Shown: piece by piece, positions 1 through 64,000 of the stretch | Numbering within the stretch: position 1 is the stretch's first letter | How the letters are laid out: the number at the start of each line of letters is the position of its first letter | Sequence record: OR539218.1 | Direction: 5' to 3' (one strand) | DNA length: 64,000 bases | DNA from: Escherichia phage vB-Eco-KMB26 | The notes under the pieces: model-generated | The model's database searches: none | Told to the model about the DNA's origin: nothing | What the model saw: the letters and a program-made list of their open reading frames with translations, nothing else | Made by a program: the position numbers and the translations under genes

Positions 1-2178
1 TTAGGCCGCAAGGGCCTTCATAGTTTTAGCGATTTGAGAAACTTCATCATCACTTAAAGAGTTGCGATATCCGATGAAGTCGGAAACAATACGGAATTTC
101 TTGGTAAACTCAGCAACCATTTTATCACTGTTTTTTGAAGCATTATTTGATAATACATCAAAAAGATTAGTTACTGTCCAGATGTCATGACCGATGGTAT
201 CTTTTCCACCATTAAAATATACACCGCGCAATGAACTAACTATATTAGCGAGTCGTGTATATTCTTCAGAAACTTCATCTGTACTGAAGTACTTCATCAT
301 AAAATCTAGTTCAGGATACTTGATAATTTTATCAATATATCGTTGAGCTGAACTTGAATAACCTACGTACTTATCATAATCTACATCATCAAAAGCATCT
401 ACATATAAATCACGCAGAGTTTCAAAAATACATTGGCACTGACCGAGTTCTTTTACCTTTTTCTGCAAAAGCGGACGAATAACATAAAACTCATTAATGC
501 CAATAAGATTAGCCATACGAATCAAAATATTCATAGATGGATGACAAAGAGATGTAGTACCATCCATAGAGAAAATATCAGAACGATGCATATACGCTAC
601 ATACCCAGTAATTTCATCTGCTTCTGTTGTGAGCGTAAATAATTCCTCTTTTTCCCAGCGCCCGTCTTTAATTTCAAACTTAAATGCTGTAGCAGCTTTA
701 GGACGAGGAGCTTTACTTTTAACTACCTTTGGAATATAGCTTTTAACTAAAGCTTCAATTTCTGACAAATAATGAATGTTAACTTCATCACTTTCAAACA
801 TCGCCATAATATCAGGAAGCAAATCAATCTGCGATTCTACTTCTGGATTAATAAACAGAAGGCGTTCGTTGTGATGAATATTCAAAGTGTTATTAAATTC
901 ACTATCATCTAACGCATGTGCTAATCCACGGACAATATTAACACGATTTTTAATATTATCAATAACGATATTAATTTTTGTTGCATTAATACCAAACAGA
1001 CGATAACTTGATGCAACGGCTGAAGTTTCATGACTTTGCTTAATGCGCTTCAGTCGAGGGTCAAGATTTACTTCATACACAACTCCTGCATTGCATAACT
1101 TACTATCAGGTTCAAACATGCTTTGCATCTTCTTATATGACAGATTTTTAGTCGTAAATTTGACTGAATTACTAATCATATAATCTCGAGCAGAATACCC
1201 CATCTTCATCAATTCACGATATGTATGACGGGGAGATGTGGATTCTTTAAATCGTTTTACATCTTCATTAAATGCTTTCTCACTGAGTTCTTTAACTCGT
1301 TCAATAATATTTTTACGAGTACGATCATCCAGTGAAAGAGCCTCGCGAGATGGAGCAATATCAAGTGAACCCATTGGAAACTTAATGTAATTCACTTCAT
1401 TGCGAATGCTTAGCCAGTTACGGTCTCTAATAACACCATCGATAGGATAAACAATACCGCCATAGATAGCATATAATCCACCACGATCAGGCCAGTATCT
1501 TTCTGGATTTACACCGTAATAGTCATCAAAATCCGGAAAATAATCAATTTCGCGGTCAAGACCATTAATGATAGCCAAATCTTTGAATGGTCGCATGATA
1601 TAAGAAACTTCATAAGCAAAGTTTCTAAAGTCTTTTTCTTCAACTGGAACTACGATTTCAATACCAGTTTTATCATCTGGACCCATTTCTTTTACGAATG
1701 TAGGTTTAATTTGTGGACCATCACCATCCATGTAAGCTACATAACCACGAATTTCACCTTTATGATACGAAGTAATACTAAACGTATCAGTATAACTAAA
1801 CGGAGATTTAGAACCTAAACCAAATCCGCCAATAAAGTCATTAGATTCAGCCTTAGATGAACTGAAGTATGAATTATATAACCCAGGAGAATTATCATCA
1901 CCCTGAATATCAAAATCACTCATACCCGGACCAAAATCTCGACAAACAAATCGCGGATCTAATCGTCCTGGAACTTGTATGATAAATTTTTCAGGATTTC
2001 CATTAAGTGCATGGGCATCAATCATATTAGTAATTAATTCACGGACTACTGCACGAATCTTGTTTGTATACAAATCAGATGACAGAATTTTAAATACTTT
2101 AGGATTTGCTGCGATGCTAAATGCTTTTGATTTAGAACCATTGCCAAGAATTGTTTCTTTTTCAGTGGTGATAATCAT
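1..2178 (-). CDS. rIIA: rIIA protein (membrane-associated, lysis-inhibition/rex-exclusion; N-terminal GHKL-like ATPase fold)
   Basis: 725-aa ORF whose size and sequence match my memory of T4 rIIA; stop codon sits at window positions 1-3. Confidence 0.9.
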
Positions 2179-2188
2179 AATTTCCTCA

Positions 2189-2392
2189 TTAATTCATATT
2201 ACGTTTAATAACTTCGGCAACTTCTAGTAGTTCATCTTTAGTTGCAGTGTCGGATTGAATTTTATCTCTAATATCTTTAAAGCGGTTTTTAAATTCTTCG
2301 GCTTCTCCCATATCGAAAAAGCGTTGAATGATTCTATATTCTCGATGAACTGCTTTATCAAAAAGTTCTAAATTTACTTTATATGATTTCAT
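2189..2392 (-). CDS. rIIA.1-position small protein
   Basis: 67-aa ORF immediately upstream of rIIA, same strand, with an early promoter directly upstream. Confidence 0.6.
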
Positions 2393-2417
2393 TTCAATAT
2401 CCTCATTTGCCCAATTA

Positions 2418-2447
2418 ATTATACCACATCCTTGTGGTAAAGTAAAC
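2418..2447 (-). promoter_or_regulatory. T4-type early promoter upstream of rIIA.1/rIIA
   Basis: Minus strand GTTTAC, 17 bp, TATAAT; overlaps the 3' end of gene 39. Confidence 0.6.
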
Positions 2448-4267
2448 TACTGGCTCATCCATTCTTTACGAAGGTCAGCATTATCTCCCATGAGCATTTC
2501 AAAAAGCTCTTTCCAGTTCTCAGGAAGTTTAACAACATCATATACTGGATTTTGAATCATCTCACGATATTCAGATTTTTCCAAAGAGCCAAGTCCTTTA
2601 ATATAACGGATGCTATGTTTAGGTAGAGCATCTTTAGCACTCTCATATTCAGCGACTGTATAAAACCATTCTTGTTTTTTACCGACCTGAGCGATGATTA
2701 CAGGAGTTTTGACAAAACGAATTCTTCCTTGCTCAAACAGTTCTGGCCAATTACTAAAAAACCCGAGCAGAGAAGGATAAATGCTTCCTAGACCATCATG
2801 GTCAGCATCAGTCATAATAGCAATATTATGATAATTCAAGTTTTCAGCTTTTTCACCGAGAACTAATCCAGTGATTGCGCAAATATCAAACAATTCTTTG
2901 TTTTTAAGCATATCAGCATATGACATACCCCAACTGTTGAGAACTTTACCGCGCAATGGATAACCACCGTGAAGTTCTTTATCACGAACATCAATAAGAT
3001 ATCCGATAGCCGAATCACCCTCAGTCAAGAAAAGAGTAGTGTCAGCATCTTTACCACAAAGATTCGCTTTGATATGTTTATGAACCTTAGCTTTAGAAGC
3101 CTTTTTAGCTGCTTTAGTTTCTGCTGCTTTTTCTGCCGCCAATTTACGAGCCAAAGCAGCTTCAATAATCGGCATTAGAATTGCTTCATTATTTAGAATA
3201 GCGCGTGAAATCTTTTTAGCATCAAGTTGAATATGACTACGAATTTCGCCAAATGGAGAAGTCAAACGCTCTTTAGTTTGAGAATCAAATCGCATGTTTT
3301 TCATATCACGAACAAACATAACGATAGTCAAACATTCTTTAACACGCGCTTTAGTTACATCAATTTTGAACTTACGTTTGATTTGTGGAATAAGGTCTTC
3401 ACAAATATCATCCATAACACAGTCAATGTGATGGCCACCATTCTTAGTGTGAATGTTATTGACGTATGTTAATTGACGAAAACCATCCGGTGAACGACCA
3501 ACCGCAATAGAACAATTTTCTTGTTCTTGAACAATAGCATGCTCATCATATTGGCGTGCATATTTCTTAAAATTGCCCTGAACCTTTTTACCATTAAAGG
3601 TAAATTGAATATCAGGATAAACTACTGCAAGTGTCTGGAGACGATCTAGTGTAATGTCAAGATAAACTTGGGACAGCTCATTAGTTTCAAATGACATAAA
3701 ATCAGGAATGAAAGTAACACGAGTTCCTTTCCATTTTCCAGGAATAGTTTCCCATGATTTATTTTCCATGCCATTTGAACAACGAACTACAATATTATTT
3801 TGACCATCACCAGTTTCACCGACAAACATCACAGAAAAAATGTTTGTCAAACTAGAACCAACACCATTCATACCGCCAGTGACGCGTTCTTTATCATCAC
3901 CGAAGTTACCACCTGCTTTTGGAATAGTCCATGCAGCAACAGGACCAGGAATTTCTTCACCGGTAGGTGTTTTAACCATCGCCTGCGGAATACCACGACC
4001 GTTATCTTCAACTGTTACTTGATTGTTTTTAATAGTAACATTAATTTTATTTGCGAATTTAAACTTAGTACGAATACCTTCATCTACTGAGTTATCGATA
4101 ATTTCATCAATAAGCTTAACAAGACCAGGTACATACTGAACACTTTCCCATTTACCAAACAGAAAGCGCTCATGCATTTCATTAGCAGAAGAGCCAATAT
4201 ACATGCCACTACGCTTTTTGATATGCTCAATATCGCTCAGAATTTTAATTTCATTCTTAATCATCAC
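2447..4267 (-). CDS. 39: DNA topoisomerase II large subunit (GyrB-like ATPase), continuous 39+60-type ORF
   Basis: 606 aa with GHKL motifs (IDEIIDNSVDE, NGRGIP) and TOPRIM region; one uninterrupted frame. Confidence 0.9.
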   Translation of the reverse strand: MMIKNEIKILSDIEHIKKRSGMYIGSSANEMHERFLFGKWESVQYVPGLVKLIDEIIDNSVDEGIRTKFKFANKINVTIKNNQVTVEDNGRGIPQAMVKTPTGEEIPGPVAAWTIPKAGGNFGDDKERVTGGMNGVGSSLTNIFSVMFVGETGDGQNNIVVRCSNGMENKSWETIPGKWKGTRVTFIPDFMSFETNELSQVYLDITLDRLQTLAVVYPDIQFTFNGKKVQGNFKKYARQYDEHAIVQEQENCSIAVGRSPDGFRQLTYVNNIHTKNGGHHIDCVMDDICEDLIPQIKRKFKIDVTKARVKECLTIVMFVRDMKNMRFDSQTKERLTSPFGEIRSHIQLDAKKISRAILNNEAILMPIIEAALARKLAAEKAAETKAAKKASKAKVHKHIKANLCGKDADTTLFLTEGDSAIGYLIDVRDKELHGGYPLRGKVLNSWGMSYADMLKNKELFDICAITGLVLGEKAENLNYHNIAIMTDADHDGLGSIYPSLLGFFSNWPELFEQGRIRFVKTPVIIAQVGKKQEWFYTVAEYESAKDALPKHSIRYIKGLGSLEKSEYREMIQNPVYDVVKLPENWKELFEMLMGDNADLRKEWMSQ

Positions 4268-4319
4268 TTATCCTCGTTTGGTTTCGGGAATATTATACTC
4301 CGGTAATCATAAAGCTAAA

Positions 4320-4331
4320 GGCCCGAAGGCC
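4320..4331 (-). terminator. UUCG-tetraloop hairpin between 39.1 and 39
   Basis: ggcc-cgaa-ggcc; T-run on the + side, so possibly bidirectional. Confidence 0.5.
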
Positions 4332-4333
4332 TT

Positions 4334-4603
4334 TTATTTAAAACGAATAGTCGAATCCTTGAAGAATAGTCCAGAACATACTGTTCCTTCTACTTTCTGC
4401 CCAGTAGGTCCAATAGCACGAAATCCAGTATGCTGGAAATCATTTTCAGAGCAACCGAACCAATTATATCCAGTGATTTCAATATTAGTAAAACCACTTG
4501 AAGACAAAACTTTGGTTGCATTATCAGCATCAGTACATCCTATTAAAGACACTGCTAATACTAATGCTGCGATAGAACGATTAATATATTTCATAATTTT
4601 CAC
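4334..4603 (-). CDS. small lipoprotein-like protein (39.1 position)
   Basis: 89 aa; N-terminal hydrophobic signal with lipobox-like LIGC; stop codon abuts a tetraloop hairpin. Confidence 0.6.
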   Translation of the reverse strand: MKIMKYINRSIAALVLAVSLIGCTDADNATKVLSSSGFTNIEITGYNWFGCSENDFQHTGFRAIGPTGQKVEGTVCSGLFFKDSTIRFK

Positions 4604-4971
4604 TTAAATTTAATGACTTGAAGAAGACTAATAACTCTCAAGCGACTTCTTTCATCTTTAACTGTAAAAGAAAGAGGGTCACCAGACTTCATAGTAATAG
4701 TGCATTCAAAATCAAAATCTTCGGGAACTTCTTCGAAGAAGTCAAATTCTTCATCATATATTAGAACATTACTCTGAAAACTGTGAAGAATTTTTCCGTC
4801 ATTTCCAGATGCTGTACTAATCATTGTAACGTTATTACCTTTCATATCTTCAACGATAAATTCGCTTGTAGATATTACAGCATTAATAGAACCATTCCTA
4901 TAAATAGCAGAAAATAGATATTTCTTTTCTTCACCTTCGCGAATGCGATATTTCTTACCGATTTTAAACAT
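4600..4971 (-). CDS. hypothetical protein (39.2 position)
   Basis: 123-aa ORF, 4-nt overlap with downstream gene, same strand. Confidence 0.5.
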   Translation of the reverse strand: MFKIGKKYRIREGEEKKYLFSAIYRNGSINAVISTSEFIVEDMKGNNVTMISTASGNDGKILHSFQSNVLIYDEEFDFFEEVPEDFDFECTITMKSGDPLSFTVKDERSRLRVISLLQVIKFK

Positions 4972-4973
4972 AA

Positions 4974-5150
4974 TTACCCTTTAAGTAAGTCGTAAAATCC
5001 GCCATTCACATGCTTAGGGGCAGAGACTAACCGAATAGCAATCCGATGACAATCAGGACATACATCAGTATCTCTTTCAGAAATTTTCTTGATTTTTTCG
5101 TATTCTTTTGCGCAGTCTTTTGATTGACATTTATAATCATAAAGCGGCAT
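4974..5150 (-). CDS. small zinc-ribbon protein (CxxC...CxxC)
   Basis: 58-aa ORF not in track: MPLYDYKCQSKDC...CPDCHRIAIR...; fills the 4971-5153 gap, frame fixed against neighbouring ORF ends. Confidence 0.5.
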   Translation of the reverse strand: MPLYDYKCQSKDCAKEYEKIKKISERDTDVCPDCHRIAIRLVSAPKHVNGGFYDLLKG

Positions 5151-5152
5151 AA

Positions 5153-5566
5153 TTATTCCTTAAAGTGAGCTTTCAACATCTGATACAAGGACCATGCCTG
5201 TTCATCATTTTCAATAGTAACTTTCATTACAGGGAATTTAGATTGATCAGTTATCGGTGCAGATTCTTCCTGCTCTTCAGCTGCCTGGTATGGATTTTCA
5301 ACTTCATTAAAGAATTCAGCTTCATTCGATGAAAGCCAAATAAAATCTTCATCCAAAATATCTTTACCAGAAGATAGTACTAAATTTCCAGCAAATGACA
5401 TAATTTTAATAGGACGCCCAAGAGCATCCACATCTAAAATTTTAAAAGGATGCATACCTAAACGGCGTGCATAGATTCCGTTATCAGTATGGTCTTTAAT
5501 AAAATTTTCTTGAGCTTGTTTATTTTTAAATTGATACCATTTATTAACTTCAAATTTAATAGCCAT
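5153..5566 (-). CDS. hypothetical protein (position of T4 goF)
   Basis: 137-aa ORF; assignment by position and size only. Confidence 0.5.
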
Positions 5567-5784
5567 TAATAAATTTCCTTCCAGTAAGTTGTACCATCTT
5601 CAGTGATTTCACGAAATACACCGTAAATTGGTTGTTTATCACCGACTTTCTCATATACATAAACCGAAGTCAAGTGAGTAAACTTGATAGTGTGTTCCTT
5701 TTGAACTACTACCAAATCTGGATCGAATAATACATCTTCAAATTCATCATTAGTGCAATTCTGAACAATTTTACGTTTCATCAT
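5566..5784 (-). CDS. hypothetical protein (position of T4 cef)
   Basis: 72-aa ORF with GAGGAA Shine-Dalgarno upstream of the ATG. Confidence 0.5.
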
Positions 5785-5883
5785 AATTTCCTCATTAATT
5801 GAACATTGGAGCGATGCGTTTCAGAAGAGTATCAGCGCACCTTTAACGAATTATCCATTTTATTCTTCAAGTTGTTTTCTGTA

Positions 5884-5929
5884 TCAGTAGTTGATATTGA
5901 TATAGTACCATAATCAACTACTGATGTAT
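5884..5929 (-). promoter_or_regulatory. 13-bp perfect inverted repeat enclosing a TGGTACTAT -10-like motif
   Basis: atcagtagttgat ... atcaactactgat read directly; the loop carries the same extended -10 as the early promoters but no GTTTAC -35. Confidence 0.4.
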
Positions 5930-5955
5930 ATAGTTTTATGAAAAAATTTTAAACT

Positions 5956-6447
5956 TTATGCATAGCGAGCTTTGCTGTAGTGTTTAATCCAACTTTCAGG
6001 AATGACTTTGTATGTTCCTAAAAATACCGCGTTGTATAACTTAACGCCATCTTCTACCCATTGATCAGTAATGTATGCACACATAGCGCGAGTACGCTGA
6101 GGAAGTGGTTGTCCACCTTCGGTAAATTCAAACTCATAAGGAGCAATGAACTTGATAGCTTGACCAAGTTTCCACTTAAAGTCTACACCTACATGCGAAG
6201 TATCAATCGTTTCAATTCCTTTAGCAGGAACAGCTTTCAAAAACGCAGGCTCAAGAAATTTCCATCGAACATAACCAAACTGGGGCTTAGACATTCCATC
6301 TTTAGCAATGATACGTACTTTTACTTCAGAATCTTCATCTTTAACACCGTGTTTAAGCTGAATGCTTACAACTTCGACCAATTTTCCTGCTGCTTTAGAA
6401 CGGGATTTATCAGATACACGAGCAATTTCACCGATATTAATATTCAT
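5956..6447 (-). CDS. motB: MotB-like protein (163 aa)
   Basis: Position and size agree with T4 MotB (recalled as 162 aa); C-terminal domain shared with the next ORF. Confidence 0.5.
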   Translation of the reverse strand: MNINIGEIARVSDKSRSKAAGKLVEVVSIQLKHGVKDEDSEVKVRIIAKDGMSKPQFGYVRWKFLEPAFLKAVPAKGIETIDTSHVGVDFKWKLGQAIKFIAPYEFEFTEGGQPLPQRTRAMCAYITDQWVEDGVKLYNAVFLGTYKVIPESWIKHYSKARYA

Positions 6448-6523
6448 AATTATCTCTCACTTGTTAAAAAGATTTTATACTCCACAGGACCATTATACTC
6501 TGGTCCCAAGAGTTTGTAAACTA

Positions 6524-7063
6524 TTAATTCAAAATAGCTACCACTGCACTACGAGGTACTACGCTAAAATCACCTGCATGAACAACGTTCAGAAGTTCAA
6601 CACCATCTTCAATCCATTGGTCTGTTACCCAACCACAGACCGAAATAAATGGGGTCTTAATAGCTACAGCACGAGTCAAAAGGTCAGTAGGATCAACTTC
6701 TTTGAAGAGGATAAGCTCTGCTTCAAAGACTATAGTTTTAATTACTTCATCATTATCTAAACGTTGTGCTCGAATCACGTAAGCTTTATTCTTATCATGC
6801 CAGTTACTTTTTGAAAAGCTTTTAACCACAAACTCGCCTTCACCAAAAACGCTAGTCAATGCTTTATAACCCAAATTTAGTTCAGTAGTTTTAATTTCAG
6901 TTTCAACTAGTTTGTAGGTTTTGCCGATTTCAATAGCGGTAGTCATAGTAGGTTCCTTAATTTCCAGTGGTTTAACAGGGCATACATAAGTGCTTACAAC
7001 ATCAAAATCAATCAGTTTAGCTACCGGATTTGGTATGTATTCAGGATTATAATTAAATTTCAT
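6524..7063 (-). CDS. hypothetical protein, paralogue of the MotB-like C-terminal domain
   Basis: 179 aa; C-terminus VTDQWIEDGVELLNVV resembles ITDQWVEDGVKLYNAV of 5956..6447. Confidence 0.6.
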   Translation of the reverse strand: MKFNYNPEYIPNPVAKLIDFDVVSTYVCPVKPLEIKEPTMTTAIEIGKTYKLVETEIKTTELNLGYKALTSVFGEGEFVVKSFSKSNWHDKNKAYVIRAQRLDNDEVIKTIVFEAELILFKEVDPTDLLTRAVAIKTPFISVCGWVTDQWIEDGVELLNVVHAGDFSVVPRSAVVAILN

Positions 7064-7065
7064 AA

Positions 7066-7566
7066 TTATCTCATTTCAATAAAATCTACGAGTTCAGCAT
7101 GCGATTTGCGGAACATTACTTGGTGCCCACCAATGATAACTTCATCTTCAGGAACTTCGTATACAGCGAGATAAAATCCTTTAGAAGATAATTCTTCCCG
7201 CTCTTCTCGTGTGAACCATCTCATCATATCATATTCACTAGCGAAAGCAAAATGATAAAGACCTATAAACCATCCTGGAATATGATATTCTACTCCAACA
7301 TAATCTTTCTTGAACTTAGTATTAATTACTATATTAGCGTTTTTAACTAATAGTTTATCTTCGTGTGGTAAAGGAATTCTTTTATTATTATCGCTATGAT
7401 GCATAAAATTAGGTCTGTCATAACCTACGTGTAATAGCCACTCTTCGCTCCATGAATCTATTATACTCCTGTACGGCGTTATTTGAACACAAAGATTTCG
7501 ACGTATTGTTATAGCATCTTCATAATCAAGAATACTAAACGATGATTCAACACGATAAATTTTCAT
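7066..7566 (-). CDS. hypothetical protein (motB.2 position)
   Basis: Track ORF 7066..7605 trimmed to the ATG preceded by GAGGAT, so the early promoter at 7594..7623 lies upstream of the start. Confidence 0.55.
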   Translation of the reverse strand: MKIYRVESSFSILDYEDAITIRRNLCVQITPYRSIIDSWSEEWLLHVGYDRPNFMHHSDNNKRIPLPHEDKLLVKNANIVINTKFKKDYVGVEYHIPGWFIGLYHFAFASEYDMMRWFTREEREELSSKGFYLAVYEVPEDEVIIGGHQVMFRKSHAELVDFIEMR

Positions 7567-7593
7567 TTTATTATCCTCAGTAGCTATGGTGTT

Positions 7594-7623
7594 ATAATAC
7601 CACAACTAACCGAGGAAGTAAAC
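7594..7623 (-). promoter_or_regulatory. T4-type early promoter
   Basis: Minus strand GTTTAC, 17-bp spacer, TATTAT. Confidence 0.55.
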
Positions 7624-7629
7624 AACTTT

Positions 7630-8313
7630 TTATCGTTTTGTTGGAAGAGATAGAGGATCGCAATCTTCCTCTGATGGAGCATCTTCAAGACCCATAGCAT
7701 ATCGCAAAGCGTACTTCATCATCAGGATGTCTTTCGCACAGTCATGAATAGAATCATGCGCAACGAATCCATCTAAAGTTCCTTTTGGAAGAGGACACGT
7801 GGTCATATCACGAACAAGCAGAAGTGCTTCAATTCTGGTACGAATATCACGCTGATTCCAGAATTTACATGGTTCTAACTTAAATGTGTCAAGTTCATTC
7901 TCAGAAACACCATTAAGACGTTGAATATCACGAATGAGATCGACTAAAATTGGAAAATCAAACGACATTCCACGGCACCAGCCTTGAGATTTCCAAGGAT
8001 CGATATTATGTGCATTGATGTAATCATTAAATTTCGCAATACCGTCGATAGTGCTTACATCTTCATCGGACGGTGCAATATTTTTTCGAGCTTCAGGAGA
8101 CTGATTTTTCCACCATTCGATAGTGCTTTTAGTAAAAAGACGATGTCCTTTTTGGCTTTTTAAATCAAATTTGATTTTAATGCCGCGTGAAACTAATTCA
8201 TCAAATGTTTCAACTACTTCTGGGTTAGGGTCAAAAGCAATTACAGCTAAATCAATAACAGCTGCTTTTTCACCACTTCCCATTGTTTCAAAATCTATAA
8301 TAAAATCAAACAT
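7630..8313 (-). CDS. dexA: exonuclease A (DEDDh 3'-5' exonuclease)
   Basis: 227 aa; N-terminal DxE motif (FDFIIDFET); size matches T4 DexA. Confidence 0.8.
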   Translation of the reverse strand: MFDFIIDFETMGSGEKAAVIDLAVIAFDPNPEVVETFDELVSRGIKIKFDLKSQKGHRLFTKSTIEWWKNQSPEARKNIAPSDEDVSTIDGIAKFNDYINAHNIDPWKSQGWCRGMSFDFPILVDLIRDIQRLNGVSENELDTFKLEPCKFWNQRDIRTRIEALLLVRDMTTCPLPKGTLDGFVAHDSIHDCAKDILMMKYALRYAMGLEDAPSEEDCDPLSLPTKR

Positions 8314-8588
8314 TAAATTTTCCTTGCTAAATCGCGAATTTGACCTACAGTATAATCTTGAATATAAACTTTATTAATAGGTTCATCAATAAATTTTGCC
8401 ATAGATTCAATATCTTTTTGTATTTCTTCAAGACTGTATATTATCTTTAAAGCTTTTTCGCGAATAGTAATATTTTCAGGACCAGAATTTTTCTCAATGA
8501 CAGCTTTAACATTTGTCATAAGAGATTTAAACTGACACCAACTTAATTCAATCATTAATAACCGCCTTATAAAGATGGCTAATTTCAC
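8313..8588 (-). CDS. small hypothetical protein (dexA.1 position)
   Basis: 91-aa ORF; C-terminal VYIQDYTVGQIRDL resembles the next ORF. Confidence 0.5.
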   Translation of the reverse strand: MKLAIFIRRLLMIELSWCQFKSLMTNVKAVIEKNSGPENITIREKALKIIYSLEEIQKDIESMAKFIDEPINKVYIQDYTVGQIRDLARKI

Positions 8589-8808
8589 CTAAAATGTAAT
8601 CACTGATTGTAACAGTTTTTACTTCACCACAAAAGAATTCTAACGCAATCAAATCTCGTTCAATTTCTTCCAATTGAAGCATTAACTTGCCTGATTCAAT
8701 TTTCACGTTTTTGCGATTTTTACTATAAGCTATTTCATAAATTTCGCTAACTTTATCCTGAAGAAGATAAAACTGATCTTTAGTTATTTCCACGAATAGC
8801 TTCCTCAA
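8548..8808 (-). CDS. small hypothetical protein (dexA.2 position), paralogue of 8313..8588
   Basis: 86 aa; C-terminal VTISDYILGEISHL. Confidence 0.5.
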   Translation of the reverse strand: MRKLFVEITKDQFYLLQDKVSEIYEIAYSKNRKNVKIESGKLMLQLEEIERDLIALEFFCGEVKTVTISDYILGEISHLYKAVIND

Positions 8809-9040
8809 ATTTAATTAGTAATTTACAGACACTTTCATCTAGTGTAATTACCGTATCTGTATTACTGTGATATGATTGTTTTTCAATTCGTTTAATTGCT
8901 AATATAGTATCACTTATAAGATAAAGCTTATGAAGGAGCTCAGCTCCTGTTACCATAACATTAAGATTATCTTGCTTATTAGTATGCTTCCTTATACCAT
9001 CTATTAGACGATTTAAATATTTTGAATTGATGTTAATCAT
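8780..9040 (-). CDS. small hypothetical protein
   Basis: 86-aa ORF between the dexA.2-like ORF and dda. Confidence 0.45.
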   Translation of the reverse strand: MININSKYLNRLIDGIRKHTNKQDNLNVMVTGAELLHKLYLISDTILAIKRIEKQSYHSNTDTVITLDESVCKLLIKFEEAIRGNN

Positions 9041-9046
9041 ATAGCC

Positions 9047-10366
9047 TCACACATAAAACACATCATAACGACCACGGGTAACACCAACATAAAGAAGTTG
9101 TTGGGCCAATTCAGCATCTGCATAATGAATACAAGGCGTATAAATGAAAGCACGGTCTACAGACATACCCTGAGCTTTATGGAATGTTGATGCAGGAAGT
9201 GCTTTCACTTTACTAAACTGTGATTTAGCATCCCAAAAATCACTCCATGGAGCTTTTCCGCCTTTGTTCCAATTTTTATAAGTTTCTGCCGTTTTACCTA
9301 AAAATAGGTTAAACTTATATAACTCTTCATCAGATGAAATTATTTTAATCTTTTCACGATAATATTCATCATCGCCGTAAGTTTCTACTGTTAAATCCCA
9401 ATGACGAATTAAGTATTCTCCAGGAACACCACGAGCTTTAACAAACGTCGATGTATACTCTGCTTCTATAATACGAACTAATTGTCCGTTATTAAAAATA
9501 ATTTCTGACACAGGCTTTCCATCAATTTTATATGTTTTAATTAATGGTTCCTGCATTACAATAATTTCACCGACAATAAAATCTTTATCAGTTTCAAAAA
9601 TCTTTTTACGAATAATGCTATTTAACTTGTCAACAGATTTATTCGTAAATGCCATTACGCGATTTTCAAACAAATCATCTAGTGATTTTACGATTGAAAA
9701 ATAATTTACCATAAAATCGCGTAAAGCGGTATCACCTGTAAATCCACGTACTCCATGCCCGTCAACAATTTTATCATAAATCCACTTACCGTTACGAACG
9801 TCAGTAGCTACATCAATAATAGGAGCATTACTGCGTTTAACTTCAGTGAGTTCACACTGATAAAAATCTTTGTGTGTAAAGAATGGACTGATATAAGCAG
9901 TGTTTTCTCCTGGGTCAACAGGTCTAATCTGCTTATTATCACCTATTCCAATTATAGTACACCACGGCGGGATAGTTGAAAGCAGAATTTTAAATAGCTT
10001 TCTATCATACATTGACACTTCGTCGCAGATTAATACTCTGCATTTAGCTAAATCTGGTACTTCCTTCTGTTCAAAAAGAACGTTTTCTTCATACGTAACT
10101 GGGTTAATTTTAAGAATACTGTGAATAGTACTCGCTTCTTTCCCCGACAGTTTTGAAAGAATCTTTTTAGCTGCATGTGTAGGAGCTGCCAAAATGATAC
10201 CAGTTTCGCCTGTTGATATTAAAGCTTCAATGATGAACTTAGTAAGAGTAGTCTTACCAGTACCAGCAGGTCCATTAATAGTTACATGATGTTTCTTTTC
10301 TTTAATAGCCCTCATAACGATGTTAAAGGCATTTTTCTGGCCTTCGGTCAAATCATCAAATGTCAT
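9047..10366 (-). CDS. dda: Dda DNA helicase (SF1B)
   Basis: 439 aa; Walker A GPAGTGKT; sequence matches recalled T4 Dda. Confidence 0.9.
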   Translation of the reverse strand: MTFDDLTEGQKNAFNIVMRAIKEKKHHVTINGPAGTGKTTLTKFIIEALISTGETGIILAAPTHAAKKILSKLSGKEASTIHSILKINPVTYEENVLFEQKEVPDLAKCRVLICDEVSMYDRKLFKILLSTIPPWCTIIGIGDNKQIRPVDPGENTAYISPFFTHKDFYQCELTEVKRSNAPIIDVATDVRNGKWIYDKIVDGHGVRGFTGDTALRDFMVNYFSIVKSLDDLFENRVMAFTNKSVDKLNSIIRKKIFETDKDFIVGEIIVMQEPLIKTYKIDGKPVSEIIFNNGQLVRIIEAEYTSTFVKARGVPGEYLIRHWDLTVETYGDDEYYREKIKIISSDEELYKFNLFLGKTAETYKNWNKGGKAPWSDFWDAKSQFSKVKALPASTFHKAQGMSVDRAFIYTPCIHYADAELAQQLLYVGVTRGRYDVFYV

Positions 10367-10674
10367 CGTAAATTCCCTGCAATTGGTATACTAACAATAC
10401 GCCCAGTATCTAAAATTCGCTGATATAATCTTTGTGTGTCTACGTCAGGCTTAACATGTTTAACTTCTATTTTATTAAACCAAAACTTGCGTGGAGTCTC
10501 AACTAATCTTGGAATTCCCTTACCTAAAGCTAATCGATACTGCTCTTTAAGAGTAGTAAATACTTTATCAGCAATATTCCATTCAAAAAATACAGCAGGA
10601 CGATGTTCATCAAGCGGAACTGGCGCCGTAAATCCGTCTTTGTCTCGGTAAACTATCGCATATACATAAACCAT
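10363..10674 (-). CDS. hypothetical protein (dda.1 position)
   Basis: 103-aa ORF, 4-nt overlap with dda. Confidence 0.6.
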   Translation of the reverse strand: MVYVYAIVYRDKDGFTAPVPLDEHRPAVFFEWNIADKVFTTLKEQYRLALGKGIPRLVETPRKFWFNKIEVKHVKPDVDTQRLYQRILDTGRIVSIPIAGNLR

Positions 10675-10675
10675 A

Positions 10676-11422
10676 TTATCCTCGGATAAGTTTAAAAATT
10701 GAACAATTTAGCGGATATCCTCTTTTCAGTTTAAGTTTATCAATAAAAGACAAGTTTTGATACCGCTCTACACCTTGAATAATTTTATCACACATATCAT
10801 ATTGCATTTCTGCTTCTGACAACTTTTTCACAATTTTCCAATCCGAGCCTTTAAGAAGAACGTTCAATTTAACAACTTCAGCGCCTTCTGCTATGCGAGA
10901 ACCATCAATACGAGCTTTAAGTGCTATAATCCTTAGCTTAATGTCAGAGGTCTGTTTTGATTTAGAAAGCTGAGAAATGTGTTCAATTCGGTTTTCACGT
11001 TTTTTCTGTATAGCTTTAATTTGATTATAAGTCTTTTTGATTTTAGCCCATTTCTTTTCATCTAAATTTAGTTTATGAACTTTTTTCGCAGATGAACGAC
11101 CAATTCGCAAAGCAAATAAATCACGCTTTTCAATCAACTCTTCTAAAGTATAATCAGAACGAAATGTATTGTACTTTTTCTTTACTGCAATAACATTCCC
11201 TTTAATGTATCCAACGTTATTATCAAAACGTTCTAATGATAATTTCTCTCCTTCAATACGATTATCAAAAGGTTCTCCCGAGTAAGCACAAACTTTTTGA
11301 TCTAAAATGTTCTTAATGTAATTGAAGTCTAAGTTAAAATCTTTAGAACGTCTTTTTGCAGATGCCTGAGTATGCTCTAGACGACGTTTAATTTTACGAA
11401 TTTGGTTATTAGACAGCTTCAT
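10676..11422 (-). CDS. basic, lysine-rich protein (position of T4 srd)
   Basis: 248-aa ORF; assignment positional only. Confidence 0.5.
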   Translation of the reverse strand: MKLSNNQIRKIKRRLEHTQASAKRRSKDFNLDFNYIKNILDQKVCAYSGEPFDNRIEGEKLSLERFDNNVGYIKGNVIAVKKKYNTFRSDYTLEELIEKRDLFALRIGRSSAKKVHKLNLDEKKWAKIKKTYNQIKAIQKKRENRIEHISQLSKSKQTSDIKLRIIALKARIDGSRIAEGAEVVKLNVLLKGSDWKIVKKLSEAEMQYDMCDKIIQGVERYQNLSFIDKLKLKRGYPLNCSIFKLIRG

Positions 11423-11545
11423 ATTTTTCTCACATCTTACGGACGGTTAACTACTTATACTATAACATTTTTACCTTAACTTGTAAACAACTTTATGTAA
11501 AAATGCTTTAAAACTTTCATGGTATAATGAATCTAAGTCCTTCCA

Positions 11546-12148
11546 TTATAGATTAAATCCTTCAAAATCAAGAGTATAGATAGTGTATGTTGAACACTTT
11601 TTATACTCATATCTATCTGCAATTCTAAATACACTTCCAGCTGGTATCATTACTTCTTGTTCATCTGAAACTAATTCCATATTACGATAACGATGACTAT
11701 CCGGAAACTTAAAGTTTGGATTGTATTCTTTACAGCGTAGAGCTTTTATAGCATACTCCTGGAAATTGAATACCATAGGAGCTTTGAATTCAAAAATAAC
11801 TTGTGTGTTATACTCTAAACCGGAAGCAAAATGTAGAGCTATATTTTTATCATATGAAGCTGATACGACTTTATCAAATGTAATAATATCAATTCCTTGA
11901 TTTAACACCTGCTTAGTCTCAGCTGGAACACCTCTCCAAAGAGGTTTATCGTTTGGTTCCAAACGAGATTTGATTATTTCATTTAACCAAGTATGGTCAT
12001 CTGGTTTATTAGTAATACAATGAATTAAAAGTTCAATTTCAGATAAATTAAACCCTTCAGAAAGTAATTCTTCACGAATAGAAGCACGCACCGATGCATC
12101 CATTGATTTTATTTTAAAATCTTTTAGTTGCATTACTGAGTATTTCAT
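11546..12148 (-). CDS. modA: ADP-ribosyltransferase ModA-like
   Basis: 200 aa with R...S...EQE motif (SDEQEVMIP); size matches T4 ModA. Confidence 0.7.
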   Translation of the reverse strand: MKYSVMQLKDFKIKSMDASVRASIREELLSEGFNLSEIELLIHCITNKPDDHTWLNEIIKSRLEPNDKPLWRGVPAETKQVLNQGIDIITFDKVVSASYDKNIALHFASGLEYNTQVIFEFKAPMVFNFQEYAIKALRCKEYNPNFKFPDSHRYRNMELVSDEQEVMIPAGSVFRIADRYEYKKCSTYTIYTLDFEGFNL

Positions 12149-12768
12149 TCAACTACCTCAATATCATAAACTTTAAATGTTCCAAATGAATCGTGTAATT
12201 TTTCTTTTGAAATAGAAGTTATTCTATACTTTCCAATTGGAATCATCCATTCTTGTTCACGCACAATCATCATTAAGTTATCAGTACGCTCTGAATCTAG
12301 CCCATCAGTATCTTCATACGTGTACTTAAACTCAGTATTAGGAGAAGAAAGTATAATATCGCTGATATGGTCAGAATAATTAAAAGCTTTATCAGTTTTT
12401 AAGCGAAATATTATTTCAGTGAAATACTCAACATAAGAAAAACCACATGCTGTGTGCAAACTAGTAGTAAATGAATCTACCCTATTCGTTGAAAACACTT
12501 CTCCAACTTGTAAATCTTTAATGAGTTCTTTTGTCGATTTTGATATACCACGATATAACTGATAAGGTGATTTAGTTAAATGCTTTTTAACGATTTTATT
12601 CAACTGCCGATGAAGAGCTTCATTCTTTTTAGCTTCCATACATTGCCAAAGAATTGACTGCTCAAAGTCAGTAAATTTTTCACAGACTTTTTTATACATA
12701 TCATATTGAAAATCAACGCTTTCAGCTTTTATAGATAACTGTTCAACATCTGCAAGATTAATAATCAT
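12145..12768 (-). CDS. modB: ADP-ribosyltransferase ModB-like
   Basis: 207 aa, paralogous to ModA (REQEWMIP); 4-nt overlap with modA. Confidence 0.7.
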   Translation of the reverse strand: MIINLADVEQLSIKAESVDFQYDMYKKVCEKFTDFEQSILWQCMEAKKNEALHRQLNKIVKKHLTKSPYQLYRGISKSTKELIKDLQVGEVFSTNRVDSFTTSLHTACGFSYVEYFTEIIFRLKTDKAFNYSDHISDIILSSPNTEFKYTYEDTDGLDSERTDNLMMIVREQEWMIPIGKYRITSISKEKLHDSFGTFKVYDIEVVE

Positions 12769-12794
12769 GATAGCCTCCGTATACTTCAGAAGCT

Positions 12795-12824
12795 ATCATA
12801 TCATCATTAGAAAGGAAAGTAAAC
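12795..12824 (-). promoter_or_regulatory. T4-type early promoter (weaker -10)
   Basis: Minus strand GTTTAC, 17 bp, TATGAT, upstream of modB. Confidence 0.4.
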
Positions 12825-12835
12825 AACTTTTTGAA

Positions 12836-13018
12836 TTATTTTGCCCAGGGAGCCCAAGGCGGAGGGTCAAGATGGTATGAAGCTAGTTCTTCTAGAAGAG
12901 CATCTGGGGCTTCAATTCCATAATTCTGTAATACTATACGGTACTCTTTCTTATAATCACTAGAATCATTCTGGTTATTCGTAGAATGATTATCTTCTAA
13001 CATCTCAAATAAATCCAT
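12836..13018 (-). CDS. small acidic hypothetical protein
   Basis: 60-aa ORF. Confidence 0.4.
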   Translation of the reverse strand: MDLFEMLEDNHSTNNQNDSSDYKKEYRIVLQNYGIEAPDALLEELASYHLDPPPWAPWAK

Positions 13019-13026
13019 ATTAATTC

Positions 13027-13509
13027 CTAGCGATAAAAACCAAATTGACGATTAGCTTCAATAATCTTTCTTTCTTCTTCGGACATTCTCCAGCGTAGTC
13101 CAACATCAAAATGGGCCCAGACCATCTTAACAAATGCATTTATATCTTTAATATCTTCAATGATGAATGTTTTACTTTTAGAAGGTTGACCTGCTAAATT
13201 AAGTGCTAATTTAACTTTATCGTCTTCAAACAGGGCAAAAAGACCATATTCATGAGCTCTTTTATAGCCTTTAATAGTTAAAGCTTCAGAAGAAGAAAAC
13301 GGTGAATCAGTATTCTGTAAAATATCTTCAGTATGCTTTATAATTAGAATAACATTTTCTGGATATTTTCTTTCTTTTATATCTTTAATTAAAAAATCCG
13401 GATTTTCTGCTAAAGGAATAATTAATGAGCATTTTTTACCAAGAGTATTTACTGATTTACCTTCTTTAGACATGAATTCTACTGAATAATGTTTTGCTAC
13501 TTCAATCAT
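13027..13509 (-). CDS. hypothetical protein
   Basis: 160-aa ORF, no recognisable motif. Confidence 0.55.
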
Positions 13510-13666
13510 GTGATTTCCTTTTGCCTACTAATGGACCATCGGGAATTTTGTTTTCCTGGATATATTTCTCATTTTCTTCCATCATTTTACTGCCAATTTT
13601 AAGAAGCAAATCCAGTGCTTCATTTGCTTTTGCTTTAGCCTCTTCTAACGTTATATCTTTGTTCAT
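13502..13666 (-). CDS. small hypothetical protein
   Basis: 54-aa ORF not in track ([21 protein letters not shown]...); ATGA overlap with upstream stop. Confidence 0.4.
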
Positions 13667-13866
13667 GATTTATCACCATAGATGTCTCTCATCAATTTAA
13701 GCGCTGAGCGTTCTAATTTCTTTTCTTTCTCAGCACTAATCATTGATTTCATCCATTCTTCCGATTCGTTCTGCATTTCTTTATTTGCTTGTTCAACCCA
13801 ACCATCGTCAATATACATTGAGTTTGGTCTATTGAACCATTCAAGAATCTTCTTGGGAGCTTTCAT
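13663..13866 (-). CDS. small hypothetical protein
   Basis: 67-aa ORF. Confidence 0.5.
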
Positions 13867-14338
13867 TTATTTTACCTAAAACAATAGTAGGAGCATCGTC
13901 AAATTTATGAATTTTTAGTAAATTTGGATTTAACTTATTCCATAAAGAGGTAATAAAATATGATAGCGCACTTTCGTCCGTAATTATAAATTTATTTCCT
14001 TTATCTATTTTCCAATCATATATTGAATCATATGAATAGAAGGATAACGGTTTATTATTATAATATGCTTCACTAACATCAATATAGTTAGATTTAGTAA
14101 ATGCTTGAATTGCCATAAATGGAGAATTTTGTACAGTTTCAATAATTCCGATCTTTTTAAGTTTTATTTCAACATCTTCTGGAATTGGCATTGAAATAAA
14201 ATCTTCTACTAGATACATGTTATTGTCATATCTTTTATCAATCATTACTGCTACGGTAATTGGAACATCCTTGACAAACGCCATACTAATACTATTGATA
14301 AACATTTCAAACAAAATTGCTTCCATAATTTTCCTCAA
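13841..14338 (-). CDS. hypothetical protein
   Basis: 165-aa ORF. Confidence 0.55.
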
Positions 14339-14676
14339 TCACAAGATGTAGATGAACAACTAGAATCACAAGAACTTCCACATGAATCACCTGCCCATAC
14401 GTGAACAGGAACATTTGTATCATATGAATCAGAACTAGACTGTGTTTTCTGTGCATTAGATGATGTAGTAGGTGTTGACCAGCGCCAAGGATTTTTATAA
14501 TATTCTTGGGCTTCTTCATAAGTCATAGTAACTGCTTCTACTGTTCCATCTCCCATATAAACATATTCAACTACAGTTAAAGGAAGGTAGTCATTTGAAA
14601 TAGGAACTACACCTTCTCCGGGAGTTGTAGAGAAAAAATCCGTAAAGAAACTTTTAAACCAATTAAAGATAAACAT
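14335..14676 (-). CDS. hypothetical protein with Cys/Ser-rich C-terminal tail
   Basis: 113 aa ending [18 protein letters not shown]. Confidence 0.55.
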
Positions 14677-14882
14677 TACAAAAAGCCTCTTTTGAATTCA
14701 ACTTGCTTCTCGCCATAATCATATCGAATCTCTGCATTAAATTCAACAGAACCATCTGCGTACATCATAAATGAATGCACAACAACTTCTGTAGACCATG
14801 GCTGTAGTTCATATTTCTTCATTACATGCCGTGAAATGATAATATCTAAATCTTCATTCGGTTTAATCCAACGATTTAACAT
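14676..14882 (-). CDS. small hypothetical protein
   Basis: 68-aa ORF downstream of an early promoter. Confidence 0.5.
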   Translation of the reverse strand: MLNRWIKPNEDLDIIISRHVMKKYELQPWSTEVVVHSFMMYADGSVEFNAEIRYDYGEKQVEFKRGFL

Positions 14883-14908
14883 AGCGCTCTCCTCTATAAG
14901 ATAATTCT

Positions 14909-14938
14909 ATTATACCATACTCATTTTGGAAAGTAAAC
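14909..14938 (-). promoter_or_regulatory. T4-type early promoter
   Basis: Minus strand GTTTAC, 17 bp, TATAAT. Confidence 0.6.
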
Positions 14939-14954
14939 CATTTAAATGAAAAAA

Positions 14955-14972
14955 GGACTCCCGAAGGAGTCC
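14955..14972 (-). terminator. UUCG-tetraloop hairpin 3' of soc
   Basis: ggactcc-cgaa-ggagtcc, 7-bp stem, directly after the soc stop. Confidence 0.6.
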
Positions 14973-14980
14973 TTGAATTA

Positions 14981-15226
14981 TTAACCACCAGTTACTTTCC
15001 ACAAATCTTCGTTTGCAGCAATCCATTCAGTACGCTGATTTTCTTCATATACAGTAGTATATGCTGCTTTTTCTGAAGGGAACGTCTGGTAATGAGCACC
15101 AGAAATTTTGTGAACGTCAGAATAAAGAGGGAAAGCTACTGAAATTTCCTTTCCTTCAATTTTCTTATTTCCATCTAATTTCTGCTCAAATGTTTTGATA
15201 TTAACATAACCGCGAGTACTAGCCAT
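14981..15226 (-). CDS. soc: small outer capsid protein Soc
   Basis: 81 aa matching recalled T4 Soc; late promoter upstream and hairpin downstream. Confidence 0.85.
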   Translation of the reverse strand: MASTRGYVNIKTFEQKLDGNKKIEGKEISVAFPLYSDVHKISGAHYQTFPSEKAAYTTVYEENQRTEWIAANEDLWKVTGG

Positions 15227-15256
15227 GTAATTCTCCTTTTATTTAAATTACATGAT

Positions 15257-15264
15257 TATTTATA
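15257..15264 (-). promoter_or_regulatory. T4 late promoter (TATAAATA)
   Basis: Exact TATAAATA on the minus strand about 30 nt upstream of the soc ATG. Confidence 0.6.
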
Positions 15265-15294
15265 ATAAATTCTCGCGGCTTTTAAGACGAGCTG

Positions 15295-15813
15295 TTAATA
15301 ACCTCGGTCTTGACGAGCGAAATTTTCAGCATTTTTCAGATAATAAAGTTTAAAGATTTCTTCAGCCGTAAGACCGAGGCCTTGGAACATGTTCAGAACG
15401 AAATGAAGAATATCAATCATTTCGAATTTAATTTCCAACTGGTCTTGTGGAGACAAATCAGTAATCAGAGTTTCACGTCGTTCACCATGTTGAGCTTTCC
15501 AAGGCTTCCATACAGCAGATGCATCTTTTTCACCATTGCTCATACCACCAAGAGAAGTCAGAAGTTCGCGGAATTCATCATCAATATAATCTTTCTGATT
15601 ACGCAGCCAATCAACAACTTCACCTGCAGTAGCCAAATCATCAGGATGACGGTTATATTCAGGTTTATCTTTAGCTAAACGAATCTGCAGAGATTTCTGC
15701 ATGTCAAGCATTACCTGCAGCGGGTCTTTTTCATCACCGAGAATATCCCAATATTCATTTTGAGCTTTATCAGCGCCTTCGATCAGTTGACTACATTCGT
15801 TAAAGTAAGCCAT
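15295..15813 (-). CDS. 56: dCTPase/dCTP pyrophosphatase gp56
   Basis: Track ORF trimmed to the ATG after AAGGA; protein begins MAYFNE as recalled for T4 gp56. Confidence 0.85.
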   Translation of the reverse strand: MAYFNECSQLIEGADKAQNEYWDILGDEKDPLQVMLDMQKSLQIRLAKDKPEYNRHPDDLATAGEVVDWLRNQKDYIDDEFRELLTSLGGMSNGEKDASAVWKPWKAQHGERRETLITDLSPQDQLEIKFEMIDILHFVLNMFQGLGLTAEEIFKLYYLKNAENFARQDRGY

Positions 15814-15873
15814 TATTTTTCCTTTCAATTCATCAATAAGTTAAATAATTATATCATTTGAGTATGTAAGCAA

Positions 15874-17213
<1,340 letters not shown>

Positions 17214-17237
17214 TATATCATCCTCAGCAATTTATTT

Positions 17238-17267
17238 TATAATACCATAACAAGCTGAGAAAGTAAA
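17238..17267 (-). promoter_or_regulatory. T4-type early promoter
   Basis: Minus strand GTTTAC, 17 bp, TATTAT, upstream of the nuclease-like ORF and dam. Confidence 0.55.
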
Positions 17268-17312
17268 CAAATTTATGAAATTTGTGATAAATATTAATTT
17301 AAAGGAGGACAT

Positions 17313-17513
17313 ATGGCACAAAAATTAATGGCACTTGTTAATGCCATAAAAGGTAATAAAAAACGTATAGCTTTTACTATTTCTGCTATGGTAGGAATTT
17401 TACTCTGGAACTTTATTTTATCACCAATTGCAATTGCGCATGGTGTTAATATTCCAGTAGTTACTCTTGATACATTCGTAGATCTAGCATTTGCTTTAGT
17501 TGGGTTAATTTAA
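17313..17513 (+). CDS. small two-helix membrane protein (only convincing plus-strand gene)
   Basis: 66 aa, two hydrophobic segments, canonical AAAGGAGGA Shine-Dalgarno 4 nt before the ATG; convergent with gene 61. Confidence 0.5.
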   Translation: MAQKLMALVNAIKGNKKRIAFTISAMVGILLWNFILSPIAIAHGVNIPVVTLDTFVDLAFALVGLI

Positions 17514-18538
17514 ATCTTGGCATATTTAGATAACCGCATTTTAGCCATTAACCCCTGGGCAATATTATTTTTCATATATTCCATAATTTGTTCAGGGGTT
17601 GCACCTTCCTTTCTAATCATATCATTAACATCTTTTGATTTCCAGGGAGATTTATCCCAAAACATAACCCTTTCTCCTGCATCAACTAATTTAGTCATTC
17701 GCTTGATAGTGTCAGGGTGACGAGGCTCATTATCTAAAACCCACACTCGTCTATCTTTAAATGGAACAACTTCTAGGTCTAATTGACCACCCGTAATAGC
17801 TATACCATTTTCAATAAAAAGTGAATCTATAGGTCCTTCTAGAACATATACATCACCATCTTTAACTCGTTCGACTCCATATATTTTTGTTGCCTCAGGA
17901 TAAGCTTTGATGGTGATATATTTTTGAGGAGCATCTTTCTTTAATGCACGTCCTTGAAAAGACTCAGCTTTTCCATTAGCATTATAAATTGGAATAACAA
18001 GACGAGGCTCAGAAATTTCCTTTTTGTATGTTCCCGGTGCTATGCTATTAACTAATTTAGGCCATTCGGTTGTAAACCAAAGATATTTCCATTTATCCTT
18101 TGGAATACAACGAGCTTTTACATATTTTATAATTGGATGGTCTTCCGCCAGTTTATCTAATCTAACACATGACGGAAGAGATTTAATTATTTTCTTCTCA
18201 GGATGTTTAGGAAGTTCTTTAGGTTTTTCTACTGGACGACTTTTACCTTTTTCTTTTCTTATTTCAAAGATATACTCACGATATAAATCAGGTTCAAACT
18301 CCTTTAAATATATTCCGATTGGCGCATGATAGTTACAGTTATAACAATGAATATTTCCTTCATTATTATCACCATAATACCATCCACGCGCTTTATTTTG
18401 GTCGGTTTTTGAATCTCCACAAACTGGGCATCTAAACCGTAATTTAAAAGTTGAACTATTATTTACTTGTGTGAATTTAGGTAAATGAGCTAATGCACGA
18501 TATGCAAACTCATTATCAATCCAAGCTATTGATGACAT
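17510..18538 (-). CDS. 61: DNA primase gp61
   Basis: 342 aa, N-terminal zinc ribbon (CPVCGDS...CYNC) and TOPRIM region; size matches T4 gp61. Confidence 0.9.
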   Translation of the reverse strand: MSSIAWIDNEFAYRALAHLPKFTQVNNSSTFKLRFRCPVCGDSKTDQNKARGWYYGDNNEGNIHCYNCNYHAPIGIYLKEFEPDLYREYIFEIRKEKGKSRPVEKPKELPKHPEKKIIKSLPSCVRLDKLAEDHPIIKYVKARCIPKDKWKYLWFTTEWPKLVNSIAPGTYKKEISEPRLVIPIYNANGKAESFQGRALKKDAPQKYITIKAYPEATKIYGVERVKDGDVYVLEGPIDSLFIENGIAITGGQLDLEVVPFKDRRVWVLDNEPRHPDTIKRMTKLVDAGERVMFWDKSPWKSKDVNDMIRKEGATPEQIMEYMKNNIAQGLMAKMRLSKYAKI

Positions 18539-18541
18539 TCT

Positions 18542-18706
18542 TTACTCTTCTTTTTCTTTAGATTCCTCTTTTTTCTTTTTAGGAATCTGTTCAGGACCTT
18601 TATTTACTACAGCACCTGATGTTGTTCCAGTAGAGATATTTTCAGGATTACCACCTGAATCTCCAGCAACCATATCTTCTTTAATAAATTCTTTATATGT
18701 TTTCAT
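18542..18706 (-). CDS. small Lys/Glu-rich protein (61.1 position)
   Basis: 54-aa ORF not in track (MKTYKEFIKEDMVAGDSGGNPEN...KKKKEESKEKEE). Confidence 0.4.
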   Translation of the reverse strand: MKTYKEFIKEDMVAGDSGGNPENISTGTTSGAVVNKGPEQIPKKKKEESKEKEE

Positions 18707-18707
18707 A

Positions 18708-19064
18708 TTAACCTCTATTCATAAAAGCATTAAAAATTTGGTCATCAATAGATGGAATAGCAACCTTTTCGGCATCATTTAGCAAATCATTAATTTCATC
18801 AGATAGCATAACACATGTGCCTTTATTTCCTGTAATTGTTACTGCACAATTACGAACGTTTTCTTTATTAAATTTTAGGTTAATATTTTCGTAATGAAAA
18901 TCCTTTAATGCTGAATATATTTTTAAAATAAAATTGTCTTTTACTACAATAAACCCAACCTCACTATTAAAACGTGGTTCATGGAAACTGTAATAAACCT
19001 TTTCATCTATAAAATCGTATGAAATTTTTTCCATTTTTAAATATGAAAATTCAGAACTATACAT
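18708..19064 (-). CDS. hypothetical protein (61.2 position)
   Basis: 118-aa ORF. Confidence 0.55.
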   Translation of the reverse strand: MYSSEFSYLKMEKISYDFIDEKVYYSFHEPRFNSEVGFIVVKDNFILKIYSALKDFHYENINLKFNKENVRNCAVTITGNKGTCVMLSDEINDLLNDAEKVAIPSIDDQIFNAFMNRG

Positions 19065-19076
19065 ACTAACCTCTAA

Positions 19077-19370
19077 TTACTCACCTACCACTTCAGCGAT
19101 GATATTTTTATTATTAAAGTTTTTATCGCAATACAGAACATAATTATACTGCATTACACCACCAGATTTAAGTTGTTTTTGCACTTCAGCTTTCATTTCA
19201 GGACGATCACGTTCAACGATATTCATAATATCCGCTTCAATTTGAATTTCAACTTCAGTCTGATCTGCAGTCATAGACCATTCGCACAAATCTTTGTCAT
19301 AACCCGCCATAGCAGGCTGAGCAGCGCAAGAAGATAAAGCAAAAATTGCAGCAAAGATAAATTTTTTCAT
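19077..19370 (-). CDS. sp: Spackle-like periplasmic protein
   Basis: 97 aa with a 22-aa signal peptide (MKKFIFAAIFALSSCAAQPAMA); size and sequence match recalled T4 Sp. Confidence 0.7.
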   Translation of the reverse strand: MKKFIFAAIFALSSCAAQPAMAGYDKDLCEWSMTADQTEVEIQIEADIMNIVERDRPEMKAEVQKQLKSGGVMQYNYVLYCDKNFNNKNIIAEVVGE

Positions 19371-19398
19371 GATAATCTCCTCAGTAGTTTATGTTTAT

Positions 19399-19428
19399 AT
19401 AGTATCTCAATTTCCAATAAAAGTAAAC
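19399..19428 (-). promoter_or_regulatory. T4-type early promoter
   Basis: Minus strand GTTTAC, 17 bp, TACTAT, upstream of sp. Confidence 0.55.
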
Positions 19429-19430
19429 AG

Positions 19431-19730
19431 TTATTTTAAAACTTCTGCATAATCACATGTTACAAACTGTTTCTCTAACTTGGCGATTTTACGAAAGTAT
19501 CTTTTGCATTGACGAATCTGTCGCTTTGTAGGGCGCACAGCAAACTTAATAAATTCCACTCGACCAAATGGAGGGCTTTCTTCTGCCGGAATATCTAATA
19601 CTAATTCCCACGTATCTGCAATAAGTGCTTTGAATTGAGTATTTTTCCTGACATTATACGGAGTAGGTTTAAATAAAACGATATGCATATTATCCTCGGC
19701 AATCCACTTCACATACCTTCTTGTCATCAA
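19431..19730 (-). CDS. hypothetical protein (61.4 position)
   Basis: 99-aa basic ORF. Confidence 0.5.
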   Translation of the reverse strand: MMTRRYVKWIAEDNMHIVLFKPTPYNVRKNTQFKALIADTWELVLDIPAEESPPFGRVEFIKFAVRPTKRQIRQCKRYFRKIAKLEKQFVTCDYAEVLK

Positions 19731-19872
19731 TGAAAGCTTTAACTAGTGCTTTATTAACTTCAGCATATTGAGTAGTAGCCCATTGAACGTCATCTTTCAT
19801 CATTGTGATCTCTTTAGTAAACATGCTTTCGTTCTTAAACCACCCCATAAAAACTACCTTTACCAATTCCAT
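19690..19872 (-). CDS. Dmd-like small protein (61.5 position)
   Basis: 60 aa, the size recalled for T4 Dmd; early promoter directly upstream. Confidence 0.45.
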   Translation of the reverse strand: MELVKVVFMGWFKNESMFTKEITMMKDDVQWATTQYAEVNKALVKAFIDDKKVCEVDCRG

Positions 19873-19901
19873 AACAATCTCCTCATTTAACCAACAAGAC
19901 T

Positions 19902-19931
19902 ACTATACCATAGTCTTGTCAGCTTGTAAAC
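19902..19931 (-). promoter_or_regulatory. T4-type early promoter with 9-bp inverted repeat in spacer
   Basis: Minus strand GTTTAC, 17 bp, TATAGT; caagactat/atagtcttg inverted repeat. Confidence 0.55.
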
Positions 19932-21358
19932 TAAAATTTTAATTCATTTGCCAAAGCATCTAACTGAGCTCGAGCGGATTCGTTTCTTTGATAGCGATTC
20001 TGTTCAGCCTGAATTTGCTGTGAACCTGCTACTTCGTTCACTTCAGTTGGAGTAGAATCTTGTTCAATTTCTACCCATTTCTGATTTCCTTTTTGAACAC
20101 CCATCAAAAACTTATTCCATTTATTCTTATCACCGTATCGTGATTTGATTTGCTTAATGAGTTGTTGTTCAGCAGCTGCTAGCTCCTCGGTTTCAATGAC
20201 CGCAAGCATAAAATCAGCTGTTGCTGGAAGACCGGCAGATTCTGCAATATCGCTCATGTTAACATCAGAAGAATCCCAAGCTTGTTTACCAACCTGTGCT
20301 GCAGTCCAAAGAACAGTTTCGGTTTCAACAGCAAGAGCACGTAATTCCTCTGCAATGGCTTTAACAGTTGTGTAACTATTTTCTGAGTAAACTCTAATGC
20401 GGCAAGATTTACAAATACCCAGATAGTCGACAATAATGATTGTTGGAACAAAATTCTTCTTGAGCTTTAATTCGTTTAAAAGCGATCGAAATGTATTAGC
20501 ATCTGCTCCACCAGTAGGATACTGTTTAACTATTAAACGACCGAGAGTAGATTTCTCGCGCCATTTTTCCATTTTTCCTTTATACTCAGCGTAAGAAATA
20601 TGCCCGTCATCAATGTCATCAAGAGAAACATCAAGCATATTAGCATCAATACGCTTAGCACAGACTTCTTCTGCCATTTCCATGGAAATGTAAAGAACAT
20701 TATGTCCGAGCTGCAAATAATCTGCTGCCAATGAACACAGACCTAATGACTTACCGACGTTAACACCAGCCATTAAAACGTTCAGTGTTCCAGTTTCAGC
20801 TCCACCTTTAGTAATTTTATTTAGAATTTTGAGTCTAAATGGAACCTTACGAGCTTTATTCATATAAGATAGCCAACGTGCTTCGTAGTCATCCATCCAA
20901 TCATGACCAACGTAACTATCAAATGAAATTGATAATGCTTGGCGCATGATGTCAGGAATAGCACCTACATCTGGCATTTTCTTATTTCGTTTTTCCGGAG
21001 GAAGCTCAGCATTAGTTTGAATTTCGATTATTTTAGACGTAGCATTAAACATCGCCCTTTGCTGAACATATTTTTCTGTTTCTTTTATTAACCAACTGTG
21101 GTCTTCCGGAGAATCAGCCAGTTTTGAAATAAGTGTTTTTACACCAGAATATTCTGTTTCAGTAAATGAACTATTTTCTAATGCAACATTTAACGCATTA
21201 ATAGATGGAACGCTATGATACTCATTAACATGAGATTTAATTAATTTGAATGTATTTTTAGCTGGACCACTTTCAAAATATTCTGAATCCATATATGGCC
21301 AAACTTTTGAAAAATAAGCTTGATCAAATATGAGATGAGAAAGAATAATTTCTACCAC
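19931..21358 (-). CDS. 41: replicative DNA helicase gp41 (DnaB family)
   Basis: 475 aa, Walker A GVNVGKS; size matches T4 gp41. Confidence 0.9.
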   Translation of the reverse strand: MVEIILSHLIFDQAYFSKVWPYMDSEYFESGPAKNTFKLIKSHVNEYHSVPSINALNVALENSSFTETEYSGVKTLISKLADSPEDHSWLIKETEKYVQQRAMFNATSKIIEIQTNAELPPEKRNKKMPDVGAIPDIMRQALSISFDSYVGHDWMDDYEARWLSYMNKARKVPFRLKILNKITKGGAETGTLNVLMAGVNVGKSLGLCSLAADYLQLGHNVLYISMEMAEEVCAKRIDANMLDVSLDDIDDGHISYAEYKGKMEKWREKSTLGRLIVKQYPTGGADANTFRSLLNELKLKKNFVPTIIIVDYLGICKSCRIRVYSENSYTTVKAIAEELRALAVETETVLWTAAQVGKQAWDSSDVNMSDIAESAGLPATADFMLAVIETEELAAAEQQLIKQIKSRYGDKNKWNKFLMGVQKGNQKWVEIEQDSTPTEVNEVAGSQQIQAEQNRYQRNESARAQLDALANELKF

Positions 21359-21367
21359 ACTTACTCC

Positions 21368-21730
21368 TTAAAAGAATTTAAACTTTTTCTTTGACCTTTT
21401 ATTGAATGCATCTTGCAGTTGCATTGTAATACATTTTTCTACATGAGGAGCTAACTCAGCTTTTCTTTCTTGATCAAGAACAGCAAAGTCCATTACAACC
21501 TTTCCATCAACCCAATCCAGTTTAGTTACATACACTATATGTGTAGAACCATCTTCTAGTTTAATGACAATCTCCTGGATAACATTTTCCATAGCGGATT
21601 TAATTATCTTAAGAGACTCATTAAAAAGACGTTCTTTTCTTTCTTCTTCCCCCTCCGAAGAGGGGGATTCATCGATAATTTCTAGATCTAAATCTAAATC
21701 ATCTTTATTCATTAAATTCTTCCATATCAC
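21368..21730 (-). CDS. 40: gp40-position protein
   Basis: 120-aa ORF between 41 and uvsX; positional. Confidence 0.55.
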   Translation of the reverse strand: MIWKNLMNKDDLDLDLEIIDESPSSEGEEERKERLFNESLKIIKSAMENVIQEIVIKLEDGSTHIVYVTKLDWVDGKVVMDFAVLDQERKAELAPHVEKCITMQLQDAFNKRSKKKFKFF

Positions 21731-22880
21731 TTAACTGTTCGAGGTCAGTTTCTAAATCAGCAGCTGATTTACTTTTACTTTCTGGAGATTTAAATTTTTC
21801 AACCTTTGAGTTAATCAATTCATCAACTTCAGCTTCAACAATTTCATTACTATCAATAGCACCTAACTGATAAGCACGTTTAATAGCATCTCGGAATGGT
21901 TGATGCTTAAATAAAGGACCCCAGAATGTAGTGCAGTTAGTATCTTTTGCACGCCAAGATTTTTCTTCGCGAATCATCTCGCCGGTTTCTTCATCAAGAA
22001 ATTCACGAGCATACCAACCATTTTTAGGTTTTACCACAAATCCTAATTCTAGAGCCATATCTAACAATCCAGAATAAGGATCGATACCACCGTCAAATTT
22101 AACATCAATAAAGAATTTACTTTTTTCTTTAACGGTACGAGATTTTTCTACATTTAGAACAAATTGATACCCCTGAAGATCAGAACCATCTTTAATCTGA
22201 CGCTTACCGATAATGAATACGGTATCAGCCGAATACATTACGCCTGTACCACCTGTCATCACGGTTTTACTAAACATTTCAATGGTTTCAATTGTATGGT
22301 TAACTGCAACACATGGAATATTTTTAATGCTAAAATAAGGAGTAACAATACGGAATAATGACTTCAGTGATTTAGCACGAGTCATATCTGCCACAGATTT
22401 TTCATTCAAGGCATCTTCAGTTTCTTTCTTAGAAGCCATATTACCAATTGAATCGATGAATACAATAACTTTTTCACCACGCTCAATAGTTTCAAGCTGA
22501 TTCACCATATCAATTTTCAGCTGTTCAACTGACTGGATTGGCGTATGAATTACTCGTTCTGGGTCAACTCCCATAGACTTAAGATAAGCCGGAGTGATAC
22601 CAAACTCTGAGTCATAGAACAAACAGATAGCATCAGGATACTTATTCAAATAAGCTGCTACCATTGTCAGTGACATATTAGATTTAAAATGTTTAGAAGG
22701 CCCTGCGAAAATAGTTAAACCAGACTGCATACCACCGTCCAACGCACCGCTAATTGCAATATTCAGCATTGGAATTTTAGTACGAACCACATCCTTTTCA
22801 TTAAAGAACTTGCTTTTAGTAAGCTCTGCAGTCATTTTAGAAGTGGAAGCTTTAATCAAACGGGATTTTAAATCAGACAT
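21705..22880 (-). CDS. uvsX: UvsX recombinase (RecA/Rad51 family)
   Basis: 391 aa with Walker A (GPSKHFKS) and RecA-like core; size matches T4 UvsX. Confidence 0.9.
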   Translation of the reverse strand: MSDLKSRLIKASTSKMTAELTKSKFFNEKDVVRTKIPMLNIAISGALDGGMQSGLTIFAGPSKHFKSNMSLTMVAAYLNKYPDAICLFYDSEFGITPAYLKSMGVDPERVIHTPIQSVEQLKIDMVNQLETIERGEKVIVFIDSIGNMASKKETEDALNEKSVADMTRAKSLKSLFRIVTPYFSIKNIPCVAVNHTIETIEMFSKTVMTGGTGVMYSADTVFIIGKRQIKDGSDLQGYQFVLNVEKSRTVKEKSKFFIDVKFDGGIDPYSGLLDMALELGFVVKPKNGWYAREFLDEETGEMIREEKSWRAKDTNCTTFWGPLFKHQPFRDAIKRAYQLGAIDSNEIVEAEVDELINSKVEKFKSPESKSKSAADLETDLEQLSDMEEFNE

Positions 22881-22996
22881 TATATTTTTCCATAGGCAGC
22901 ATTATATTTTACTCATGTTTATAATAAAGGGTATTGTTATACCCAGAGTTTAACTACATCATATTTAATAATGAGATAATTATATCACCTTATCAT

Positions 22997-23110
22997 TTAG
23001 CATTTACTTTTTGATTTCTTACTTTCATAAAGGTCATACAGATACAATCCAGCAAGACTAACTGCGGTAAATATTCCTAAGCCAGTAATGAATAATAAAG
23101 GTCCTAACAT
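22997..23110 (-). CDS. small single-pass membrane peptide
   Basis: 37-aa ORF not in track (MLGPLLFITGLGIFTAVSLAGLYLY...) with GAGGT Shine-Dalgarno. Confidence 0.35.
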   Translation of the reverse strand: MLGPLLFITGLGIFTAVSLAGLYLYDLYESKKSKSKC

Positions 23111-23122
23111 ATTAACCTCAAA

Positions 23123-24199
23123 TTAAGCGGTGATATCGAGAACGCGAAGAAGCTCTTCTTGCCATTCTGATTTTAAACTTTGATACTTAAATAGGGTTTG
23201 ATGTTGTATTGTAATCAATTCCCGCCTCAAGCACTCATTGGTTTTTAACTCATTTACTAAAGTTTCAAAATCATTTTTATTCTTAACGTAGAATCTAGGG
23301 TCGTCAATAATAAGATGCTCGCTATCAAACTCTTCATCGATAAGCATCACAGCATCTGATGCCATGGCCTCCCAGACTCTAATTGTGATAAAATTATCAT
23401 TGTAATCTTTATCACCAATGACTATAGTTGCTATCGCTTGGCTATTCGTGTCAATAACCAAATTTGATGCTATTTTTTGACTGAATGATGGAGCTACATT
23501 CCACGGAAATTTAGGATTTTTAAACTGTTTCTCTTTAATAGTTCCAAACATTTTAATATTTAAATTGGTATCAAAAAGAAATTCAACTATTTTAGACTCT
23601 CGTTGCCCACCTCTAAACGCGCCGCAGTACACAACGTCATATTTTTTAATAGTTTGATTCGCAGGTTTAAGTTTCTGTGAATGAATAAAATATCTATCTA
23701 CAGGAAAGTAATCATACTCAAATTCTTTACCGTATCTTTCGGTTGTTTTCTTATGAGCCTTTTTAGCAATTTCTAGATTTCTGCCCTGAGATATTACTTT
23801 AAAGTCAGATGACACAAATAAGTCTTCATCTTTGTATTCACTTGAAAATTTCTTTCTGCGAACTACCGGAAGAACTTGCATAAATCCAAGACGGCCATCA
23901 GTAAAAATATAATAAATTTTACTTCTATATTCAGCCATCAATTTATATGAATTTAAAACGATTGGATTTTTCTTTCCACCGAAGAAATTGATAGCGCCAT
24001 TAATTACTATTAGTCTATCGTATGAATTTATATCAGTTACTACATCAAATGATATAGTGTATTCAGTATTTCGCATTGAAATTATATCAACGGAATGCCC
24101 TAATTCAGTTAAAGACCTGCCTATTAAAATAGTTTCGGCTGATGATACTATTTTAAAATCACTCACAGTATTACTTAAATTTAGAATAGCTATTTTCAT
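23123..24199 (-). CDS. HMC-DNA glucosyltransferase, beta-gt family (diverged from T4 beta-gt)
   Basis: 358 aa collinear with recalled T4 beta-gt (MKIAI...DRLIV...NFFGG...GQRESK...ITLRVWE...ASDAVMLIDEEFD), roughly half identical by eye. Confidence 0.7.
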   Translation of the reverse strand: MKIAILNLSNTVSDFKIVSSAETILIGRSLTELGHSVDIISMRNTEYTISFDVVTDINSYDRLIVINGAINFFGGKKNPIVLNSYKLMAEYRSKIYYIFTDGRLGFMQVLPVVRRKKFSSEYKDEDLFVSSDFKVISQGRNLEIAKKAHKKTTERYGKEFEYDYFPVDRYFIHSQKLKPANQTIKKYDVVYCGAFRGGQRESKIVEFLFDTNLNIKMFGTIKEKQFKNPKFPWNVAPSFSQKIASNLVIDTNSQAIATIVIGDKDYNDNFITIRVWEAMASDAVMLIDEEFDSEHLIIDDPRFYVKNKNDFETLVNELKTNECLRRELITIQHQTLFKYQSLKSEWQEELLRVLDITA

Positions 24200-25053
24200 G
24201 ATATTTCCGTAACTTCAACTTTGTGAATAGCATTAAACTTATGAAATGCTTCTGATTTTTCTTTACGCGAAACGCACATGCGAAGAACCTTTAATGGCTC
24301 GTCTTCTTCACCCAACGATTTTCGTTTTTCAATATTAGAAGTTTTCCAACGAGCTTGCTCTGGAAACTCTCTATTGATTTGCTCAAGCGCTCTATTATGT
24401 TTAGAATTACTACGAATTGAACTACACCCGCCAGGAGCTTGTGCTTTTCCAGATACAACTAGATATTTGAACAAGGCCAAATGCGGATAACCTTGATTAA
24501 TTAAATTGAGAAATGCATACATATCTTCGCATAAATCAATTTTTCCATACCCAATTTGTTCTGTCGTAAGTTTTCCGAGGTCATACCATGTATTCGTGAA
24601 TCCATATGAATTTTCACGATAATTACCCCAAGATGAAGTAATTTTAAAAATTGGTAGACGAGCATGACCGTGATAATACCCGCAATCCATGGCATCTTCA
24701 ACATATTGAATCAATTCATAGAACTGTTCACGAGTTAATTGATTAATTTTATCTACGCGCCGTTTATCGTCTCTCTTTCGTATTGAACTCATACGGATAG
24801 TAGTATCATCGTCAATCATCCAGATTCGTTGACCTGCATACATATCAGTAATTGCTTTACGAGTACCGGCAATTCCATTAACATCATCAGGAATAGTTAC
24901 AATTTTAGCTCTAGACCCATAGGCATCATAATAAGCTTTTTCTTCGTGTTCACGCACTATAATATGCGGTTCATAATCAGTCGGAAACATATCAAGGGCA
25001 GAAACTGCCCCGACACGTTGATAACTTGGAATTACGAATTGAATCATTTCCAC
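24196..25053 (-). CDS. second glycosyltransferase, GT-A-like
   Basis: 285 aa with N-terminal VIPSYQR and DxD-type WMIDDD motif; lies between the beta-gt homologue and gene 42. Confidence 0.55.
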   Translation of the reverse strand: MEMIQFVIPSYQRVGAVSALDMFPTDYEPHIIVREHEEKAYYDAYGSRAKIVTIPDDVNGIAGTRKAITDMYAGQRIWMIDDDTTIRMSSIRKRDDKRRVDKINQLTREQFYELIQYVEDAMDCGYYHGHARLPIFKITSSWGNYRENSYGFTNTWYDLGKLTTEQIGYGKIDLCEDMYAFLNLINQGYPHLALFKYLVVSGKAQAPGGCSSIRSNSKHNRALEQINREFPEQARWKTSNIEKRKSLGEEDEPLKVLRMCVSRKEKSEAFHKFNAIHKVEVTEIS

Positions 25054-25784
25054 TCACCTTTATAGTCTTTTTTCACAATATGAGTTTCGCCAGTATTCCA
25101 CCAATGATCAACCAAATAAAAATGACGAGAATATACATGAAGACTTCCAACATTCCATATAATAGAACCTGCTTTATACTGACGAGTTGAATCGCCTGCA
25201 TTCAAATCAGATACTAATTTATCTAATACGTATTTTTGCCATGCATAATCATTACGGAATCCGAAGACCACGTCATTTGAGCGCATGCTTACTACCGCAT
25301 TGACTTTCTTATCACGAATCAAGTACTGTACTGTATTAGTACACATGAAATCTGACATACCATCTTTATTGTAGTCAAACTGCATAGATGGACGAGTATA
25401 AATCATGATACCACGTCGAGAATCAGGATTTTGACCAAGTTCAGCTAAACACATATCATACTGGGCATAGTTATCTTCTGACCAAATAGCCCAACCATAA
25501 TTCGAGTTAATTTCGCCTTTAGAAGATGCTACCTGCTGCCAAATCTTTGGTGTTTCACCTGGAATATCTTTAACAAACAAACTCTTAGATTTATACCATT
25601 CAAGTTCACGCTGAATGTATTCATCATTAAGAGCGCCAAAAATAAACGGTTCATCTGCTACAAATGATGCGCCAATAATTTCAATAGTTTTAACACCAGT
25701 TTTATCAACTACGAAATCTTTTTCTTTTAATGCAAGCCCCAAATGAAGACGGATTTCTTCAACTGTCATAGAGTCACTAATCAT
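25044..25784 (-). CDS. 42: dCMP hydroxymethylase gp42
   Basis: 246 aa, thymidylate-synthase-like fold; size matches T4 gp42. Confidence 0.9.
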   Translation of the reverse strand: MISDSMTVEEIRLHLGLALKEKDFVVDKTGVKTIEIIGASFVADEPFIFGALNDEYIQRELEWYKSKSLFVKDIPGETPKIWQQVASSKGEINSNYGWAIWSEDNYAQYDMCLAELGQNPDSRRGIMIYTRPSMQFDYNKDGMSDFMCTNTVQYLIRDKKVNAVVSMRSNDVVFGFRNDYAWQKYVLDKLVSDLNAGDSTRQYKAGSIIWNVGSLHVYSRHFYLVDHWWNTGETHIVKKDYKGEWK

Positions 25785-25791
25785 TTAAACC

Positions 25792-25941
25792 TCAATTGAT
25801 ACATTCATATTTAACTTGTAACAGTAATAAACTCCAACCTAAAATAATAGTTGGAATCATAAGAGGAACCGTTACACTATAGTATATACTTATTATAATC
25901 ATCAAGATTAAAAGCAACACTGCTATAATTTTGCTTTTCAT
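25792..25941 (-). CDS. small hydrophobic membrane peptide
   Basis: 49-aa ORF not in track (MKSKIIAVLLLILMIIISIYY...); ATGA overlap with the imm stop. Confidence 0.4.
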   Translation of the reverse strand: MKSKIIAVLLLILMIIISIYYSVTVPLMIPTIILGWSLLLLQVKYECIN

Positions 25942-26189
25942 TCCTTCTCTCTGATGATAATTACCTGATTTGGTTGTGCAGACTTTTTAGTTTCACCCGC
26001 AATTGACCAAATAAATGTAATAAACCAACCAATAATTGACCAGTTAAACAGTAAAGATGTGAAAAAGATTCCTACTGTCGATTTTGACCCACGCATCAAA
26101 GCAATAAACCATGGAAGCATGTATATAATAATAGCCAACACGCCTGAAACTAAAACCATAAAAATTGAACCTGCTACTAAAGTTTCCAT
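25938..26189 (-). CDS. imm: immunity (superinfection exclusion) membrane protein Imm
   Basis: 83 aa, two transmembrane segments; size and position match T4 Imm. Confidence 0.75.
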   Translation of the reverse strand: METLVAGSIFMVLVSGVLAIIIYMLPWFIALMRGSKSTVGIFFTSLLFNWSIIGWFITFIWSIAGETKKSAQPNQVIIIREKE

Positions 26190-26196
26190 GTTTTCC

Positions 26197-26577
26197 TCAC
26201 TTAGTCAAATTTTTTACGCATGAATTATAAGAATTCACTACATACTCCATCGGAGCATTTTTACCAGTACGCCATTGGTAATTATTAGCCCAATTAGCCC
26301 AAATTTCGGCGCAGTAGTTTTCAATTTTTTCTTCGTGTGTAATTACATCAGAATTACGATATGCTTGAGCAGATTCATCTGGACGAATAGCTTCGTCAAA
26401 ATTCGCCTGCATTTGTTCGACTGTTTGCTTTGGAGCTTCTTTATAACACTTGACATTAGGATTATAAAATTTGCTTGAACAGTTTACAATTTTTCCTACA
26501 TCAGACTGATTTACTACCGGTCCTTGAGCTACACAACCAGTAAGACCTAATGCAATAACCAAAATAGCGATTTTCAT
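26197..26577 (-). CDS. lipoprotein-like secreted protein
   Basis: 126 aa with signal peptide and lipobox (LGLTGC). Confidence 0.6.
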   Translation of the reverse strand: MKIAILVIALGLTGCVAQGPVVNQSDVGKIVNCSSKFYNPNVKCYKEAPKQTVEQMQANFDEAIRPDESAQAYRNSDVITHEEKIENYCAEIWANWANNYQWRTGKNAPMEYVVNSYNSCVKNLTK

Positions 26578-26587
26578 AATAATTTCC

Positions 26588-26824
26588 TCAAATGCAAGTA
26601 GTAATTACTCCAGTAGTGCTTATGCAGGTATTACCCATTTGCACACCTAAAGATCCATTTGTATTCACATGAAGATTATCATCAATTTTAACTGATATTT
26701 TACCATTAGTGTGAATAACGATGCTAGATTCAATCACAGGTTGAGTATCATTTTCAACACTAACAAATGGAACTGCTGCTAATGCAACTAAACAAACTGC
26801 TAAGCATCCCATAACAATTTTCAT
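26588..26824 (-). CDS. small secreted protein
   Basis: Track ORF trimmed to MKIVMGCLAV... (78 aa) so the tandem promoters lie upstream; GGAG Shine-Dalgarno. Confidence 0.55.
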   Translation of the reverse strand: MKIVMGCLAVCLVALAAVPFVSVENDTQPVIESSIVIHTNGKISVKIDDNLHVNTNGSLGVQMGNTCISTTGVITTCI

Positions 26825-26861
26825 TTTATTCTCCAAATCCGTATCAGTAGTTGATAGTTGT

Positions 26862-26891
26862 ATAGTACCATGGAAGAACAGGGATGTAAAC
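26862..26891 (-). promoter_or_regulatory. T4-type early promoter, copy 1 of tandem pair
   Basis: Minus strand GTTTAC, 17 bp, TACTAT. Confidence 0.55.
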
Positions 26892-26907
26892 AGTTGTTGA
26901 TAGTTGT

Positions 26908-26937
26908 ATAGTACCATGGAAGAACAGGGATGTAAAC
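26908..26937 (-). promoter_or_regulatory. T4-type early promoter, copy 2 of tandem pair
   Basis: Identical to copy 1, 46 bp upstream. Confidence 0.55.
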
Positions 26938-27024
26938 AGTTTTGTGAAAATTTTTTAGGGAATTCTAAATGTCCAGAATCATCTGTTTTTCATAAGTATA
27001 GATTTATATTACTTGTATGAAAAA

Positions 27025-27040
27025 GGGACCCGGAGGTCCC
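27025..27040 (-). terminator. tetraloop hairpin 3' of gene 43
   Basis: gggacc-cgga-ggtccc, 14 nt after the gene 43 stop. Confidence 0.55.
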
Positions 27041-27053
27041 TAGATTTATTCTA

Positions 27054-29750
27054 TCAGCCAAACAGGAAGTCTAACGAAGCTTTTTCTTCATAGTCCATAC
27101 CAGCCGATTCACACATGCCCGCAAGCGGTTTAACAAACGATTTTTGGAACAAAGTTGAGTAGTCAATCCAAGACAGTACGTCAGAACGAATTTCTTTTGG
27201 AAGTTCTGTACCCGACGGCCAAGCAATGCATTTGTCACCAAATGGATTTCCTTCACGCAATGGAAGAACCATTACTTTATTTCCATCCAAAATTGGAGCT
27301 ACACCTAAACCGCTAACAGCTCGACGATAAGTTAGCACACCGCGAATATGGAACGGGCATTTAAATCCTGGCCAACCTTTATCATCATATTTCGCTATAT
27401 CGTTCGCAGTTTTTACTTCAGCAATAACTTTATAGTCAAGTTGACGATATTCTTTCTCGAAGTTCTTGTAGTATTCTTGGACAGACTCTTCACCTTCTTG
27501 AAGAATACGACGAATACTTTCTTCGAGAGCTTCTTGGACCGCTTTAGGCGTTGAACTCTGCTGAGTTTCCATACCCATGATTTTTAGATGCGGTTCAGCA
27601 AATCGTTTATCTTCCATATCATAAACGTTCAGAGCATAACGCTTTTTCGCTTTCCAAAATCCACCAATACCCTTTGAACCAAGTGGAGGGCAAGAAATAG
27701 CTTCACGGTCCATATGCATCAGATGCTCGCGGTTATTCATATAATCACATAACTCACGATATGCAACATCAATCATAGGTTCCATCTTTTTCTTACCGAA
27801 CTGATTCATAAATTCAACCAAATCGTTCTGCTCTTTGAATCGGTCAAGACCAACTTTTTCAATAACTTTATCTACACAAACATATACCGAATCAGTATCA
27901 CCTGCTGCGATGAAATCTTCGCCATTAGTTCCACATACTTTATTCAGATACTCATTAATTTTACGAGCAATCCACTGAATACCAACTTGGCCGAAAATTG
28001 TGATAGCAGTAGCATTTCGCAAATCATAGTAACGGAAATGAATATTACCAAGAGCACCATAAAGACTGTTAATAAGAATTTTACGGTTCAGCTGATTTGT
28101 ATTAGCAAGTGTAGCAGCTTTTTCACATTCCTCAATCAGACTATTAAGAACAGATTCAGTATAATTCGACAGTTCATTTAAGAAATCATCACTGAACTTA
28201 ACATATCGTTCAACTTCTGGTTTAGTTGAACAAGACCCTGCGCCTTTCATAATAATCTTTTTAATAGCTTCGGCATTCATTTCTTCAGCGAACATTTTCT
28301 TTTTCCAGTCTTTACGCTGGAAAAATACTTTAGCGATTTCCTTTGGAATGATACCTTCTTGATGCTTATCATACATCCATCCATTCGGAGAACAAGAATA
28401 TTCATCACTCGGTTTAGGAGCTGTTCCTGCGATATATTCATGAATTGGATGAACTTTAAACTGTCCACGAATAGTCTCAGGACTAATGTTAACCTGACGA
28501 ATAATGCTCGGATACAGAGACGTCAAGTCAAAACTCATAATATATCGACGAGCAATTGGTTTAGGTTCAAATACGAATGCACCCGGAAAACTCTGTTTAA
28601 CGTGCGAACCCTGTTGAGGAATAACCTTATGTTCACCTTTCAATGAGTTAAAAATAATAGCATCCCAAGTTTTAATAGGACTCATTACACCGGAAAAAGG
28701 CATTTTAGCGTAATAAGACATACTTAAAACTAGATCGATAAACCCGCGAATTTTATCAATTGCTTGAACTGATTCTACGTCAATGATGTTATAACTAATG
28801 TATCGTTGATGATTAGTCTCACGAAGTTTATTAATAGGACCGTCGTATGGTAATTTACCTTTTTTGGTTTCATGTTGAGCAACTGATTCCAAAGAGAATG
28901 ACGGCAAATTAGTAAAAGCGAATTTCTTGTACAAATCTAAATAATCAAGAATAGATACGCCATCAATAGAATAAATTTCTTTGCTACCGTACGTATTTTG
29001 AATTAGTTTAGATTTTACTCGACCGATTGGAGAGAAGCGTTTCATACTGCGTTCACCGAGAACCATTTTAACGCGATTCATGATATACGGAACGTCAAAT
29101 CCCTCAATATTCCAACCAGTAAAAATAGCAGGTCGTTTCTGTTCCCAGAGATTGATATATTCCATGAGCATATCACGCTCATTATCGAATGGCATATAAA
29201 TTACTCGGTCAAGAATTTCTTGAGGAACTTCATCACCACCTTCACAGTCAAGCTTAGCAGCTAACTTTGCATCCCATTTTGATACTGAACCGTACATTGA
29301 ATTCAAAAGGTCGAAAACATAAAAACGATCATCAATTGAATCATAATGAGTGATAGCATCAATTTCATATTCAGCTTTCATTGGATCAGGAAATTTATCA
29401 CCAGTAACCTCAATGTCACAGTTAGCTACACGAACAAATTTTCGGTCATAAACAATTTCTGAACCATACGTATCACTGATATAAGCGAGTTTAAAATCGT
29501 TCATACCAAGAGCTTCGAGACCGATGTCTTCCATTCGCTTCATCCAATCTCGAGCATCTTTCATTGATAGAAATTTTTGAGGAGCGCAATTTTTACCATA
29601 GATGTCTTTGTACTTTGACTCTTCCTTACAATGTCTAAACATAGTTGGAAGATATTCTACTTCGCGAGTACGTTCCTTTCCATTTTCATCAATATAACGT
29701 TCAACAATGTTATTTCCGACTGTTTCGATAGAGATATAAAATTCTTTCAT
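27054..29750 (-). CDS. 43: DNA polymerase gp43 (family B, 3'-5' exonuclease plus polymerase)
   Basis: 898 aa with exonuclease FDIE motif and polymerase DTDS motif; size matches T4 gp43. Confidence 0.95.
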   Translation of the reverse strand: MKEFYISIETVGNNIVERYIDENGKERTREVEYLPTMFRHCKEESKYKDIYGKNCAPQKFLSMKDARDWMKRMEDIGLEALGMNDFKLAYISDTYGSEIVYDRKFVRVANCDIEVTGDKFPDPMKAEYEIDAITHYDSIDDRFYVFDLLNSMYGSVSKWDAKLAAKLDCEGGDEVPQEILDRVIYMPFDNERDMLMEYINLWEQKRPAIFTGWNIEGFDVPYIMNRVKMVLGERSMKRFSPIGRVKSKLIQNTYGSKEIYSIDGVSILDYLDLYKKFAFTNLPSFSLESVAQHETKKGKLPYDGPINKLRETNHQRYISYNIIDVESVQAIDKIRGFIDLVLSMSYYAKMPFSGVMSPIKTWDAIIFNSLKGEHKVIPQQGSHVKQSFPGAFVFEPKPIARRYIMSFDLTSLYPSIIRQVNISPETIRGQFKVHPIHEYIAGTAPKPSDEYSCSPNGWMYDKHQEGIIPKEIAKVFFQRKDWKKKMFAEEMNAEAIKKIIMKGAGSCSTKPEVERYVKFSDDFLNELSNYTESVLNSLIEECEKAATLANTNQLNRKILINSLYGALGNIHFRYYDLRNATAITIFGQVGIQWIARKINEYLNKVCGTNGEDFIAAGDTDSVYVCVDKVIEKVGLDRFKEQNDLVEFMNQFGKKKMEPMIDVAYRELCDYMNNREHLMHMDREAISCPPLGSKGIGGFWKAKKRYALNVYDMEDKRFAEPHLKIMGMETQQSSTPKAVQEALEESIRRILQEGEESVQEYYKNFEKEYRQLDYKVIAEVKTANDIAKYDDKGWPGFKCPFHIRGVLTYRRAVSGLGVAPILDGNKVMVLPLREGNPFGDKCIAWPSGTELPKEIRSDVLSWIDYSTLFQKSFVKPLAGMCESAGMDYEEKASLDFLFG

Positions 29751-29810
29751 AGATATTCCTTAGTTTATAGCCCGAGTTATTAGGCTCTTGATATATTATA
29801 CTCCAAATAA

Positions 29811-29824
29811 GGGGCCGAAGCCCC
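29811..29824 (-). terminator. UUCG-tetraloop hairpin
   Basis: ggggc-cgaa-gcccc between the 87-aa ORF stop and gene 43. Confidence 0.55.
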
Positions 29825-29828
29825 TTGC

Positions 29829-30092
29829 TTAAATTAGTACTATTTGTCGGGTGAAAATTGTCAATCCATCTGCATTAATTGACTTAACGACTGCAGTAAA
29901 GTGTTTTTGTTCTGGGTGAACTAATTTTTGAAATTCTACCTGAAATTTTAGTTGAAGGTTTTCTGGTAAATCGAAAAGTGTTTCTGTTGCAGAAAGATTA
30001 TATTTTTCTTTAAGAGACGCCATGTATTCTTGCGGAGTTATAGCAGTCATATTAATTACCAATCGTATATTTAGGAACGAGTTTCCATTCAT
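29829..30092 (-). CDS. small hypothetical protein
   Basis: 87-aa ORF; the true start is probably an internal ATG since the 5' end overlaps regA. Confidence 0.45.
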   Translation of the reverse strand: MNGNSFLNIRLVINMTAITPQEYMASLKEKYNLSATETLFDLPENLQLKFQVEFQKLVHPEQKHFTAVVKSINADGLTIFTRQIVLI

Positions 30093-30420
30093 GTTTTTGT
30101 TTAAAAGAAATAACTCGGAAGTTATTAGTTAAATCTTTCATAAAAGTTCTTTGACCAGGAACGATTTCAATCAGTCCCCAATCTTCTAATAGCCATGCAA
30201 TCGAATCACGACGAACTTCATCTTCTTCTGTCATTTCAACCTGGCGACCATCCATACGAAGCATTTCTTTAAAATGAACGATATAGTATAGTCCTTTTTT
30301 CTGAAGAATATGACAGGACTGATACAGAACTTTATCTTTATTATTAGCAATTCCCATACGAGTCAAAGTTTCTTTTACTTTCAGAAAATCTTCAGGTTTT
30401 TTAAGAGTAATTTCAATCAT
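30052..30420 (-). CDS. regA: translational repressor RegA
   Basis: 122 aa matching recalled T4 RegA (MIEITLKKPEDFLKVKETLTRMGIANN...). Confidence 0.9.
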   Translation of the reverse strand: MIEITLKKPEDFLKVKETLTRMGIANNKDKVLYQSCHILQKKGLYYIVHFKEMLRMDGRQVEMTEEDEVRRDSIAWLLEDWGLIEIVPGQRTFMKDLTNNFRVISFKQKHEWKLVPKYTIGN

Positions 30421-30421
30421 T

Positions 30422-30985
30422 TTACCATTCCAATGCTAGTTTTTTGAGTTGTTTCTGTTCTTTTACGTTCTTAGTCACTTCTTTCAAAAAATCATCCGTG
30501 ACTAAACCTTTTAGTTCTTTTAATACTAAAGGAAGTTTTCCATTTTTAGTAAGAATTGATTTATAGTTAATTGCATCATTTGTATTAACTTGATACCGCT
30601 TAGCAAGTAACTTAATAATCAATACTTCGGTGGAATCTTCAACCAGTTTTGCCCATTTACCATATCTTTTACCACGAGGAACTGCAGCCATTAGATAATT
30701 AAAATGAGCTTCATCACTTAATCCAGAACCGATTAAATTCATAGCATATACAGCTGGCATGCACTCTGGAAATTGTGATAATGCATTTTCAACCATGAAT
30801 TTTGAATAATCTTTTTGAGCAATAGAGCATTTAGTTTTATTATTAATAGCTCCAATTATTTCAAAAAATTCATTTTCAGCTTTTTCTTTAAAAGAATCAG
30901 CAGCGGATTGGACAGCTGTCCAATCTTTTGAATACCAAGCAACTTGATGCTCGTTTAATTGAATATCATCTTCAAATAAGCTCAT
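30422..30985 (-). CDS. 62: clamp-loader subunit gp62
   Basis: 187 aa, position and size as in T4. Confidence 0.85.
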
Positions 30986-30986
30986 A

Positions 30987-31946
30987 TCACTTCCACTGCA
31001 TTTCGCATGCTAATTGAATGAAAAGATAAGCTAAATGCAATTCAGTATTAGCTGCAATACCATGATACTGATTATTTTCGCCTACAATTTCGTACATACG
31101 AATAATACTCTGCGGAGTTACACGTGAATAGATTTCTTCGGCAAGTTTACCAACGAACCACGAATAATCAGCTGCATATTTTGGTGCTAAAGCTCTGAGT
31201 TGTTTAACATCTTTATTTTTGAGAGACTCAAGAACATCATCAATAGCACCACGATCGTTAGTAACCAGTGATAAAATACCAGCATCCAAAACACCTTTAG
31301 ATGAATAACTATCGAGCTCGCCAATAGTTTTACGAAAATCAGGAAAATTCTTTTTAACCAAAGCTGCTACAACTTTCATATCAGCTATAGCAATTCCTTC
31401 ATGCTTACAGATTTCAGTCAATCGACGAATCATCTGCTTCATCATTTCAATTTTATCTTCATCGGTCGGTTGACCGAACGTAATAACTCGGCAGCGTGAC
31501 TGAAGTGGTTTAATAATACCATCAATATTGTTAGCAGTAATAATAATACTACAGTTTGAACTATAAGCTTCCATAAAGGAACGAAGATGTCGCTGAGATT
31601 CTGCTAAACCTGAACGGTCAAATTCATCAATAACGATTACTTTTTGACGACCATCAAATGAAGCGGCGCTGGCAAAATTAGTCAAAGGACCGCGAACGAA
31701 ATCAATTTTACAATCTGATCCATTCACAAACATCATATCAGCATTTACATCATGACACAATGCTTTTGCTACAGTTGTTTTACCTGTTCCTGGAGAAGGA
31801 GAATGAAGAATAATATGTGGAATCTTACCTTTACTTGTAATAGATTTAAAGGTTTCTTTATCAAAGGCGGGAAGAATACATTCATCGATAGTAGATGGAC
31901 GATATTTCTGTTCAAGAATGTGTTCTTTTTCATTTACGGTAATCAT
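30987..31946 (-). CDS. 44: clamp-loader ATPase gp44 (AAA+)
   Basis: Trimmed to the ATG after GAGGAA (319 aa); Walker A GTGKTT and DEFD Walker B. Confidence 0.9.
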
Positions 31947-31979
31947 AATTTCCTCATTCAAGTTTTAGTGTAAATTATA

Positions 31980-31995
31980 AAGGGCCGAAGCCCTT
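31980..31995 (-). terminator. UUCG-tetraloop hairpin 3' of gene 45
   Basis: agggc-cgaa-gccct right after the gp45 stop. Confidence 0.6.
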
Positions 31996-31997
31996 TA

Positions 31998-32684
31998 TTA
32001 AAAATCGTGGGTAGAATCAGCTTCAAGAGCTACTACATAATTCGCATGTTCACCTTCAAATTTAGCAGCGCCTTGTTTACCTTTTGCCCAAAGCAGAAGT
32101 TTATAATTTCCTGGTTGCATTTTCATATTTGCCATATTGATAATGAAATTAAATGTGTTTTCACCATCATAATCACCAAGAGTCAAAGAATATTTAACAC
32201 GGGTCAGAGCAGAATCTTCTACTTTATTAAAACCGTTAATTACGATTTTACCTTCTTTTACTGTGATAGCAATTGTATCAATCTGCAGACCACGAGATAC
32301 ACGCAACAGCTGTTGAAGGTCTTCAGCTTTAATTTCGGTAACAACAGATGCTACCGGGAATGGAATTGGTTTATTAGGAGCAACTACTGTACTCGGATCG
32401 GCTGCTGGCCAAAAAATTGTTGAACGGGCATCAGCAATTTTAATATTTCCATCTTCTGACTGGGAAATTTCTGCATCATCATTAACTAGAGACAGAATAC
32501 CGAGAAAACCGTTCAAATCGTAAATTGCTACATCAAAATCAATAACGTCAGAAATATTTGCTTCCGCATAAGTTGTACCATTAACTGCGCGAGTCATAAT
32601 AAATTGACCTGATTTAAGCATAATACCAGAGTTAATAGTAGCGAAATTTTTAAGCAGAGCAGTAGTATCTTTAGACAGTTTCAT
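31998..32684 (-). CDS. 45: sliding clamp gp45
   Basis: 228 aa; size and position as in T4. Confidence 0.9.
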   Translation of the reverse strand: MKLSKDTTALLKNFATINSGIMLKSGQFIMTRAVNGTTYAEANISDVIDFDVAIYDLNGFLGILSLVNDDAEISQSEDGNIKIADARSTIFWPAADPSTVVAPNKPIPFPVASVVTEIKAEDLQQLLRVSRGLQIDTIAITVKEGKIVINGFNKVEDSALTRVKYSLTLGDYDGENTFNFIINMANMKMQPGNYKLLLWAKGKQGAAKFEGEHANYVVALEADSTHDF

Positions 32685-32713
32685 GTAATTTCCTTCAATT
32701 CAAATGAGATTTA

Positions 32714-32740
32714 ATTTTATAACTAATTAAATAAAGCAAT
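32714..32740 (-). promoter_or_regulatory. MotA-dependent middle promoter upstream of gene 45
   Basis: Minus strand MotA box ATTGCTTTA, 12 nt, TAAAAT -10. Confidence 0.55.
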
Positions 32741-33129
32741 TAACGATTAAAATCAGCTGCGATTGTTTCGGCAACAATTTGAGCAGCAACAATCAGACGT
32801 TCATCTGCATTGCCGCAATATTCATCTTCAAGGCGTTCACCACATGAAGTCATAATAAATTTAGCACCGGCGTTTAGGGATTCTGTAGTATGTTTGCGCA
32901 TTAGTTCAATCCATTTATTACTTACTTCACGATCGATAGCTTCATAATACGCATGACGAGCAGGTGCAGATTTAATTTTGTTCTGAATAACTTCCATTGC
33001 GTTATCAGAAAGAGACAAAACCCATGCTCGACGAATTTTATTTTGGTTTTGTGGATTTGATTCAGAACGCACGTGTTTTGGCTGAATATCTTTTACATCA
33101 ACAGTATAATTCACAGTAATTTTAGTCAT
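32740..33129 (-). CDS. rpbA: RNA polymerase-binding protein RpbA
   Basis: 129 aa, position and size as in T4. Confidence 0.7.
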
Positions 33130-33138
33130 AATACACCT

Positions 33139-33327
33139 TTAGTCATAATAATCAGTAACAGTCCAAGCTTCATTTCTATTGGACATTATTTTTGTATATT
33201 CTGCTTTAAATGCATTCCTAAGCATAGATTCAGTAACTATATGCTCTTCATTGGAAAAATTATTTCTCAGAATATATCGTTTTATTTCAGGAATAGTTAA
33301 TAGATGCTGTCCAGTTGAATATTCCAT
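33139..33327 (-). CDS. small protein (45.2 position)
   Basis: 62-aa ORF. Confidence 0.55.
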   Translation of the reverse strand: MEYSTGQHLLTIPEIKRYILRNNFSNEEHIVTESMLRNAFKAEYTKIMSNRNEAWTVTDYYD

Positions 33328-33344
33328 GTTTTTCCTCCATAGAG

Positions 33345-33370
33345 ATTATACTCTAATAAATTAAAGCATA
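33345..33370 (-). promoter_or_regulatory. MotA-dependent middle promoter
   Basis: Minus strand TATGCTTTA box, 11 nt, TATAAT. Confidence 0.5.
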
Positions 33371-33382
33371 ATCTCTTATAAA

Positions 33383-35065
33383 TTAAACCATTACAGTAAA
33401 TCGACCAACTTTCTTCATTTGAAGATGCTGACCGTATTCTTGTGGGTCATGGTCTTTATGCGAAATTATAAAAACATTAGTGTTTTTCATTGAATTTATA
33501 ATATTAGCTACACCTTTAATACCTTCGGCATCAAATGACCCATCAAACACTTCATCGAGTATTAATGTACTAATACTAACACCAGATACAATAGAAGCAA
33601 TATCACGCCAAGTAAATAAAAGAGCAATATCGATTCGTGCCTTTTCACCTTCACTAAATGAAGCATAACTAAAATCTTCGCGACCACGGGATTTAATTGT
33701 CTCATTAAATTCTTCATCTAATGTAAACACATAATCCGCTTCCATTATTTTAAGATAATGGTTAATCTGCTTATTAAATAATGGAATGTACTTTTTAATA
33801 ATAGCACCTTTAATACCAGAATCTTTGAGCATATCAGTCAAAATTCCTCGGTGGTATTTTTCCATTACTAAATTAGTTTTTGTCTTAACAATTTTATCAA
33901 GTTCTTCTTGAAGCAGTGCTATTTCATCAGCATGGTCAATAAACTCAGAAGATGCTTTTTCTATAGCCGCTTTAACCTTTTTAGCTTTATCTACTGCTGC
34001 GATCAGAGATTGCTTTTTATTGCGAATATCATTTGCCAACGACTGTTGGGTTTTAATATTATCTCGGTATTCATTAACAAGAACTTTTAAATTATCACGA
34101 TGTGTTGAAAGCTGTTCAAACGAATGCGTACATTCAGAAACTTTATCTTTAATTTTAGAAACAACTTTATCACCGGAACTCAATTGTGACAAACAGGTTG
34201 GACATAATCCACCTTCGTGATACATATTAATGACTTTATTATACGAGTCAATTTTTGATTTAATTAAAACTGCTTCTTGACCGATTTTATTAAATGCATC
34301 AGTCGGGTCTTCATCTAAAACAATATTAACTAATCTTTCATTAGCTTCTTCTATTTCCGATTTTAGCGTTCTAGCTTCTTTTGCCAAATCATCATACATA
34401 TTTTGAAGACGTGTAAGATTGTCACCTGTTAATTTTTTCTGGCGTTCAACGTTATCATTATATATTTTAATTTGTTGGATAATACTATCTTTTTTAACGT
34501 CAAGCACTTGGTTTTGTGAATTTAATTCACGTATTAGTGCTTTATTAAGCTTATCCATTTCAGCTAATGTTCCTACCTCAAGCAGGTCTTCCACAAGCTT
34601 TCTTCGCGCAGGGGTCGACAAACCCATGAAAGGGGTATACCCTGCTGTACCAAGGACAACAATCTGCTTGAAACTGGCATATGACATTCCGATAAGCTGT
34701 TCAAATTCTGCTTGGAAATCTTTACTGCTGGCAGATTCATTAAGACGTGTACCGTTAACGGTGATTTCAAAAACGTTCGGTTTTTGTCCTCTTTTGATAT
34801 AGTACTTTTTCTCATCATATTCCATCCACAGTTCAACTAAAAGTTCTTTCTTATTTGTGCTGTTTATTAATTGACCTTTCTTTACATCACGAAATGGCTT
34901 GCCAAAAAGCCCAAATGTGATGGCTTCTAACATAGTAGACTTACCACCGCCATTTCGTCCAGTAATAAGAGTTTTTTGAACCTTATCTAATTGAATGTCA
35001 ATAGGATTTCCACCTACTGACATTATATTTTGATACCTAACTCGGTTTAGTTTAAAATTCTTCAC
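33383..35065 (-). CDS. 46: recombination/repair exonuclease subunit gp46 (Rad50/SbcC-like ATPase)
   Basis: 560 aa, Walker A GRNGGGKST, coiled-coil middle, C-terminal signature and Walker B regions. Confidence 0.9.
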   Translation of the reverse strand: MKNFKLNRVRYQNIMSVGGNPIDIQLDKVQKTLITGRNGGGKSTMLEAITFGLFGKPFRDVKKGQLINSTNKKELLVELWMEYDEKKYYIKRGQKPNVFEITVNGTRLNESASSKDFQAEFEQLIGMSYASFKQIVVLGTAGYTPFMGLSTPARRKLVEDLLEVGTLAEMDKLNKALIRELNSQNQVLDVKKDSIIQQIKIYNDNVERQKKLTGDNLTRLQNMYDDLAKEARTLKSEIEEANERLVNIVLDEDPTDAFNKIGQEAVLIKSKIDSYNKVINMYHEGGLCPTCLSQLSSGDKVVSKIKDKVSECTHSFEQLSTHRDNLKVLVNEYRDNIKTQQSLANDIRNKKQSLIAAVDKAKKVKAAIEKASSEFIDHADEIALLQEELDKIVKTKTNLVMEKYHRGILTDMLKDSGIKGAIIKKYIPLFNKQINHYLKIMEADYVFTLDEEFNETIKSRGREDFSYASFSEGEKARIDIALLFTWRDIASIVSGVSISTLILDEVFDGSFDAEGIKGVANIINSMKNTNVFIISHKDHDPQEYGQHLQMKKVGRFTVMV

Positions 35066-35325
35066 AAAAGATTCCTTTTAATGTATCTTTTAGACCATTC
35101 TATCATATCATCATAATCTAAAAAGTATTCATCAAATTCAGCCATGCAAACAACGCCTTGTGCTGCTTTTGATGTGATATAAATTATTCCAACATATCTA
35201 GAATCTTCTTCGGTATAATCAATGTTTGCTATGAATTCATCATTAATGTCAAATGTCGAAAACTTCACAGTATGCATCCTTAATACAAGATACGGCCATA
35301 TCTCGTAATGATTTAGGTGTGTCAT
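35062..35325 (-). CDS. small hypothetical protein (46.1/46.2 region)
   Basis: 87-aa ORF. Confidence 0.45.
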   Translation of the reverse strand: MTHLNHYEIWPYLVLRMHTVKFSTFDINDEFIANIDYTEEDSRYVGIIYITSKAAQGVVCMAEFDEYFLDYDDMIEWSKRYIKRNLL

Positions 35326-35512
35326 TATCTAAAATGTTGAAGTTAAAGGATACAGCCCAGTCAGTGCAGACCGTAACCTTTTTAATACAATTATCTTCAA
35401 CCTCTAGCGGTTCAAACCAATATTCAATAATTTCTTTATGCCCAATATCATCTTTTACTTCGCATTCAAAATGCTGACTCATCATAACATTTTTAAATTC
35501 ATCAAAAGTCAT
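35249..35512 (-). CDS. small hypothetical protein (46.1/46.2 region)
   Basis: 87-aa ORF overlapping its neighbour in another frame. Confidence 0.45.
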   Translation of the reverse strand: MTFDEFKNVMMSQHFECEVKDDIGHKEIIEYWFEPLEVEDNCIKKVTVCTDWAVSFNFNILDNDTPKSLRDMAVSCIKDAYCEVFDI

Positions 35513-36528
35513 TGTGTTGCCTCTACATATAACTGATTTGCATATTGAATAAGTGCTTCACGGTCAGAATCAGTGATGTCTGGAATTGCATTAATGTATT
35601 CTTCCATCAACGTCTGAAGAGATTGAACTTCAACCTCTTCGCTGTCATCTGACTCGACAGAGTTATCAATCTTTGACACAACTCGTAACGAATGCACAAC
35701 TTTCTCTAGTTCAGATTCGAACTTCGTCAGATTTTTGTCTACTTCAGTTACTATAACACGTACTGATAGATTTGTAAAATCTTTATAGTCAATTTTTCCT
35801 TTAAATGGATAATGAATTCTACGATGCCAGGTAGTATTGTTTGGAATAAATTCCATTCGTTCTGTTTCTGTATCAAACATCCAGAACCCACGAGGGTCAT
35901 TCTCGTCACCTGCAGTTAGTGTCCATGGTGTCCCAATATATCTGACGTTAGCAGCCTCAGAAATAGTATGGAAGTGACCAGACCACACTTCTTTATAAGT
36001 CTTAAGGAAATCAGGTTCAAGACCGTGAGATTTCATTCCTTTATAAAAATAAAATCCATTCAGTTCCCAGTGACCAACACAAAAAGAAGCAGATGAAGTT
36101 TTGATATGCTCAAGAATTTCACCAGTATTTTCTTCACACATCCAAGGAATTAAATCAATTAAACATCCGTCAAAATCTACTGTAGTAGGCTTATCATATA
36201 CTTTAACATTAGGATATTTAGCCAAAAGCTCAGTAGAGGCATTTGGAGTTAAAGTATTTTTAAAGTGCATATCATGGTTTCCTACAATAGTATGTAGGGT
36301 AATACCAGCATCATCAAGCATTTGAACTATTTCACGGGCGAACTCCATAGTTTTGTGTGTGATTGCTTTTCGCACATCAAAAATATCACCGTATTGAATC
36401 CAGGTAGTAATTCCATTTTTCTTAGAATATTCTATTGCTTGTTTAATTCCATCCAACTGAATGGATTGAACCCACTCATCATCGGCTTTAACGCCTAAAT
36501 GCCAATCACCTAAATTTAAAATTTTCAT
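35509..36528 (-). CDS. 47: recombination/repair nuclease subunit gp47 (Mre11/SbcD-like phosphoesterase)
   Basis: 339 aa with metallophosphoesterase motifs (GDWH, GNHD). Confidence 0.9.
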   Translation of the reverse strand: MKILNLGDWHLGVKADDEWVQSIQLDGIKQAIEYSKKNGITTWIQYGDIFDVRKAITHKTMEFAREIVQMLDDAGITLHTIVGNHDMHFKNTLTPNASTELLAKYPNVKVYDKPTTVDFDGCLIDLIPWMCEENTGEILEHIKTSSASFCVGHWELNGFYFYKGMKSHGLEPDFLKTYKEVWSGHFHTISEAANVRYIGTPWTLTAGDENDPRGFWMFDTETERMEFIPNNTTWHRRIHYPFKGKIDYKDFTNLSVRVIVTEVDKNLTKFESELEKVVHSLRVVSKIDNSVESDDSEEVEVQSLQTLMEEYINAIPDITDSDREALIQYANQLYVEATQ

Positions 36529-36665
36529 ATATCAAGAACCGTCATTGAAATGCAAAATAAAATTATTGAAATAAACCCATCTGGTGTGCTAAAGAAACCA
36601 ATCCAGCATGCTCTAGTGAATAGATAAAATGCAAGAAAAAGTATCACATATCCAAAAAATATCAT
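36525..36665 (-). CDS. small hydrophobic protein (47.1 position)
   Basis: 46-aa ORF not in track (MIFFGYVILFLAFYLF...); its TGA overlaps the gp47 ATG (ATGA). Confidence 0.5.
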   Translation of the reverse strand: MIFFGYVILFLAFYLFTRACWIGFFSTPDGFISIILFCISMTVLDI

Positions 36666-36689
36666 TATATCAAACTCCGTATAAAGCTA

Positions 36690-36705
36690 AAGGGCCGAAG
36701 CCCTT
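36690..36705 (-). terminator. UUCG-tetraloop hairpin 3' of a-gt
   Basis: aagggc-cgaa-gccctt adjoining the a-gt stop. Confidence 0.6.
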
Positions 36706-37907
36706 TATTTTGTAATAATGTCAAACTGTTCTTTAAAGCAGAAGCTTGAATCTTGATGCTGATACAAAAATTCATATGCTTTTTCTCGCTCACGGTCATA
36801 AAGAGCTCGGTCAGATGACAGTTCTTTAATACGTTCAAACGTTGATTCCATATCATTTTCATCAAACCAAATGATACCGCTATCATGCGAGGTCAAAGGA
36901 GTATTATCAACACGGAATTTTAAATTTTCGCCAGTAGATTTCCAAAATACCGGAATTGTTCCACATGCACCAAGCTCGAGATGAGTATATTCTAAAGAAC
37001 GTTGCAGATATTTTTTATCCAACTTACTCAACTGATAACCAAATCCGGATTTACTCATGCGTTCAAGCATTTCGCTATTTACATAACGGTCAAGAATTTG
37101 CGTTGGCAAATTAGGAGCAATTTTAATTTGGTCTACTTGATGAAGACGATAATACTCGTATGGAATTCCTTTTTCTTTAATAGGAATGAACGCTGGAGAA
37201 CGTTCCAGACCTTCCATAATAGTACTTAGTCCTGCAGGTTTAAGATGTTTTTCATGAAAATCAAACATCTGATAAAAACCTTTCCATGTAGTCGTACGAC
37301 CAATCCAACGGTTGATATTCATGTTAATTTCAGAAACATCTTTCCAGTAGGTTGACCGAACCTTCGCAATATCCATAGGAGGCTGAAAGTTATATACTGT
37401 CGGTGCTTCTTCAATATCATCAAACAGAGAAACAGTTTCTGGATACCATTCTTTCATCAGAACTTTATTAAAATCACCATTATCAGAATGACTAAAAATA
37501 ACATCAGCTCGACGAACAGTTTCTTCTAATCCCAAATTTCGACGCAAAGAAAGAGAAGAATGGTCATGTTGATAAACTACAACACGAACAGAAGGTTTAA
37601 TGTTATCAATAATTTTTTTATAGTTATTAATAGTGTCTTCTTCAACCGAAGTAGCAGGAACTGAATTGATAATTAGAATATCACAATCATTTACCAGCTT
37701 AAGTGTTTTATCATATTCTTTTGCCAATAAAACCGGAATTGAAAATGATTTATAATCATGCGCGCAATTACGAGTAAATGATTTATCTTTAGCATAAACC
37801 AAAGTTACTTCATGACCATTTTTAATAAACCAATCACGTTGCTCGAGTGAGAATTTTGTTACACCACAACCTTCAAGACCTCGAGCCATAAAAATACATA
37901 CTTTCAT
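36705..37907 (-). CDS. a-gt: HMC-DNA alpha-glucosyltransferase
   Basis: 400 aa; sequence matches my memory of T4 alpha-gt. Confidence 0.85.
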   Translation of the reverse strand: MKVCIFMARGLEGCGVTKFSLEQRDWFIKNGHEVTLVYAKDKSFTRNCAHDYKSFSIPVLLAKEYDKTLKLVNDCDILIINSVPATSVEEDTINNYKKIIDNIKPSVRVVVYQHDHSSLSLRRNLGLEETVRRADVIFSHSDNGDFNKVLMKEWYPETVSLFDDIEEAPTVYNFQPPMDIAKVRSTYWKDVSEINMNINRWIGRTTTWKGFYQMFDFHEKHLKPAGLSTIMEGLERSPAFIPIKEKGIPYEYYRLHQVDQIKIAPNLPTQILDRYVNSEMLERMSKSGFGYQLSKLDKKYLQRSLEYTHLELGACGTIPVFWKSTGENLKFRVDNTPLTSHDSGIIWFDENDMESTFERIKELSSDRALYDREREKAYEFLYQHQDSSFCFKEQFDIITK

Positions 37908-37931
37908 TTAATATCCTCTTTGTTTTGGTTT

Positions 37932-37957
37932 ATTTTACCAAAAATTTATAAAGCAAT
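37932..37957 (-). promoter_or_regulatory. MotA-dependent middle promoter upstream of a-gt
   Basis: Minus strand ATTGCTTTA box, 11 nt, TAAAAT. Confidence 0.5.
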
Positions 37958-37977
37958 ATAGGAGCCGAAGCTCCTAT
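37958..37977 (-). terminator. UUCG-tetraloop hairpin
   Basis: ataggagc-cgaa-gctcctat, 8-bp stem, overlapping the stop of the small ORF upstream. Confidence 0.55.
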
Positions 37978-38147
37978 CCACATAATACGCCATACAGAGG
38001 CTCGTTAGAACTTTTAAATTTTATGCGCTTATATTTTATAGTTCCTTCTGCTTTAGCTTTATCATGAGACTCTTTAAAGCGTCTCATCATTTCCTCTTGA
38101 GAGGAACGAATTTTATTATAATCTATTTCAGAAGTCTGGGTGTTCAT
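37974..38147 (-). CDS. small Lys-rich protein
   Basis: 57-aa ORF not in track (MNTQTSEIDYNKIRSSQEEMMRRFKESHDK...). Confidence 0.4.
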   Translation of the reverse strand: MNTQTSEIDYNKIRSSQEEMMRRFKESHDKAKAEGTIKYKRIKFKSSNEPLYGVLCG

Positions 38148-38150
38148 CTT

Positions 38151-38357
38151 TCACAGTTGCCACCATTTTTTGACTTGATAAGAATCAACCCACACTTTCA
38201 TATTAGGGTCTGCTCTTACAATAGGAGGATTAACTTCTTTAATTGAACTATCATGGTATTCTTTTTCAGAAATTTTCACACAAAGATGACCATTCAAAGA
38301 TTCAGTAAATCCTGCATTAATTTTAAGACGCTTGAATTTTACGTGTGTAAGCATCAA
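38151..38357 (-). CDS. small hypothetical protein
   Basis: 68-aa ORF. Confidence 0.5.
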   Translation of the reverse strand: MMLTHVKFKRLKINAGFTESLNGHLCVKISEKEYHDSSIKEVNPPIVRADPNMKVWVDSYQVKKWWQL

Positions 38358-38640
38358 TCATATCCTCAATCTGCGATCTAGTAGTCTTCCAAAGAATACT
38401 GATGAGTTCATCGTTATATGGCTGTTTCAGAATATCCCGACTTTTCTTGATAGCATATTCGTATTGAGCAAAATTATTGTTTTCAGCTGCGATCTGAGCG
38501 TGCTTATAAAGACGATTCAGTTCGCGTTTGTTTTTAGACAATAACTTATTTGCTTTTCTTTCTGCTTCAAGACGGTTCTTTTCTTCAATAGAAGAAATAA
38601 GCTTTTCCACTTCATCATTAATTTCGGGTTTATCAGTCAT
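38323..38640 (-). CDS. coiled-coil hypothetical protein
   Basis: 105-aa ORF, heptad-rich. Confidence 0.55.
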   Translation of the reverse strand: MTDKPEINDEVEKLISSIEEKNRLEAERKANKLLSKNKRELNRLYKHAQIAAENNNFAQYEYAIKKSRDILKQPYNDELISILWKTTRSQIEDMIDAYTRKIQAS

Positions 38641-38641
38641 A

Positions 38642-38860
38642 TTATTTCTCTAATATAAAATAAAAATCATCATCTGTTAAATGATACCTGTAATTTAATT
38701 CTACACCATTAGATTTAAAAGCGGTATCATACGGATTTTCTGGATCAATATCAATGTCAAGAGCTAAAACTTCCCTGAGATACATTTTAAGTAAATAGGG
38801 AATAGCTTCAACTTCAGGTATTTCTTCCAAGAATCCGGAGAGGTTAATCGTTAGCCTCAT
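38642..38860 (-). CDS. small acidic hypothetical protein
   Basis: 72-aa ORF. Confidence 0.5.
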
Positions 38861-39401
38861 ATAAAAAATCCAAACTAGGAGAATCGTCTACAACACTTTT
38901 CTTTTCAGCCCCCGGTGTTCTATAGGTTGATTCTTCGTAATGCGTCATTTTATCGTAGATGTCTTGAATAAAAGTTTCATCTACTAACGCAACCATATCG
39001 TCGTCACGGCTGTCATAGACATTGTGAACGAAGTAACTGTATTTCTTTGCAACTTCCTTACGTTCTTTTTTAATACGCTGGACGAATGCATTAAAACAAG
39101 CTTGAGTTATATATGCATGTGGGTTTTTATATTTCGTTTCATCAAAATTATGAAGCCCCTTAATAGAAGCTTCTATACCATCTGCAATCATTTCTTGTTT
39201 CCAAGACTGGGTGTATCCTGAAAAGTTGAAACGTTTAGATAAGCCTTCTGCAATAAGCATAATGGCTAATCCGATAGTATCATTCTGACGAACTACTTTA
39301 TTTGGGTCTTTATTATTTGCTAATTCTGTTTTCCAATCAATAATAGCTTGTAAAAGCTCTTTATTGTTTACGTAATTATATTTAGGCTTAGTTTCTGACA
39401 T
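38844..39401 (-). CDS. 55: late sigma factor gp55
   Basis: Trimmed to the ATG after GAGGTG (185 aa, [23 protein letters not shown]...), matching recalled T4 gp55. Confidence 0.9.
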
Positions 39402-39479
39402 TTTCACCTCTTAGCTCAATTCATAGATCTATTATATCATAATATTTGAAGATCTATCTTAAAGCATAGAGGATATCAG

Positions 39480-39749
39480 TTATCTAAGTAAACAGTATGC
39501 TTGGAACACTTTCTCCATCATCTTTTTAAATTCATGAATATCTATATAATGACTAGTTAGATCAGCATGATATAAAAAGTCTAAAAACTTTTCATGTGTA
39601 CTAACATATTCACTTTCATTTAATTCAGAAACATGGCTTTCCCAATATCCAACACCAGTCTTATTTGGGAAAAATGAAATTTTCATGTATTGGTCAACAT
39701 AGAAAATGCCATAATTTTCAATAGTAATAGAAATATTAATAAATTTCAT
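39480..39749 (-). CDS. small hypothetical protein
   Basis: 89-aa ORF. Confidence 0.5.
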   Translation of the reverse strand: MKFINISITIENYGIFYVDQYMKISFFPNKTGVGYWESHVSELNESEYVSTHEKFLDFLYHADLTSHYIDIHEFKKMMEKVFQAYCLLR

Positions 39750-39961
39750 ACATTCATCAACTTAGCCGCTTCAAGAGCTGCATCTAGTGAATCAAATTGG
39801 TCAACATATTCAATCAATTCGCCGTAATTGGCATATAACCACCATTGGCTAAATTCATACTCAAGGATGAATCCGTTTCCTTCAATTTGAGTTAAACCAA
39901 TGCCATTTGTATTTACTTCATATCCAGCAAGACGCAAATCGTTAATAAGAGCTTCGTTCAT
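39746..39961 (-). CDS. small acidic hypothetical protein
   Basis: 71-aa ORF. Confidence 0.5.
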   Translation of the reverse strand: MNEALINDLRLAGYEVNTNGIGLTQIEGNGFILEYEFSQWWLYANYGELIEYVDQFDSLDAALEAAKLMNV

Positions 39962-39963
39962 AA

Positions 39964-40290
39964 TTATACCTTAGTAATTTTCAGGTCTGCAAATTTTTTC
40001 TTGCGTTGATTTTTCATGCGACGAATAGTTTTATCGGAAATTTCATGCTTTTGATAAGCTTTAGATTCTACACCAAAAGCTTTAACATCAAATTCTGACA
40101 AGATATATTGAACCAACAATTCACGGACAGTATTGCGTCCAATCTTCTGATCATTCTGTTTCATCGTCTGATGAAGCTCTTTTTCCCATTTATCCAAAAT
40201 TTGAGGAGTTACAATATCGCCTTTTTCTAGCAAAGAAACTACTTTATCATATGCGTAAGAATTAATGACGTTTTTAATTTGAATAGTCAT
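39964..40290 (-). CDS. hypothetical protein
   Basis: 108-aa ORF. Confidence 0.55.
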   Translation of the reverse strand: MTIQIKNVINSYAYDKVVSLLEKGDIVTPQILDKWEKELHQTMKQNDQKIGRNTVRELLVQYILSEFDVKAFGVESKAYQKHEISDKTIRRMKNQRKKKFADLKITKV

Positions 40291-40329
40291 ACATTATCCT
40301 CAATTACGTTAAAATTTTATTATCCAAAA

Positions 40330-40343
40330 AGGGCCGAAGCCCT
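40330..40343 (-). terminator. UUCG-tetraloop hairpin
   Basis: agggc-cgaa-gccct, the same sequence as at 31980 and 36690. Confidence 0.55.
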
Positions 40344-40543
40344 TAGCTAAACTTTTTGGCACCCTTCCAGCCTTCGTACATCATTGCGACTGACAATGAC
40401 AAAGCTCCTTCACATGCTGCATACTTATTATTCCAGAACCAATTTAGAAAAACTTCATCCTCAATACCATTGTGTTTCATGTTCTGGAAAAATTTGGCGC
40501 GTTCTTCAGCAATTCGCTGCGATAATTTAGATTCAGGATTCAT
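40343..40543 (-). CDS. small hypothetical protein
   Basis: 66-aa ORF. Confidence 0.5.
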   Translation of the reverse strand: MNPESKLSQRIAEERAKFFQNMKHNGIEDEVFLNWFWNNKYAACEGALSLSVAMMYEGWKGAKKFS

Positions 40544-40759
40544 TTAAATTTCCCAATTACCATTTTCATCAATAAATTTAATCCAGTCATTTACTGACCA
40601 CTTAGTTGTATCGCCTTTTGGAGTAACATTTAAAGTATATAACCCCTGCTTAAAAAGCATTCGTTTGATATTCATATTTTCCTCAGCTATAACGATAACA
40701 CTCGTTTGATTTACGTTTAGCAACTCGTTGAGAAGTATTATAATCAAAATCATCGTCAA
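40544..40759 (-). CDS. small hypothetical protein
   Basis: 71-aa ORF. Confidence 0.45.
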   Translation of the reverse strand: MTMILIIILLNELLNVNQTSVIVIAEENMNIKRMLFKQGLYTLNVTPKGDTTKWSVNDWIKFIDENGNWEI

Positions 40760-41015
40760 TGTAAACTGATTTTTTCAACTTTCTTACTTCACCGCGTAAT
40801 TGACGATTTAACTCATCTTTAACTTCTGAATCAATACCTTTCATTCTACGCCATTTATCTGAGCGAAAAATGTTTTCAACCATATCTTTATGACTTACAC
40901 CATCAGGAGCTTTACGCTTTCCGAAATAGTCATAATCACGAACTTTCAAGTCTTTACGACGATACGTTTTACCCATGGAGTTTAATTTCCTTAGCAACTG
41001 AACTAAATGCAGCAC
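40683..41015 (-). CDS. basic hypothetical protein
   Basis: 110-aa ORF, Arg/Lys-rich. Confidence 0.45.
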   Translation of the reverse strand: MLHLVQLLRKLNSMGKTYRRKDLKVRDYDYFGKRKAPDGVSHKDMVENIFRSDKWRRMKGIDSEVKDELNRQLRGEVRKLKKSVYIDDDFDYNTSQRVAKRKSNECYRYS

Positions 41016-41151
41016 GATCGCAAATCATGCGTTTATGTAACTTGAGTATAATATAGCAAACTTCAAAACTATTTACATGAGTAACACGAACAGCATTACC
41101 ATTAATGAGATAATACTGTCCCTTTTTAATTTCTTTATCAACCATAACCAT
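40969..41151 (-). CDS. small hypothetical protein
   Basis: 60-aa ORF directly downstream of an early promoter. Confidence 0.45.
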   Translation of the reverse strand: MVMVDKEIKKGQYYLINGNAVRVTHVNSFEVCYIILKLHKRMICDRAAFSSVAKEIKLHG

Positions 41152-41181
41152 ATCAATTCCTCAAAGGCAATTCATATGTTA

Positions 41182-41211
41182 ATAATACCACAGTTTGAGC
41201 TCGTTGTAAAC
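41182..41211 (-). promoter_or_regulatory. T4-type early promoter
   Basis: Minus strand GTTTAC, 17 bp, TATTAT. Confidence 0.5.
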
Positions 41212-41309
41212 AACTTTGTGAAAATTATTTTAGGGAATGATAAGAAGGGAACGATAGCTTAGAATGGTAATATACAGAATGTGAGAAAGAAGGACCCAGA
41301 GGGCCCGTC

Positions 41310-41618
41310 TTAGTCTTCTATGATATCTCTATCATATCCAAGTGAAATGAGAGTTTCTTTGAAATGTTTAATGTTCTTTTGTCTAGAATCATTAATGAAA
41401 ATGACTGGATAACGAATGTTAAGAGATGTGAATCCAGCGCGTTTAGCAAGAGATACAATCAGTGGACGATCATACTCAATCTTACCGTTATTTGTAAGAA
41501 CTTTATAGAAAGTAAAAGGAGCATTGAGCTCCTTTAGAAGTTTTGTAACTGATTGACATCCAGGACAACGACCTACTTCATCTGGAATTCCATAGACTTC
41601 AATCTTATTTTGTTTCAC
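41310..41618 (-). CDS. nrdH: glutaredoxin-like protein NrdH
   Basis: 102 aa with CPGC redox motif. Confidence 0.8.
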   Translation of the reverse strand: MKQNKIEVYGIPDEVGRCPGCQSVTKLLKELNAPFTFYKVLTNNGKIEYDRPLIVSLAKRAGFTSLNIRYPVIFINDSRQKNIKHFKETLISLGYDRDIIED

Positions 41619-41620
41619 AA

Positions 41621-41833
41621 CTATTCCTTACTGAGAGCAGCATTCAGCTTATTAGTAATTTTATCCAGACGCTCATTGAACTCACTAGAAGATAGTCCTT
41701 TTTCTGGAGAAATCAAACTAATCACGAAAAATATAGCAATAAAAGGAATAAGGAAAATAGCTCCAACTGCCATAAACAGAAAGAATGTTACAGTTGTAAG
41801 AAAATCAGCTAAACCTTTACGAAATTTATACAT
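41621..41833 (-). CDS. small membrane protein
   Basis: 70 aa with one long hydrophobic segment. Confidence 0.5.
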   Translation of the reverse strand: MYKFRKGLADFLTTVTFFLFMAVGAIFLIPFIAIFFVISLISPEKGLSSSEFNERLDKITNKLNAALSKE

Positions 41834-41948
41834 ATTTTACCCTTAATTGATTAACCAAGCATTGATAAGCACTAAACTATACTGCGAATAAAATTCTGGA
41901 CCAAAATGAAAAATCATATCATTTATAGTATCCATAATGTAATTCAAT

Positions 41949-42419
41949 TTAATCATGTGTCCACACCCCATCGGTATTTGACCAAAGTCGCTGATTATCT
42001 GATCCTCGCCACAGCTTTTTGGTCGGAAGATTTTTCTCATACTTCCCATCAATAATAACATCAACATATTTAAGCATTTCTAGCTGTTTAATATCTTCAA
42101 ACTTATATCCTGTCCACAACCAAATGCTTTTATTGGGATAAAGATTTTTAATAGTTTGAACCACAGAGTGAATCACGTCTCTGTTATCAGGATAAAGAGG
42201 GTCACCTCCGGTTATAGTTAATCCTTCTATATAATCATTATTCAAACATTCAATCAATTGTTCTAGTGTTTCACCAGTGAATGGAATACCATTTCTAGCA
42301 TTCCATGTTGATTTATTATAACACCCTTCGCATTTATGCAAACAACCTGTAACGAAAAGAACGACCCTGCAACCAGGGCCATTCACAAAATCGCAAGGAT
42401 AAAATCTATCATAATTCAT
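41949..42419 (-). CDS. nrdG: anaerobic ribonucleotide reductase activating protein NrdG (radical SAM)
   Basis: 156 aa with a Cys cluster CLHKCEGC. Confidence 0.85.
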   Translation of the reverse strand: MNYDRFYPCDFVNGPGCRVVLFVTGCLHKCEGCYNKSTWNARNGIPFTGETLEQLIECLNNDYIEGLTITGGDPLYPDNRDVIHSVVQTIKNLYPNKSIWLWTGYKFEDIKQLEMLKYVDVIIDGKYEKNLPTKKLWRGSDNQRLWSNTDGVWTHD

Positions 42420-44233
42420 TGATGCTTAACCCTATGCATGATTTCTTTATTTTTGCCGAGATTAAATCCGCGTTCGTTCGGATTTCCCAAATAACCACAT
42501 GTTCTTCTTATTGTGTTCATCTTTTTAGGATCAGTTTCTCCACAAATAGAACAAACAAATCCGTTTTCAGTAGGAGTCATTTCATGGGTACTTCCACATG
42601 TAAAACATTTATCTACTGGCATATTAACACCAAAATAATCTAAATGTTGTGCAGCATAATCCCAGACAGCCTCAAGACCTTTTAGGTTATTTTTCATATC
42701 AGGAAGTTCAACATAAGAAATGTGACCACCTGTCGCAATGAAATGATATGGCGCTTCACGAGAAATTTTTTCAAACGGAGTAATATTTTCTTCTACTGAA
42801 ACGTGGAAACTATTAGTATACCAGCCTTTATCGGTAACATCTTTTACACTTCCATATTTTTCTGTATCAAGTTTACAGAAGCGATAACAAAGGTTTTCAG
42901 CAGGAGTCGAATATAAACTAAAAGCAAACCCAGTTCTTTCAGCCCACTGTTTAAGACGAGCATTCATTTTAGTTAAAATTTCTTGTCCAATATCACGACC
43001 AACAAGAATATTCAATTCATGAATACCAATGTATCCTAAAGACACTGAACTTCTACCGTTTTTAAATAACTCAATTATGTCGTCATCAGGTTTAAGACGA
43101 ACCCCGAATGCACCTTCTTGGTAAAGAATAGGAGCAACAGTCGCTTTAACTCCTTTTAAGGAACTAATTCTACACATCAAAGCTTCAAAACATAAATCCA
43201 TTCGCTCATTGAACAATTCAGTAAATTTCTGTTCATTGAACTGTGTTCCAATATAAGAATCCAACGCAATACGAGGAAGATTCAGTGTTACAACACCAAG
43301 ATTATTACGTCCATCAAGAATTTCATTACCGGTTGAATCTTTCCACGCACTCAAGAAACTGCGGCAACCCATTGGAGAAACAGGAATAGATGAGCCGGTG
43401 ATAGCTTTATTGTTCTTAGCTGAAATAATATCAGGATACATCCTTTTGCTTGCACACTCTAGAGCAAGCTGCTTAATATCATAGTTCGGATCGTCTTTAT
43501 AAAGATTAACACCTTCTTCAACGAACATAACAAGCTTAGGGAAAATAGGAGTTATCCCATCACGACCGAGACCTTTAATACGATTTTTCAGAATTGCTTT
43601 CTGAATCATTCGTTCAGTCCAGTCAGTTCCCGTACCAAATGTAATTGTTACAAAAGGAGTCTGTCCGTTTGAACTAAAGAGAGTATTTACTTCATATTCA
43701 TAAGCTTGGAATGCATCGTATACATCTTTTTCTGTTTTAGATTGAGCATAATTTAACGCATCAGCGATTTGCCATTTTTCTGCATCCTCAATATGTTTTG
43801 CATAGGTGCGTTTAACATAAGGAGAAAGTATTTTATCTACATTCGCAAAAGTCGTTCCGCCGTATTGGTGAGAAGCAACTTGCGCAGTAATTTGTGCCAT
43901 AATTGCAGTAGCAACGCCAATTGATTTAGGAGTTTCAATCTGTGCATTACCAAGCTTAAATCCGTTTTCAAGCATTCCTTTTAAATCTACTAAACAACAA
44001 TTAGTAAATGGAAGAGCAGGGGAATAATCAATATCATGGAAATGAATAATTCCGCTTTCATGCGCTTTCATAATAAAAGACGGGACCATATTTTTGGCAA
44101 TGTGTTTAGACACAATACCAGCCATAAGGTCCCGTTGAGTTGGAAAAACACGAGAATCTTTATTAGCATTCTCGTTTAAAAGGTCTTTATTAGTTTTATG
44201 AATCAATCCTTCAATTTCTTTTTCAATTGTCAT
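42416..44233 (-). CDS. nrdD: anaerobic ribonucleoside-triphosphate reductase NrdD, intron-less
   Basis: 605 aa continuous ORF with C-terminal glycyl-radical motif RRTCGYLG and zinc ribbon CFTCG...CSICG. Confidence 0.9.
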   Translation of the reverse strand: MTIEKEIEGLIHKTNKDLLNENANKDSRVFPTQRDLMAGIVSKHIAKNMVPSFIMKAHESGIIHFHDIDYSPALPFTNCCLVDLKGMLENGFKLGNAQIETPKSIGVATAIMAQITAQVASHQYGGTTFANVDKILSPYVKRTYAKHIEDAEKWQIADALNYAQSKTEKDVYDAFQAYEYEVNTLFSSNGQTPFVTITFGTGTDWTERMIQKAILKNRIKGLGRDGITPIFPKLVMFVEEGVNLYKDDPNYDIKQLALECASKRMYPDIISAKNNKAITGSSIPVSPMGCRSFLSAWKDSTGNEILDGRNNLGVVTLNLPRIALDSYIGTQFNEQKFTELFNERMDLCFEALMCRISSLKGVKATVAPILYQEGAFGVRLKPDDDIIELFKNGRSSVSLGYIGIHELNILVGRDIGQEILTKMNARLKQWAERTGFAFSLYSTPAENLCYRFCKLDTEKYGSVKDVTDKGWYTNSFHVSVEENITPFEKISREAPYHFIATGGHISYVELPDMKNNLKGLEAVWDYAAQHLDYFGVNMPVDKCFTCGSTHEMTPTENGFVCSICGETDPKKMNTIRRTCGYLGNPNERGFNLGKNKEIMHRVKHQ

Positions 44234-44703
44234 TTTAAACTCTTTCTAAGCTGCTTCTTGAATGAAGCTATTAATTGTGTTTTGGTGTCAGATTCATTAT
44301 ATTCAAATCCTCTTTGAAGCATCTCGGCCATCATTTCCTCTTTTCCGAAACGAGAAAATTCCTTTGATTTATCTCCAACAAAGTTAGGGTGAATATTATT
44401 TTGGGTGTAATCGGATTTTAAATAAGTAAGTAAATTTTCTAACCATTCAAGATAATCAACACCTTGTCCCTTTAAGCCAGAACGATTAAATTTATGCTTC
44501 ATTTGACCTTCTGCGGCATTGCATAGATTACAAAGCAATCCACGTACCTTTCCTGCTTTTGGTCCATTTAATTCATGGTCATGATCAAGATGATTAGCTT
44601 GAACATCAGGATTTAGTTCTCGTTGGCAAATTAAGCATTTACCGTTTTGTGCATTATAAAATTTTTGTTTTTCTTCTTTGTATAATTTGCCAGTCAATAA
44701 CAT
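44230..44703 (-). CDS. 49: endonuclease VII (Holliday-junction resolvase) gp49
   Basis: 157 aa, zinc-binding CLICQ...HLDHDHE...CNLCN; matches recalled T4 gp49. Confidence 0.9.
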   Translation of the reverse strand: MLLTGKLYKEEKQKFYNAQNGKCLICQRELNPDVQANHLDHDHELNGPKAGKVRGLLCNLCNAAEGQMKHKFNRSGLKGQGVDYLEWLENLLTYLKSDYTQNNIHPNFVGDKSKEFSRFGKEEMMAEMLQRGFEYNESDTKTQLIASFKKQLRKSLK

Positions 44704-44709
44704 AATAAA

Positions 44710-44735
44710 ACCCTTACCTTAAATAGATAAGGGTA
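44710..44735 (-). promoter_or_regulatory. stem-loop sequestering the gene 49 Shine-Dalgarno
   Basis: acccttA ... Taagggt inverted repeat (7-bp stem, 12-nt loop) overlapping AAGGTAAGGG just 5' of the ATG. Confidence 0.45.
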
Positions 44736-44745
44736 TTTATTATTT

Positions 44746-44922
44746 TTAAGTATTGTAAAACATTCGATGCAATCGTTTATACTGTCGAATCATCTTTTTA
44801 GTAGGACGAGAATAGGTTCCTACGCAAGTGGTCATATGAGGGTCCGTAGAATGTCCTTTAATAAAAAGTTTCCAAACCTTACCGCCATTTAACTTTTCAG
44901 TATAAACCAATTCGGTTTTCAT
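44746..44922 (-). CDS. small protein sharing its C-terminal 14 residues with the Pin-like ORF
   Basis: 58-aa ORF not in track ending ...KMIRQYKRLHRMFYNT, versus ...QKIRQYKRLHQMFYNT in the next gene. Confidence 0.4.
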   Translation of the reverse strand: MKTELVYTEKLNGGKVWKLFIKGHSTDPHMTTCVGTYSRPTKKMIRQYKRLHRMFYNT

Positions 44923-44958
44923 TAAAATGTCCTGTCAGAAAAAGAATTTTGAGTTTTT

Positions 44959-45444
44959 TCAAGTATTATAAAACATTTGATGCAATCGCTTATATTGCCG
45001 AATCTTTTGGTCAGAAAAAGAAATTTGAGTTTCAAGCCATTCAATGTACTCTGCGGCAGCTTGCATCAGGTTACCTTCATAGCCATCGTTATTTTCTTGT
45101 GCAGCTAATTTAGCTAATGCGTATGAAATACGTTCACCTTGAAAATCGGCTTTAGGCTTCTGAACAACTTGATTAGTTCGCTCTACAACTTCTTCAATTT
45201 CGCCATTTTCGACTGATTCAGTATTCCACAAGCACCAATACGTAATTGGCTTATCGTAGATGTTAATAATCTTTCCGTCGGAAAGTTCAATTTCAATAAT
45301 TCCAGTGTCAGGCTCTATATCATCTTCACATTCTTTTACAAGTTCACGAACTTTAAAGACAGTACCTGCACTAAGTTCCGGCCAGTAATTACATAGCCCT
45401 GTATCAACACGATTAATTCTAAACCACTTATCTACTGTAATCAT
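44959..45444 (-). CDS. pin: Pin-like protein (protease inhibitor position)
   Basis: Track ORF trimmed to the ATG after GGAG (161 aa, the size recalled for T4 Pin); identification is by position and size. Confidence 0.45.
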   Translation of the reverse strand: MITVDKWFRINRVDTGLCNYWPELSAGTVFKVRELVKECEDDIEPDTGIIEIELSDGKIINIYDKPITYWCLWNTESVENGEIEEVVERTNQVVQKPKADFQGERISYALAKLAAQENNDGYEGNLMQAAAEYIEWLETQISFSDQKIRQYKRLHQMFYNT

Positions 45445-45566
45445 GTCCCATCTCCATATCAATTAAGTCATTTATCGTTGGTTCATTATATACTGTTTCT
45501 TCATCAGTGTAAACCGGTTCTTCCGGCTCTGGCTCTACAGTTTCCCATCTAGCCGCCCACCAAGGT

Positions 45567-45737
45567 TTAACCCCGAAGCTTATTAAGTTCTTCATAATCA
45601 ATCCAGGATTCTAATCCTGATGGCAAATCAGATTCAATTTCCCAAAGAAGCTCTTCAATTTTCTGAAGACGATCTAGTTCTTCGGCTGGAATAGTAACCA
45701 TTGACGGAGCTCGTGATACATTAATATCGTAAATCAT
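45567..45737 (-). CDS. small acidic protein
   Basis: 56-aa ORF not in track (MIYDINVSRAPSMVTIPAEELDRLQKIEELLWEIESDL...). Confidence 0.35.
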   Translation of the reverse strand: MIYDINVSRAPSMVTIPAEELDRLQKIEELLWEIESDLPSGLESWIDYEELNKLRG

Positions 45738-45739
45738 AT

Positions 45740-45955
45740 TTACCCCAATTTAACCATACAATCGCCGTATTTCCACTTAGAAATAGACTTTTCACCATTA
45801 GAATAATAAACTTCGAGTTTAGCACGATTATTTTTAATTTGAATAACCTTGGCTGTCATCAAAGTTCCATACCCATAATAAACTGCAACTTCATCACCTA
45901 CATATACCGCGCTTCCGCGGTAATCATGAATATAGTCAGTTCCTTCGAGCATCAT
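45740..45955 (-). CDS. small hypothetical protein
   Basis: 71-aa ORF, 4-nt overlap with nrdC. Confidence 0.5.
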   Translation of the reverse strand: MMLEGTDYIHDYRGSAVYVGDEVAVYYGYGTLMTAKVIQIKNNRAKLEVYYSNGEKSISKWKYGDCMVKLG

Positions 45956-46215
45956 TTAAAATATTCTCGCAGTTGGTCAAATCCACCAATATGACTTCCA
46001 TCAGGAGCAAATACCTGAGGCATTGTCAAGCCGATTTGAGTATCACGACCTAGTTTAGTCAGAAGCTCAGCGATTTTCTCATCATCAAAAACACCTTTTT
46101 CCGGCATAATGTTGATAAATTCAAACGGCTGTTTCTTCACAGTCAAAAGACGTTTTGCATTATCGCAATACACGCATTTATGAATGTTGCTATCATAACC
46201 ATATACTTTAAACAT
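45952..46215 (-). CDS. nrdC: thioredoxin/glutaredoxin NrdC
   Basis: 87 aa with CVYC active site; matches recalled T4 thioredoxin. Confidence 0.9.
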   Translation of the reverse strand: MFKVYGYDSNIHKCVYCDNAKRLLTVKKQPFEFINIMPEKGVFDDEKIAELLTKLGRDTQIGLTMPQVFAPDGSHIGGFDQLREYFK

Positions 46216-46216
46216 A

Positions 46217-46459
46217 TTATTCCTTAATTCCTAGTACTTGTTTAAAAGTCTCGTCGTAATCAAGACTTTGGCCCGTTTGTTCTTTATGTTTGTATATAAT
46301 ATCACTTACTTCTGATAGCATATTTTTATATGAACGAGTTAAAGCAGATTTAAGCACGCTGTATCTATCAGGAAATTTACCGTGTTCATTATAATAAGCT
46401 ATTGCTAATTCACGGACTGCCTTTTCAGCAGCCTCCATATATTCTTTACGCTTGGTCAT
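46217..46459 (-). CDS. small hypothetical protein (nrdC.1 position)
   Basis: 80-aa ORF. Confidence 0.55.
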
Positions 46460-46461
46460 TT

Positions 46462-46851
46462 TTAATCCAAAATATTATTAGGCATTGGTTGAACACTCAC
46501 AAGTTCTTTAAAGAACTCAGTAGAGTCAGGCAATTTAACCATTTCCGGAGCATGCTTACTGAATTTATGTTTACATTGACGGCATTTATATTCAAGCTCT
46601 GGTTTACGCCAGTTAATCAACTGAACTTGTTCAGTACCGCATTCAGGGCAATTAGGAACGTTTTTAGAAGCTCTTTCACGTCGTTCAACCATAGCCATAA
46701 TAGCATCCCATGCTGGAGGTTTAAAATCTAAATCGTCGCAGCCGTGAATCTTTCCACGCATTTCCATATCATCTTCCTCACCAGCCATAATAATTTTAAT
46801 TAAACTGGAATTACTTGAAGCTGCAATGTCTTCTAATAAACGCTTTTTCAT
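46462..46851 (-). CDS. zinc-ribbon protein (nrdC.2 position)
   Basis: 129 aa with CPECG...CRQC. Confidence 0.55.
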
Positions 46852-47777
46852 TTCAATACCTCAATAGCATTACGTAAACCATTTGCTTTTGCATTAAGAG
46901 CTTTTAACAATTTGGTGTGTTCTGCAATTTGGGCTTCAACTTCAATCAAACGGGCATTGAGATATTCACGTTCTTCACTCAGATTATCAACCTTTTCTAC
47001 TTTAGGCTCTTTTACAACTGTCTTATATGTATTAGGGTTCTTCAGTTTAATTAGAATGCGTGAACTGTACAGCATTGAATCATTATCTTCGGTTTCGTCA
47101 TACATTTCCACTACGTCCATCATCTCCACCATCGTGCAGAGTTTATAAGACAACGAACGAATAATTTTGTTGTGCTTATTAATTTCTCTAGCTGTCATGG
47201 TGCCGAGATTACGTGAGTAATAATAAGGAACCTGGATATTAATTAATACTGATGAACCACCTGGCTTGTGTGTTACTTCATCAGCAATAACCCAATCCTT
47301 AACATGAACTGTATTTGTACGGTCATCGCCCGCGGTAAATAGTTTACGAGCATGCTTAAAAAGCATATTCACTTGGTCATTGAATTGACAAGCGAATTTA
47401 TCAGCAAATTTAGTTTCGGGAATGGTAGATAACCAATCAGCCAAATGGGTCTTTTTAACATCGTTAACAATAGTAAATTCAACCAAATCGGTTATAGATG
47501 TCGCAGTTTTAATGAATCTCGGCTTCATAAAGTTTTTAATGTTATCGCGAGCTACAGTAGAAGATAACATACGAGAACGTTTAAACCATTCAAGTAAATT
47601 GCCTAACGAATGAGAATAAGCGTTCTGAGTATCTTTACAGATATGATTTTCCTGGCCAACATACTGAAGGAAATCACGAAGAATATTATTGATTACTGCT
47701 CTGTGTCCTATCTGATAATCACGATGTTTAGTAATAAGACTGTCAAAATAATCAATATAATGTTTACGAGTTTTCAT
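46848..47777 (-). CDS. hypothetical protein with C-terminal coiled coil (1 of 4)
   Basis: 309 aa; last ~40 residues heptad-rich ([40 protein letters not shown]). Confidence 0.6.
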   Translation of the reverse strand: MKTRKHYIDYFDSLITKHRDYQIGHRAVINNILRDFLQYVGQENHICKDTQNAYSHSLGNLLEWFKRSRMLSSTVARDNIKNFMKPRFIKTATSITDLVEFTIVNDVKKTHLADWLSTIPETKFADKFACQFNDQVNMLFKHARKLFTAGDDRTNTVHVKDWVIADEVTHKPGGSSVLINIQVPYYYSRNLGTMTAREINKHNKIIRSLSYKLCTMVEMMDVVEMYDETEDNDSMLYSSRILIKLKNPNTYKTVVKEPKVEKVDNLSEEREYLNARLIEVEAQIAEHTKLLKALNAKANGLRNAIEVLK

Positions 47778-47829
47778 ATTCTTCTCACTTGGTTAATGGT
47801 TTATACTCCGAGCCATCCTTGGCTTTAAA

Positions 47830-48831
47830 TTACTTAATTAACTGTAAAGCTTGTTCAAGACGATCAAGACGATTAACGGATTCTTCCCAAATCTTTTTAG
47901 CCTGCTCATATTCTTTCTGCGCTTTATTAGAAATTTCTAGAACTTCTTTATAAGCTTTTTCTAGTGCAATAACTTCTGGACGAATTTCTACTGGTTCAGG
48001 CGAATCGTCAAGACATTCCATTAGTTCCTCAAGGGTAGTTTCTTCTTTAGGAGTATTCACAATTTCATCACATTTTTGTTGGTAAATTTCTTTATCAGTC
48101 GGTGAGTACGCACACTTTACTTCACGGAGACTAACTACAATTTTATATCCTTCCCAACCGCATATATTCTTAAAAGGATAAGTATGAATATTTTCTACTG
48201 TTTCCATACAAAGTAATGCGGTCTCTAACTGACGAGTTATATCGCTAGCAATTGAGAAAAATTTATTAATGTTCTTTTGATTAGCTTCTGGTGTAAAAAA
48301 TTCATAATTCACAAAAATAGCTGCTTTATTTTTATCAAGCTCATATTCTTTTATGATAATCATATCAGAAGCCCAAGGATGGATTTGACGATAATCACCA
48401 TAGCATAATTTAGAAGTTGATTTTAGAATTTGCTTCTTGAAAAGTCTAAAATTACTAATCCAACGACGAGTAAAAATATTCTCAGGGTCTTCTTTATTAT
48501 TAAGATGATAAGAATTAACATCACCGAACCAACTGTATCCTACTACATCTTTAGTTCGTTTAATTTCTTTCCCAAATTTACCAAGAATATCTTGATTAAC
48601 TAAATATGAAAGAAGACGAGAACCTTTAAAAGTTTCCTTAATATCATCTTTATATTCGCGACTAGAAATTTTATGAACTTCATGAATAAATTTGCTTGAA
48701 GAAACAATACTTGCATCAATATTATTGAGCCATTGATTGATAATGGAAATAACACTATTCTGACTAAACACAGGTTTAACTTTATCATCAATAACGCTAT
48801 TGAATGATTTGATATATTCGTTACGAGTCAT
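47830..48831 (-). CDS. hypothetical protein with C-terminal coiled coil (2 of 4)
   Basis: Track ORF trimmed to the ATG after GAGGAG (333 aa) so the early promoter lies upstream. Confidence 0.6.
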   Translation of the reverse strand: MTRNEYIKSFNSVIDDKVKPVFSQNSVISIINQWLNNIDASIVSSSKFIHEVHKISSREYKDDIKETFKGSRLLSYLVNQDILGKFGKEIKRTKDVVGYSWFGDVNSYHLNNKEDPENIFTRRWISNFRLFKKQILKSTSKLCYGDYRQIHPWASDMIIIKEYELDKNKAAIFVNYEFFTPEANQKNINKFFSIASDITRQLETALLCMETVENIHTYPFKNICGWEGYKIVVSLREVKCAYSPTDKEIYQQKCDEIVNTPKEETTLEELMECLDDSPEPVEIRPEVIALEKAYKEVLEISNKAQKEYEQAKKIWEESVNRLDRLEQALQLIK

Positions 48832-48859
48832 ATTAATCTCCTCAGTAGAAAGTAAGAAC

Positions 48860-48889
48860 ATTATACCACATCCTTGTGGCAAAGTAAAC
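48860..48889 (-). promoter_or_regulatory. T4-type early promoter
   Basis: Minus strand GTTTAC, 17 bp, TATAAT, with ccacatccttgtgg inverted repeat in the spacer (near-identical to the one at 2418..2447). Confidence 0.6.
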
Positions 48890-49911
48890 TAGTTTAGTGC
48901 ATTTAGTGCATTGTTCAGTTTAGAACGTTGCTTCGTAAGATTTTTGACTTTTTCTTGAGCTTTTTCTAGCATCTTTTCAGCTTCTAGCACTTCATTAGTT
49001 GCTTTAACGAGTTCATCATCTACTGCCTTGATAGACTTCTCAATCGCATCCGCGTGCCATTTTTCAACAGGTTTAAGACTCGGATTTTCAATAGGAAGAA
49101 AATTCACTTTATTGAATTTCCATGCATCTTTATTACCTGAGCTATACATCCAAAATTTAGGATCGTTTGATGAGCAATTAGATAAATTTAAGTTATCTTG
49201 CACTTCCTGCTTTTTCTCTTGCGGGACTTCATCCTTTCTCAAAAAATCGTATTTAAATGAAACGATCATATCAAGTTCATACGTTGTTGTATGTTCCCAA
49301 TTTCGCTCAAAATGAGGTAAAATCTTAGACTGAACAGCGGCAACAACATCCATATACTTAAATGCTTCTGTCAACTGTGATTTAAGGCATTCACAAATTG
49401 AAAGAGAATTTTTTGTATTAGGTTTAAAGCTAATTCGTGCAGTTCTATTATTTTCTTTTAATGGTCTTACTTCCATCTGAAGAGTATAACCATCAAATTT
49501 CAGGTTCTTTAAGTTAATGTCAGAACCTTTTAATCGACTAGCCGTCGACAAAATTTGCTTTAATTGTTTACGGAATAGAGCAATAAATCTCCATTCAAGA
49601 CGGTAATGATTTGGATTAAAAAATCCTGTTGATAAATCAACCTTACTCTGACCAACGCCTTGAACAAATAGAGGATTTTTATAATCAATAGTTTTACAGA
49701 AATCGGTGAGCTGTTCGCGAGCAGTCATTTGCGTAATATATCCAGCTTTATCAAAATGTCGCAGCCATTCACTGCTATTCATATACTTAAAGTGATGAAT
49801 AACACGATTAACTTTATCAGGGTCTAAATTATTTTCACACAAAAATGTCATAACATCACGAGTATAGCTGGCATTACGAACCATATCTTCAATTTGAGAA
49901 CGAGTTTTCAT
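48889..49911 (-). CDS. hypothetical protein with C-terminal coiled coil (3 of 4)
   Basis: 340 aa; begins MKTR like 46848..47777; coiled-coil tail. Confidence 0.6.
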   Translation of the reverse strand: MKTRSQIEDMVRNASYTRDVMTFLCENNLDPDKVNRVIHHFKYMNSSEWLRHFDKAGYITQMTAREQLTDFCKTIDYKNPLFVQGVGQSKVDLSTGFFNPNHYRLEWRFIALFRKQLKQILSTASRLKGSDINLKNLKFDGYTLQMEVRPLKENNRTARISFKPNTKNSLSICECLKSQLTEAFKYMDVVAAVQSKILPHFERNWEHTTTYELDMIVSFKYDFLRKDEVPQEKKQEVQDNLNLSNCSSNDPKFWMYSSGNKDAWKFNKVNFLPIENPSLKPVEKWHADAIEKSIKAVDDELVKATNEVLEAEKMLEKAQEKVKNLTKQRSKLNNALNALN

Positions 49912-49919
49912 GGTGTTCC

Positions 49920-50828
49920 TTAAGATTTAAGTAAATCAACGATTTTAATTAATTTTTCACGCTCAGATTTAGCTTTACTACTCAATCCAGATAGTCTGAA
50001 AATTTCATCATCATATTGCTGAATAGAAATATTTAGCTCTTCAATCTGCTTATTAAAATAAGCAATTTGTTCAGAATGTTTTTCATTACTGCGAACTGGT
50101 ACAGGTTTTGTAGGTAATTTAGTTGAACTGGATTCATCTGGGCGATAAATTAAAATGCAATTTGAACCAATCGGACATTTAGCACCAGACACATATTCTA
50201 ATGTTCCGGCTTCTTTTAAAACTTCAAAAGCTAAACAGAGATGATGCCCCATATTAACATAATCTGTAGAGCGAGCTCTGATGTAATAATCATCTCCACG
50301 AGTACTAAATTTAAAGCATTTAAGGTCTTCTGTATTATTGGTCTTAAAAATCATTTGTTTATCTAGACCTTTAGCTAATCGAGCGCCTAATGCTAATAAT
50401 CGTCGTTGATTTTCCCACAAATCCGCAATCATTTGGTCAAATGATAATTTCGGCATTAGTCTACCATAAAGGTCATATCCTTTATTATAATTGCGAAGGA
50501 TTTCACTCGCATTAATACGAGACAACGCTCCAATTTTATTAAGGGCTTTCATGATGCGATTAGATAAACCCATTCCAGATCCGTTTGTTCGTTGCAAATG
50601 TTTATCTAACCCAAACCCAATATCAACTTTAAATTTATCTAAAATTTCAGCATGAACATCTCTGTCAATAACATTCAAATCCAAAGTTGGGTTAAATCTA
50701 TGAAAAAATTTATCTGGCTCTCCACGACGAAGTACAGTCCATTCATTTAATTTTTTATTAACTAAAGATTTAATTACTGCATTGACATTATTAATTACTA
50801 CTGACATATTTTCCTCACTCAATTTCAA
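49920..50828 (-). CDS. hypothetical protein with C-terminal coiled coil (4 of 4)
   Basis: 302 aa; coiled-coil tail. Confidence 0.6.
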   Translation of the reverse strand: MKLSEENMSVVINNVNAVIKSLVNKKLNEWTVLRRGEPDKFFHRFNPTLDLNVIDRDVHAEILDKFKVDIGFGLDKHLQRTNGSGMGLSNRIMKALNKIGALSRINASEILRNYNKGYDLYGRLMPKLSFDQMIADLWENQRRLLALGARLAKGLDKQMIFKTNNTEDLKCFKFSTRGDDYYIRARSTDYVNMGHHLCLAFEVLKEAGTLEYVSGAKCPIGSNCILIYRPDESSSTKLPTKPVPVRSNEKHSEQIAYFNKQIEELNISIQQYDDEIFRLSGLSSKAKSEREKLIKIVDLLKS

Positions 50829-51222
50829 TTTTACTAAATATACAGAATAAGATGGAACAGACTATATAAGCACCACACACAGATTGAACTAATACCATTC
50901 CAAAGAACCAAACAATATTATCAAACAATGTCTGTTTTACGTCGAAAGGACGTAAACTTACAGTAATATTATCGCCTTTTTCTATTGATGAATACATCTC
51001 TGGTGAAATATATTCACTAAATCTATAACCGTCTTTGAGTTCATATACGGCAATAAACGATAAACTAGACCCCTTTCCTTGAGTTCCTGTAAGGGTATTA
51101 ACTACAGTAACATCATAATCTTTATAATGCATATAATCATTAATTGCGTAATAACCATATGCAATTGCTATACATAAACAACATATCAATAAATTCAATC
51201 TTTTAATTATCAACTGTTTCAT
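50815..51222 (-). CDS. membrane protein (N- and C-terminal hydrophobic helices)
   Basis: 135-aa ORF. Confidence 0.55.
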   Translation of the reverse strand: MKQLIIKRLNLLICCLCIAIAYGYYAINDYMHYKDYDVTVVNTLTGTQGKGSSLSFIAVYELKDGYRFSEYISPEMYSSIEKGDNITVSLRPFDVKQTLFDNIVWFFGMVLVQSVCGAYIVCSILFCIFSKIEIE

Positions 51223-51277
51223 AATAATCTCAATTAAAAGGGCTTAGAACCATTATACCATCCTTGGTATAAAGCGG

Positions 51278-51805
51278 TTATGCGAGTACCGTCTTTAACC
51301 GTTCTTCAAACTTCCGAAGAGTATTCTGGCGTTCAGCTCTTTGCTTTTTGTAAGTTTCAATACGCTCTGAAATGAGAGTGTATCGTTCATTTACTGATTC
51401 TTTCATAAAATCAGGAATTTCACGAGAAGCTTTAATCTCATCAAATTTATCAATAACAGCTTGCTCTTCAGCAATTAAGTTATCATACATCAAAATATCT
51501 TTCTTGATGAACTCAATATCTTCTTGAGTTACACGAGATAATTTAGATGCTTTATCCTTTTTGTACTGTTCGTTAGTATCACGAGACCAGTGTAATGTAC
51601 GATTTTTATTCGTATTCTTGTAAATTTCTACAATACCAATCTCATCGATAATAACGATCCAATTCCAACGAGATTTGTAAATTTGTCCTCCGTCAACCGT
51701 GATTTCACCTCCGATTGAGATGTCATTAAAGAACTTACTTTGTGCTTCAGATTTAAATTTACCATCGTTGTAATTTACCAGGTTGAAAATATCTTTAGCG
51801 TTCAT
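51278..51805 (-). CDS. hypothetical protein
   Basis: 175-aa ORF directly downstream of an early promoter. Confidence 0.6.
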   Translation of the reverse strand: MNAKDIFNLVNYNDGKFKSEAQSKFFNDISIGGEITVDGGQIYKSRWNWIVIIDEIGIVEIYKNTNKNRTLHWSRDTNEQYKKDKASKLSRVTQEDIEFIKKDILMYDNLIAEEQAVIDKFDEIKASREIPDFMKESVNERYTLISERIETYKKQRAERQNTLRKFEERLKTVLA

Positions 51806-51833
51806 TTTGTGTTCCTCCGTAGTTGATAGTTGT

Positions 51834-51863
51834 ATAGTACCACAGAGGAACAGTCTTGTAAAC
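51834..51863 (-). promoter_or_regulatory. T4-type early promoter
   Basis: Minus strand GTTTAC, 17 bp, TACTAT, followed by ACAACTATCAAC. Confidence 0.55.
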
Positions 51864-51865
51864 CA

Positions 51866-52180
51866 CTAAAAGAAACTTCTTTCACAATTTTTTCCACTGA
51901 ACCATGCGCTTACCGCTTTCTTAGTCTCAGGAGCAGTGTTATCCATAAACCATTCAAAGGCAGCCTTTTTATGATTCTGGAGGGCTTCTCGGGCTTTAAT
52001 CTGCTCACGGTCTATTAACACTAACATATGAGCCTTTCTTGTCACCATGGGCTTCTTATGATTTTTTGAATACTCCCAGTCATTTGTCCATCGCATTGTC
52101 GTTGCGAACTTAAATACTGCTTCTTTAATTTTAGTTTCGTAAATTTCACGAGCCTTTGAGTATAACATCATTACCTCCAT
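51866..52180 (-). CDS. hypothetical protein
   Basis: 104-aa basic ORF. Confidence 0.5.
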   Translation of the reverse strand: MEVMMLYSKAREIYETKIKEAVFKFATTMRWTNDWEYSKNHKKPMVTRKAHMLVLIDREQIKAREALQNHKKAAFEWFMDNTAPETKKAVSAWFSGKNCERSFF

Positions 52181-52270
52181 TCACCAGTTTAATTCTAGTC
52201 ATCTTTTTAATGGCAGTCCATATAATCTATTTCTGAACTGCCTTTTTGTCATAGAAGTCCTCTTATGAAT

Positions 52271-53239
52271 TTATTTCAGAAGAGTAACCTCAGCGATTTC
52301 TTGCCAACCGTTTTTGTCGGTCATAATAAAGTCAGCAAGATAAAGTGCAGTACGCAGTGAAACATTGCGTAAACGGTTAACATTGACTTTCATCCATGAT
52401 AATGCTTTATAAGTTTCTTCATCAGAAAGACCGCGCTTTTGCATCATGTCAGTTGAAAGAATAACATCTTCAACCCTGACCATAATTTCTTCATTAGTGT
52501 GAACACCCAAATCCAAATAAACCGAGCGGGACACTAATGCTTGTAAATGTGGAGCAAGTTTAGTACCACGGTCTAATTCGCGGTCAATGTCAACGTTTGT
52601 GATAAAAACAATCGTTCCTTTAAATTCAAACTCACGCTCAATGCCTTTTTCTTCTAAGTAAGAAGATGCGGTGCTCCAGCAGACTTTACGGGTCTCTCCA
52701 GTGTCCAGAGCAGCTTTCAGAAGATTAAGAATGTCCATATCAGAGAAAACATCCACATCATCAATCAAAAGGACAGAATTCTCTTCACGATTATTCCAAA
52801 GTTGTTCATAAAGACCGATACCGGAGATTTTACCGTTAATGCTTTTATATTCAATGTATCCATTATCATTTGCTTTATTCAAAGCTTTATCTAAAGAATA
52901 CGTTTTACCAATACCCGCCGCACCAGAGATAATTAATGAACGAATGTTTCCGTTAATAATACCATTCGTCATCATTCCCATAACATTAAATCTTTTATTA
53001 ATGCGGGTTTTCATATCTTCATATGATTCTTTAACTTCTTCAACTTTTACACCATCATATGAAATGTCTGATTTGTAAACCCAAACACCGCGACGCTTAC
53101 CGTCAATTTCAACAAAAACTTTACCATCTCCTTGTGCATCTACCGGAGCATTATCTGGGAACCATTCACCTAAGAGCTCAAAAGTTCCAGAGATTTCTTT
53201 ACCGAAGTAGATACCCTTATTGATAGTTACAGTTTTCAT
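52271..53239 (-). CDS. P-loop NTPase
   Basis: Trimmed to internal ATG (322 aa); Walker A GAAGIGKT and Walker B LLIDDVD. Confidence 0.65.
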   Translation of the reverse strand: MKTVTINKGIYFGKEISGTFELLGEWFPDNAPVDAQGDGKVFVEIDGKRRGVWVYKSDISYDGVKVEEVKESYEDMKTRINKRFNVMGMMTNGIINGNIRSLIISGAAGIGKTYSLDKALNKANDNGYIEYKSINGKISGIGLYEQLWNNREENSVLLIDDVDVFSDMDILNLLKAALDTGETRKVCWSTASSYLEEKGIEREFEFKGTIVFITNVDIDRELDRGTKLAPHLQALVSRSVYLDLGVHTNEEIMVRVEDVILSTDMMQKRGLSDEETYKALSWMKVNVNRLRNVSLRTALYLADFIMTDKNGWQEIAEVTLLK

Positions 53240-53275
53240 TTTATTCTCCAATCTCACATTTGTTTTGATAGGGTA

Positions 53276-53305
53276 ATAGTATCACACTACTACCCTTCTG
53301 TAAAC
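53276..53305 (-). promoter_or_regulatory. T4-type early promoter
   Basis: Minus strand GTTTAC, 17 bp, TACTAT. Confidence 0.55.
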
Positions 53306-53308
53306 AAT

Positions 53309-53572
53309 TTATTTTAACGTTCGCCAAATTTTTACTGCTTCACGGCGAGATACTTCTACAGCTCCAAGTTCTACAGCTTTTTGGCGTCGGCGAGCGTGTA
53401 AGTCATAATGTTTAATGCGTTTATCTTGAAACCAAGAACGTTTCATTCCTATTGCTTCTGCCATTTCATGAAGCTCTTCAATATCTCCATCAGTGAACAT
53501 ATGACAATTTTTAGTTGGATGACCGCGAAGTTTCCATCCATGATTCATTAAAACATCTACGTAAACTGTCAT
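53309..53572 (-). CDS. small basic protein
   Basis: 87-aa ORF. Confidence 0.5.
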   Translation of the reverse strand: MTVYVDVLMNHGWKLRGHPTKNCHMFTDGDIEELHEMAEAIGMKRSWFQDKRIKHYDLHARRRQKAVELGAVEVSRREAVKIWRTLK

Positions 53573-53718
53573 TGATTCTTCTCCAAATAAGTTTCGATAA
53601 TTTTCTGAGCGAGATAAACTGCATTATCTTCAGTTGCATCTTCTAAGAAACTTTCAAAACACTCTGAAATTTCTTCTGTATCAATCAACTTTTTTACTTC
53701 AATTGGTGTAATTTTCAT
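53569..53718 (-). CDS. small acidic protein
   Basis: Track ORF trimmed to MKITPIEVKK... (49 aa) so the promoter lies upstream. Confidence 0.45.
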   Translation of the reverse strand: MKITPIEVKKLIDTEEISECFESFLEDATEDNAVYLAQKIIETYLEKNQ

Positions 53719-53755
53719 TTTGTTTTTCCGTTTAAGTGTTTGTTTTGATAGTTGT

Positions 53756-53785
53756 ATAGTACCATAAAGCTTTATGCTTGTAAAC
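53756..53785 (-). promoter_or_regulatory. T4-type early promoter
   Basis: Minus strand GTTTAC, 17 bp, TACTAT. Confidence 0.55.
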
Positions 53786-53815
53786 AATTTTGTGAAAAAT
53801 TTTTGAAATAAAAAA

Positions 53816-53833
53816 GGGAGCCCGAAGGCTCCC
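53816..53833 (-). terminator. UUCG-tetraloop hairpin
   Basis: gggagcc-cgaa-ggctccc right after the stop of 53836..54849. Confidence 0.6.
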
Positions 53834-53835
53834 TA

Positions 53836-54849
53836 TCATTTATAATAACTTCGGTGGTTTTCAAGATAAACCCTCTCAAGGAAGTCATCCCAAAAACCCA
53901 TGTCTACTTTTTGCTGCATACCGTTCTTAGAAGCTTCAGTAGATGCTGCTTCTACTTGATCGACCACATCTTCCAAAAACTCTTGAACCGTTTTAAATGG
54001 ATGTTTACCCAACTTCACGTCGAGAATAAATGGAGCATCTTGGAGTGGATAAACCAAGTCACCAGTTTTGTAAATTTCCAATAGTTGGAGTCCACCACGG
54101 CAAGCATGACTCAGAGCTTTCCAGTCAATACCTTCATTGGCTTCGGCCTTACGAGCACGTTCACCGTATTCAGCATCTAATTTGTTCAGTGACTGCTTAA
54201 GCTCAATAAGAGAAAGCGTTGTCTGATATTTACGACCCAACACTGTGTAGAACGTCTGTGGGCCTGTTTTCTCATGATTATGGAACACCCATTCACAGAA
54301 TTCGTTTTCTGGAAGACGATGCTTAATATCTTCAACTTTAGTACGACGCTGCTTAATAGAACCATCTTCTTGGTAATCAACCCATTGCTCAGGGATTTGA
54401 TTAACTACTTTCAATACATCACGTAATGCAGCCAAACGAGAACCCTTAACGCCGTATTTAGAAGCTTGCTTACGGACATATCCTAAATAGGATTTCATGT
54501 TAGTCGTATAAAAACGAGAACGGTTGTCTTGAATAAACTTCCACACATCAGGCAAATCAGATTTAACCACTAGTTCAGGTGGAGTGTGAAGCATATCTAA
54601 CGCTACAGTTTCACCATCTGCTGCTAATTTAAAGAAATATTTAAGACTGTATAGTTCATGGTCAATATCATCTTTAGTGTTTTTAGATGATGTGTTGTTA
54701 GTGTTTTTACTCATGTGCTCTTTAACATTTCCGATAAGAATATCACGAGCAGGAGGAACAAAGATTTCTTTAAAATCTACATCAGATTCTGGGGTAGAAG
54801 TTCCATAAAGATGACTACCAAAATAGCTTTTCATTACTGTTTTCATCAT
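53836..54849 (-). CDS. nucleotidyltransferase-fold protein (Pol-beta-like GS...DxD motif)
   Basis: 337 aa; N-terminal FGSHLYGTSTPESDVDF fits the hG[GS]x9-13Dh[DE]h signature; possible third acidic site at DDIDHE. Confidence 0.55.
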   Translation of the reverse strand: MMKTVMKSYFGSHLYGTSTPESDVDFKEIFVPPARDILIGNVKEHMSKNTNNTSSKNTKDDIDHELYSLKYFFKLAADGETVALDMLHTPPELVVKSDLPDVWKFIQDNRSRFYTTNMKSYLGYVRKQASKYGVKGSRLAALRDVLKVVNQIPEQWVDYQEDGSIKQRRTKVEDIKHRLPENEFCEWVFHNHEKTGPQTFYTVLGRKYQTTLSLIELKQSLNKLDAEYGERARKAEANEGIDWKALSHACRGGLQLLEIYKTGDLVYPLQDAPFILDVKLGKHPFKTVQEFLEDVVDQVEAASTEASKNGMQQKVDMGFWDDFLERVYLENHRSYYK

Positions 54850-55307
54850 TCAGCCTTATATTCAATAACAGGACATACTTTAGCTTTACGAGCTTTTAAA
54901 AATTCAACGATAATCGATTTCTTGGGTTGAATAGGAGGTAAACCTTTATACGCCCTATCAATATTTTCTACGTGTAAAGCATAATCCTTTTTCCATTTAT
55001 AATCTTTATATTTTTCACGCAGTTGTGCAGGAATAACAAATGAACCGATAATAAGTAAAACAAGCAAAATGGCAAGTATAAATGCTGATGGAATAAGAGT
55101 CCATAAACTACCAAAAATAAGCCATTTCTGTATGATTTCTGCGCAGATGATAGTTAGACCTACGAGTATAGTACATCCGAAAAAAGAAACGAAAAATGTA
55201 GGGATAACAATAGACCAAAAGTATGCGCACAGCGTCTTAGGTCGTTGCCATTCATCGTTAAACAATTTGAATAATTTATAGTGCCAAGAGTTTTCATTAA
55301 TAATCAT
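54846..55307 (-). CDS. multi-pass membrane protein
   Basis: 153 aa with three predicted transmembrane helices. Confidence 0.6.
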   Translation of the reverse strand: MIINENSWHYKLFKLFNDEWQRPKTLCAYFWSIVIPTFFVSFFGCTILVGLTIICAEIIQKWLIFGSLWTLIPSAFILAILLVLLIIGSFVIPAQLREKYKDYKWKKDYALHVENIDRAYKGLPPIQPKKSIIVEFLKARKAKVCPVIEYKAE

Positions 55308-55309
55308 AA

Positions 55310-55831
55310 TTATCCTTTCATTGAAGGTGTAACAGTTGTTAAATACTTAATCATAGCTTCAGCTTCTGATTTTGATAATGAAATTTCTTCATTGTTTTGA
55401 CGAATAGAAATAAAATCCGGATGACGGTCACCACCAGCTTTTAAAACACACATATAAGTATCAGTTTCATCTTCAATATCTGAAATGATTGAAGCAGTTC
55501 CACATGAATGCGGTTTTTGATAAATCAATACAGCTTTTCTTCCGCCATTTGACTGTTCATAAACTTTTAATACATCAAACAAATCACTTCTTTTATCAAT
55601 AGCTAAAATGTTATTTTCATCTTCAATGTTAAATCCTTCGGATACTTCATAAAGTGTCACCCATAAATCGCCAATATCAATAACAGCGTTCACTTTTCCA
55701 TGACTTTCAAGAGCATGACAAATTTTCTTGATTTCGTCATAACTCATTTTAATAATATCATCTCCTTGAATAAGAAAGATGTCATTTTTAAATTCAACAC
55801 GAATTAAACCACTTCCACTTGAAATAAACAT
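55310..55831 (-). CDS. hypothetical protein (paralogue pair, member 1)
   Basis: 173 aa; C-terminus KSEAEAMIKYLTTVTPSM resembles the next ORF. Confidence 0.6.
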   Translation of the reverse strand: MFISSGSGLIRVEFKNDIFLIQGDDIIKMSYDEIKKICHALESHGKVNAVIDIGDLWVTLYEVSEGFNIEDENNILAIDKRSDLFDVLKVYEQSNGGRKAVLIYQKPHSCGTASIISDIEDETDTYMCVLKAGGDRHPDFISIRQNNEEISLSKSEAEAMIKYLTTVTPSMKG

Positions 55832-55837
55832 ATTTCC

Positions 55838-56395
55838 TCACTTTGAAATCATAGTTGGAATGACAGAATCGAGATAAGTCTTTAGCGCAATAGCTTCGTC
55901 TTTGGTAAATGTGACAATATACGATCGAAAATCATCAATTTGACGAATAGTTAAGACATCACCATCTTCATAGCATTTTGATACGTTTAAAACAGTTTCA
56001 TCATTCTGATTGCAAGCGTTAGTAATAATAGCATTGCAATTTTTGAGCCATTTTAAACTATGTTTTCTTTCATTAGAATAATAAAAATATTTAATCTTAT
56101 CTATAAAACTATCCCAATGGATAACTGATAAACACATTGACTCACTTTTAATATTAAATCCTGGGCATGAAGAATAAAAATGAATTTTGTGCTCATCATT
56201 GATGCTTACTATTTTATCAGTATAAGGATATTCAATTTGGGTTAAATGAATGATTTCACTAGGCGTAAAATATAGCATATCGTCTTCTTGTGTCAAACGA
56301 TACATATTATTTACTTTTTCTATAGCTAATTCACCAAAAAGCGGACTAACTTCTAATACTAATCGTTTCATATTGATTCTCTTCGACTCACCCAC
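55838..56395 (-). CDS. hypothetical protein (paralogue pair, member 2)
   Basis: 185 aa; C-terminus KDEAIALKTYLDSVIPTM. Confidence 0.6.
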   Translation of the reverse strand: MGESKRINMKRLVLEVSPLFGELAIEKVNNMYRLTQEDDMLYFTPSEIIHLTQIEYPYTDKIVSINDEHKIHFYSSCPGFNIKSESMCLSVIHWDSFIDKIKYFYYSNERKHSLKWLKNCNAIITNACNQNDETVLNVSKCYEDGDVLTIRQIDDFRSYIVTFTKDEAIALKTYLDSVIPTMISK

Positions 56396-56530
56396 AATTA
56401 CATACTCCTTTGAATAATATCAATAATGTTGTTCACCAGATTATAAGTAAACATTGGATAATTATATTGAATCATCACATACACAACAAACAAAACTTTC
56501 ATTCTCTTCTCCTTGGCAGTTGACAAGATT

Positions 56531-56560
56531 ACTATATCATAATCTTGTCAACTTGTAAAC
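56531..56560 (-). promoter_or_regulatory. T4-type early promoter with 12-bp perfect inverted repeat
   Basis: Minus strand GTTTAC, 17 bp, TATAGT; ttgacaagatta/taatcttgtcaa palindrome spans the spacer. Confidence 0.55.
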
Positions 56561-56562
56561 CA

Positions 56563-56736
56563 TTAAATGACGTTTTCAATAAAATTCTGAAGCTTTGTGT
56601 GAGCATCAACCATGATTTTCATTTCTTCTTTGGCGAAAGCTGTACCTCTTTCCCGAGAAGAACACTCATAGTCAGAAACTGCATTAGCATATTCTTCAAT
56701 TAGTTTCATTAAAAACATCTGCTTTTCAGTTTTCAT
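56563..56736 (-). CDS. small hypothetical protein
   Basis: 57-aa ORF not in track (MKTEKQMFLMKLIEEYANAVSDYECSSRERG...). Confidence 0.35.
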   Translation of the reverse strand: MKTEKQMFLMKLIEEYANAVSDYECSSRERGTAFAKEEMKIMVDAHTKLQNFIENVI

Positions 56737-56920
56737 TATTCCACCTAATCATTTCAAGATATTGAACTAACTTAGCTTTGGATTTATCCAAATCCTTTTT
56801 AGCTGCTTCTATACCGTCGTATGAATATCCTTCACAATGCTCAACTGCTAATTGGTATGAATCTATTTCAATATCACGTGCTAATTTAATGATTTTTTCA
56901 AACTGTTCACGTGTTAGCAT
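56726..56920 (-). CDS. small hypothetical protein
   Basis: 64-aa ORF. Confidence 0.5.
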   Translation of the reverse strand: MLTREQFEKIIKLARDIEIDSYQLAVEHCEGYSYDGIEAAKKDLDKSKAKLVQYLEMIRWNNEN

Positions 56921-56922
56921 AA

Positions 56923-57162
56923 TTAAACTCTCGTATTATGATCGATAATTTCATCAAGAAACATATCTAACGCTTCTAAAGCATTATCAACTTTAGCTTC
57001 AAATTTTTCAATACCTTTATTTGCAATGCCTGCCGAAAACCAAGCAAAGTCACTAAGTTCCTCATCTGCTTTGCGAATTAAAGCTACCAATTCTTTAATT
57101 TTATCTGCTTGTTCAATTCTAGTCATTATTCCACCACATATGAAAGAGAGAATATTGCACAC
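56923..57162 (-). CDS. small hypothetical protein
   Basis: 79-aa ORF. Confidence 0.5.
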
Positions 57163-57314
57163 GCCATATGAGTTGCAGCTTCATCACACATATCATAACG
57201 TTTCTTAAGAAGTTCTACAAGTTCTTCACTAGTAACTTCATCCATGTCGACGAAAAAATCACCATTAATGATGACGTAGATATTTCCTTCTTGATTAAGT
57301 GCTTCAATTTTCAT
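57126..57314 (-). CDS. small acidic protein
   Basis: Track ORF trimmed to MKIEALNQ... (62 aa) downstream of an early promoter. Confidence 0.5.
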
Positions 57315-57342
57315 GATGTTCTCCTCTTTATCCGATAGTTGT

Positions 57343-57372
57343 ATAGTACCACAGCTCAAACGGAAAGTAAAC
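57343..57372 (-). promoter_or_regulatory. T4-type early promoter
   Basis: Minus strand GTTTAC, 17 bp, TACTAT. Confidence 0.55.
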
Positions 57373-57387
57373 CGGTAAAATGAAAAA

Positions 57388-57405
57388 AGTCTCCCGAAGG
57401 AGACT
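57388..57405 (-). terminator. UUCG-tetraloop hairpin
   Basis: agtctcc-cgaa-ggagact after the stop of 57410..57796. Confidence 0.6.
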
Positions 57406-57409
57406 AATG

Positions 57410-57796
57410 TTATTCGAGGGAAAGAAGATACTTACTTTGGTAAAACATTCCAGTAATATCATCTATCGTGCTTTGAATGGCTGGAGGCATTTCTTTATAA
57501 ATGCTGTTAGATTGGTCTAGTATGCGATCAATCATTTTAATTGTGTCGGTAGGAAGTTTACTGGCATCTGGAATTGAAGGCGTGTATTTTCTACCAGAAT
57601 ACCCCAAATATTGCTCACCAAATTTATCAATCAAATCTGGCAACTCGGAGAAAATAAAATCGTATGCTTTGTGTCTAGCATAACTTTTAGTTTCAAAATG
57701 TGCAGAATGAAAATAAGCTTGTGCAGCCATTAATAAACCTAAGTATTCATCTGCCTTTGAAGGTTTTCCACTTTGTGAAAAGTCGCTGAATTTCAT
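57410..57796 (-). CDS. hypothetical protein (rI.-1 position)
   Basis: 128-aa ORF, 4-nt overlap with rI. Confidence 0.55.
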
Positions 57797-58086
57797 TCAG
57801 TCTCCAATTTAATGTTCATAATTCTAGCGTATGATTGTGCCATCTCCGCGCCTCGCTCTATACATTCAAAATCGGAAGAGCACGGGTCATTTTTATAAGT
57901 CGTTCGCATAAAACTATAGAACTGTTCAGATGATTCTACGCTTTTATTTTCAAAAAGCATATAAACGTGTCTAATACCAGATTCCATAAATTTATCAAAA
58001 TGAGGATCGACATTCGCTTCAATTGGTGGAGATAAAGCAAATGCTAATCCTAGCATGGCAAATAGTGCCGTTGCTTTTAAGGCCAT
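57793..58086 (-). CDS. rI: lysis-inhibition regulator rI
   Basis: 97 aa with N-terminal signal-anchor; matches recalled T4 RI. Confidence 0.8.
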   Translation of the reverse strand: MALKATALFAMLGLAFALSPPIEANVDPHFDKFMESGIRHVYMLFENKSVESSEQFYSFMRTTYKNDPCSSDFECIERGAEMAQSYARIMNIKLETE

Positions 58087-58098
58087 AAAGGCCTCCTA

Positions 58099-58311
58099 TC
58101 ATTTTTGTCCTGTATTTACTTTATGCCGATGCACGGCCTTAACTTTATCAAGGTATTTTTCAAAATTTCGCAATCTAGTATAGTCTGCCGGAGATTGGTT
58201 GAGTGATACTTCTCGACGCAAAGCTGAAATGATATTTCCAACTTCCCTACGAATTTCATCTAATTGAAGCACAGTAAGATTGCGAAGTTGCTTTTCAGTT
58301 AATTGTAGCAT
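58099..58311 (-). CDS. small protein (rI.1 position)
   Basis: 70-aa ORF with a TATAAATA element upstream. Confidence 0.5.
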
Positions 58312-58336
58312 ATATACCCCTTTAGTTAGATAAACC

Positions 58337-58344
58337 TATTTATA
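58337..58344 (-). promoter_or_regulatory. possible T4 late promoter (TATAAATA)
   Basis: Exact TATAAATA on the minus strand between tk and the rI.1-position ORF. Confidence 0.4.
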
Positions 58345-58353
58345 ACTTTTGCA

Positions 58354-58935
58354 CTAACCGAGCTTTTTAGTTAATTCATTCCAATGCTTTCTACACAAAG
58401 AAACATAAATTTCATCACCAATACAGATTTGATTACCTTCTTTAACTGGTGTTCCATCTTCCATTAATCGAGCTGTCATAATAGCTTTTTTACCACAATG
58501 ACAAACTGCCTTTAGTTCAATAAGTTTATCTGCAATCGCCAAAAGTTCTTTAGAACCTTCAAATAATTTTCCAGCGAAATCAGTCCTTAGCCCATAAGCC
58601 ATAACAGGAACATTATATGTATCAACAATTCGACTTAATTGATGCACCTGTTCAGTTTTTAAAAACTGAGCTTCATCTACAAATACACAATGAATATCTT
58701 TTTGTGCTTCAGCCCATTTATAGAACTCAAAAATATCCATATCATCCGTAATAATATTCGCTTCCTGCTTAATTCCAATGCGAGAAACGACTTCACAGAC
58801 AGAATCGCGAGTATCAATAGCAGGCTTAAGAACTAATACACCCATTCCGCGTTCTTTATAATTATGTGCAGCAGTCAAAAGAGAAGCAGATTTTCCAGCA
58901 TTCATTGCTGCGTAAGTAAAAATTAAACTCGCCAT
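58354..58935 (-). CDS. tk: thymidine kinase
   Basis: 193 aa, P-loop YAAMNAGKS and C-terminal zinc-binding cysteines; matches recalled T4 Tk. Confidence 0.9.
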   Translation of the reverse strand: MASLIFTYAAMNAGKSASLLTAAHNYKERGMGVLVLKPAIDTRDSVCEVVSRIGIKQEANIITDDMDIFEFYKWAEAQKDIHCVFVDEAQFLKTEQVHQLSRIVDTYNVPVMAYGLRTDFAGKLFEGSKELLAIADKLIELKAVCHCGKKAIMTARLMEDGTPVKEGNQICIGDEIYVSLCRKHWNELTKKLG

Positions 58936-58944
58936 ATCACCTTC

Positions 58945-59130
58945 TTAAAGCATATTCACATAAGCTATTAATTCGTTTTCTTTCTTATCAAACCGATCAG
59001 CAAATTCTTCTTGCTGTTCGGGAGATAGCGGGCCGTATTCATCATAAAAGGTGTTTGCTTCTGTATGCTCATCTAGAAGTTCATGGATAAGCTCAAACAA
59101 TTTATCTTTTTGTTCTTTACTCAGACTCAT
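58945..59130 (-). CDS. small acidic protein (tk.1 position)
   Basis: 61-aa ORF. Confidence 0.5.
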   Translation of the reverse strand: MSLSKEQKDKLFELIHELLDEHTEANTFYDEYGPLSPEQQEEFADRFDKKENELIAYVNML

Positions 59131-59300
59131 ATATTAATTTCCAGGAGTTTTAAAATAATTCGCTTTTGCTTAAATATTTCCATAGTTAAATGACCAGTAT
59201 CTTTTTGACCGATTCCAATGGCAAAACCTTTATTAACAGCGAGTTCAATTAAATTATCAAGCTCACGTAACACTTCATACTGTAACTCAAAACTATTCAT
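59127..59300 (-). CDS. small hypothetical protein
   Basis: 57-aa ORF not in track (MNSFELQYEVLRELDNLIELAVNKGFAIG...); ATGA overlap with tk.1. Confidence 0.35.
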   Translation of the reverse strand: MNSFELQYEVLRELDNLIELAVNKGFAIGIGQKDTGHLTMEIFKQKRIILKLLEINI

Positions 59301-59509
59301 TTCGGTTTACCTTCTTTAACGAAATCTGGATAAGGATAAAATCCCGAATAAAATCCTTCACCTTTATGATTGATGCATCCTTTATTAGAACAATAGCACC
59401 AATAATCGAAATCACAAGCCATTTCATCGTTGCATAAAGCAAAAACAACTGGCCATTTACACTTTTCACAATGGGCATTTTTAAGAATACTAGTTTGGCT
59501 CATAACCAT
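59297..59509 (-). CDS. small Cys-rich (zinc-binding?) protein
   Basis: 70 aa with CEKCKW...C...CYCSNKGC; preferred over the overlapping 59293..59478 frame. Confidence 0.45.
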   Translation of the reverse strand: MVMSQTSILKNAHCEKCKWPVVFALCNDEMACDFDYWCYCSNKGCINHKGEGFYSGFYPYPDFVKEGKPK

Positions 59510-59727
59510 GTAACCTTTAAGCAGTATTCTTCTACATGCTGTTTACGACCTTTCTTATCAATAAAGGTATATTCAACGAATGTTCCAATGTAGTCTTTAT
59601 CTACATCATGCGGACTATTAATTGGACATTTAGTACGGCAAATGCGTTCCCATTGACGAATAATTACTGCCTTATTCTTTGGGTCATATGGATGTGGATA
59701 ATGTATATTCATAATAACGGTTCCCAA
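59500..59727 (-). CDS. small hypothetical protein
   Basis: 75-aa ORF. Confidence 0.5.
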   Translation of the reverse strand: MGTVIMNIHYPHPYDPKNKAVIIRQWERICRTKCPINSPHDVDKDYIGTFVEYTFIDKKGRKQHVEEYCLKVTWL

Positions 59728-60176
59728 TCAACAATCACAATTTCTAATTTAGAGGAATATGTATCTAAAATCCCCTCAATAATATCCCAGTTCCCTTTAC
59801 CTATGCCTGCACCAATCCTAGGCATATAGATTGTAGGTTTAATCAGTTTATTTTCACCAAACTCATTTAATTCTAACATACAATTCATTAAAGCGGAATA
59901 CTCAAAATTTGGCCCTGGTTGAAATTGAGTATAAAGGTTGAAGCAATACGCTTTATGAGTCCTAAAGTATTTTTCATAGACTGAGTAAGAACCGAGTTTA
60001 GTTACATCACCCCATTCAGTCTGTAATTTATCAGCTTCCAAAATTTTAGGGAAAGCTTTGGTTAATTGACCCGCTACGCCTGAACCCATAGTATGAAAAC
60101 AATTGCATCCATGCGCAATATTTTTACCTTCAGCGAAAAGGGCGACAATATCGCCCTTGATATATTTTACAATCAT
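59709..60176 (-). CDS. macro-domain protein (ADP-ribose binding/processing; tk.4 position)
   Basis: 155 aa with macro-domain-like motifs (GDIV...AIAHGCN...GSGVAG). Confidence 0.65.
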   Translation of the reverse strand: MIVKYIKGDIVALFAEGKNIAHGCNCFHTMGSGVAGQLTKAFPKILEADKLQTEWGDVTKLGSYSVYEKYFRTHKAYCFNLYTQFQPGPNFEYSALMNCMLELNEFGENKLIKPTIYMPRIGAGIGKGNWDIIEGILDTYSSKLEIVIVDWEPLL

Positions 60177-60514
60177 CTAGTACTCAATCCTCGATTATAA
60201 GAATCTACCAAACGGTCAACCATTGAATGACAAGCGGCTTTATCTTTCTCCTCCGCAACTGAACATTCTAAGGTATTCCACTTTTTAGCATATCGTTTTA
60301 ATAATGTATCGTTTTTGTATCTGCTTGATTTATCTCTTTCTCCGTCTTTATATGCATATATTAATTTCTGCGCAAATTCAGCTTGGCATGCTTTATTTTT
60401 CCCACAATAATCTGCCGCAGTGCGATTTACATATTCTCTAATTTCAGTATATGATGTATCTGCTAACGCAGAAAATGAAATTAATCCTATACATAAAACC
60501 AAAATTTTAGTCAT
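60173..60514 (-). CDS. secreted protein (position of T4 vs)
   Basis: 113 aa with N-terminal signal peptide. Confidence 0.5.
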   Translation of the reverse strand: MTKILVLCIGLISFSALADTSYTEIREYVNRTAADYCGKNKACQAEFAQKLIYAYKDGERDKSSRYKNDTLLKRYAKKWNTLECSVAEEKDKAACHSMVDRLVDSYNRGLSTR

Positions 60515-61052
60515 TTACTATTTCCAAAAGTTTATTATTTTTAAGGTAATTAGCCTTTTCTAGGACTTCAGAAGCATATTTAGAACCTGCTTTAACATTC
60601 CATCCCGAATTATAAGATGATATTGCTTTTCTTATATCGCCCTTATGTATATTTAACCAATAAGAAAGTTCAATGTACGCCCAGGAAGCTGAATTGGATC
60701 GTTTATTCAACATTCTTTTTATTTCAGCATCGGTCATATTATAACCAAGTTCCTTAACTCTTGCTCGCATAGTAGGCAAATAATTTTGGAACATTCCATA
60801 AGCGTGATGCTTTGGTTTAGATTTTAAATTAACTCCGCCAGAGCTTTCTTGCCATAAAATAGCAGCCATTATATGACCTAATCCGCTCTTGTGGATATTT
60901 TTGTGTGTTTTATATTTTCCATCCTTAGAAAACTGTTCCCCGAATTGATACGCGTAACGCATGTTATCGAGTTGGACATTACTGAAAGTATGCTCGGAGC
61001 TATGTGCCATCATAGAAATGGCCAATAGACCAGCGAGTAGTGCTTTTCTCAT
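60507..61052 (-). CDS. secreted lytic-transglycosylase-like protein (vs.1 position)
   Basis: 181 aa, signal peptide, ESSGG and GMFQ motifs reminiscent of SLT/lysozyme domains. Confidence 0.55.
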   Translation of the reverse strand: MRKALLAGLLAISMMAHSSEHTFSNVQLDNMRYAYQFGEQFSKDGKYKTHKNIHKSGLGHIMAAILWQESSGGVNLKSKPKHHAYGMFQNYLPTMRARVKELGYNMTDAEIKRMLNKRSNSASWAYIELSYWLNIHKGDIRKAISSYNSGWNVKAGSKYASEVLEKANYLKNNKLLEIVND

Positions 61053-61059
61053 GTTTACC

Positions 61060-61521
61060 TCATTGAGTTTTAATTACTGCTTTAGAAGCCTTTCCTGGTA
61101 AACGACGACTGTTGATAATTGCCATCCTACATTGAAGTGACGGGTCTTTGAACTTCTCATTAGGTTTACAAACTGTAAATCCAAGCCAAAGATTTCCATC
61201 TGTAATTTCTAAACGTCCAGGACGATATTCAACTCCATCAATAAAATCCTCATCAATGTCAGGACGCGGAGGCATACTCAGGAATTCATTAACTTCTAAA
61301 ACATGGTCTTTTATTTTATGGAATAATTCAAAAACATATGTCTCATCAATCTCCCGTTGAATTGCACGATCAAGAAGATGTTGAGAATATTTTAGATGAA
61401 ACGATGAGACCCCTGCTGCTTTTGATGCCTCACGAATCTCATTGTTAATTTGACGAAACTCCGACTCAAAGTGACGACGAAGCTTATTTCGACGGATAAA
61501 AACTTCTGTATTGATAGTCAT
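61060..61521 (-). CDS. regB: RegB endoribonuclease
   Basis: 153 aa matching recalled T4 RegB; early promoter upstream. Confidence 0.85.
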   Translation of the reverse strand: MTINTEVFIRRNKLRRHFESEFRQINNEIREASKAAGVSSFHLKYSQHLLDRAIQREIDETYVFELFHKIKDHVLEVNEFLSMPPRPDIDEDFIDGVEYRPGRLEITDGNLWLGFTVCKPNEKFKDPSLQCRMAIINSRRLPGKASKAVIKTQ

Positions 61522-61548
61522 GTTGTTCTCCTCTTAACTGATAGAAAA

Positions 61549-61578
61549 ATTATACCACAGTCAAGAGGAAAAGTAAAC
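61549..61578 (-). promoter_or_regulatory. T4-type early promoter upstream of regB
   Basis: Minus strand GTTTAC, 17 bp, TATAAT. Confidence 0.6.
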
Positions 61579-61580
61579 AG

Positions 61581-61901
61581 TTATTCTTTAAATCTAATCA
61601 ATTTATTCATAGACTTTGAAACTTCTGCACGAACCTCATGTAGATTTTTGAGCTGTTCAAGACGCTGCGTATAGTAAGCAATTTCATCTTCTTCGAGACA
61701 GTCCTGTGAATCTTCTTTAAGATACCGTGCATAGTCCTGGAAAGCGTTACGGACTACTTCCTGGAAGTCATCAAGACTTTGAATTTTCTTAGGAGCAGCA
61801 GACACACGACGAGGGGCAGTATAATACTCATAACCAAACCCTGCGCTTAATTGAGCCATTAGTATTTTTCCTCTGGTTGGAACACAGCACGACAAGCCCA
61901 C
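61581..61901 (-). CDS. hypothetical protein (vs.3 position)
   Basis: 106-aa ORF. Confidence 0.5.
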
Positions 61902-62161
61902 ATACTGGCTTCTTTGAGTTTCGTTTTAGCAATAGCTAACTGATCGAGGCTTTCAGCATAATTCTTCGCGAGTTCAAAGTCTTCGCAATTATCTAGTGCT
62001 TCCCAGAATTCATCATATAAAGCATCAAAGATAAGTCCTAAACGAACTTCAGCGTCTTTAATAGCATTTACTTTACCGATTTTTTCGTCGGTATGTGGCT
62101 TATAACCTTTAATATCTTCAATCATATTTGACTTCCTCACCAGTACATAAATCGTATTCAA
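61859..62161 (-). CDS. Vs.4-position protein; candidate Acb2-type cyclic-nucleotide sponge
   Basis: 100-aa track ORF (likely about 88 aa from the internal Met); second ORF upstream of regB in the transcript direction, the position of T4 vs.4. Confidence 0.45.
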
Positions 62162-62339
62162 CTAAACGAATAGGTTCATGAATGCCATATCCCTGAACAG
62201 AAATTTCTGTCGTAGGATAAATTCCACTAATATCACCCATATTCCACGCTTCATTAAATTGCTGTTCGCCTGAATTACTAAACCACTCGGCGAAAGCATT
62301 TAGCACATCTTCAGAACCTTCAATAATTATCTTTGCCAT
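62118..62339 (-). CDS. small acidic protein (vs.5 position)
   Basis: 73-aa ORF. Confidence 0.5.
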   Translation of the reverse strand: MAKIIIEGSEDVLNAFAEWFSNSGEQQFNEAWNMGDISGIYPTTEISVQGYGIHEPIRLVEYDLCTGEEVKYD

Positions 62340-62701
62340 TACAAACTCTCGGTGAAGGTACGAGCGATAACGTCGCGCTGCTGTTCCGGAGTCAGAGAGT
62401 TAAAGCGAACTGCATAACCGGATACACGGATGGTCAGCTGCGGATATTTTTCCGGATGCTTAACTGCATCTTCCAGAGTTTCACGACGCAGAACGTTTAC
62501 GTTCAGGTGTTGACCACCTTCAATTTTAACTGTAGGCTGTTGCTCAATTTCAATTTCACGGGCATGCAAACCATAGAAAATTTCTGGGTCTACAAAAGAG
62601 TCCTCTTTAAAGGTTTTAGAGACAATAATTCGTGCTTGAATACCATCTTCAAAATAAATAGTACCTTTATGTGTGCCTTCAAGAATTTGATATGCTTTCA
62701 T
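62339..62701 (-). CDS. autonomous glycyl-radical cofactor-like protein (GrcA/YfiD-like; vs.6 position)
   Basis: 120 aa with C-terminal RVSGYAVRF glycyl-radical signature. Confidence 0.7.
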
Positions 62702-62707
62702 ATAACC

Positions 62708-63088
62708 TCAATTAGAAAATAAATTTATCCAAGATTGTTCTTTAATTAAAAATGGCTCAGAATCATATGCCATTAAACTCTGTGTGATTAGTCCTTTAAA
62801 AGGCCCATCAATAAATTCCATGGTAAAATATGGAATTTTATTCATTAGCCGTGCATTAGGAGCCGTGCACAAAACTCTGCATCCTTTGAATACGCCTTTT
62901 TGTAATTTGTATTGCTTGGGACAAAATTCGCTCAAAATGTTATTTTTTGCCAAAATTTCAAAATGATTCACCAATTTATTTTTAATAGTTTTTGGCGAAA
63001 AATAAAGATATTCGAAAAGCTGAGTGTCTGTCATCATTGCATTCCGATTACGAAAAACTGTGGACGAGTAATACCACCAATGCAACAT
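62708..63088 (-). CDS. hypothetical protein (vs.7 position)
   Basis: 126-aa ORF. Confidence 0.5.
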   Translation of the reverse strand: MLHWWYYSSTVFRNRNAMMTDTQLFEYLYFSPKTIKNKLVNHFEILAKNNILSEFCPKQYKLQKGVFKGCRVLCTAPNARLMNKIPYFTMEFIDGPFKGLITQSLMAYDSEPFLIKEQSWINLFSN

Positions 63089-63573
63089 TTAATATTACAG
63101 CAGCAGTGTACAGTGTCAATATGGACACTATAAATCTTATCCATATCAGGAGATTTGACAGGCTCATCAATTATATACAAAATTCGCGAAAGTGATAAAC
63201 CTCTGAACTTGCTTCCTTTATTACCAATAAAACTGCGCACAGAATCAGTAAATAAACGAAAACGTATATCATCATTAGAATAACGCGAAAATTCCTTTTT
63301 AATATTATCTGCGGAAATTTTAGCGTAAGCTGAAGTATTAGAAAGAACAATAACTGTTCCACCGTCATACAACCAATTAGCGGCAAAATTAGTTACTGCA
63401 GTTGATTTACCAGATTGACGCCCACCATCTAGTCGAAGTGTACAATACTGTTTAAGTAAGTCTTCAAATGGCGGGATATATTCGTTTTTACAAATTTCTT
63501 CTACTCTAGCATCAGAATGGTGTGTAAAAGCATTCATCAGGGATAGATAAGGACCAGTTAAAAATGTTCTCAT
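63034..63573 (-). CDS. P-loop NTPase-like protein (vs.8 position)
   Basis: 179 aa, Walker A GGRQSGKST and Walker B-like ILYIIDEP. Confidence 0.55.
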   Translation of the reverse strand: MRTFLTGPYLSLMNAFTHHSDARVEEICKNEYIPPFEDLLKQYCTLRLDGGRQSGKSTAVTNFAANWLYDGGTVIVLSNTSAYAKISADNIKKEFSRYSNDDIRFRLFTDSVRSFIGNKGSKFRGLSLSRILYIIDEPVKSPDMDKIYSVHIDTVHCCCNIKCCIGGITRPQFFVIGMQ

Positions 63574-63719
63574 TTTTGTTCTCTCTAGGTTTGGGCCATT
63601 CCATGGCGCATGAATTGTCCATTTCTGTATTTACCCATTACCGCACTTGGGCTCGACCTTATTACAGGTTGGCGGGAATCCCTCACAGAATCATGAGGTC
63701 CAGGTTATTCCCATGTTAT

Positions 63720-64000
63720 TTAAATGTAAATATTTTTGCCGTAATACTTATACCAGTGTGGCTTCATTAAAATTTTTTCATCGAGTCGTTGTTGACTCAA
63801 CTTAATAGCTGATTTGCATGGATTATAATCATTTTTCCATTCTACTGGAATATCGCTGATGTCAGGAACTTCAGTATCTTTTATACTGAACCCGCGTTTT
63901 AAGCATTCCGTTATAATGTCCGATTGACGCTTTCGCAAAAATTCTAACTTATCGTAAAAGAAAGTAACATGACCAGAACCTAAAATAAATTTAGAAGATA
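63720..64000 (-). CDS. denV: endonuclease V (pyrimidine-dimer DNA glycosylase), C-terminal part; N-terminus lies beyond the window
   Basis: Frame continues to the window end (...[34 protein letters not shown]...WYKYYGK), matching recalled T4 DenV. Confidence 0.8.

Follow-up and report, generated by a model that had tools for sequence, protein, structure and literature searches.

The early promoters of bacteriophage T4 carry the consensus GTTTAC at -36..-31 (PMC1524935) within an UP/-35/TGn/-10 architecture (PMC2988021). Published T4 early promoter map units include 27,044, 35,662, 41,225 and 57954, and Pe35.3 and Pe40.4 have been mapped in T4 by primer extension both in vivo and in vitro (PMC6024815). 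Such Pe sites would be recognised immediately after infection by unmodified E. coli sigma-70 RNA polymerase through four elements, an A/T-rich upstream region, GTTTAC (-36..-31), TGn (-15..-13) and TAnnnT (-12..-7), and the expected transcription start is 36 nt past the G that opens GTTTAC.

The stretch of DNA analysed here (the window) covers the first 64 kb, from rIIA to about denV, of the Tequatrovirus vB-Eco-KMB26 (OR539218.1; hereafter, KMB26). By sequence comparison it is colinear with T4 positions 12-65,193 at 89-98% identity, and its closest database matches are Tequatrovirus genomes (99%).

Results

A motif search for GTTTAC-N18-TAnnnT returned 21 matches in the window, all on the minus strand (21/21, with 0 on the plus strand), compared with 1.07 +/- 0.98 in 100 dinucleotide shuffles. 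The minus-strand motif family described in the sequence-only reading is therefore real, and the coordinates given there (2418, 19902..19931, 48860, 56531..56560 and 61578) are those of exact 30-nt promoter spans; its count of about 17 sites is reproduced by the -10 elements TATAAT, TACTAT or TATAGT, found in exactly 17 of these matches. The spacer length is 18 nt, not 17 bp as first proposed: GTTTAC followed by 17 nt has 0 matches, the 18-nt spacing is unique (other spacings give only 0-3 matches each), and to arrive at a 17-nt spacer one has to take TTTAC(A/T) (TTTACW) as the -35 hexamer.

The weight-matrix scan proposed with the sequence-only reading was run with a matrix built from the window's own sites, and the highest value reached by any of 30 random sequences (13.9 bits) served as the threshold. 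Above this random maximum lie 22 minus-strand sites and none on the plus strand. The resulting set of 23 promoters comprises the 21 exact-motif sites, 5931 (from the weight matrix; 31.8 bits versus the random maximum of 13.9, and 97% identical to T4 at about 6561-6658) and 35779, which was absent from the earlier reading and scores 11.9 bits, below the random maximum, but was added by orthology to T4 Pe35.3. Promoters are designated below by the coordinate of the G of the -35 element (-36), and T4 G denotes the corresponding T4 position.

2418..2447 (-): early promoter; G (-36) at 2447, -10 TATAAT; rIIA.1 homologue start 2392; 100% identical to T4, G 2458; small intra-spacer stem CCACAaggaTGTGG; paralogue of 48889
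5902..5931 (-): early-promoter-like site; variant -35 ATATAC with TGGTACTAT; 117-nt leader before cef homologue
6492..6521 (-): early promoter; motB homologue start 6447; T4 G 7215
7594..7623 (-): early promoter; motB.2 homologue start 7566; T4 G 8218; spacer is an anti-Shine-Dalgarno arm
11459..11488 (-): early promoter; srd homologue start 11422; T4 G 11851; probably Pe11.5 (name from PMC6024815)
12795..12824 (-): early promoter; modB start 12768; T4 G 13186; probably Pe12.8
14909..14938 (-): early promoter; mrh.2 homologue start 14882; T4 G 15288; preceded by intrinsic terminator
17239..17268 (-): early promoter; start of 186-aa ORF, absent from T4, at 17213
19399..19428 (-): early promoter; sp (spackle) homologue start 19370; T4 G 20109; probably Pe19.8
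19902..19931 (-): early promoter; dmd start 19872; T4 G 20612; probably Pe20.3
26862..26891 (-): early promoter; downstream copy of 46-bp tandem duplication; T4 G 27080, giving 27,044, Pe26.4
26908..26937 (-): early promoter; the duplication's upstream copy (array 26845-26941)
35750..35779 (-): intragenic early promoter; variant -35 TTTTAC; identical to T4, G 35698, giving 35,662, Pe35.3
40737..40766 (-): intragenic early promoter; T4 G 41261, giving 41,225, Pe40.4
41182..41211 (-): early promoter; 55.6 homologue start 41151; T4 G 41706; probably Pe41
45485..45514 (-): weak-context site inside 49.1 homologue; T4 G 47452; putative promoter of uncertain function
48860..48889 (-): early promoter; nrdC.4 homologue start 48831; T4 G 50973; stem CCACAaggaTGTGG
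51834..51863 (-): early promoter; nrdC.8 homologue start 51805; T4 G 53943; spacer is an anti-Shine-Dalgarno arm
53276..53305 (-): early promoter; nrdC.10 homologue start 53239; edge of insertion relative to T4
53756..53785 (-): early promoter; T4 G 55384; precedes two inserted small ORFs
56531..56560 (-): early promoter; mobD.2 homologue start 56502; T4 G 57990, giving 57,954, Pe57954
57343..57372 (-): early promoter; mobD.5 homologue start 57314; T4 G 58780; preceded by intrinsic terminator
61549..61578 (-): early promoter; regB start 61521; T4 G 62797; spacer is an anti-Shine-Dalgarno arm

All 23 promoters are oriented like early genes, TG is present at -15/-14 in 19, and the upstream A+T content is 74% (66% genome-wide). 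To call them near-identical was an overstatement, as mean pairwise identity amounts to 57% in the 30-nt core and 33% in the spacer; only 26891/26937 (identical) and the paralogous copies 2447/48889 (97% over 32 nt) form close subfamilies. A downstream block said to be frequent does occur, although ACAACTATC follows the -10 element in only 5/23 and ACAACTATCAAC is exact at three sites and has one mismatch at another. As proposed, an ORF start follows within 20-40 nt at 18/23 (25-40 nt), with five exceptions: 6521 (44 nt), 5931 (117 nt), 26937 (83 nt, because its tandem copy 26891 lies in between) and the intragenic 40766 and 35779. The sequence context is weak at two sites, 35779 and 45514. The latter precedes the start of the pin homologue (45444) by 40 nt and is among the two weakest of the 21 exact-motif sites (19.3 bits versus 24.2 for 40766); no published counterpart of it was found in the literature.

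Near-identical T4 orthologues were identified for 20 of the 23 promoters. For four of these, Pe26.4, Pe35.3, Pe40.4 and Pe57954, subtracting 36 from the T4 coordinate of the G of GTTTAC gives 27,044, 35,662, 41,225 and 57,954, in exact agreement with the published map units (4/4). Since the predicted starts of the T4 orthologues equal published positions, the sites are sigma-70 early promoters of the classical type (Pe), belonging to a T4-like phage of the genus Tequatrovirus, and the initial reading as early promoters for host RNA polymerase is borne out. Their identity is established from sequence statistics and orthology to mapped T4 promoters; from T4, they would be expected to be active in KMB26.

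Some differences from T4 are apparent. The 46-bp promoter repeat is present in two copies in the window and in a single copy in T4. The T4 counterpart of 53785 drives nrdC.10, whereas in the window similarity to T4 stops a few nucleotides past the predicted start. No T4 match was found for 17268, whose 186-aa ORF matches phrog_8706, and comparison with T4 returned no counterpart of 53305.

At 19931, the stop codon of gene 41 ends on the G of GTTTAC. Hairpins followed by T-runs, resembling intrinsic terminators, lie upstream of four promoter loci:

14953..14974 (-): intrinsic-terminator-like hairpin and T-run, directly upstream of 14938
27024..27041 (-): intrinsic-terminator-like hairpin and T-run, located upstream of the promoter duplication 26937/26891
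53815..53834 (-): intrinsic-terminator-like hairpin and T-run, directly upstream of 53785
57388..57405 (-): intrinsic-terminator-like hairpin and T-run, directly upstream of 57372

The spacers of some promoters are complementary to the sequence that follows them. Across the 23 promoters, the mean spacer-to-downstream duplex energy is -10.7 kcal/mol for cognate and -6.9 kcal/mol for non-cognate pairs, and the cognate mean was reached by 0/20,000 permutations. For eight promoters the rank is 1 of 23 along row and column alike (-17.8 to -23.1 kcal/mol), and the complementarity is specific in nine; the other 14/23 do not exceed a baseline of about -7 kcal/mol, which arises because the spacers are pyrimidine-rich and the Shine-Dalgarno region is purine-rich. 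The predicted hairpins are as follows:

61526..61572 (-): class A hairpin, regB; 5' arm 61555-61572 (spacer), 3' arm 61526-61544 including GAGGAG; 18 pairs, 3 G.U, -21.5 kcal/mol; rank 1 of 23 both ways
51810..51852 (-): class A hairpin, nrdC.8; 5' arm 51839-51852, 3' arm 51810-51823 including GGAGG; 14 pairs, -20.2 kcal/mol
7574..7616 (-): class A hairpin, motB.2; 5' arm 7599-7616, 3' arm 7574-7590 including GAGGA; 17 pairs, -23.7 kcal/mol
17221..17261 (-): weaker class A hairpin, 186-aa ORF (17213); TTTCTCAGC pairs with GCTGAGGA; -12.1 kcal/mol; ranks 3 and 2 of 23 in cognate test
12761..12804 (-): modB hairpin, from -10 of promoter 12824 to modB start codon; GGAGG and AUG buried; 18 pairs, -19.1 kcal/mol
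56518..56553 (-): class B hairpin, mobD.2; 14-bp perfect repeat (15 RNA pairs) around -10, Shine-Dalgarno excluded
19889..19924 (-): class B hairpin, dmd; 9-bp perfect repeat extending to 15 RNA pairs, 4 G.U; sense -18.9 versus antisense -10.1 kcal/mol
53267..53298 (-): class B hairpin, nrdC.10; spacer arm with -10 and next bases (GGGTAGTAGTG / TACTATTACCC)
6479..6513 (-): class B hairpin, motB; GGGACCA / TGGTCCT plus outer helix; register as in 56560 and 19931; U opposite G where T4 has C
5883..5925 (-): class B hairpin, upstream of cef; spacer ATCAGTAGTTGAT with downstream ATCAACTACTGAT block

Since most of its 5' arm lies downstream of the spacer, the modB hairpin does not stand out in the spacer test.

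Pairing is retained where sequence is not. In diverged lineages (62-85% protein identity), regB, motB.2 and nrdC.8 keep an 11-18-bp spacer/Shine-Dalgarno stem of different sequence; the regB stem is found in three lineages, with 3 compensatory pairs by RNAalifold, while a MAFFT-based consensus fold was unsuccessful for motB.2. Exchanging arms between lineages costs 6-13 kcal/mol. Among close orthologues, 9/11 stem substitutions retain pairing, all of them Watson-Crick to G.U changes, a small count for which, with a 50% null, the one-sided p is about 0.03. Between orthologues, the mobD.2 stem varies by A-to-G changes giving G.U. The same cognate excess, reached by 0/20,000 permutations, is seen for 32 independent promoters from other T4-like contigs. 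As judged from these comparisons, the pairing is under selection.

The palindromes had been suggested to bind a regulator or to form cruciforms. The repeats do exist, though not in the form described. That at 56531..56560, given as 12 bp, is a perfect 14-bp repeat of which half lies outside that range, with arms at -29..-16 (spacer) and -7..+7 (beyond the -10 element); the 9-bp repeat at 19902..19931 is present with the same geometry and is not intra-spacer. Only CCACAaggaTGTGG (2447, 48889) is an intra-spacer palindrome, and its 5-7-bp stem is matched in length in half of random 60-mers. The window promoters as a class show no enrichment for perfect repeats; in a non-redundant set of 51 promoters that includes the window sites, perfect repeats of at least 6 bp occur in 23 (45%, versus 23% of controls), and their centres cluster at -9..-14.

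Five lines of evidence speak against the operator or cruciform proposal. The repeat sequences vary between promoters, which rules out a shared operator; the large repeats extend beyond the spacer, with one arm in it and the other downstream of the -10 element; the nine pairing-retaining changes noted above would be mismatches in DNA; 21 G.U pairs occur among 10 stems; and the sense fold is more stable than the antisense fold in 9/9 strong cases. RNA hairpins on read-through transcripts fit these observations better.

Discussion

The sites are very probably accounted for as T4-type early promoters, some of which are embedded in hairpins. In 9-10 promoters the spacer would form the 5' arm and the sequence downstream of the -10 element the 3' arm. 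As transcripts initiated at the promoter itself start within the loop or past it, the stem would form only on RNA read through from an upstream promoter; predicted structure is -20 to -27 kcal/mol on read-through RNA and 0 to -5 kcal/mol on the promoter's own transcript.

What the hairpins do we infer from their position. In five (regB, motB.2, nrdC.8, the 186-aa ORF at 17213 and modB) the Shine-Dalgarno sequence lies within the 3' arm, and the hairpin probably conceals the ribosome-binding site belonging to the next gene on read-through transcripts. These transcripts would be poorly translated, and possibly shielded against RegB cleavage at GGAG; those starting promoter-proximally, by contrast, would be open. 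It is also conceivable that the stem mediates coupling rather than insulation: in most hairpin promoters its base lies about 9 nt past the upstream stop codon, so that a ribosome terminating there could open it in part.

Concealment of the ribosome-binding site does not extend to the other five (dmd, mobD.2, motB, upstream of cef, and nrdC.10), in which the stem surrounds the -10 element. No single function covers all cases, because these class B stems leave the ribosome-binding site free; most likely they are intergenic stem-loops of the PeSL kind, acting as attenuators or as 3'-end stabilisers of upstream transcripts.

The promoters themselves are already known and ordinary, the exception being the arm of a conserved hairpin that about a third of them carry. 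If the proposed concealment of the ribosome-binding site is correct, expression of the five genes concerned would be tied to their own early promoters.

Genome setting and relation to T4

The window is colinear with T4 (NC_000866) from T4 position 12 (rIIA) to about 65,193, and most of the aligned blocks are 89–98% identical. The closest matches in the phage collection are Tequatrovirus genomes, at ~99% identity. The G+C content is 32–36%, the GC skew is negative throughout, and the minus strand holds every orthologous gene according to the T4 annotation. Taken together, the colinearity, the Tequatrovirus matches and the strands of the T4 genes identify the window as the prereplicative (early and middle) region of a T4-like phage. 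No Rfam family was found within the window at gathering thresholds.

The gaps in the alignment of the window with T4 correspond to homing-endonuclease genes of T4 and a few cassettes. Missing from the window are the T4 segF segment (T4 15610–16270), the segA region (23561–24550), the mobB (37817–38679), mobC (42916–43518) and mobD (56449–57258) segments, and the nrdD intron with I-TevII (44814–45850). The segment T4 2793–3911, comprising gene 60 with its 50-nt translational bypass, 60.1 and mobA, is likewise absent; the topoisomerase large subunit is therefore unsplit in this phage, and a single 606-aa ORF (2447–4267, minus strand) occupies the place of the split genes 39 and 60. The beta-glucosyltransferase region (window 23279–24205) has merely 65% identity to T4.

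A family of T4-type early promoters

The sequence-only reading had proposed about 17 near-identical early promoters, each with GTTTAC, a 17-nt spacer and a TATAAT-like hexamer. Sites are named here by the minus-strand coordinate of the first base (G) of GTTTAC, and numbering is relative to the predicted transcription start 36 nt downstream of that base. The motif family is real: GTTTAC followed after 18 nt by TAnnnT occurs 21 times, always on the minus strand, compared with 1.07 ± 0.98 times in shuffled sequences, and other spacings from 14 to 22 nt give 0–3 matches each. The proposed spacer length was wrong as literally put, as GTTTAC-17 nt-TAYWRT has no match in the window; a value of 17 nt holds only if the -35 hexamer is read as TTTAC[A/T]. 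Since the coordinates quoted with the proposal are exact 30-nt promoter spans, the discrepancy reflects miscounting. The count of 17 can also be recovered, with TATAAT, TACTAT or TATAGT present at 17 of the 21 sites.

In a scan with a weight matrix derived from these sites, 22 sites exceeded the best random score, every one of them on the minus strand; this added site 5931, in which the -35 element is ATATAC. Site 35779 (TTTTAC) has a matrix score under the random threshold; its T4 counterpart, identical in sequence, is a promoter located by primer extension. Across the resulting 23 sites, GTTTAC is exact at -36 to -31 in all except these two variants (21/23), and the -10 element TAnnnT lies at -12 to -7, 18 nt past GTTTAC (17 nt past TTTACW), which is the only enriched spacing. 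An extended -10 (TGn) is recognized in 19 sites from TG at -15/-14. The A+T content at -60 to -37 is 74%, versus 66% genome-wide, a modest UP-like signal. Scans with a generic sigma-70 consensus failed to separate the window from shuffles (95 vs 92.9, 91 vs 87.4, 92 vs 85.2 and 16 vs 14.0 matches). The promoter signal is that of the T4-specific extended motif, and only that motif is informative.

Other parts of the initial description require qualification. The term 'near-identical' was an overstatement, as mean pairwise identity is 57% in the core and 33% in the spacer, and the downstream block ACAACTATC, described as frequent, follows 5 of the 23 sites. A distance of 20–40 nt to the ORF start is correct for 18/23 sites (25–40 nt, to a start codon with a Shine-Dalgarno sequence); it does not apply to 6521 (44 nt), 5931 (117 nt), two intragenic sites, or 26937, which is 83 nt upstream because a tandem copy intervenes before the ORF.

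The promoters and genes are all on the minus strand, so oriented that the promoters point into the early (prereplicative) genes, and 20 of the sites have near-identical orthologues in T4 (94–100% sequence identity). Counting 36 nt from the G places the starts of four T4 orthologues at 27,044, 35,662, 41,225 and 57,954. Identical map units are printed for Pe26.4, Pe35.3, Pe40.4 and 'Pe57954' (PMC6024815), the source from which T4 promoter coordinates were taken; the GenBank and RefSeq T4 records carry no promoter features. Pe35.3 and Pe40.4 have been verified by primer extension both in vivo and in vitro (PMC6024815). The T4 early consensus likewise has GTTTAC at -36 to -31 and the -10 element at -12 to -7 (PMC1524935), and T4 early promoters are of the UP/-35/TGn/-10 type, out-competing host promoters (PMC2988021); they are treated further in Hinton 2010 (PMC2988021) and Patterson-West et al. 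2018 (PMC6024815). The extended context is poor at the intragenic promoters Pe40.4 and Pe35.3, so extended conservation is not needed for activity. T4 early promoters are reportedly also the subject of Wilkens and Rueger (1994) and Miller et al. (2003). By proximity only, Pe11.5, 12.8, 15.0, 19.8, 20.3 and 41 would fit the remaining orthologues.

The window sites thus share with T4 Pe26.4, Pe35.3, Pe40.4 and Pe57954 their consensus, strand, downstream genes and start coordinates, and every sequence-level defining feature of the T4 Pe class is present, which supports the early-promoter reading. They differ in that 17268 and 53305 lie at insertions and have no T4 counterpart, and in that the Pe26.4 orthologue is tandemly duplicated; moreover, the T4 promoters were mapped experimentally, whereas those of the window are predicted from the sequence of a T4 relative. 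The promoter family is therefore real, was correctly read as early promoters, and is already known: the observation is highly non-random but is a rediscovery of textbook T4 elements in a close relative. The promoter map is nevertheless useful for annotation, in trimming ORF starts, defining transcription units and flagging promoter-flanked cassettes.

Geometry of the inverted repeats

The larger perfect repeats had been placed inside the spacer, the stretch between the -35 and -10 elements. For 56560 and 19931 this is incorrect, since the -10 element is in the loop and the second arm runs across the transcription start. At 56560 a perfect 14-bp repeat has arms at -29 to -16 and -7 to +7, and at 19931 a 9-bp repeat has arms at -24 to -16 and -7 to +2; a 6-bp repeat at 6521 (7 bp in T4) occupies the same register as these two. 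Only CCACAaggaTGTGG, at 2447 and 48889, truly lies within the spacer, as had been claimed, and it is not significant. It was rejected on account of its length of 5–7 bp, which is common by chance, and an unremarkable cognate duplex score; its second occurrence is due to the paralogy of the two promoters (97% identity over 32 nt). Over the window promoters as a class, perfect repeats are not enriched, with a mean longest stem of 5.0 versus 4.7 nt and repeats of at least 6 bp in 5 of 23 promoters versus 20% of controls.

Pairing of promoter spacers with downstream leaders

RNA folding of the -36 to +20 region pairs the spacer with the leader downstream of the -10 element at many sites. The spacers are pyrimidine-rich and the Shine-Dalgarno regions purine-rich, and this opposite bias causes z-scores from mononucleotide shuffling to exaggerate significance; they were not relied upon. 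As a control for composition, the duplex energy of each spacer was instead calculated against each downstream segment. The mean is -10.7 kcal/mol for cognate and -6.9 kcal/mol for non-cognate pairs, and the cognate mean was reached in 0 of 20,000 permutations. The cognate energies are bimodal: eight of the 23 promoters, at -17.8 to -23.1 kcal/mol, rank first of 23 in both directions, 17268 is just behind them, and 14 show no signal over background. The stems are of two kinds, according to whether the 3' arm includes the Shine-Dalgarno sequence (class A) or the stem flanks the -10 element and leaves the Shine-Dalgarno sequence out (class B).

Promoters with spacer–leader stems (all minus strand)
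61578, regB: class A, among the eight top-ranked
51863, nrdC.8: class A, among the eight top-ranked
7623, motB.2: class A, among the eight top-ranked
17268, 186-aa ORF: class A
12824, modB: class A
56560, mobD.2: class B, among the eight top-ranked
53305, nrdC.10: class B, among the eight top-ranked
19931, dmd: class B, among the eight top-ranked
6521, motB: class B, among the eight top-ranked
5931, upstream of cef: class B, among the eight top-ranked

Stems spanning the -10 element are found at 9–10 promoters, with energies of -12 to -24 kcal/mol. At modB the 5' arm of the class A stem starts in the -10 element. The modB hairpin (12761–12804, minus strand) has 18 pairs, extends from the promoter -10 to the start codon, and buries both GGAGG and AUG; it would be escaped only by transcripts begun at the 12824 promoter.

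Such complementarity could be a by-product without function, if promoter strength favours T-rich, C-containing spacers (GTTTACTTTCC...) and these happen to pair with a purine-rich Shine-Dalgarno sequence 25–30 nt further on. Non-cognate spacers and leaders do already average -6.9 kcal/mol, 14 of the 23 cognate pairs are no better than that average, and the weak cases 57372 and 14938 (CTTTCC with GGAGAG) appear compositional. However, the eight cognate pairs that rank first both ways are 9–14 kcal/mol better than their row and column means, and the class B stems are not pyrimidine/purine pairs. A by-product would also not account for the comparison between lineages, in which stems differing in sequence are nonetheless paired and arm swaps forfeit most of the energy. 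We regard this explanation as quite unlikely.

For that comparison, orthologous loci were fetched from viral contigs by way of the RegB, MotB.2 and NrdC.8 proteins. The regB upstream regions of three lineages (protein identity 99%, 77% and 68%) have spacer/Shine-Dalgarno stems of 11–18 pairs that differ in sequence:

regB stem, T4 type: UUUUCCUCUUGACUG with CAGUUAAGAGGAGAA
regB stem, second lineage: UUCUCCUCUAGUUG with CAACUAGAGGAGAA
regB stem, third lineage: UCUCCUGUAAG with CUUACAGGAGA

At motB.2 the stem is kept as CCUCGGU...CUGAGG in one lineage and CCUCAUG/CAUGAGG in another, and at nrdC.8 one lineage has a -10-flanking stem instead. Swapping arms between lineages weakens the duplex from between -18 and -23 to between -9 and -15 kcal/mol. 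RNAalifold on a plain MAFFT alignment of the regB loci was partially successful, recovering 13 pairs, three of them with compensatory double changes; for motB.2 it gave no consensus fold, owing to register shifts between the lineages. Folds calculated per lineage, together with arm swapping, were used in place of a consensus fold. Among close orthologues there are 11 distinct substitutions within stems, of which nine keep the pairing, all as changes between Watson-Crick and G.U pairs, and the two that break it are peripheral.

The pattern extends to other phages. In 32 promoters from other T4-like contigs, unrelated in sequence to those of the window, the same cognate excess was seen (0 of 20,000 permutations). 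In a set of 51 non-redundant promoters that includes the window sites, perfect repeats of 6 bp or more occur in 23 (45%), compared with 23% of controls, and the repeat centres cluster at -9 to -14.

These data also bear on the proposal that the repeats are DNA operators for a dimeric phage or host regulator, such as a factor for early-promoter shut-off, or cruciforms with the -10 element displayed in a loop, which would influence open-complex formation or recruit endonuclease VII. The 14-bp and 9-bp repeats at 56560 and 19931 are indeed perfect as DNA; these and 6521 share one register, with arm 1 running up to -16, arm 2 beginning at -7 and an 8-nt loop centred on the -10 element; and T4 early-promoter shut-off is described as incompletely understood (PMC3014915). 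Yet the arm sequences vary by promoter, leaving no common operator, and a search for a palindrome shared as a DNA operator among regulated promoters found none. DNA-perfect repeats of at least 9 bp occur in just 2–3 of the 23 promoters. The ten stems require 21 G.U pairs, which are mismatches in DNA, and in nine of nine strong cases the sense strand folds more stably than the antisense strand, by 1.5–9.3 kcal/mol. The nine substitutions that exchange Watson-Crick and G.U pairs destroy DNA symmetry while keeping the RNA pairs. The operator or cruciform idea is accordingly unsupported, and we consider it very unlikely. Covariation between lineages, the G.U pairs, the sense-strand bias and the wider promoter sets argue instead for selection on RNA, and we think it probable that spacer–leader pairing is selected at the RNA level, in the sense transcript.

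Several related sites were noted. At 5883–5931 (minus strand), a promoter-like site has the non-consensus -35 element ATATAC and forms a 13-bp stem with a ATCAACTACTGAT block; a leader of 117 nt separates it from the cef homologue, and the downstream half of the site has 90% identity to the T4 70.6-kb region upstream of e.8. Outside the window, the T4 promoters at 65799, 66498 and 70359 (ipII, ipIII and e.7) have -10-flanking stems, of 14 bp at ipII; PeSL-like elements have been reported at internal-protein loci (PMC2839356), and these T4 stems match them. At the regB, motB.2 and nrdC.8 homologue loci, where the proteins are 62–85% identical, CTATCAAC (or CTGTCAAC) is conserved at about +1 to +8 downstream of the early promoters, and the window has copies of this block at 26850–26861 and 51822–51833. 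The conservation suggests that the initial transcribed sequence may be under a constraint of its own, independent of the hairpins.

A proposed read-through hairpin over the Shine-Dalgarno site

The 5' arms lie at -30 to -13, upstream of the transcription start, so the promoter's own transcript lacks the 5' strand and the stem can form only on RNA from an upstream promoter. For the stronger stems, the leader with its upstream arm folds at -20 to -27 kcal/mol (-14.5 kcal/mol for 17268), and transcripts from the promoter's own start fold at 0 to -5 kcal/mol. For class A the predicted values are -12 to -27 kcal/mol in the long RNA versus 0 to -3 kcal/mol in the own transcript. Prereplicative transcription in T4 consists largely of polycistronic read-through (PMC2988021, PMC6024815).

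Precedents exist in which a helix over the Shine-Dalgarno sequence blocks initiation, namely T4 e, soc, 49 and I-TevI, with a late promoter located within the hairpin (PMC3014915, PMC2988022); control of this type has been reviewed by Uzan and Miller 2010 (PMC3014915) and Edgell et al. 2010 (PMC2988022). In T4 e, soc, 49, I-TevI and segB and in Aeh1 mobE the Shine-Dalgarno/AUG region is sequestered only on transcripts from upstream promoters (PMC3014915, PMC2988022), and the same is predicted here. As in the e/soc/49/I-TevI type, the promoter lies within the 5'-strand sequence, and its own transcript is without that strand and would be translatable. The embedded promoter of those genes is, however, late (TATAAATA) or middle and delays expression, whereas it is early here. 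The predicted effect would be the reverse, expression being limited to the early period, or else to the promoter-proximal transcript.

Under this scheme, read-through RNA would be translationally silent at the class A cistrons and the promoter-proximal RNA would be open. RegB, MotB.2, NrdC.8 and ModB would then be synthesized in step with their own early promoters, until early-promoter shut-off. The RegB endoribonuclease targets GGAG where it forms the Shine-Dalgarno site of a T4 early mRNA, as in regB and motA, and is reportedly restricted to early mRNAs. About two-thirds of the leaders here have GGAG at the Shine-Dalgarno position, and regB itself bears a hairpin. The GGAG sequestered in a class A stem is thus a RegB target; when paired it would be expected to escape cleavage, and the same stem could protect long transcripts from RegB, which would fit the restriction to early mRNAs. 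Whether the class A stems gate translation as proposed we judge to be evenly poised.

The stems might instead serve translational coupling, in which an upstream ribosome, on terminating, opens the base of the stem and exposes the Shine-Dalgarno sequence, such that downstream translation is proportional to that upstream and not silenced. The positions of the upstream stop codons are compatible with this, at -41 to -39 for 61578, 56560, 51863 and 6521, -38 to -36 for 19931 and -45 to -43 for 7623, and the anti-Shine-Dalgarno bases form the base of the stem, closest to the stop codon. A ribosome covers ~12 nt beyond the first base of the A-site codon, and a terminating ribosome would probably reach only to about -29, opening the first 1–2 bp of a 14–18-bp stem without getting as far as the CCTC paired to GGAG. 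In class B the ribosome-binding site is not part of the stem, and no ORF ends near promoter 17268. Coupling therefore appears unlikely as the function of the stems. For class B, which starts a few nucleotides past the upstream stop codon, a role as an attenuator or in stabilizing 3' ends would be more natural, as for PeSL-like stem-loops (PMC2839356); the class B stems look like the T-even counterparts of these, of which the T4 ipII promoter is an example.

Relation to PeSL cassettes, terminators and insertions

The stems can also be compared with the PeSL promoter–terminator cassettes of RB49/phi1, PST/T4 and nt-1/KVP40 (Arbiol et al. 2010, PMC2839356; Comeau et al. 2014, PMC4122927), with which they share the combination of an early promoter and a stem-loop, the location of the stem-loop between -35 and -10 or over -10, an intergenic position directly upstream of the Shine-Dalgarno sequence and start codon, and a possible association with indels between close relatives. 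On this account the stem-loops would mainly stop or attenuate upstream transcription and furnish short conserved homologies for the recombinational shuffling of promoter-plus-ORF units, and the hiding of a ribosome-binding site would be incidental. In RB49/phi1 the stem-loops are mostly between -35 and -10 or overlap -10, one stem-loop of this type reduced a downstream lacZ as strongly as rrnB T1, and T-even analogues on T4 early promoters were noted at the IP loci (PMC2839356), a description that the 14-bp stem flanking the -10 element of the T4 ipII promoter resembles. Within the window, early promoters border two segments inserted relative to T4 (53251–53745 and 16740–17281), one promoter is tandemly duplicated beside a third insertion, and most hairpins start a few nucleotides past the upstream stop codon.

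The resemblance is incomplete. No T-run follows the class A or class B stems, for which reason a terminator role for the -10-spanning stems was considered and downgraded, and a test for intrinsic terminators did not flag the stems of regB, motB.2, nrdC.8, dmd or mobD.2. The only hairpins in or around a -10 element that it flagged were the spacer stem 48864–48881 and the modB hairpin, both with weak tails. The canonical terminators of the window are separate hairpins upstream of other promoters, as described for T4/PST in Comeau et al. 2014; there the authors mark the stem-loops just upstream of the promoter, whereas the stems considered here span the -10 element. RB49 PeSLs have stems based on G/C runs and promoters with a perfect sigma-70 consensus, neither of which applies here. 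The GGGG...CCCC motif of the RB49 PeSLs is missing from the stems, and a search for a conserved PeSL stem motif (G-run/C-run of RB49/phi1; AGNA-loop-TCNT of PST/T4) found none, the -10-spanning stems being unrelated in sequence and free of G/C runs. The elements that do resemble the PST/T4 description are the upstream terminators (e.g. CTCCTTCGGGAG). Finally, the covariation at regB, motB.2 and nrdC.8 preserves pairing of the Shine-Dalgarno core in three lineages, which a pure terminator or linker would not need. As the main role of the stems, a PeSL-type function is possible but, in our view, less likely than not. It can coexist with the translational reading, as an untranslated downstream cistron would invite Rho-dependent termination.

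Canonical terminator hairpins are found directly upstream of four promoters, namely 14938, 26937, 53785 and 57372, none of which has a strong hairpin of the spacer–leader kind. All four thus belong to the 14 non-hairpin promoters among the 23 (p ~0.11, hypergeometric by hand), and this suggestive complementary distribution is a non-significant trend. The terminators are strong, have UUCG-type loops, and form terminator–promoter modules:

14953–14974, minus strand: terminator upstream of promoter 14938
27024–27041, minus strand: terminator upstream of promoter 26937
53815–53834, minus strand: terminator upstream of promoter 53785
57388–57405, minus strand: terminator upstream of promoter 57372

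Promoters 14938 and 57372 are ~88% identical across about 41 nt, a stretch that takes in the terminator tail.

By plain count, three indels between the window and T4 abut early promoters: 16740–17281, 26577–26811 with the duplication, and 53251–53745. The duplication (26845–26941) is a tandem of the Pe26.4-type promoter with a 46-bp unit in 2.1 copies at 98% match, for which T4 has one copy. The adjoining insertion of ~234 bp (26577–26811) encodes a 78-aa ORF (start 26824), the first codons of which are like those of imm.1. Two small ORFs, phrog_6888 and phrog_4887, lie between promoters 53785 and 53305 in the insertion 53251–53745, and the 186-aa ORF behind promoter 17268, in the insertion 16740–17281, is phrog_8706. 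Promoter-bounded insertions fit the promoter-mediated cassette shuffling proposed for PeSLs.

Implications for early gene expression in T4-like phages

Beyond the known promoters, the residual interest lies in the 9–10 of 23 that embed the 5' arm of a co-evolving RNA stem. The PeSL papers (PMC2839356, PMC4122927) contain no description of spacer/Shine-Dalgarno pairing or covariation, and co-evolution of this kind at early promoters was not found in the reviews consulted, although the T4 literature of the 1980s–1990s and the 2003 review could contain it. That about one-third of T4-type early promoters also encode the 5' half of a conserved RNA switch, and that such a switch is both true and undescribed, is a suggestion we offer tentatively, as plausible but short of probable. 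In such a switch the spacer would be the anti-Shine-Dalgarno (or stem) arm and would pair with the leader only on read-through RNA; translation, and exposure of GGAG to RegB, would occur only on transcripts from the gene's own early promoter.

The correction to the palindromes is worth keeping, in that early-promoter spacers co-evolve in many T4-like phages with the leaders of the genes under their control. If real, the RNA switch would mirror, at early promoters, the late-only control of e, soc, 49 and I-TevI, and would account at the sequence level for both strictly immediate-early genes and the sparing by RegB of GGAG-bearing middle and late RNAs. Should the stems act as a translational or RegB gate on read-through RNA, they would add a testable layer to the early-to-middle switch of a model phage. 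Promoter spacers, usually deemed free sequence, would then be constrained by the RNA that they encode when transcribed from upstream, and the RB49-type PeSL stem-loops would be tied to a concrete function in the T-even group.

Follow-up and report, generated by a model that had tools for sequence, protein, structure and literature searches.

Two glycosyltransferase genes lie side by side between uvsX and gene 42 in Escherichia phage vB-Eco-KMB26 (sequence record OR539218.1), and a third lies elsewhere in the stretch of 64,000 nucleotides that was analysed (hereafter, the window). The features discussed below are listed by their positions in the window.

21705-22880: uvsX, one flank of the glycosyltransferase pair (from the list of open reading frames)
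22916..24223, no strand assigned: extra segment of 1,308 bp (b-gt', a small ORF and downstream non-coding DNA), delimited by blastn against e11/2
22997..23110, minus strand: small hydrophobic ORF, 37 aa, MLGPLLFITGLGIFTAVSLAGLYLYDLYESKKSKSKC, a possible gene
23123..24199, minus strand: b-gt', 358 aa, a GT-B protein belonging, though diverged, to the T4 DNA beta-glucosyltransferase family
23473..23478, minus strand: A6 tract 2 in b-gt' (gene positions 722-727)
23642..23647, minus strand: A6 tract 1 in b-gt' (gene positions 553-558, codons 185-186)
23897..23899, minus strand: Asp101 codon of b-gt', equivalent to Asp100 of T4 BGT (context FTDGRL)
24196..25047, minus strand: TAGT (ba-gt, ggt), T2/T6-type beta-glucosyl-HMC-alpha-glucosyltransferase, 283 aa
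24805..24813, minus strand: DDD (DxD) metal and nucleotide-sugar motif of TAGT, inside WMIDDD (from the translation)
25044..25784, minus strand: gene 42, dCMP hydroxymethylase, 246 aa (Pfam PF00303 at 1.1e-15)
36705..37907, minus strand: alpha-gt, the third transferase, 400 aa, ORF intact, with a match to PDB 1xv5

The initial annotation had placed two adjoining glycosyltransferases between uvsX and gene 42, and both ORFs are indeed found there on the minus strand with matches to their families far stronger than chance would give. It had described a beta-gt followed by a GT-A enzyme; the adjacency stands but the order does not, as the GT-A enzyme is transcribed ahead of the b-gt homologue. The genes form an overlapping string led by gene 42 (42 > TAGT > b-gt'), with ATGA overlaps at both junctions (gene 42 stop with TAGT ATG, TAGT stop with b-gt' ATG). 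Gene 42 shares 96% nucleotide identity with its T4 counterpart, and the 2.9-kb locus is 100% identical to that of Escherichia phage vB_EcoM-CHD2BS1 and relatives. No sugar-nucleotide biosynthesis or sugar-modifying genes adjoin the locus, whose neighbours are uvsX, 42, imm and 43.

The program-made list starts the TAGT ORF at a GTG (25053), giving 285 aa (24196-25053); the ATG at 25047 (283 aa) is the GenBank start and fits the N-termini of homologues (MIQFVIPSYQR). The 285-aa ORF had been described as a GT-A-like enzyme with a DxD motif, and this holds: WMIDDD is present, ten aligned sequences all have D79, D80 and D81, and the predicted structure is a GT-A-type (nucleotide-diphospho-sugar transferase) fold with the DxD motif, as is a separate AF3 model of T6 TAGT (PMC13216743). 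The proposal that it is a novel extra transferase fails on alignment. The protein is 95.7% identical to the T2 enzyme and 95% to the T6 enzyme, and identity runs at 95-98% when the ba-gt proteins from hundreds of Tequatrovirus genomes are counted with these two. At 90% identity or above it is found in 472 records, and it is the usual occupant of the locus in most Tequatrovirus records having the region. Pfam PF20691 (39.2 bits, cutoff 27.5) and PHROG 842 (2.3e-88) give the same assignment. Judged by its sequence, the 283-aa protein is an ordinary T2/T6 beta-alpha-glucosyltransferase. Its last eight residues are KVEVTEIS, where T6-type phages have PIAVD, since the extra segment already starts 28 nt short of the stop. 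T2/T6 ba-gt and the TAGT of the window are alike in position straight after gene 42, ATGA overlap, DDD, GT-A-type fold and co-occurrence with alpha-gt; they differ in what comes next, which is b-gt' in the window and uvsX in T6-type phages.

Since the enzyme is ~95% identical to the genetically validated T2/T6 enzyme, we infer that it would make beta-1,6-glucosyl-alpha-glucosyl-hmC (gentiobiosyl-hmC). This modification has been known since the 1960s and its gene was validated via T6 deletion (PMC11078745, PMC13160076); T6 without ba-gt has alpha-glucosyl-hmC only (PMC11078745). Gentiobiosyl-hmC was found by LC-MS in T6-like Durham phages with alpha-GT and TAGT (PMC13390438). Of the sugar pattern unlike T4 that had been suggested, the disaccharide survives as the expected TAGT product, whereas nothing points to another sugar. 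That the 285-aa enzyme might be a non-T-even transferase for such a sugar, for example RB69-type arabinose, draws solely on its being a GT-A/DxD enzyme absent from T4; the high identity to ba-gt, the Pfam and PHROG assignments to TAGT/ba-gt and the LC-MS result for the Durham phages effectively refute it.

The 358-aa neighbour had been called a diverged beta-gt homologue, correctly. It matches PF09198 (T4 beta-glucosyltransferase) at 2e-61 (207 bits, cutoff 27) and PHROG 7922 at 7.5e-138, and aligns end to end with T4 BGT 1bgt (E 7.5e-124, residues 1-355 against 1-350); variant chains of the T4 enzyme in the PDB are 1nzd and 1nzf. Identity to T4 b-gt is 55% in protein and 65% in DNA, against 85-96% in DNA for the flanking genes, and in a tree b-gt' is the long-branched sister of the T4 clade. 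In T4 numbering it keeps D100, R191, R195, R269, E272, N70, G73, G74, Y186, G188 and Y261, the first ten being the full set of positions at which conservation among 91 family members reaches 90%. D100, R191, R195, R269 and E272 are conserved in 88-91 of these 91, the catalytic-Asp position being D in 90. Asp100 of T4 BGT is the catalytic base, a role known from structural work on D100A, and Arg191, Arg195, Arg269 and Glu272 bind UDP in the crystal structures. Of 36 positions that show no variation among 23 closer homologues, the window b-gt' differs at six (N11T, T17I, W109L, W117F, G187C, S189A). Among the commonest residues in the 91 wider family members, G187C, W109L and T17I are rare or unseen (position 187 is G in 80 of the 91); S189A, W117F and N11T are found in other family members in the same alignment. 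G187 and S189 belong to the GGSFR loop, which contacts the UDP phosphates in T4 BGT structures.

The enzyme is probably active and, from its family membership and retained catalytic residues, would beta-glucosylate hmC from UDP-glucose like T4 b-gt. The two are alike in their full-length GT-B alignment, Asp100 and UDP-binding residues, place between gene 42 and uvsX, and downstream DNA, where there are a homologous small hydrophobic ORF and apparently related non-coding sequence. They differ in that T4 b-gt stands where TAGT would be, whereas b-gt' coexists with TAGT, and at G187C, W109L and W117F, plus N11T, T17I and S189A in the window allele. We consider it likely, as part of the best overall explanation, that this is the Tequatrovirus hmC-glycosylation locus carrying both alternative modules known there.

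Compared with e11/2, blastn homology ends at 22915 and restarts at 24224. The segment between these points is missing from T6-type Tequatrovirus, in which the link from TAGT to uvsX is 61 bp, and the segment, or b-gt' itself, is present in only 11 of 551 matching phage records; the rare element is b-gt' co-resident with TAGT and alpha-gt. Public assemblies and metagenomes of many samples add at least 23 further contigs that encode the exact b-gt' protein, and the order 42-TAGT-b-gt'-uvsX is constant on all of them. There are seven distinct full-length b-gt' variants; full-length variants are found on ~48 contigs and disrupted ones on ~5. The 42-TAGT-b-gt' arrangement is natural and stable. A laboratory breeding artefact was considered, since many MZ2340xx records are bred progeny, and was rejected because CHD2BS1, CHD16UKE1 and G3G7 are listed as wastewater isolates (PMC8614997), G2540 and UPWr_E2 are independent, and there are the at least 23 other contigs. 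236Ecol005PP was also considered as a three-transferase phage and was discarded, having only a frameshifted T4-type b-gt and no TAGT.

The downstream non-coding part of the segment resembles, as judged by eye, that of T4-type b-gt modules. The 37-aa ORF travels with b-gt and is annotated hypothetical in MZ234027; homologous small ORFs after T4-type b-gt are 24 aa in T4 and 37 aa in Pu-Krd-SF5. It has no PHROG match, and its start codon is lost in haplotype B, one of two b-gt' haplotypes. An ancestral 42-TAGT-b-gt order, kept here and then lost in T4 and T6, was set aside as not clean. Simple retention is disfavoured by a 25-nt vestige of the 3' end of TAGT that T4 has after its b-gt module, and by the divergence between b-gt' and T4 b-gt, which greatly exceeds that of the flanks. 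Cassette exchange at a homing-endonuclease hotspot fits the history of the segment better.

Constraint on b-gt' appears loose. Between the two haplotypes dN/dS is 0.67, whereas gene 42 has 0.058 and uvsX 0.024 (Fisher p = 4e-6); for T4-type b-gt it is 0.14-0.21. There are three independent frameshift alleles, all inside the two A6 tracts. Tract 1 has +1 and -1 alleles, in different haplotypes: a simulated +1 reproduces P0046 (187 aa, ending IKKI) and a simulated -1 the frameshifted reading ...IKNMTLCTAARLEVGNESLK of P0038 (haplotype B), which is 212 aa long because the haplotype B sequence differs downstream. In tract 2, the +1 allele of vB_EcoM_G2540 is one extra base in the DNA alignment, and simulation gives P0041 (249 aa).

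The account we prefer as a whole, and think probably right, treats b-gt' as accessory, subject to weak or fluctuating selection, and readily switched off by A6 slippage. With its repeat-borne +1/-1 alleles, it is a candidate contingency locus. A-tract contingency behaviour has been shown by experiment for T2 agt (preprint 10.1101/2025.10.21.683753). As with the A9 tract of T2 agt in that study, the A-tracts of b-gt' lie within a glucosyltransferase ORF, and its natural +1/-1 alleles are confined to the tracts, as in T-even homopolymer contingency loci. In contrast to the A9 of T2 agt, the b-gt' tracts are only A6, and the alleles, known from assembled sequence, could be assembly or sequencing errors at homopolymers. 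The alpha-gt of the window contains an A7 tract at 37613-37619.

That alpha-gt gene, whose position had been noted, is intact, encoding 400 aa that match PDB 1xv5 at E 5.6e-258 and PHROG 2888 at 6.8e-223; the acceptor-producing alpha-gt and TAGT are thus in one genome. On homology, the phage is a carrier of all three T-even glucosyltransferase types. Gene 42, again by homology, makes hmdCMP, the substrate base for all three transferases. Alpha-gt would put alpha-glucose on roughly three quarters of hmC, and TAGT would then attach a second glucose, beta-1,6, to the alpha-glucosyl-hmC from alpha-gt, yielding gentiobiosyl-hmC. With UDP-glucose, b-gt' would beta-glucosylate the hmC out of alpha-gt reach. 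The predicted DNA would contain alpha-glucosyl-, gentiobiosyl- and beta-glucosyl-hmC, with little to essentially no naked hmC. We favour this three-enzyme, three-glycoform explanation as a whole with reasonable confidence. The share of gentiobiosyl to mono-glucosyl hmC may be T2-like (5%) or T6-like (72%), and a literature search found no biochemical or nucleoside results for phages with the three-transferase arrangement.

Published work on the individual activities indicates what such DNA might gain. Alpha-gt leaves ~25% of hmC naked and b-gt fills the remainder; naked hmC is the target of Brig3, and gentiobiosyl-hmC cannot be stripped of glucose by BapA (PMC13160076). In addition, b-gt is a backup against Brig1 (PMC13216743). 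The likely benefit would be T6-type and T4-type protection combined: gentiobiose would withstand the BapA deglucosylase and Brig1, as in vitro, and filling the naked hmC would remove the Brig3 or McrBC-type target. b-gt' may also serve as fallback glucosylation if alpha-gt is lost while escaping alpha-glucosyl-specific defences.

The most serious alternative is that b-gt' of the window haplotype is inactive or strongly impaired, redundant and decaying, which would leave the DNA simply T2/T6-like. The high dN/dS and the recurrent frameshifts (in G2540 and two other lineages) would fit a decaying gene too, and T6-type phages manage without it. Beyond haplotype B the window allele has N11T, T17I and S189A, at positions invariant in close homologues, and G187C falls within the conserved GGSFR loop. 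Against this, the ORF is intact, full-length variants greatly outnumber disrupted ones, the ATGA coupling to TAGT is retained, and every residue at least 90% conserved is kept, with the catalytic Asp and the Arg and Glu residues that bind UDP among them. The 91-sequence alignment led us to downgrade inactivity, since three of the six changes (S189A, W117F, N11T) are tolerated elsewhere in the family and the near-universal residues are all retained; we regard it as unlikely.

Less probable again is an undescribed glycoform, arising either because the specificity of b-gt' has shifted (to glucosylated hmC as acceptor, or to another donor) or because TAGT extends beta-glucosyl-hmC. The long branch of b-gt' and its rare substitutions in N-domain loops (T17I, W109L) and the donor loop (G187C) would suit a shift, but relaxed selection accounts for the raised dN/dS equally well, the donor site has the residues of a UDP-glucose enzyme, and the locus has no adjoining sugar-nucleotide biosynthesis genes. 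For extension by TAGT, the relevant precedent comes from T4-like phages of Enterobacter, Citrobacter and Salmonella (CC31, Merlin and S16 types). These normally have the order 42-TAGT-b-gt, made up of the same two families as in the window, with their b-gt 44% and their TAGT 65% identical to those here. Surveys report phages with b-GT and TAGT and no alpha-GT, in which the role of TAGT is called unclear (PMC8056088, PMC13216743); their TAGT must therefore act on something besides alpha-glucosyl-hmC, and in genera pairing TAGT with b-gt only it presumably extends beta-glucosyl-hmC. The window differs from the CC31-type arrangement in having alpha-gt and a T6-type TAGT, ~95% identical to the alpha-glucosyl-specific T2/T6 enzyme. 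An undescribed set of glycoforms (beta-linked diglucosyl-hmC, or products of an altered b-gt' acceptor or donor) together with b-gt' as an A6 phase-variable switch is similarly doubtful. If true, the switch would toggle the population between T6-like and fully glycosylated DNA, answering glycoform-reading defences.

The three-transferase combination has already received brief published mentions, one in 2021 (phage G2540) and one in 2026. vB_EcoM_G2540 is the sole such phage named in PMC8056088, a single one is implied by PMC13216743, and one survey has all three types in just 1 of 753 phages. G2540 shares the gene order of the window and its extra segment is 99.8% identical; they differ in that b-gt' of G2540 is split by the +1 in the second A6 tract (249 + 80 aa), whereas that of the window is intact. 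Recent surveys undercount the combination; in the records here the b-gt' protein is annotated hypothetical, or is frameshifted. Isolates are in existence (CHD2BS1, CHD16UKE1, G3G7, UPWr_E2), some from phage-therapy breeding and cocktail studies.

If true, the prediction of three glycoforms refines a known system and reveals no new one. Defences that read hmC sugars include McrBC, GmrSD/BrxU and TgvAB, as well as two glycosylases (Brig1, Brig3) with the deglucosylase BapA. T4-type DNA (alpha- and beta-glucose, naked hmC absent) and T6-type DNA (gentiobiose and 25% naked hmC) have one known weak spot each. A natural three-transferase lineage is predicted to join the T4-type and T6-type protections.

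The window phage is a Tequatrovirus; across 2.9 kb at the locus it matches Escherichia phage vB_EcoM-CHD2BS1, along with nine related records, at 100% identity. The initial annotation proposed two side-by-side glycosyltransferases at the locus, with alpha-glucosyltransferase (alpha-gt) elsewhere. This observation is confirmed, since both ORFs and an intact alpha-gt are present.

Genes of the locus, in locus order, and alpha-gt
25044-25784, minus strand, gene 42
24196-25047, minus strand, 283-aa ORF (TAGT; 285 aa from the GTG at 25053)
23123-24199, minus strand, 358-aa ORF (b-gt')
22997-23110, minus strand, 37-aa hydrophobic ORF, directly downstream of b-gt'
21705-22880, minus strand, uvsX
36705-37907, alpha-gt, intact

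Gene 42 overlaps the 283-aa ORF, and the 283-aa ORF the 358-aa ORF, by ATGA, suggesting that expression of gene 42, TAGT and b-gt' is coupled.

The 285-aa protein had been considered a novel extra transferase; it is instead the known T2/T6-type beta-glucosyl-HMC-alpha-glucosyltransferase (TAGT, the product of ba-gt or ggt). It matches Pfam TAGT (PF20691) with a score above threshold and PHROG 842 'beta-glucosyl-HMC-alpha-glucosyltransferase' at 2.3e-88, and the DDD of its WMIDDD motif, correctly singled out at the outset, is invariant across homologues. A structure search by sequence found no sequence-related solved structure; a published AF3 analysis of T6 TAGT agrees with our result (PMC13216743). 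The orthologue has an established function: T6 with ba-gt deleted carries alpha-glucosyl-hmC only (PMC11078745, PMC13160076), and gentiobiosyl-hmC was found by LC-MS in T6-like phages with alpha-GT and TAGT (PMC13390438). The window protein shares 95.7% identity with T2 TAGT and 95% with T6 TAGT, and 472 phage records carry it at ≥90% identity. On sequence grounds it is therefore a plain orthologue, the enzyme normally encoded here by most Tequatrovirus genomes.

In the GenBank T6 record MH550421, codon 10 of ggt (about 4947-4949) reads as an in-frame TAG, and the CDS (4138-4923) is annotated from Met20, a start that would lose the conserved IPSYQR strand at the N-terminus. T6 is nonetheless the classic example of a gentiobiosyl-rich phage; the TAG may stem from strain variation or a sequencing error, or may be overcome by suppression or re-initiation.

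The 358-aa product of b-gt' matches PF09198 (2e-61), PHROG 7922 (7.5e-138) and, over its full length, T4 BGT structures (E 7.5e-124), placing it clearly, by homology, in the T4 beta-glucosyltransferase family. The catalytic Asp is retained (Asp101, corresponding to Asp100 in T4), as are Glu22, Arg191, Arg195, Arg269 and Glu272. Identity to T4 b-gt is only 55% for protein and 65% for DNA, whereas the flanking uvsX and gene 42 share 85% and 96% DNA identity with T4. Among 5.8 billion proteins searched, none fell between 96% (its own cluster) and 55% (T4) identity, and a neighbour-joining tree places b-gt' on a long branch as sister to the clade containing T4 b-gt.

The match between the window and the T6-type genome e11/2 ends at 22915, 35 nt upstream of uvsX, and restarts at 24224, 28 nt before the TAGT stop; the window therefore carries a 1,308-bp segment in place of 61 bp, which alters the final few codons of TAGT. 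This segment is present in just 11 of the 551 phage records that match. Even so, many independent samples together yield at least 23 contigs encoding the exact b-gt' protein, with the gene order 42-TAGT-b-gt'-uvsX in every case, and the isolates were obtained in Germany, from wastewater and manure, and in Poland (PMC8614997); the segment is thus a natural, though minor, feature of the lineage. CC31-, Merlin- and S16-type phages normally show the same order, with distant alleles; in other T4-like phages TAGT is missing and the order is 42-b-gt-uvsX.

T4 (NC_000866) holds a 3'-end copy of a T6-type TAGT between the b-gt module and segA, at about 1739-1763. This copy spans 25 nt comprising the last codons and stop (TTCATCGAATAGCAGTTGATTAATG; 24/25 identical, E 3.8e-7 in a local search), and its 5' edge coincides, via TTCA microhomology, with the endpoint of the match between window and T6-type TAGT (window 24196-24224). 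In T4-type phages without segA, just the first 13 nt of the copy remain. The T4 lineage may thus formerly have had TAGT, or gained its end by co-conversion with segA. The 42-uvsX interval is a homing-endonuclease hotspot, since T4 carries segA and two relatives (L009, 4515-5156; L011, 1818-2459) carry a 213-aa homing endonuclease between gene 42 and TAGT (phrog_314, 1.8e-31; weak NUMOD3 match). Homologues of the small hydrophobic ORF follow T4-type b-gt (24 aa in T4, unannotated; 37 aa in Pu-Krd-SF5), their length varying with a T-run, and the non-coding DNA downstream looks, by eye, related to that of the window. Together, the TAGT copy, the shared small ORF and non-coding DNA, and the shifting endonuclease sites suggest that b-gt and the small ORF behave as a cassette exchanged at a recombination hotspot. 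In haplotype B of b-gt' the start codon of the 37-aa ORF is mutated to ATA; this ORF may encode a small membrane protein or be no gene at all.

The two b-gt' haplotypes, the window allele and haplotype B, are about 96% identical and differ with a dN/dS of 0.67 (16 non-synonymous, 6 synonymous changes), compared with 0.058 for gene 42 and 0.024 for uvsX on the same contigs (Fisher p = 4e-6) and 0.14-0.21 for T4-type b-gt. At six of 36 positions invariant in 23 closer homologues the window protein differs (N11T, T17I, W109L, W117F, G187C, S189A). In the wider 91-sequence alignment every ≥90%-conserved residue is kept, N11T, W117F and S189A recur elsewhere, and only G187C, W109L and T17I are unusual. 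All three disrupted alleles found in public data map, by simulation, to two A6 tracts.

Frameshifts in b-gt'
23473-23478, A6 tract, +1 in phage G2540
23642-23647, A6 tract, +1 in protein variant P0046
23642-23647, A6 tract, -1 in variants P0038/P0037, on the other haplotype

The three alleles are independent, and intact copies outnumber disrupted ones roughly ten to one (contig counts listed per variant). The pattern may reflect gene decay, and homopolymer sequencing error is a possible source of the frameshifts. It is also comparable to the A-tract switching experimentally demonstrated for T2 agt (preprint 10.1101/2025.10.21.683753), and the A6 tracts are possibly a phase-variable switch. Our reading is that b-gt' probably encodes an active enzyme with an accessory role, on which selection is weak or fluctuating.

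The window alpha-gt itself has an A7 tract (37613-37619, gene positions 289-295) at the same position as the T2 agt A9 tract (gene positions 288-296), an experimentally shown contingency locus (preprint 10.1101/2025.10.21.683753). In contig L005, the only one with the cluster-representative haplotype-B protein P0001, TAGT (1583-2435) is split by one additional A (A4 to A5, gene position 402) and b-gt' is intact; if this frameshift is real, the configuration is effectively the alpha-plus-beta one of T4.

Both enzymes at the locus belong to known families, and the three-transferase set, of which b-gt' is the diverged member, is a rare combination already noted: one sentence records it for vB_EcoM_G2540 (PMC8056088), and a 2026 survey found only one such phage in 753 (PMC13216743). 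What is new is that the G2540 b-gt' copy is frameshifted, whereas at least ten sequenced phages, and many metagenomes, contain an intact copy that escaped notice because of its annotation as hypothetical; new, too, is the distinctive pattern of loose constraint. In 236Ecol005PP a T4-type b-gt (2351-3405) is split into two ORFs and wrongly annotated as beta-glucosyl-HMC-alpha-glucosyltransferase, a name also wrongly given to RB55 and RB59 b-gt; counting transferase types from annotations is therefore unreliable.

Gene 42, by homology, supplies hmC. We propose that alpha-gt would glucosylate about three quarters of sites, some or most of which TAGT would convert to gentiobiosyl-hmC, as near-identity of both transferases to characterised enzymes implies. 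Family membership and conserved catalytic residues suggest that b-gt' would beta-glucosylate sites unusable by alpha-gt. Naked hmC, about 25% in T2, T6 and T4 lacking b-gt, is the target of the glycosylase Brig3, and b-GT fills those sites; gentiobiosyl-hmC is no substrate for the deglucosylase BapA (PMC13160076). Brig1 acts on alpha-glucosyl-hmC but leaves gentiobiosyl-rich T6 DNA undegraded in vitro (PMC11078745); a second transferase is an escape route upon alpha-gt loss (PMC13216743). A phage with three transferases is predicted to unite protection against Brig3, BapA and Brig1 with an escape route when alpha-gt is lost.

Follow-up and report, generated by a model that had tools for sequence, protein, structure and literature searches.

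The stretch of DNA analysed here (64,000 nt, referred to as the window) was by its sequence identified as part of a T4-like (Tequatrovirus) genome and apparently has the orientation of the T4 reference. Tequatrovirus genomes by the hundreds were found to match the window at 95–99%, and Escherichia phage UPWr_E2 was shown to be the closest relative, with 99.6% identity over a 14-kb stretch. The locus of interest lies between gene 43 and the imm genes, and the genes, terminator and promoter elements of this locus are on the minus strand. Gene 43, encoding the DNA polymerase (898 aa), occupies 27054–29750, almost equal to its coordinates in T4 (27197–29893). It is followed by an intrinsic terminator consisting of a G+C-rich hairpin and a T-run (27024–27041), which is annotated as a terminator in phage fPS-65 and was kept in all nine genomes that were aligned (see below). 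A distance of 57 nt separates this hairpin from an A/T-rich tract, which in turn precedes the promoter region. The minus-strand sequence TATAAATC (27001–27008) lies past the gene 43 terminator and ahead of the early promoter and differs by 1 base from the T4 late-promoter consensus, TATAAATA; this late-promoter-like sequence was also conserved in 9/9 aligned genomes. An Rfam scan of 26400–27200 gave nothing near gathering scores.

The first gene downstream of the promoters is an ORF of 78 aa (26588–26824), which is preceded by the Shine-Dalgarno sequence GGAGAA (26829–26834) 5 nt upstream of its ATG at 26824. The product has a hydrophobic N-terminus, showed no Pfam match and belongs to a PHROG of unknown function (phrog_4189). 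The original prediction described the promoter as aimed at a secreted-protein gene; the ORF and its Shine-Dalgarno sequence are indeed present, whereas the word secreted goes back only to the hydrophobic N-terminus. The ORF is followed by a homologue of imm.1 (126 aa, DUF5481; 26197–26577), with an N-terminus, MKIAILVIALGLTGC, that resembles a lipoprotein signal, and by imm (83 aa; 25938–26189), assigned by homology to the superinfection immunity membrane protein. Beyond imm, dCMP hydroxymethylase (gene 42) and then a glucosyltransferase are encoded, a gene order as in phage T4. The 78-aa ORF, imm.1 and imm form a small envelope-protein operon behind the duplicated promoter.

The 46-nt unit GTTGATAGTTGTATAGTACCATGGAAGAACAGGGATGTAAACAGTT was found at 26850–26895 and again at 26896–26941, and the claim of a perfect tandem duplication was borne out, with the two copies lying back to back and being identical at 46/46 positions. 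Tandem Repeats Finder reported a period of 46, 2.1 copies, 98% matches and a score of 187 for the span 26845–26941. With up to 3 mismatches allowed, the window contained no further copy of the unit, and none of 100 dinucleotide-preserving shuffles matched it, so that a chance origin of this exact repeat is not expected. The distance between gene 43 and the 78-aa ORF is 229 bp here compared to 183 bp in single-copy relatives.

On the minus strand the unit reads AACT-GTTTAC-atccctgttcttccaTGG-TACTAT-acaact-A-tcaac. T4 early promoters have GTTTAC at −36 to −31, the −10 hexamer at −12 to −7 and an A-rich tract at −40 to −44 (PMC1524935), and they have been described as UP/−35/TGn/−10 promoters (PMC2988021). 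In the numbering of PMC1524935 the unit spans exactly −40 to +6. The distal (upstream) copy at 26896–26941 comprises the −35 sequence GTTTAC (26937–26932), TGn (26916–26914), the −10 sequence TACTAT (26913–26908) and a predicted +1 A at 26901, and the proximal (gene-side) copy at 26850–26895 comprises the same parts at 26891–26886, 26870–26868, 26867–26862 and 26855, respectively. Both copies contain TGG directly before TACTAT, and in both the TAnnnT hexamer begins 18 nt after GTTTAC. Each copy had been put forward as a complete GTTTAC-N17-TACTAT promoter; the full T4-type geometry is present in each, but the spacer counted from GTTTAC is 18 nt, and it is 17 nt only if the promoter is read as TTTACA-N17-TACTAT.

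This architecture is common to many sites in the window. GTTTAC-N18-TAnnnT was found at 21 sites, all on the minus strand, 19 of them besides the two copies; most of the 21 are located just upstream of a Shine-Dalgarno sequence and an ATG, and two (45514 and 40766) have weak core scores and are possibly chance matches. A looser scan allowing spacers of 17–19 nt gave a sole match on the plus strand (39366), with a 17-nt spacer and the weak hexamer TAGTTT. In the record of fPS-65 the single-copy orthologue carries the computational annotation 'predicted early promoter', and a terminator is annotated immediately before it. The assignment as an early promoter therefore stands: by geometry, position and conservation the duplicated element is a T4-type early promoter, with activity predicted for either copy. 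Besides, the sites at 57372, 53785, 51863, 26937 and 26891 make up a sub-family with the common sequence GG-TACTAT-ACAACTATC, covering the −10 hexamer and start region. These short dispersed repeats could be recombination substrates.

The two copies are not equivalent, as only the distal copy keeps an A/T-rich upstream element. This region, agaattccctaaaaaattttcacaa (26942–26966), serves the distal copy only and holds 'ttttcacaa', a motif that recurs upstream of two further early promoters (53785 and 41211). A profile of positions −65 to −41 was built from the window's other early promoters with only the two copies held out, so that the scores of the other sites are inflated and not comparable with those of the two copies. 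On this profile the upstream region of the distal copy, aaaaaattttcacaa, scored +2.8 bits (76% A+T), and that of the proximal copy −14.2 bits (64% A+T). Because the duplicated unit ends at −40, the proximal copy was left without the A/T-rich element usual for T4 early promoters: its positions −41 to −86 are the distal copy itself, and the −10/+1 region of the distal copy takes the place of the upstream element. Judged from its score of −14.2 bits, the proximal copy may be weak. The predicted start sites (26901 and 26855) are 46 nt apart, and the leaders to the ATG at 26824 measure 77 nt from the distal and 31 nt from the proximal start.

The duplication also brings an ATG at 26917 into the reading frame of the 78-aa ORF. 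The mechanical ORF list accordingly contained an ORF of 109 aa (26588–26917), the first 31 codons of which are owed solely to the 46-bp duplication. This candidate was rejected: its ATG corresponds to position −16 of the distal promoter and could be transcribed solely by read-through from gene 43, and the extension is thus almost certainly spurious. Gene callers may nevertheless annotate it.

The intergenic region was aligned for nine genomes (the window, UPWr_E2, fPS-65, PaulHMueller, Shfl2, IsaacDaniel, PST, T4 and T2). The orthologous promoter was found as a single copy at the same position in every relative in this alignment, T4 included, and ten further independent contigs (ENA metagenomes, Logan assemblies and NCBI) contained one copy each; with the core pattern, exactly one copy was matched in 17/17 loci of relatives. 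The hexamers and the start region were invariant across the relatives while the spacer showed at least seven alleles, a pattern that indicates selection on promoter function. The 'atccct' spacer allele is present in both copies and is common to PST and IsaacDaniel; that of UPWr_E2 differs from the allele in the window.

Searches of larger collections gave the same picture. A query of 541 nt was spanned in 495–496 nt in the best 40 of 535 matching phage records, i.e., these were 46 bp shorter than the query, two of them 45 bp shorter; in a more sensitive search, a query of 281 nt was spanned in 232–235 nt (46–49 bp less) in the best 12 records. A 50-nt probe centred on the junction of the copies gave no match among 50,697 phage records, compared with 459 records (142 at at least 99% identity) matched by a 50-nt control probe consisting of one unit and its native flank. 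Exact junction patterns were likewise absent from IMG/VR (two versions), from metagenome contigs and from GTDB (one genome per species). The single copy in relatives and the lack of junction matches show the duplication to be private to this genome, and it would thus be younger than any substitution in the unit. The comparison of copy number with related phages, proposed with the original prediction, therefore gave one copy in all genomes examined and a second only here, in agreement with the claim that the duplication is recent.

A strict scan of IMG/VR for two GTTTAC-N18-TAYWAT sites 8–30 nt apart revealed no T4-type tandem early-promoter pair. The IMG/VR pair scan gave seven matches, of which five were unrelated short tandem repeats and two, L011 and L015, look like promoter pairs. 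Similar GTTTAC-N18-TAYWAT-like sites lie 56 nt apart in L011 (4415–4500; 27/30 identical) and 39 nt apart in L015 (882–950; 22/30 identical). Both pairs are possible older tandem promoter duplications.

The ancestral sequence at the boundaries of the repeat can be written as ...tatCAGTA[gttgatag...gtaaaCAGTT]ttgtg.... The sequence CAGTA at 26845–26849, directly adjoining the unit, is an imperfect direct repeat of the last 5 nt of the unit (CAGTT) and is a candidate microhomology. When 46-nt segments were placed arbitrarily in the window, only 4.1% had flanks matching at 4/5 positions or more, which favours a microhomology-guided event.

These boundaries also bear on the explanation that the second copy is an artefact of assembly or editing, which we regard as improbable. 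According to this explanation, a circularly permuted genome was assembled into a contig whose ends overlapped by k−1 = 46 nt and was then rotated untrimmed to the T4 start, so that the former contig ends would now form an exact 46-bp tandem repeat. It would account for a repeat that is mismatch-free and unique to this record, and the position of gene 43, close to that in T4, is consistent with rotation to the T4 start point. Besides, the exact gp43 and 78-aa ORF products were absent from the gene-position index, and thus no independent assembly was found there; exact-protein look-ups found imm.1 on record, but only in single-copy relatives. On the other hand, 46 nt is an unusual overlap length that fits only a k−1 overlap with k = 47; the overlaps left by SPAdes and MEGAHIT correspond to an odd k (for example 55, 77 or 127). 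The boundaries moreover carry the 4/5 flanking repeat and frame a complete promoter core. The rest of the region was free of assembly-type errors compared with the 99.6% identical UPWr_E2: the 14-kb alignment contained only SNPs and one hexamer-repeat indel, and no homopolymer errors. Moreover, the 92-bp structure fits within one short read and would be resolved directly by assemblers. We infer a physical second copy from the sequence of the record.

The indel in this alignment is a TCTAAA microsatellite (21681–21700, 3.3 copies) in which the window and UPWr_E2 are a single unit (6 bp) apart; it is another small slippage polymorphism. Within 20000–34000, all 42 substitutions relative to UPWr_E2 are located inside 24442–29682 (5.2 kb) and the flanks are identical. 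This segment, which involves the glucosyltransferase gene (24196–25053), gene 42, the imm genes and gene 43, is on the distribution of substitutions a mosaic patch.

The duplication probably originated by slippage or unequal exchange at CAGTA/CAGTT. On the minus strand, slipped-strand mispairing or unequal exchange would have occurred at the imperfect 5-bp repeat AACTG/TACTG, and the very active recombination system of the genome would have provided the setting. The junction base is a T (plus strand), which is not what simple slippage on CAGT predicts, so that a heteroduplex or mismatch step must be assumed. Efficient recombination of T4-type phages at homologies of less than 50 bp (Singer et al., 1982, as cited in PMC2839356) makes both gain and loss of a 46-bp repeat plausible. 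As a counterpoint, a direct repeat of 46 bp would be expected to be lost fairly easily by recombination in such a phage, and selection or a recent single-plaque bottleneck is required to account for its presence in the consensus.

The surroundings of the promoter also differ in gene content between close relatives. The window shares the 78-aa ORF with most relatives but not with T4 and PST, where the promoter, leader and Shine-Dalgarno sequence run straight into imm.1. On either side of this 247-bp difference stands the 8-bp direct repeat ATGAAAAT (26824–26817 and 26577–26570), with which both genes (the 78-aa ORF and imm.1) begin, and the difference looks like a microhomology-mediated deletion or insertion. 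In T2 a different gene is located downstream of gene 43, behind a promoter, leader and Shine-Dalgarno sequence of the 51863 type that are identical through the ATG, and in PaulHMueller a 51863-type spacer is joined to the leader of the 78-aa ORF. Thus, the suggestion that the locus marks a recombination hot spot was supported in the nine-genome alignment, in the sense of a recombination and gene-content breakpoint.

These arrangements in T2 and PaulHMueller, the latter with a chimeric spacer, indicate that promoter paralogues exchange between loci. They raise the alternative that the second copy was acquired not by local slippage but ectopically, in a PeSL-type recombination event whose partner was a paralogous early promoter or a co-infecting relative. 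Paralogues at 51863, 53785 and 57372 in the window share the −10 and leader sequence TACTATACAACTATC and are identical to the unit at 32–37 of 46 positions; the spacer allele of the closest relative, UPWr_E2, is moreover a different one. However, the two copies are identical to each other at all 46 positions, whereas the best paralogue, 51863 (51817–51867), shares 37/46 positions with the unit, with an identical −10 and leader. Furthermore, both flanks of the repeat are collinear with single-copy relatives, and the spacer allele lies within the wider mosaic block (SNPs from 24442 to 29682) rather than in a patch confined to the promoter. An ectopic source of the second copy is thus considered very improbable.

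Taken together, we lean, at slightly better than even chances, towards a real, recent and private duplication of the core (−40 to +6) of a conserved sigma-70 early promoter, with two start sites of which the distal would be the stronger. The promoter would start immediate-early transcription of the 78-aa ORF, imm.1 and imm. As both cores contain every sigma-70 contact (−35, TGn and −10), both should bind the host polymerase, and host RNA polymerase could initiate at about 26901 and about 26855, giving two 5′ ends. The distal copy, with its retained A/T-rich element, should stay the stronger, and the proximal copy would act as a core-only −35/TGn/−10 promoter. Transcripts from the distal start would have the 77-nt instead of the 31-nt leader. 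No map of transcription start sites covering the T4 imm.1 promoter was found in the literature.

The duplication had been suggested to double promoter strength. Where the start sites of a tandem pair are separated by more than 35 bp, a model puts the output at 1–2 times that of one promoter (PMC8830795). A gain is thus in line with the model, but doubling is its upper bound. The output of synthetic tandem promoters can be attenuated via polymerase collisions (PMC11339919). With start sites 46 bp apart, a polymerase elongating from the distal promoter would meet one sitting on the proximal promoter. A gain of less than 2-fold in early transcription of the 78-aa ORF, imm.1 and imm is therefore more likely, by analogy with these systems, than a doubling; collisions with polymerase from the distal promoter could even cancel any gain.

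Such a cancellation is part of a further reading, in which the second copy is genuine but has no functional effect or does slight harm, having been fixed by chance at plaque purification as a transient slippage polymorphism. Essentially one copy would then be active, with output unchanged or reduced by interference. We consider this reading possible, if on the unlikely side. It agrees with the presence of the duplication in no other genome searched and with the lack of a T4-type tandem pair in the strict IMG/VR scan, which is expected if such duplications do not persist; the missing upstream element of the proximal copy and the attenuation possible in synthetic tandem promoters (PMC11339919) point the same way. 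In addition, the longer leader of the distal transcript brings in an AUG at 26871, the start of a 16-codon uORF whose terminal UGA overlaps the AUG of the 78-aa ORF, and a UUCUUCC stretch in this leader pairs with the Shine-Dalgarno sequence GGAGAA in the minimum-energy fold. However, the uORF has no Shine-Dalgarno sequence, and the folding energy of the long leader does not stand out from that of shuffled sequence (z = 0.09), so that hiding of the ribosome-binding site by the longer leader was rejected as evidence. The unit also frames the whole core promoter and start site, which only about 10% of 46-nt placements in the ancestral 183-bp region would do (an estimate from geometry).

At the opposite end, the duplication could be an adaptive regulatory mutation, in which a core-only promoter independent of alpha-CTD/UP contacts would prolong transcription of the immunity/envelope operon after ADP-ribosylation of alpha weakens UP-dependent early promoters. 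We regard this as very doubtful; if true, both the level and the timing of the exclusion of competing phages would be altered.

The duplication is a recent, strain-specific new allele of a known, well-understood element and not a new kind of system. Its main practical value is for annotation and quality control, and the record should be flagged for read-level verification before use as a reference. If real, it is a clean natural example of T4-type phages altering early gene dosage via duplication of a 46-bp promoter core, and it offers a simple comparison of one copy with two for interference between identical strong promoters and for what the upstream element contributes during infection. The locus itself is one more terminator-plus-promoter cassette at a gene-content breakpoint.

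Compared with known systems, the element is most similar to the T4 early promoters: GTTTAC at −36 to −31, an 18-nt spacer ending in TGn, TAnnnT at −12 to −7, an A start 7 nt downstream, and location on the minus strand upstream of a Shine-Dalgarno sequence and an ATG. In position and sequence it is orthologous to the T4 element between the gene 43 terminator and imm.1. It differs from these promoters in that the core is doubled here, and in that the second copy is without the A/T-rich upstream element. Spontaneous tandem duplications and amplifications in T4 (the classical rII duplications and the 'accordion' amplifications) are direct repeats that arise at short homologies and are unstable unless selected. 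They are made by the phage recombination and replication machinery and typically cover hundreds to thousands of bases, genes included, whereas the duplication described here covers 46 bp and only the promoter core.

The present pair has in common with closely spaced tandem promoters in E. coli (Chauhan et al., 2022, PMC8830795; Chauhan et al., 2024, PMC11339919) the co-directional sigma-70 arrangement and falls, by spacing, in the class of more than 35 bp. The promoter pairs of these papers are diverged and long established, or synthetic, in contrast to the identical, newly arisen cores found here; besides, the present promoters act in a phage that modifies the alpha subunit of the polymerase during infection, unlike the E. 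coli pairs.

The promoter-early stem-loop (PeSL) cassettes of T4-like phages (Arbiol, 2010, PMC2839356; Comeau, 2014, PMC4122927) contain promoters with the consensus TTTACW-N17-TAYWAT of the PST/T4 type (PMC4122927). A stem-loop terminator, an A/T-rich tract, TTTACA-N17-TACTAT, a Shine-Dalgarno sequence and an ATG are present in the same order here, and the element is likewise located at a gene-content difference between close relatives. Unlike PeSL cassettes, it adjoins a core gene (gene 43) and not a hyperplastic region, and PeSL-type recombination is indicated here indirectly, from chimeric spacer alleles. Extra, degraded −35/−10 copies at PeSL cassettes were put down to 'recombinational slippage' by Comeau et al. 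(PMC4122927). The extra copy found here is intact and perfectly spaced instead of degraded, and the present duplication would be a fresh, undegraded example of such extra −35/−10 copies.

Follow-up and report, generated by a model that had tools for sequence, protein, structure and literature searches.

In this phage, the Lon protease inhibitor gene pin and a neighboring 58-codon gene of the DUF7279 family (ORF58) end in nearly the same coding segment, and comparison with relatives indicates that this tail is native to the DUF7279 gene and that Pin is the recipient. With a probability of roughly 0.7, the repeat was left by two illegitimate recombinations, one after the other, in the stretch of variable content that separates pin from gene 49 in T-even phages. 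The mechanism itself is ordinary for T-even plastic regions; what is modestly new is that the C-terminus of PinA appears to be a captured DUF7279 fragment, and that captures of this kind appear to have occurred more than once. To our knowledge, the PinA C-terminus has not previously been recognized as chimeric.

The pin-gene 49 locus and its repeats

The window, by which we mean the whole 64,000-nucleotide stretch analyzed (Escherichia phage vB-Eco-KMB26, OR539218.1), is from a Tequatrovirus, and its positions 44650-45500 are 100% identical to YUEEL01, PYps14T, EC101, and others. Records identical over these 851 nt annotate a protease inhibitor, a hypothetical protein, and endonuclease VII. 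Every gene between 42.4 and 47.8 kb lies on the (-) strand. Features of the locus are summarized in Table 1.

Table 1. Features of the pin-gene 49 locus, in window coordinates, with the evidence on which each assignment is based.
Feature	Position	Strand	Evidence or remark
nrdD	42416-44233	(-)	
Gene 49, endonuclease VII	44230-44703	(-)	
Hairpin/terminator between ORF58 and gene 49	44710-44734	(-)	Scan match, T-run
ORF58, DUF7279 family, 58 aa	44746-44922	(-)	Pfam, PHROG, tblastn, dN/dS, AF2
Copy B2: ORF58 codons 44-58 and stop, MIRQYKRLHRMFYNT; native C-terminal helix	44746-44793	(-)	
Non-coding relic of a pin 3' end: A2, then AGGACATTTTAA	44922-44956 (35 nt)	(-)	
Copy A2, inside the relic	44934-44956	(-)	22/23 nt vs A1
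pin (PinA), T4-type allele with C-terminal tail, 161 aa	44959-45444	(-)	Pfam, PHROG, T4 Pin similarity
Copy B1: Pin codons 147-161 and stop, KIRQYKRLHQMFYNT	44959-45006	(-)	41/48 nt vs B2
Copy A1: last 23 nt of the Pin core, ending ETQISFSD	45010-45032	(-)	
Sigma-70-like early promoter upstream of pin	45485-45513	(-)	TTTACA-17-TATAAT, 11/12 matches
Small ORFs between pin and nrdC			
nrdC	45952-46215	(-)	

The initial annotation had reported some 45 bp from the 3' end of pin recurring about 215 bp downstream at about 87% identity, and this was borne out. Codons 148-161 of pin with the stop (44959-45003) agree with the end of the 58-aa ORF (44746-44790) at 39/45 nt (86.7%), both on the (-) strand, and at 41/48 nt when the comparison is made one codon longer; the start-to-start distance between the two copies is 213 nt. 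These values lie far above those of shuffled versions of 44500-45500 (n=200), in which the best 45-mer match had a mean of 26 and a maximum of 30/45. The encoded peptides (IRQYKRLHQMFYNT in Pin, IRQYKRLHRMFYNT in ORF58) had been taken to be the same over their C-terminal 14 residues; the sharing is real, at 13/14 rather than 14/14. A self-comparison of the region recovered the claimed repeat together with a second one that had been missed, in which the 3' end of the pin core recurs directly upstream of ORF58 (45010-45032 vs 44934-44956, 22/23 nt, spacing 76). On the coding strand, the order is therefore pin core-A1-B1-stop, A2, AGGACATTTTA, ATG-ORF58 body-B2-stop, hairpin, and gene 49.

Features that would suit a chance resemblance or an assembly artefact are the AT-richness of the region and the weakness of the similarity immediately past the stop codons. 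Comparison with T4 and relatives, which the initial annotation had suggested, nevertheless found the repeat structure in 113 independently sequenced phages: a 141-nt query across the arrangement is fully covered in that many GenBank phage records, RB32 among them, and for this reason an assembly quirk can be dismissed. RB33 likewise fully covers the 851-nt query. Together with the shuffles and the fact that alleles of the locus differ by exact blocks, this record coverage refutes both chance and artefact.

The sigma-70-like promoter occupies the position equivalent to 'early promoter P1' in T4 record Y00122, and the transcript of pin and ORF58 presumably starts there. ORF58 sits between this promoter-like site and the hairpin that precedes gene 49, which has a fold energy of -18.2 kcal/mol (z -3.78) and coincides with a terminator that the G50 and KAW1E185 records annotate. 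Transcription of the window allele probably yields a single early unit. In the allele that we regard as ancestral (see below), the pin stop overlaps the ORF58 start as TAATG, which by its sequence would set ORF58 up for translational coupling. In the window allele, the ORF58 start lies 36 nt past the pin stop, and the relic supplies a Shine-Dalgarno-like AGGA (44930-44933) 7 nt before the ORF58 ATG. An Rfam scan of 43500-46500 gave nothing above threshold, the sole match being ohsC_RNA at 26.5 bits against a gathering value of 50 (E 0.41), and a structured RNA, considered for the repeat and hairpin, thus found no Rfam support.

A DUF7279-like tail on two proteins

The initial annotation treated the 58-aa ORF as independent, and rightly so: it is conserved across genera and under purifying selection (pairwise dN/dS 0.08-0.33). 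It matches Pfam DUF7279 (PF23945) at 62.7 bits against a gathering cut-off of 24.5, with residues 7-56 on profile positions 1-53, and PHROG 3272 with an E-value of 3.4e-34 over positions 1-58 of 59. Using tblastn, full-length homologues at 38-100% identity were found in 363 phage records, distributed over five genera (Tequatrovirus, Gaprivervirus, Dhakavirus, Mosigvirus, and Gelderlandvirus). ORF58 has the motif and the size (~50-60 aa) of DUF7279 members and a pI of 10.15, and we regard it as a real, conserved, small basic predicted protein. A second DUF7279 paralogue is present in the window at 19431-19730, beside dmd.

Alignment of orthologues down to 57% identity reveals eleven invariant residues (R39, P40, T41, K42, I45, R46, K49, R50, H52, R53, and F55), which form the motif RPTKK.IR..KR.HR.F at the C-terminus. 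Copy B2 holds I45, R46, K49, R50, H52, R53, and F55, making the repeated segment the most conserved part of ORF58. Within Tequatrovirus, the ORF58 tails differ only synonymously among the few sequences read, and the DUF7279 paralogues of Mosigvirus and Gelderlandvirus carry the C-terminal motif in a looser form. In the best of five AF2 models (pLDDT 81.7), ORF58 is predicted to form three strands (2-9, 15-22, and 31-37) and one helix (42-56), such that the shared tail is the sole helix of the model. The family profile is matched along its full length by ORF58, and its C-terminal helix appears here to be grafted onto Pin as well.

Searches beyond the phage records added little. Fold searches with the ORF58 model returned uncharacterised phage proteins only from BFVD (the best a Salmonella phage S16 protein, E 1.2e-4), and from the PDB generic three-strand plus helix PH-like pieces and one integrase arm-binding domain, with Z of at most 6.6; we consider these fold matches of the model uninformative and draw no functional inference from them. 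Neither Pin nor ORF58 had a sequence match in the PDB, and a full-text literature search for DUF7279 gave no papers. Among 1.84 billion representative proteins, a profile search gave nine matches at E <=0.001 with no domain-architecture information, the few long ones among them being weak, multi-stretch matches. The possibility that ORF58 is a repeat-bounded mobile element or homing cassette was rejected because it contains only DUF7279 and no endonuclease, transposase, or integrase. A target-site duplication was likewise rejected, as the flanking repeats are pin and ORF58 coding copies from different lineages.

The 161-aa Pin considered here is the ATG-started form, the longest listed ORF being TTG-started and 167 aa in length. 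It matches Pfam Inhibitor_I24 (PF10465) at 160.6 bits (cut-off 27) over residues 4-141 and PHROG 2167 with an E-value of 1.1e-65 over residues 1-146, is annotated as a protease inhibitor in phage records that are 100% identical there, and is nearly identical to T4 ORF 49.1/Pin, from which it differs at few positions. With profiles ending at residue 141 or 146, the C-terminal 15 residues fall outside the Pin family; residues 147-161 match PHROG 3272 positions 44-58, weakly (E 0.0098). Pins from a number of other phages end without such a tail. Those of PP01, G50, HMD-9, and KAW1E185 terminate in SFSDRAF, those of Mosigvirus in EYLERRLS, the C-modules of VR7 and JS10 in RFSDE(V/A)F, and homologues at 40-45% identity in KSF or RGF.

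Where the tail is present on Pin, it is altered at positions that are invariant in DUF7279 orthologues: all Pin tails have R53Q, a common variant has H52N, and T4 has R46Q. The tail variants are of the same length and begin RMIQQ in T4, QMIRQ in P0020 (460 member sequences), QKIRQ in the window, and QKIRQYKRLN in P0025. The equal junction length everywhere, together with the stepwise series RM, QM, and QK, points to one fusion origin. Separate origins of the T4-type (RM) and window-type (QK) junctions were considered and rejected, as the QM intermediate is abundant and the lengths are equal.

T4 PinA binds and inhibits Lon (PMC8835725, with Hilliard et al. 1998 cited there), and the 161-aa form is the one used in biochemical work (PMC8835725). 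It has the same apparently captured tail (RMIQQYKRLHQMFYNT), the same neighbors (49, 49.1, and nrdC), and the same early promoter as the window. T4 differs in being without 213-214 nt that include ORF58, whereas the window keeps both the donor gene and the relic of a tail-less pin end.

Four alleles and a probable order of events

Allele length was measured from a fixed anchor in pin to another at the start of gene 49. Four alleles were distinguished, and these differ by exactly the predicted blocks. The window type (355-356 nt; the window and IMG/VR locus L013) consists of Pin161, the relic, and ORF58. The ancestral type (280 nt; PP01 and G50) has a 148-aa Pin (Pin148) ending SFSDRAF, the TAATG overlap, and a tailed ORF58. 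The T4 type (142-143 nt; T4, T2, and several IMG/VR loci) has the tailed Pin161 and no ORF58, and the fourth type (110 nt; KAW1E185) has Pin148 alone, again with no ORF58.

Given that the six pin loci obtained from IMG/VR are too few for allele statistics, frequencies were taken from BLAST coverage classes in the phage collection. As estimated from the coverage classes of three BLAST searches, rather than from per-record calls, the ~506 Tequatrovirus-type records comprise 113 of the window type, about 249-250 of the T4 type, about 69-76 of the ancestral type, and ~68 with Pin148 alone, i.e. with neither tail nor ORF58. Tailed pin alleles together make up the majority (~362/~506), and tail-less Pin is found in ~140 Tequatrovirus records and in all other genera examined. 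Every outgroup read has a tail-less Pin, and outgroup ORF58 homologues, where present, retain the tail; on these grounds we take the combination of Pin148 and ORF58 to be ancestral. The initial annotation's proposal of a partial duplication or module shuffle was correct, and the relatives also supply its direction, from the DUF7279 gene to Pin.

The proposed history would begin with Pin148, ending SFSDRAF and overlapping the ORF58 start, a state reconstructed by comparison, and its direction is well supported. A 138-nt in-frame deletion would then have taken out the two final codons of pin together with its stop and codons 1-43 of ORF58, with a joint from …TCTGACCGA to ATGATTCG… at which microhomology amounts to at most 1-2 nt. 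The product would be the Pin core followed by the last 15 ORF58 codons, which encode the C-terminal helix, i.e. the 161-aa T4-type PinA. In the second step, as we infer it, such a tailed pin would have been joined directly past its stop to an ancestral-type segment of a more divergent lineage, beginning ~23 nt before the end of that segment's own pin. The join would lie in an A-run beside a common CTTGAAA, a heptamer that is present past the last codons of the tail and also inside pin; the B1-to-A2 join contains three A more than a clean CTTGAAA crossover. An intact ORF58 would thereby have returned to the locus, leaving behind a 35-nt dead pin relic that carries the ORF58 ribosome-binding site.

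Several observations bear on the second step. The relic would read TQNSFSDRTF before a stop and aligns to the PP01/G50 pin end …TCTGACCGAGCGTTTTAATG, and its T-to-A (I-to-N) variant is also found in functional ancestral-type pins (LF73P3 and P0029); judged by sequence, the A2 region appears to be a defunct copy of the end of an ancestral-type pin. Compared with the ancestral-type sequences sampled, the relic departs at 4/6 nt (CGAGCG vs AGGACA), which requires a divergent donor or later change. Read-through or frameshifting that would link pin to the relic or to ORF58 was rejected, the relic being out of frame and having its own stop. Over the 45 nt compared, B1 is only 1-2 nt from the tails of ancestral-type ORF58 (HMD-9 and LF73P3) and from T4-type pin tails, and 5-6 nt from the adjacent B2, 213 nt off. 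The pin body of the window shares 94-97% identity with T4-type pins, compared with 88-93% for tail-less pins.

The main alternative is an origin in place, in which a block comprising the pin 3' end and ORF58 was duplicated in tandem, the first copy then lost the segment from RAF and the stop through the ORF58 body, and T4-type genomes arose later by deletion of A2-ORF58-B2. A tandem duplication would produce precisely such a B-to-A join, and divergence from the ancestral type is similar for ORF58 bodies (6-11%) and pin bodies (7-12%), which fits vertical descent of the block. The separate donor lineage needed for two recombinations was not found in the sampling: exact-pattern scans of viral and metagenome contigs for a living donor with a …TCTGAC AGGACA TTTTAATG junction or an HSTDPH ORF58 gave 0 matches, a donor with …TCTGACAGGACATTTTAATG directly after the pin core was not found in viral or metagenome contigs, and the best 30 phage matches to a synthetic donor junction were all two-piece window-type alleles. 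The alternative still stands for want of a donor with the AGGACA junction, but we consider it improbable. It calls for one event more (three rather than two) and for an intermediate with the full duplication, which was not observed, and it leaves unexplained why B1 is nearer to foreign ancestral-type tails than to its neighbor B2. Furthermore, T4-type tails end in TGA like B1, which would confine a B1/B2 crossover to the last 4 nt, and chimeric HRMFYNT-TAA tails were not found in the sequences read. Two successive recombinations are therefore preferred as the simplest account.

In T4-like plastic regions, deletions, duplications, and fusions arise by illegitimate or short-homology recombination. 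The events proposed here resemble them in being block indels at a site that differs in content from relative to relative, and in having little or no microhomology (ACGTTT in a Mosigvirus-type contig, TTTTA..AT in KAW1E185, and CTTGAAA/A-run in the window). Unlike the usual cases, all four allelic states are found in sequenced phages, and one of the products is a biochemically studied protein. It is the survival of all four states that makes the order of events readable, and the locus thus offers a clean, datable case of small phage genes that appear to have fused, disappeared, and returned in a T-even plastic region.

Recurrent fusions and the standing of the Pin tail

Fusion of Pin with DUF7279 appears to have occurred independently at least three times. 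In addition to the T4-type tail, a Mosigvirus-type contig (L021) carries a Pin to which the final nine residues of the contig's own DUF7279 gene, located downstream, are fused, with ACGTTT microhomology at the junction, and in P0046, from two metagenomes, a full-length upstream DUF7279 is fused in frame to the Pin N-terminus via a 1-nt deletion. The Mosigvirus counterpart of the allele with neither tail nor ORF58 is found in mar005P1. In Tequatrovirus, Dhakavirus, and Gaprivervirus, pin has a gene of the DUF7279 family beside it, and in Mosigvirus one on each side; the pin genes of more distant T4-like phages are without a DUF7279 neighbor. As in Rosetta-stone fusions, Pin and DUF7279 are neighbors in some phages and fused in others, here in three ways. 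Unlike Rosetta-stone fusions, two of the three lack the domain and retain just the final 9-15 residues of DUF7279.

Most likely, the inhibitor does not require the tail, which would lengthen the C-terminal helix of Pin as a tolerated passenger. This estimate is based on the replacement of invariant residues in Pin tails, the synonymous-only differences among ORF58 tails, the many tail-less Pins, and the ~68 records that have neither tail nor ORF58. The initial annotation's suggestion that the 58-aa ORF may be a decoy or competing peptide for the same binding partner is unsupported, and a selected sharing of modules, which broadens that idea, seems unlikely to us; according to such a scheme, the basic DUF7279 helix would serve as a portable module that binds, for instance, Lon, the acidic Pin, or nucleic acid, Pin would have gained a function by acquiring it, and ORF58 and tailed Pin would act on, or compete for, one partner. 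The recurrence of the fusion and the adjacency of DUF7279 genes to pin in four genera keep a functional reading alive, and the majority standing of the tailed allele and the complementary charge of the two proteins (Pin core pI 4.26, ORF58 pI 10.15) also agree with it. Against it, however, are the same altered invariant residues, the persistence of a tail-less Pin in ~140 Tequatrovirus records and in every other genus examined, and the distant phages in which pin has no DUF7279 beside it. In the Pin model, moreover, the tail only prolongs a long C-terminal helix (121-159) at low confidence (pLDDT 47-63), and neighbors in a deletion-prone slot can be expected to fuse by chance.

Passenger or not, the tail has consequences for how the inhibitor is studied. 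T4 PinA is the reference phage Lon inhibitor, and its last 15 residues would be a graft from a neighboring gene. Tail-less 148-aa Pins are common in nature, which is relevant to structure-function and Lon-complex work. DUF7279 also becomes a candidate for a Pin- or Lon-related function. It is doubtful, though conceivable, that DUF7279 proteins work together with Pin or with other anti-abortive-infection genes (dmd), with a transferable helix whose grafting was selected; if so, tailed PinA, the form in all the biochemistry, would behave differently from the ancestral 148-aa inhibitor. The four surviving alleles, in which the Pin tail and ORF58 are each present or absent, constitute a natural experiment.

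Recurrence of the pin allele series in Mosigvirus-type phages

The series of pin alleles, which differ in the presence of a DUF7279 gene downstream of this Lon-protease inhibitor gene and of a tail captured from it, arose again, independently, in Mosigvirus-type phages. In phiC120, Pin is accompanied by a downstream DUF7279 gene; in locus L021, the last 9 residues of the downstream DUF7279 gene are fused onto Pin (...EYLERR|FHRDFYNVY*), through a deletion at an ACGTTT microhomology; and in mar005P1 both the tail and the downstream gene are absent. These phages also carry a second DUF7279 paralogue immediately upstream of pin, which is unannotated in mar005P1. Coordinates of most features are summarized in the table below.

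Coordinates of features at pin, gene 49 and dmd loci (each locus in its own numbering)
Feature	Locus	Coordinates	Strand	Remarks
Second DUF7279 paralogue	Window	19431-19730	-	Pfam E 3.1e-20; PHROG 2375
dmd	Window	19690-19872		Pfam Dmd E 1.6e-46
97-aa signal-peptide ORF	Window	19077-19370		Spackle-like
Listed 40-aa TTG ORF	Window	44922-45044	-	Ends ...EKTQNSFSDRTF*
Hairpin	Window	44710-44734	-	z -3.78; immediately ahead of gene 49
AATAAATA sequence	Window	44735-44745		Just upstream of hairpin; like T4 late-promoter box
Mosigvirus-type locus	L021	1501-1926
Mosigvirus-type locus	L005 (phiC120)	478-1080
Mosigvirus-type locus	L006 (mar005P1)	901-1498
P0046, 191-aa protein	L022 and L023	1501-2076		Two independent ENA metagenomes
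94-aa ORF	L024	1946-2230		Distant T4-like contig; between pin and gene 49
Pin ORFs, first and second	L008 (JS10)	429-602 and 602-904		Dhakavirus
ORFs, first and second	L004 (VR7)	456-629 and 629-901		Gaprivervirus

Fusion, division and permutation of Pin

An N-terminal fusion was also found: protein P0046 consists of full-length Pin with the upstream DUF7279 paralogue joined in frame, the intervening stop codon having been lost because of a 1-nt deletion (TATTGATATG to TA-TGATATG). In Dhakavirus (JS10) and Gaprivervirus (VR7), Pin is divided into separate genes. The first JS10 ORF is a 57-aa C-module (PHROG 9092) corresponding to Pin profile positions 94-145, and the second is a 100-aa N-module corresponding to positions 5-75, followed by a DUF7279 gene; since the C-module lies ahead of the N-module, the order of the Pin modules is permuted. 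The first VR7 ORF is the same C-module, and the second, compared by eye alone, resembles the 94-aa ORF of L024 and is unlike the JS10 N-module. The 94-aa ORF, whose likeness to the VR7 ORF is thus visual, could be a Pin-N-module-like protein; it replaces the DUF7279 gene in L024, indicating that the slot between pin and gene 49 is variable.

A DUF7279 paralogue beside dmd

In the window, a second DUF7279 paralogue, which by its position on the T4 map is T4 gene 61.4, contains the motif ...VRPTKRQIRQCKRYFRK... followed by approximately 15 further residues. Its translation probably begins at the ATG at 19688 rather than at the TTG that is listed. As it is situated between dmd and the 97-aa ORF, the DUF7279 family adjoins two anti-host genes, pin and dmd.

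Signals upstream of gene 49 and disrupted copies

Early/late control of T4 gene 49 has been published. The hairpin pairs the stretch immediately ahead of the gene 49 start and, together with the late promoter-like AATAAATA, would be consistent with such control. The listed 40-aa TTG ORF, in a frame different from that of pin, in all likelihood is not a gene; it is merely the pin relic (the non-coding old 3' end of ancestral-type pin) read in its former frame. MLP2 carries the window-type allele with ORF58, the 58-aa DUF7279 gene, frameshifted by a 2-nt deletion (locus at 701-872), and VIPECOOM03 has a 1-nt deletion within the final pin codons (~690); each of these deletions reflects either a sequencing error or gene decay. 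In MLP2, moreover, a homing endonuclease is annotated immediately after gene 49, the position occupied by nrdD in the window.
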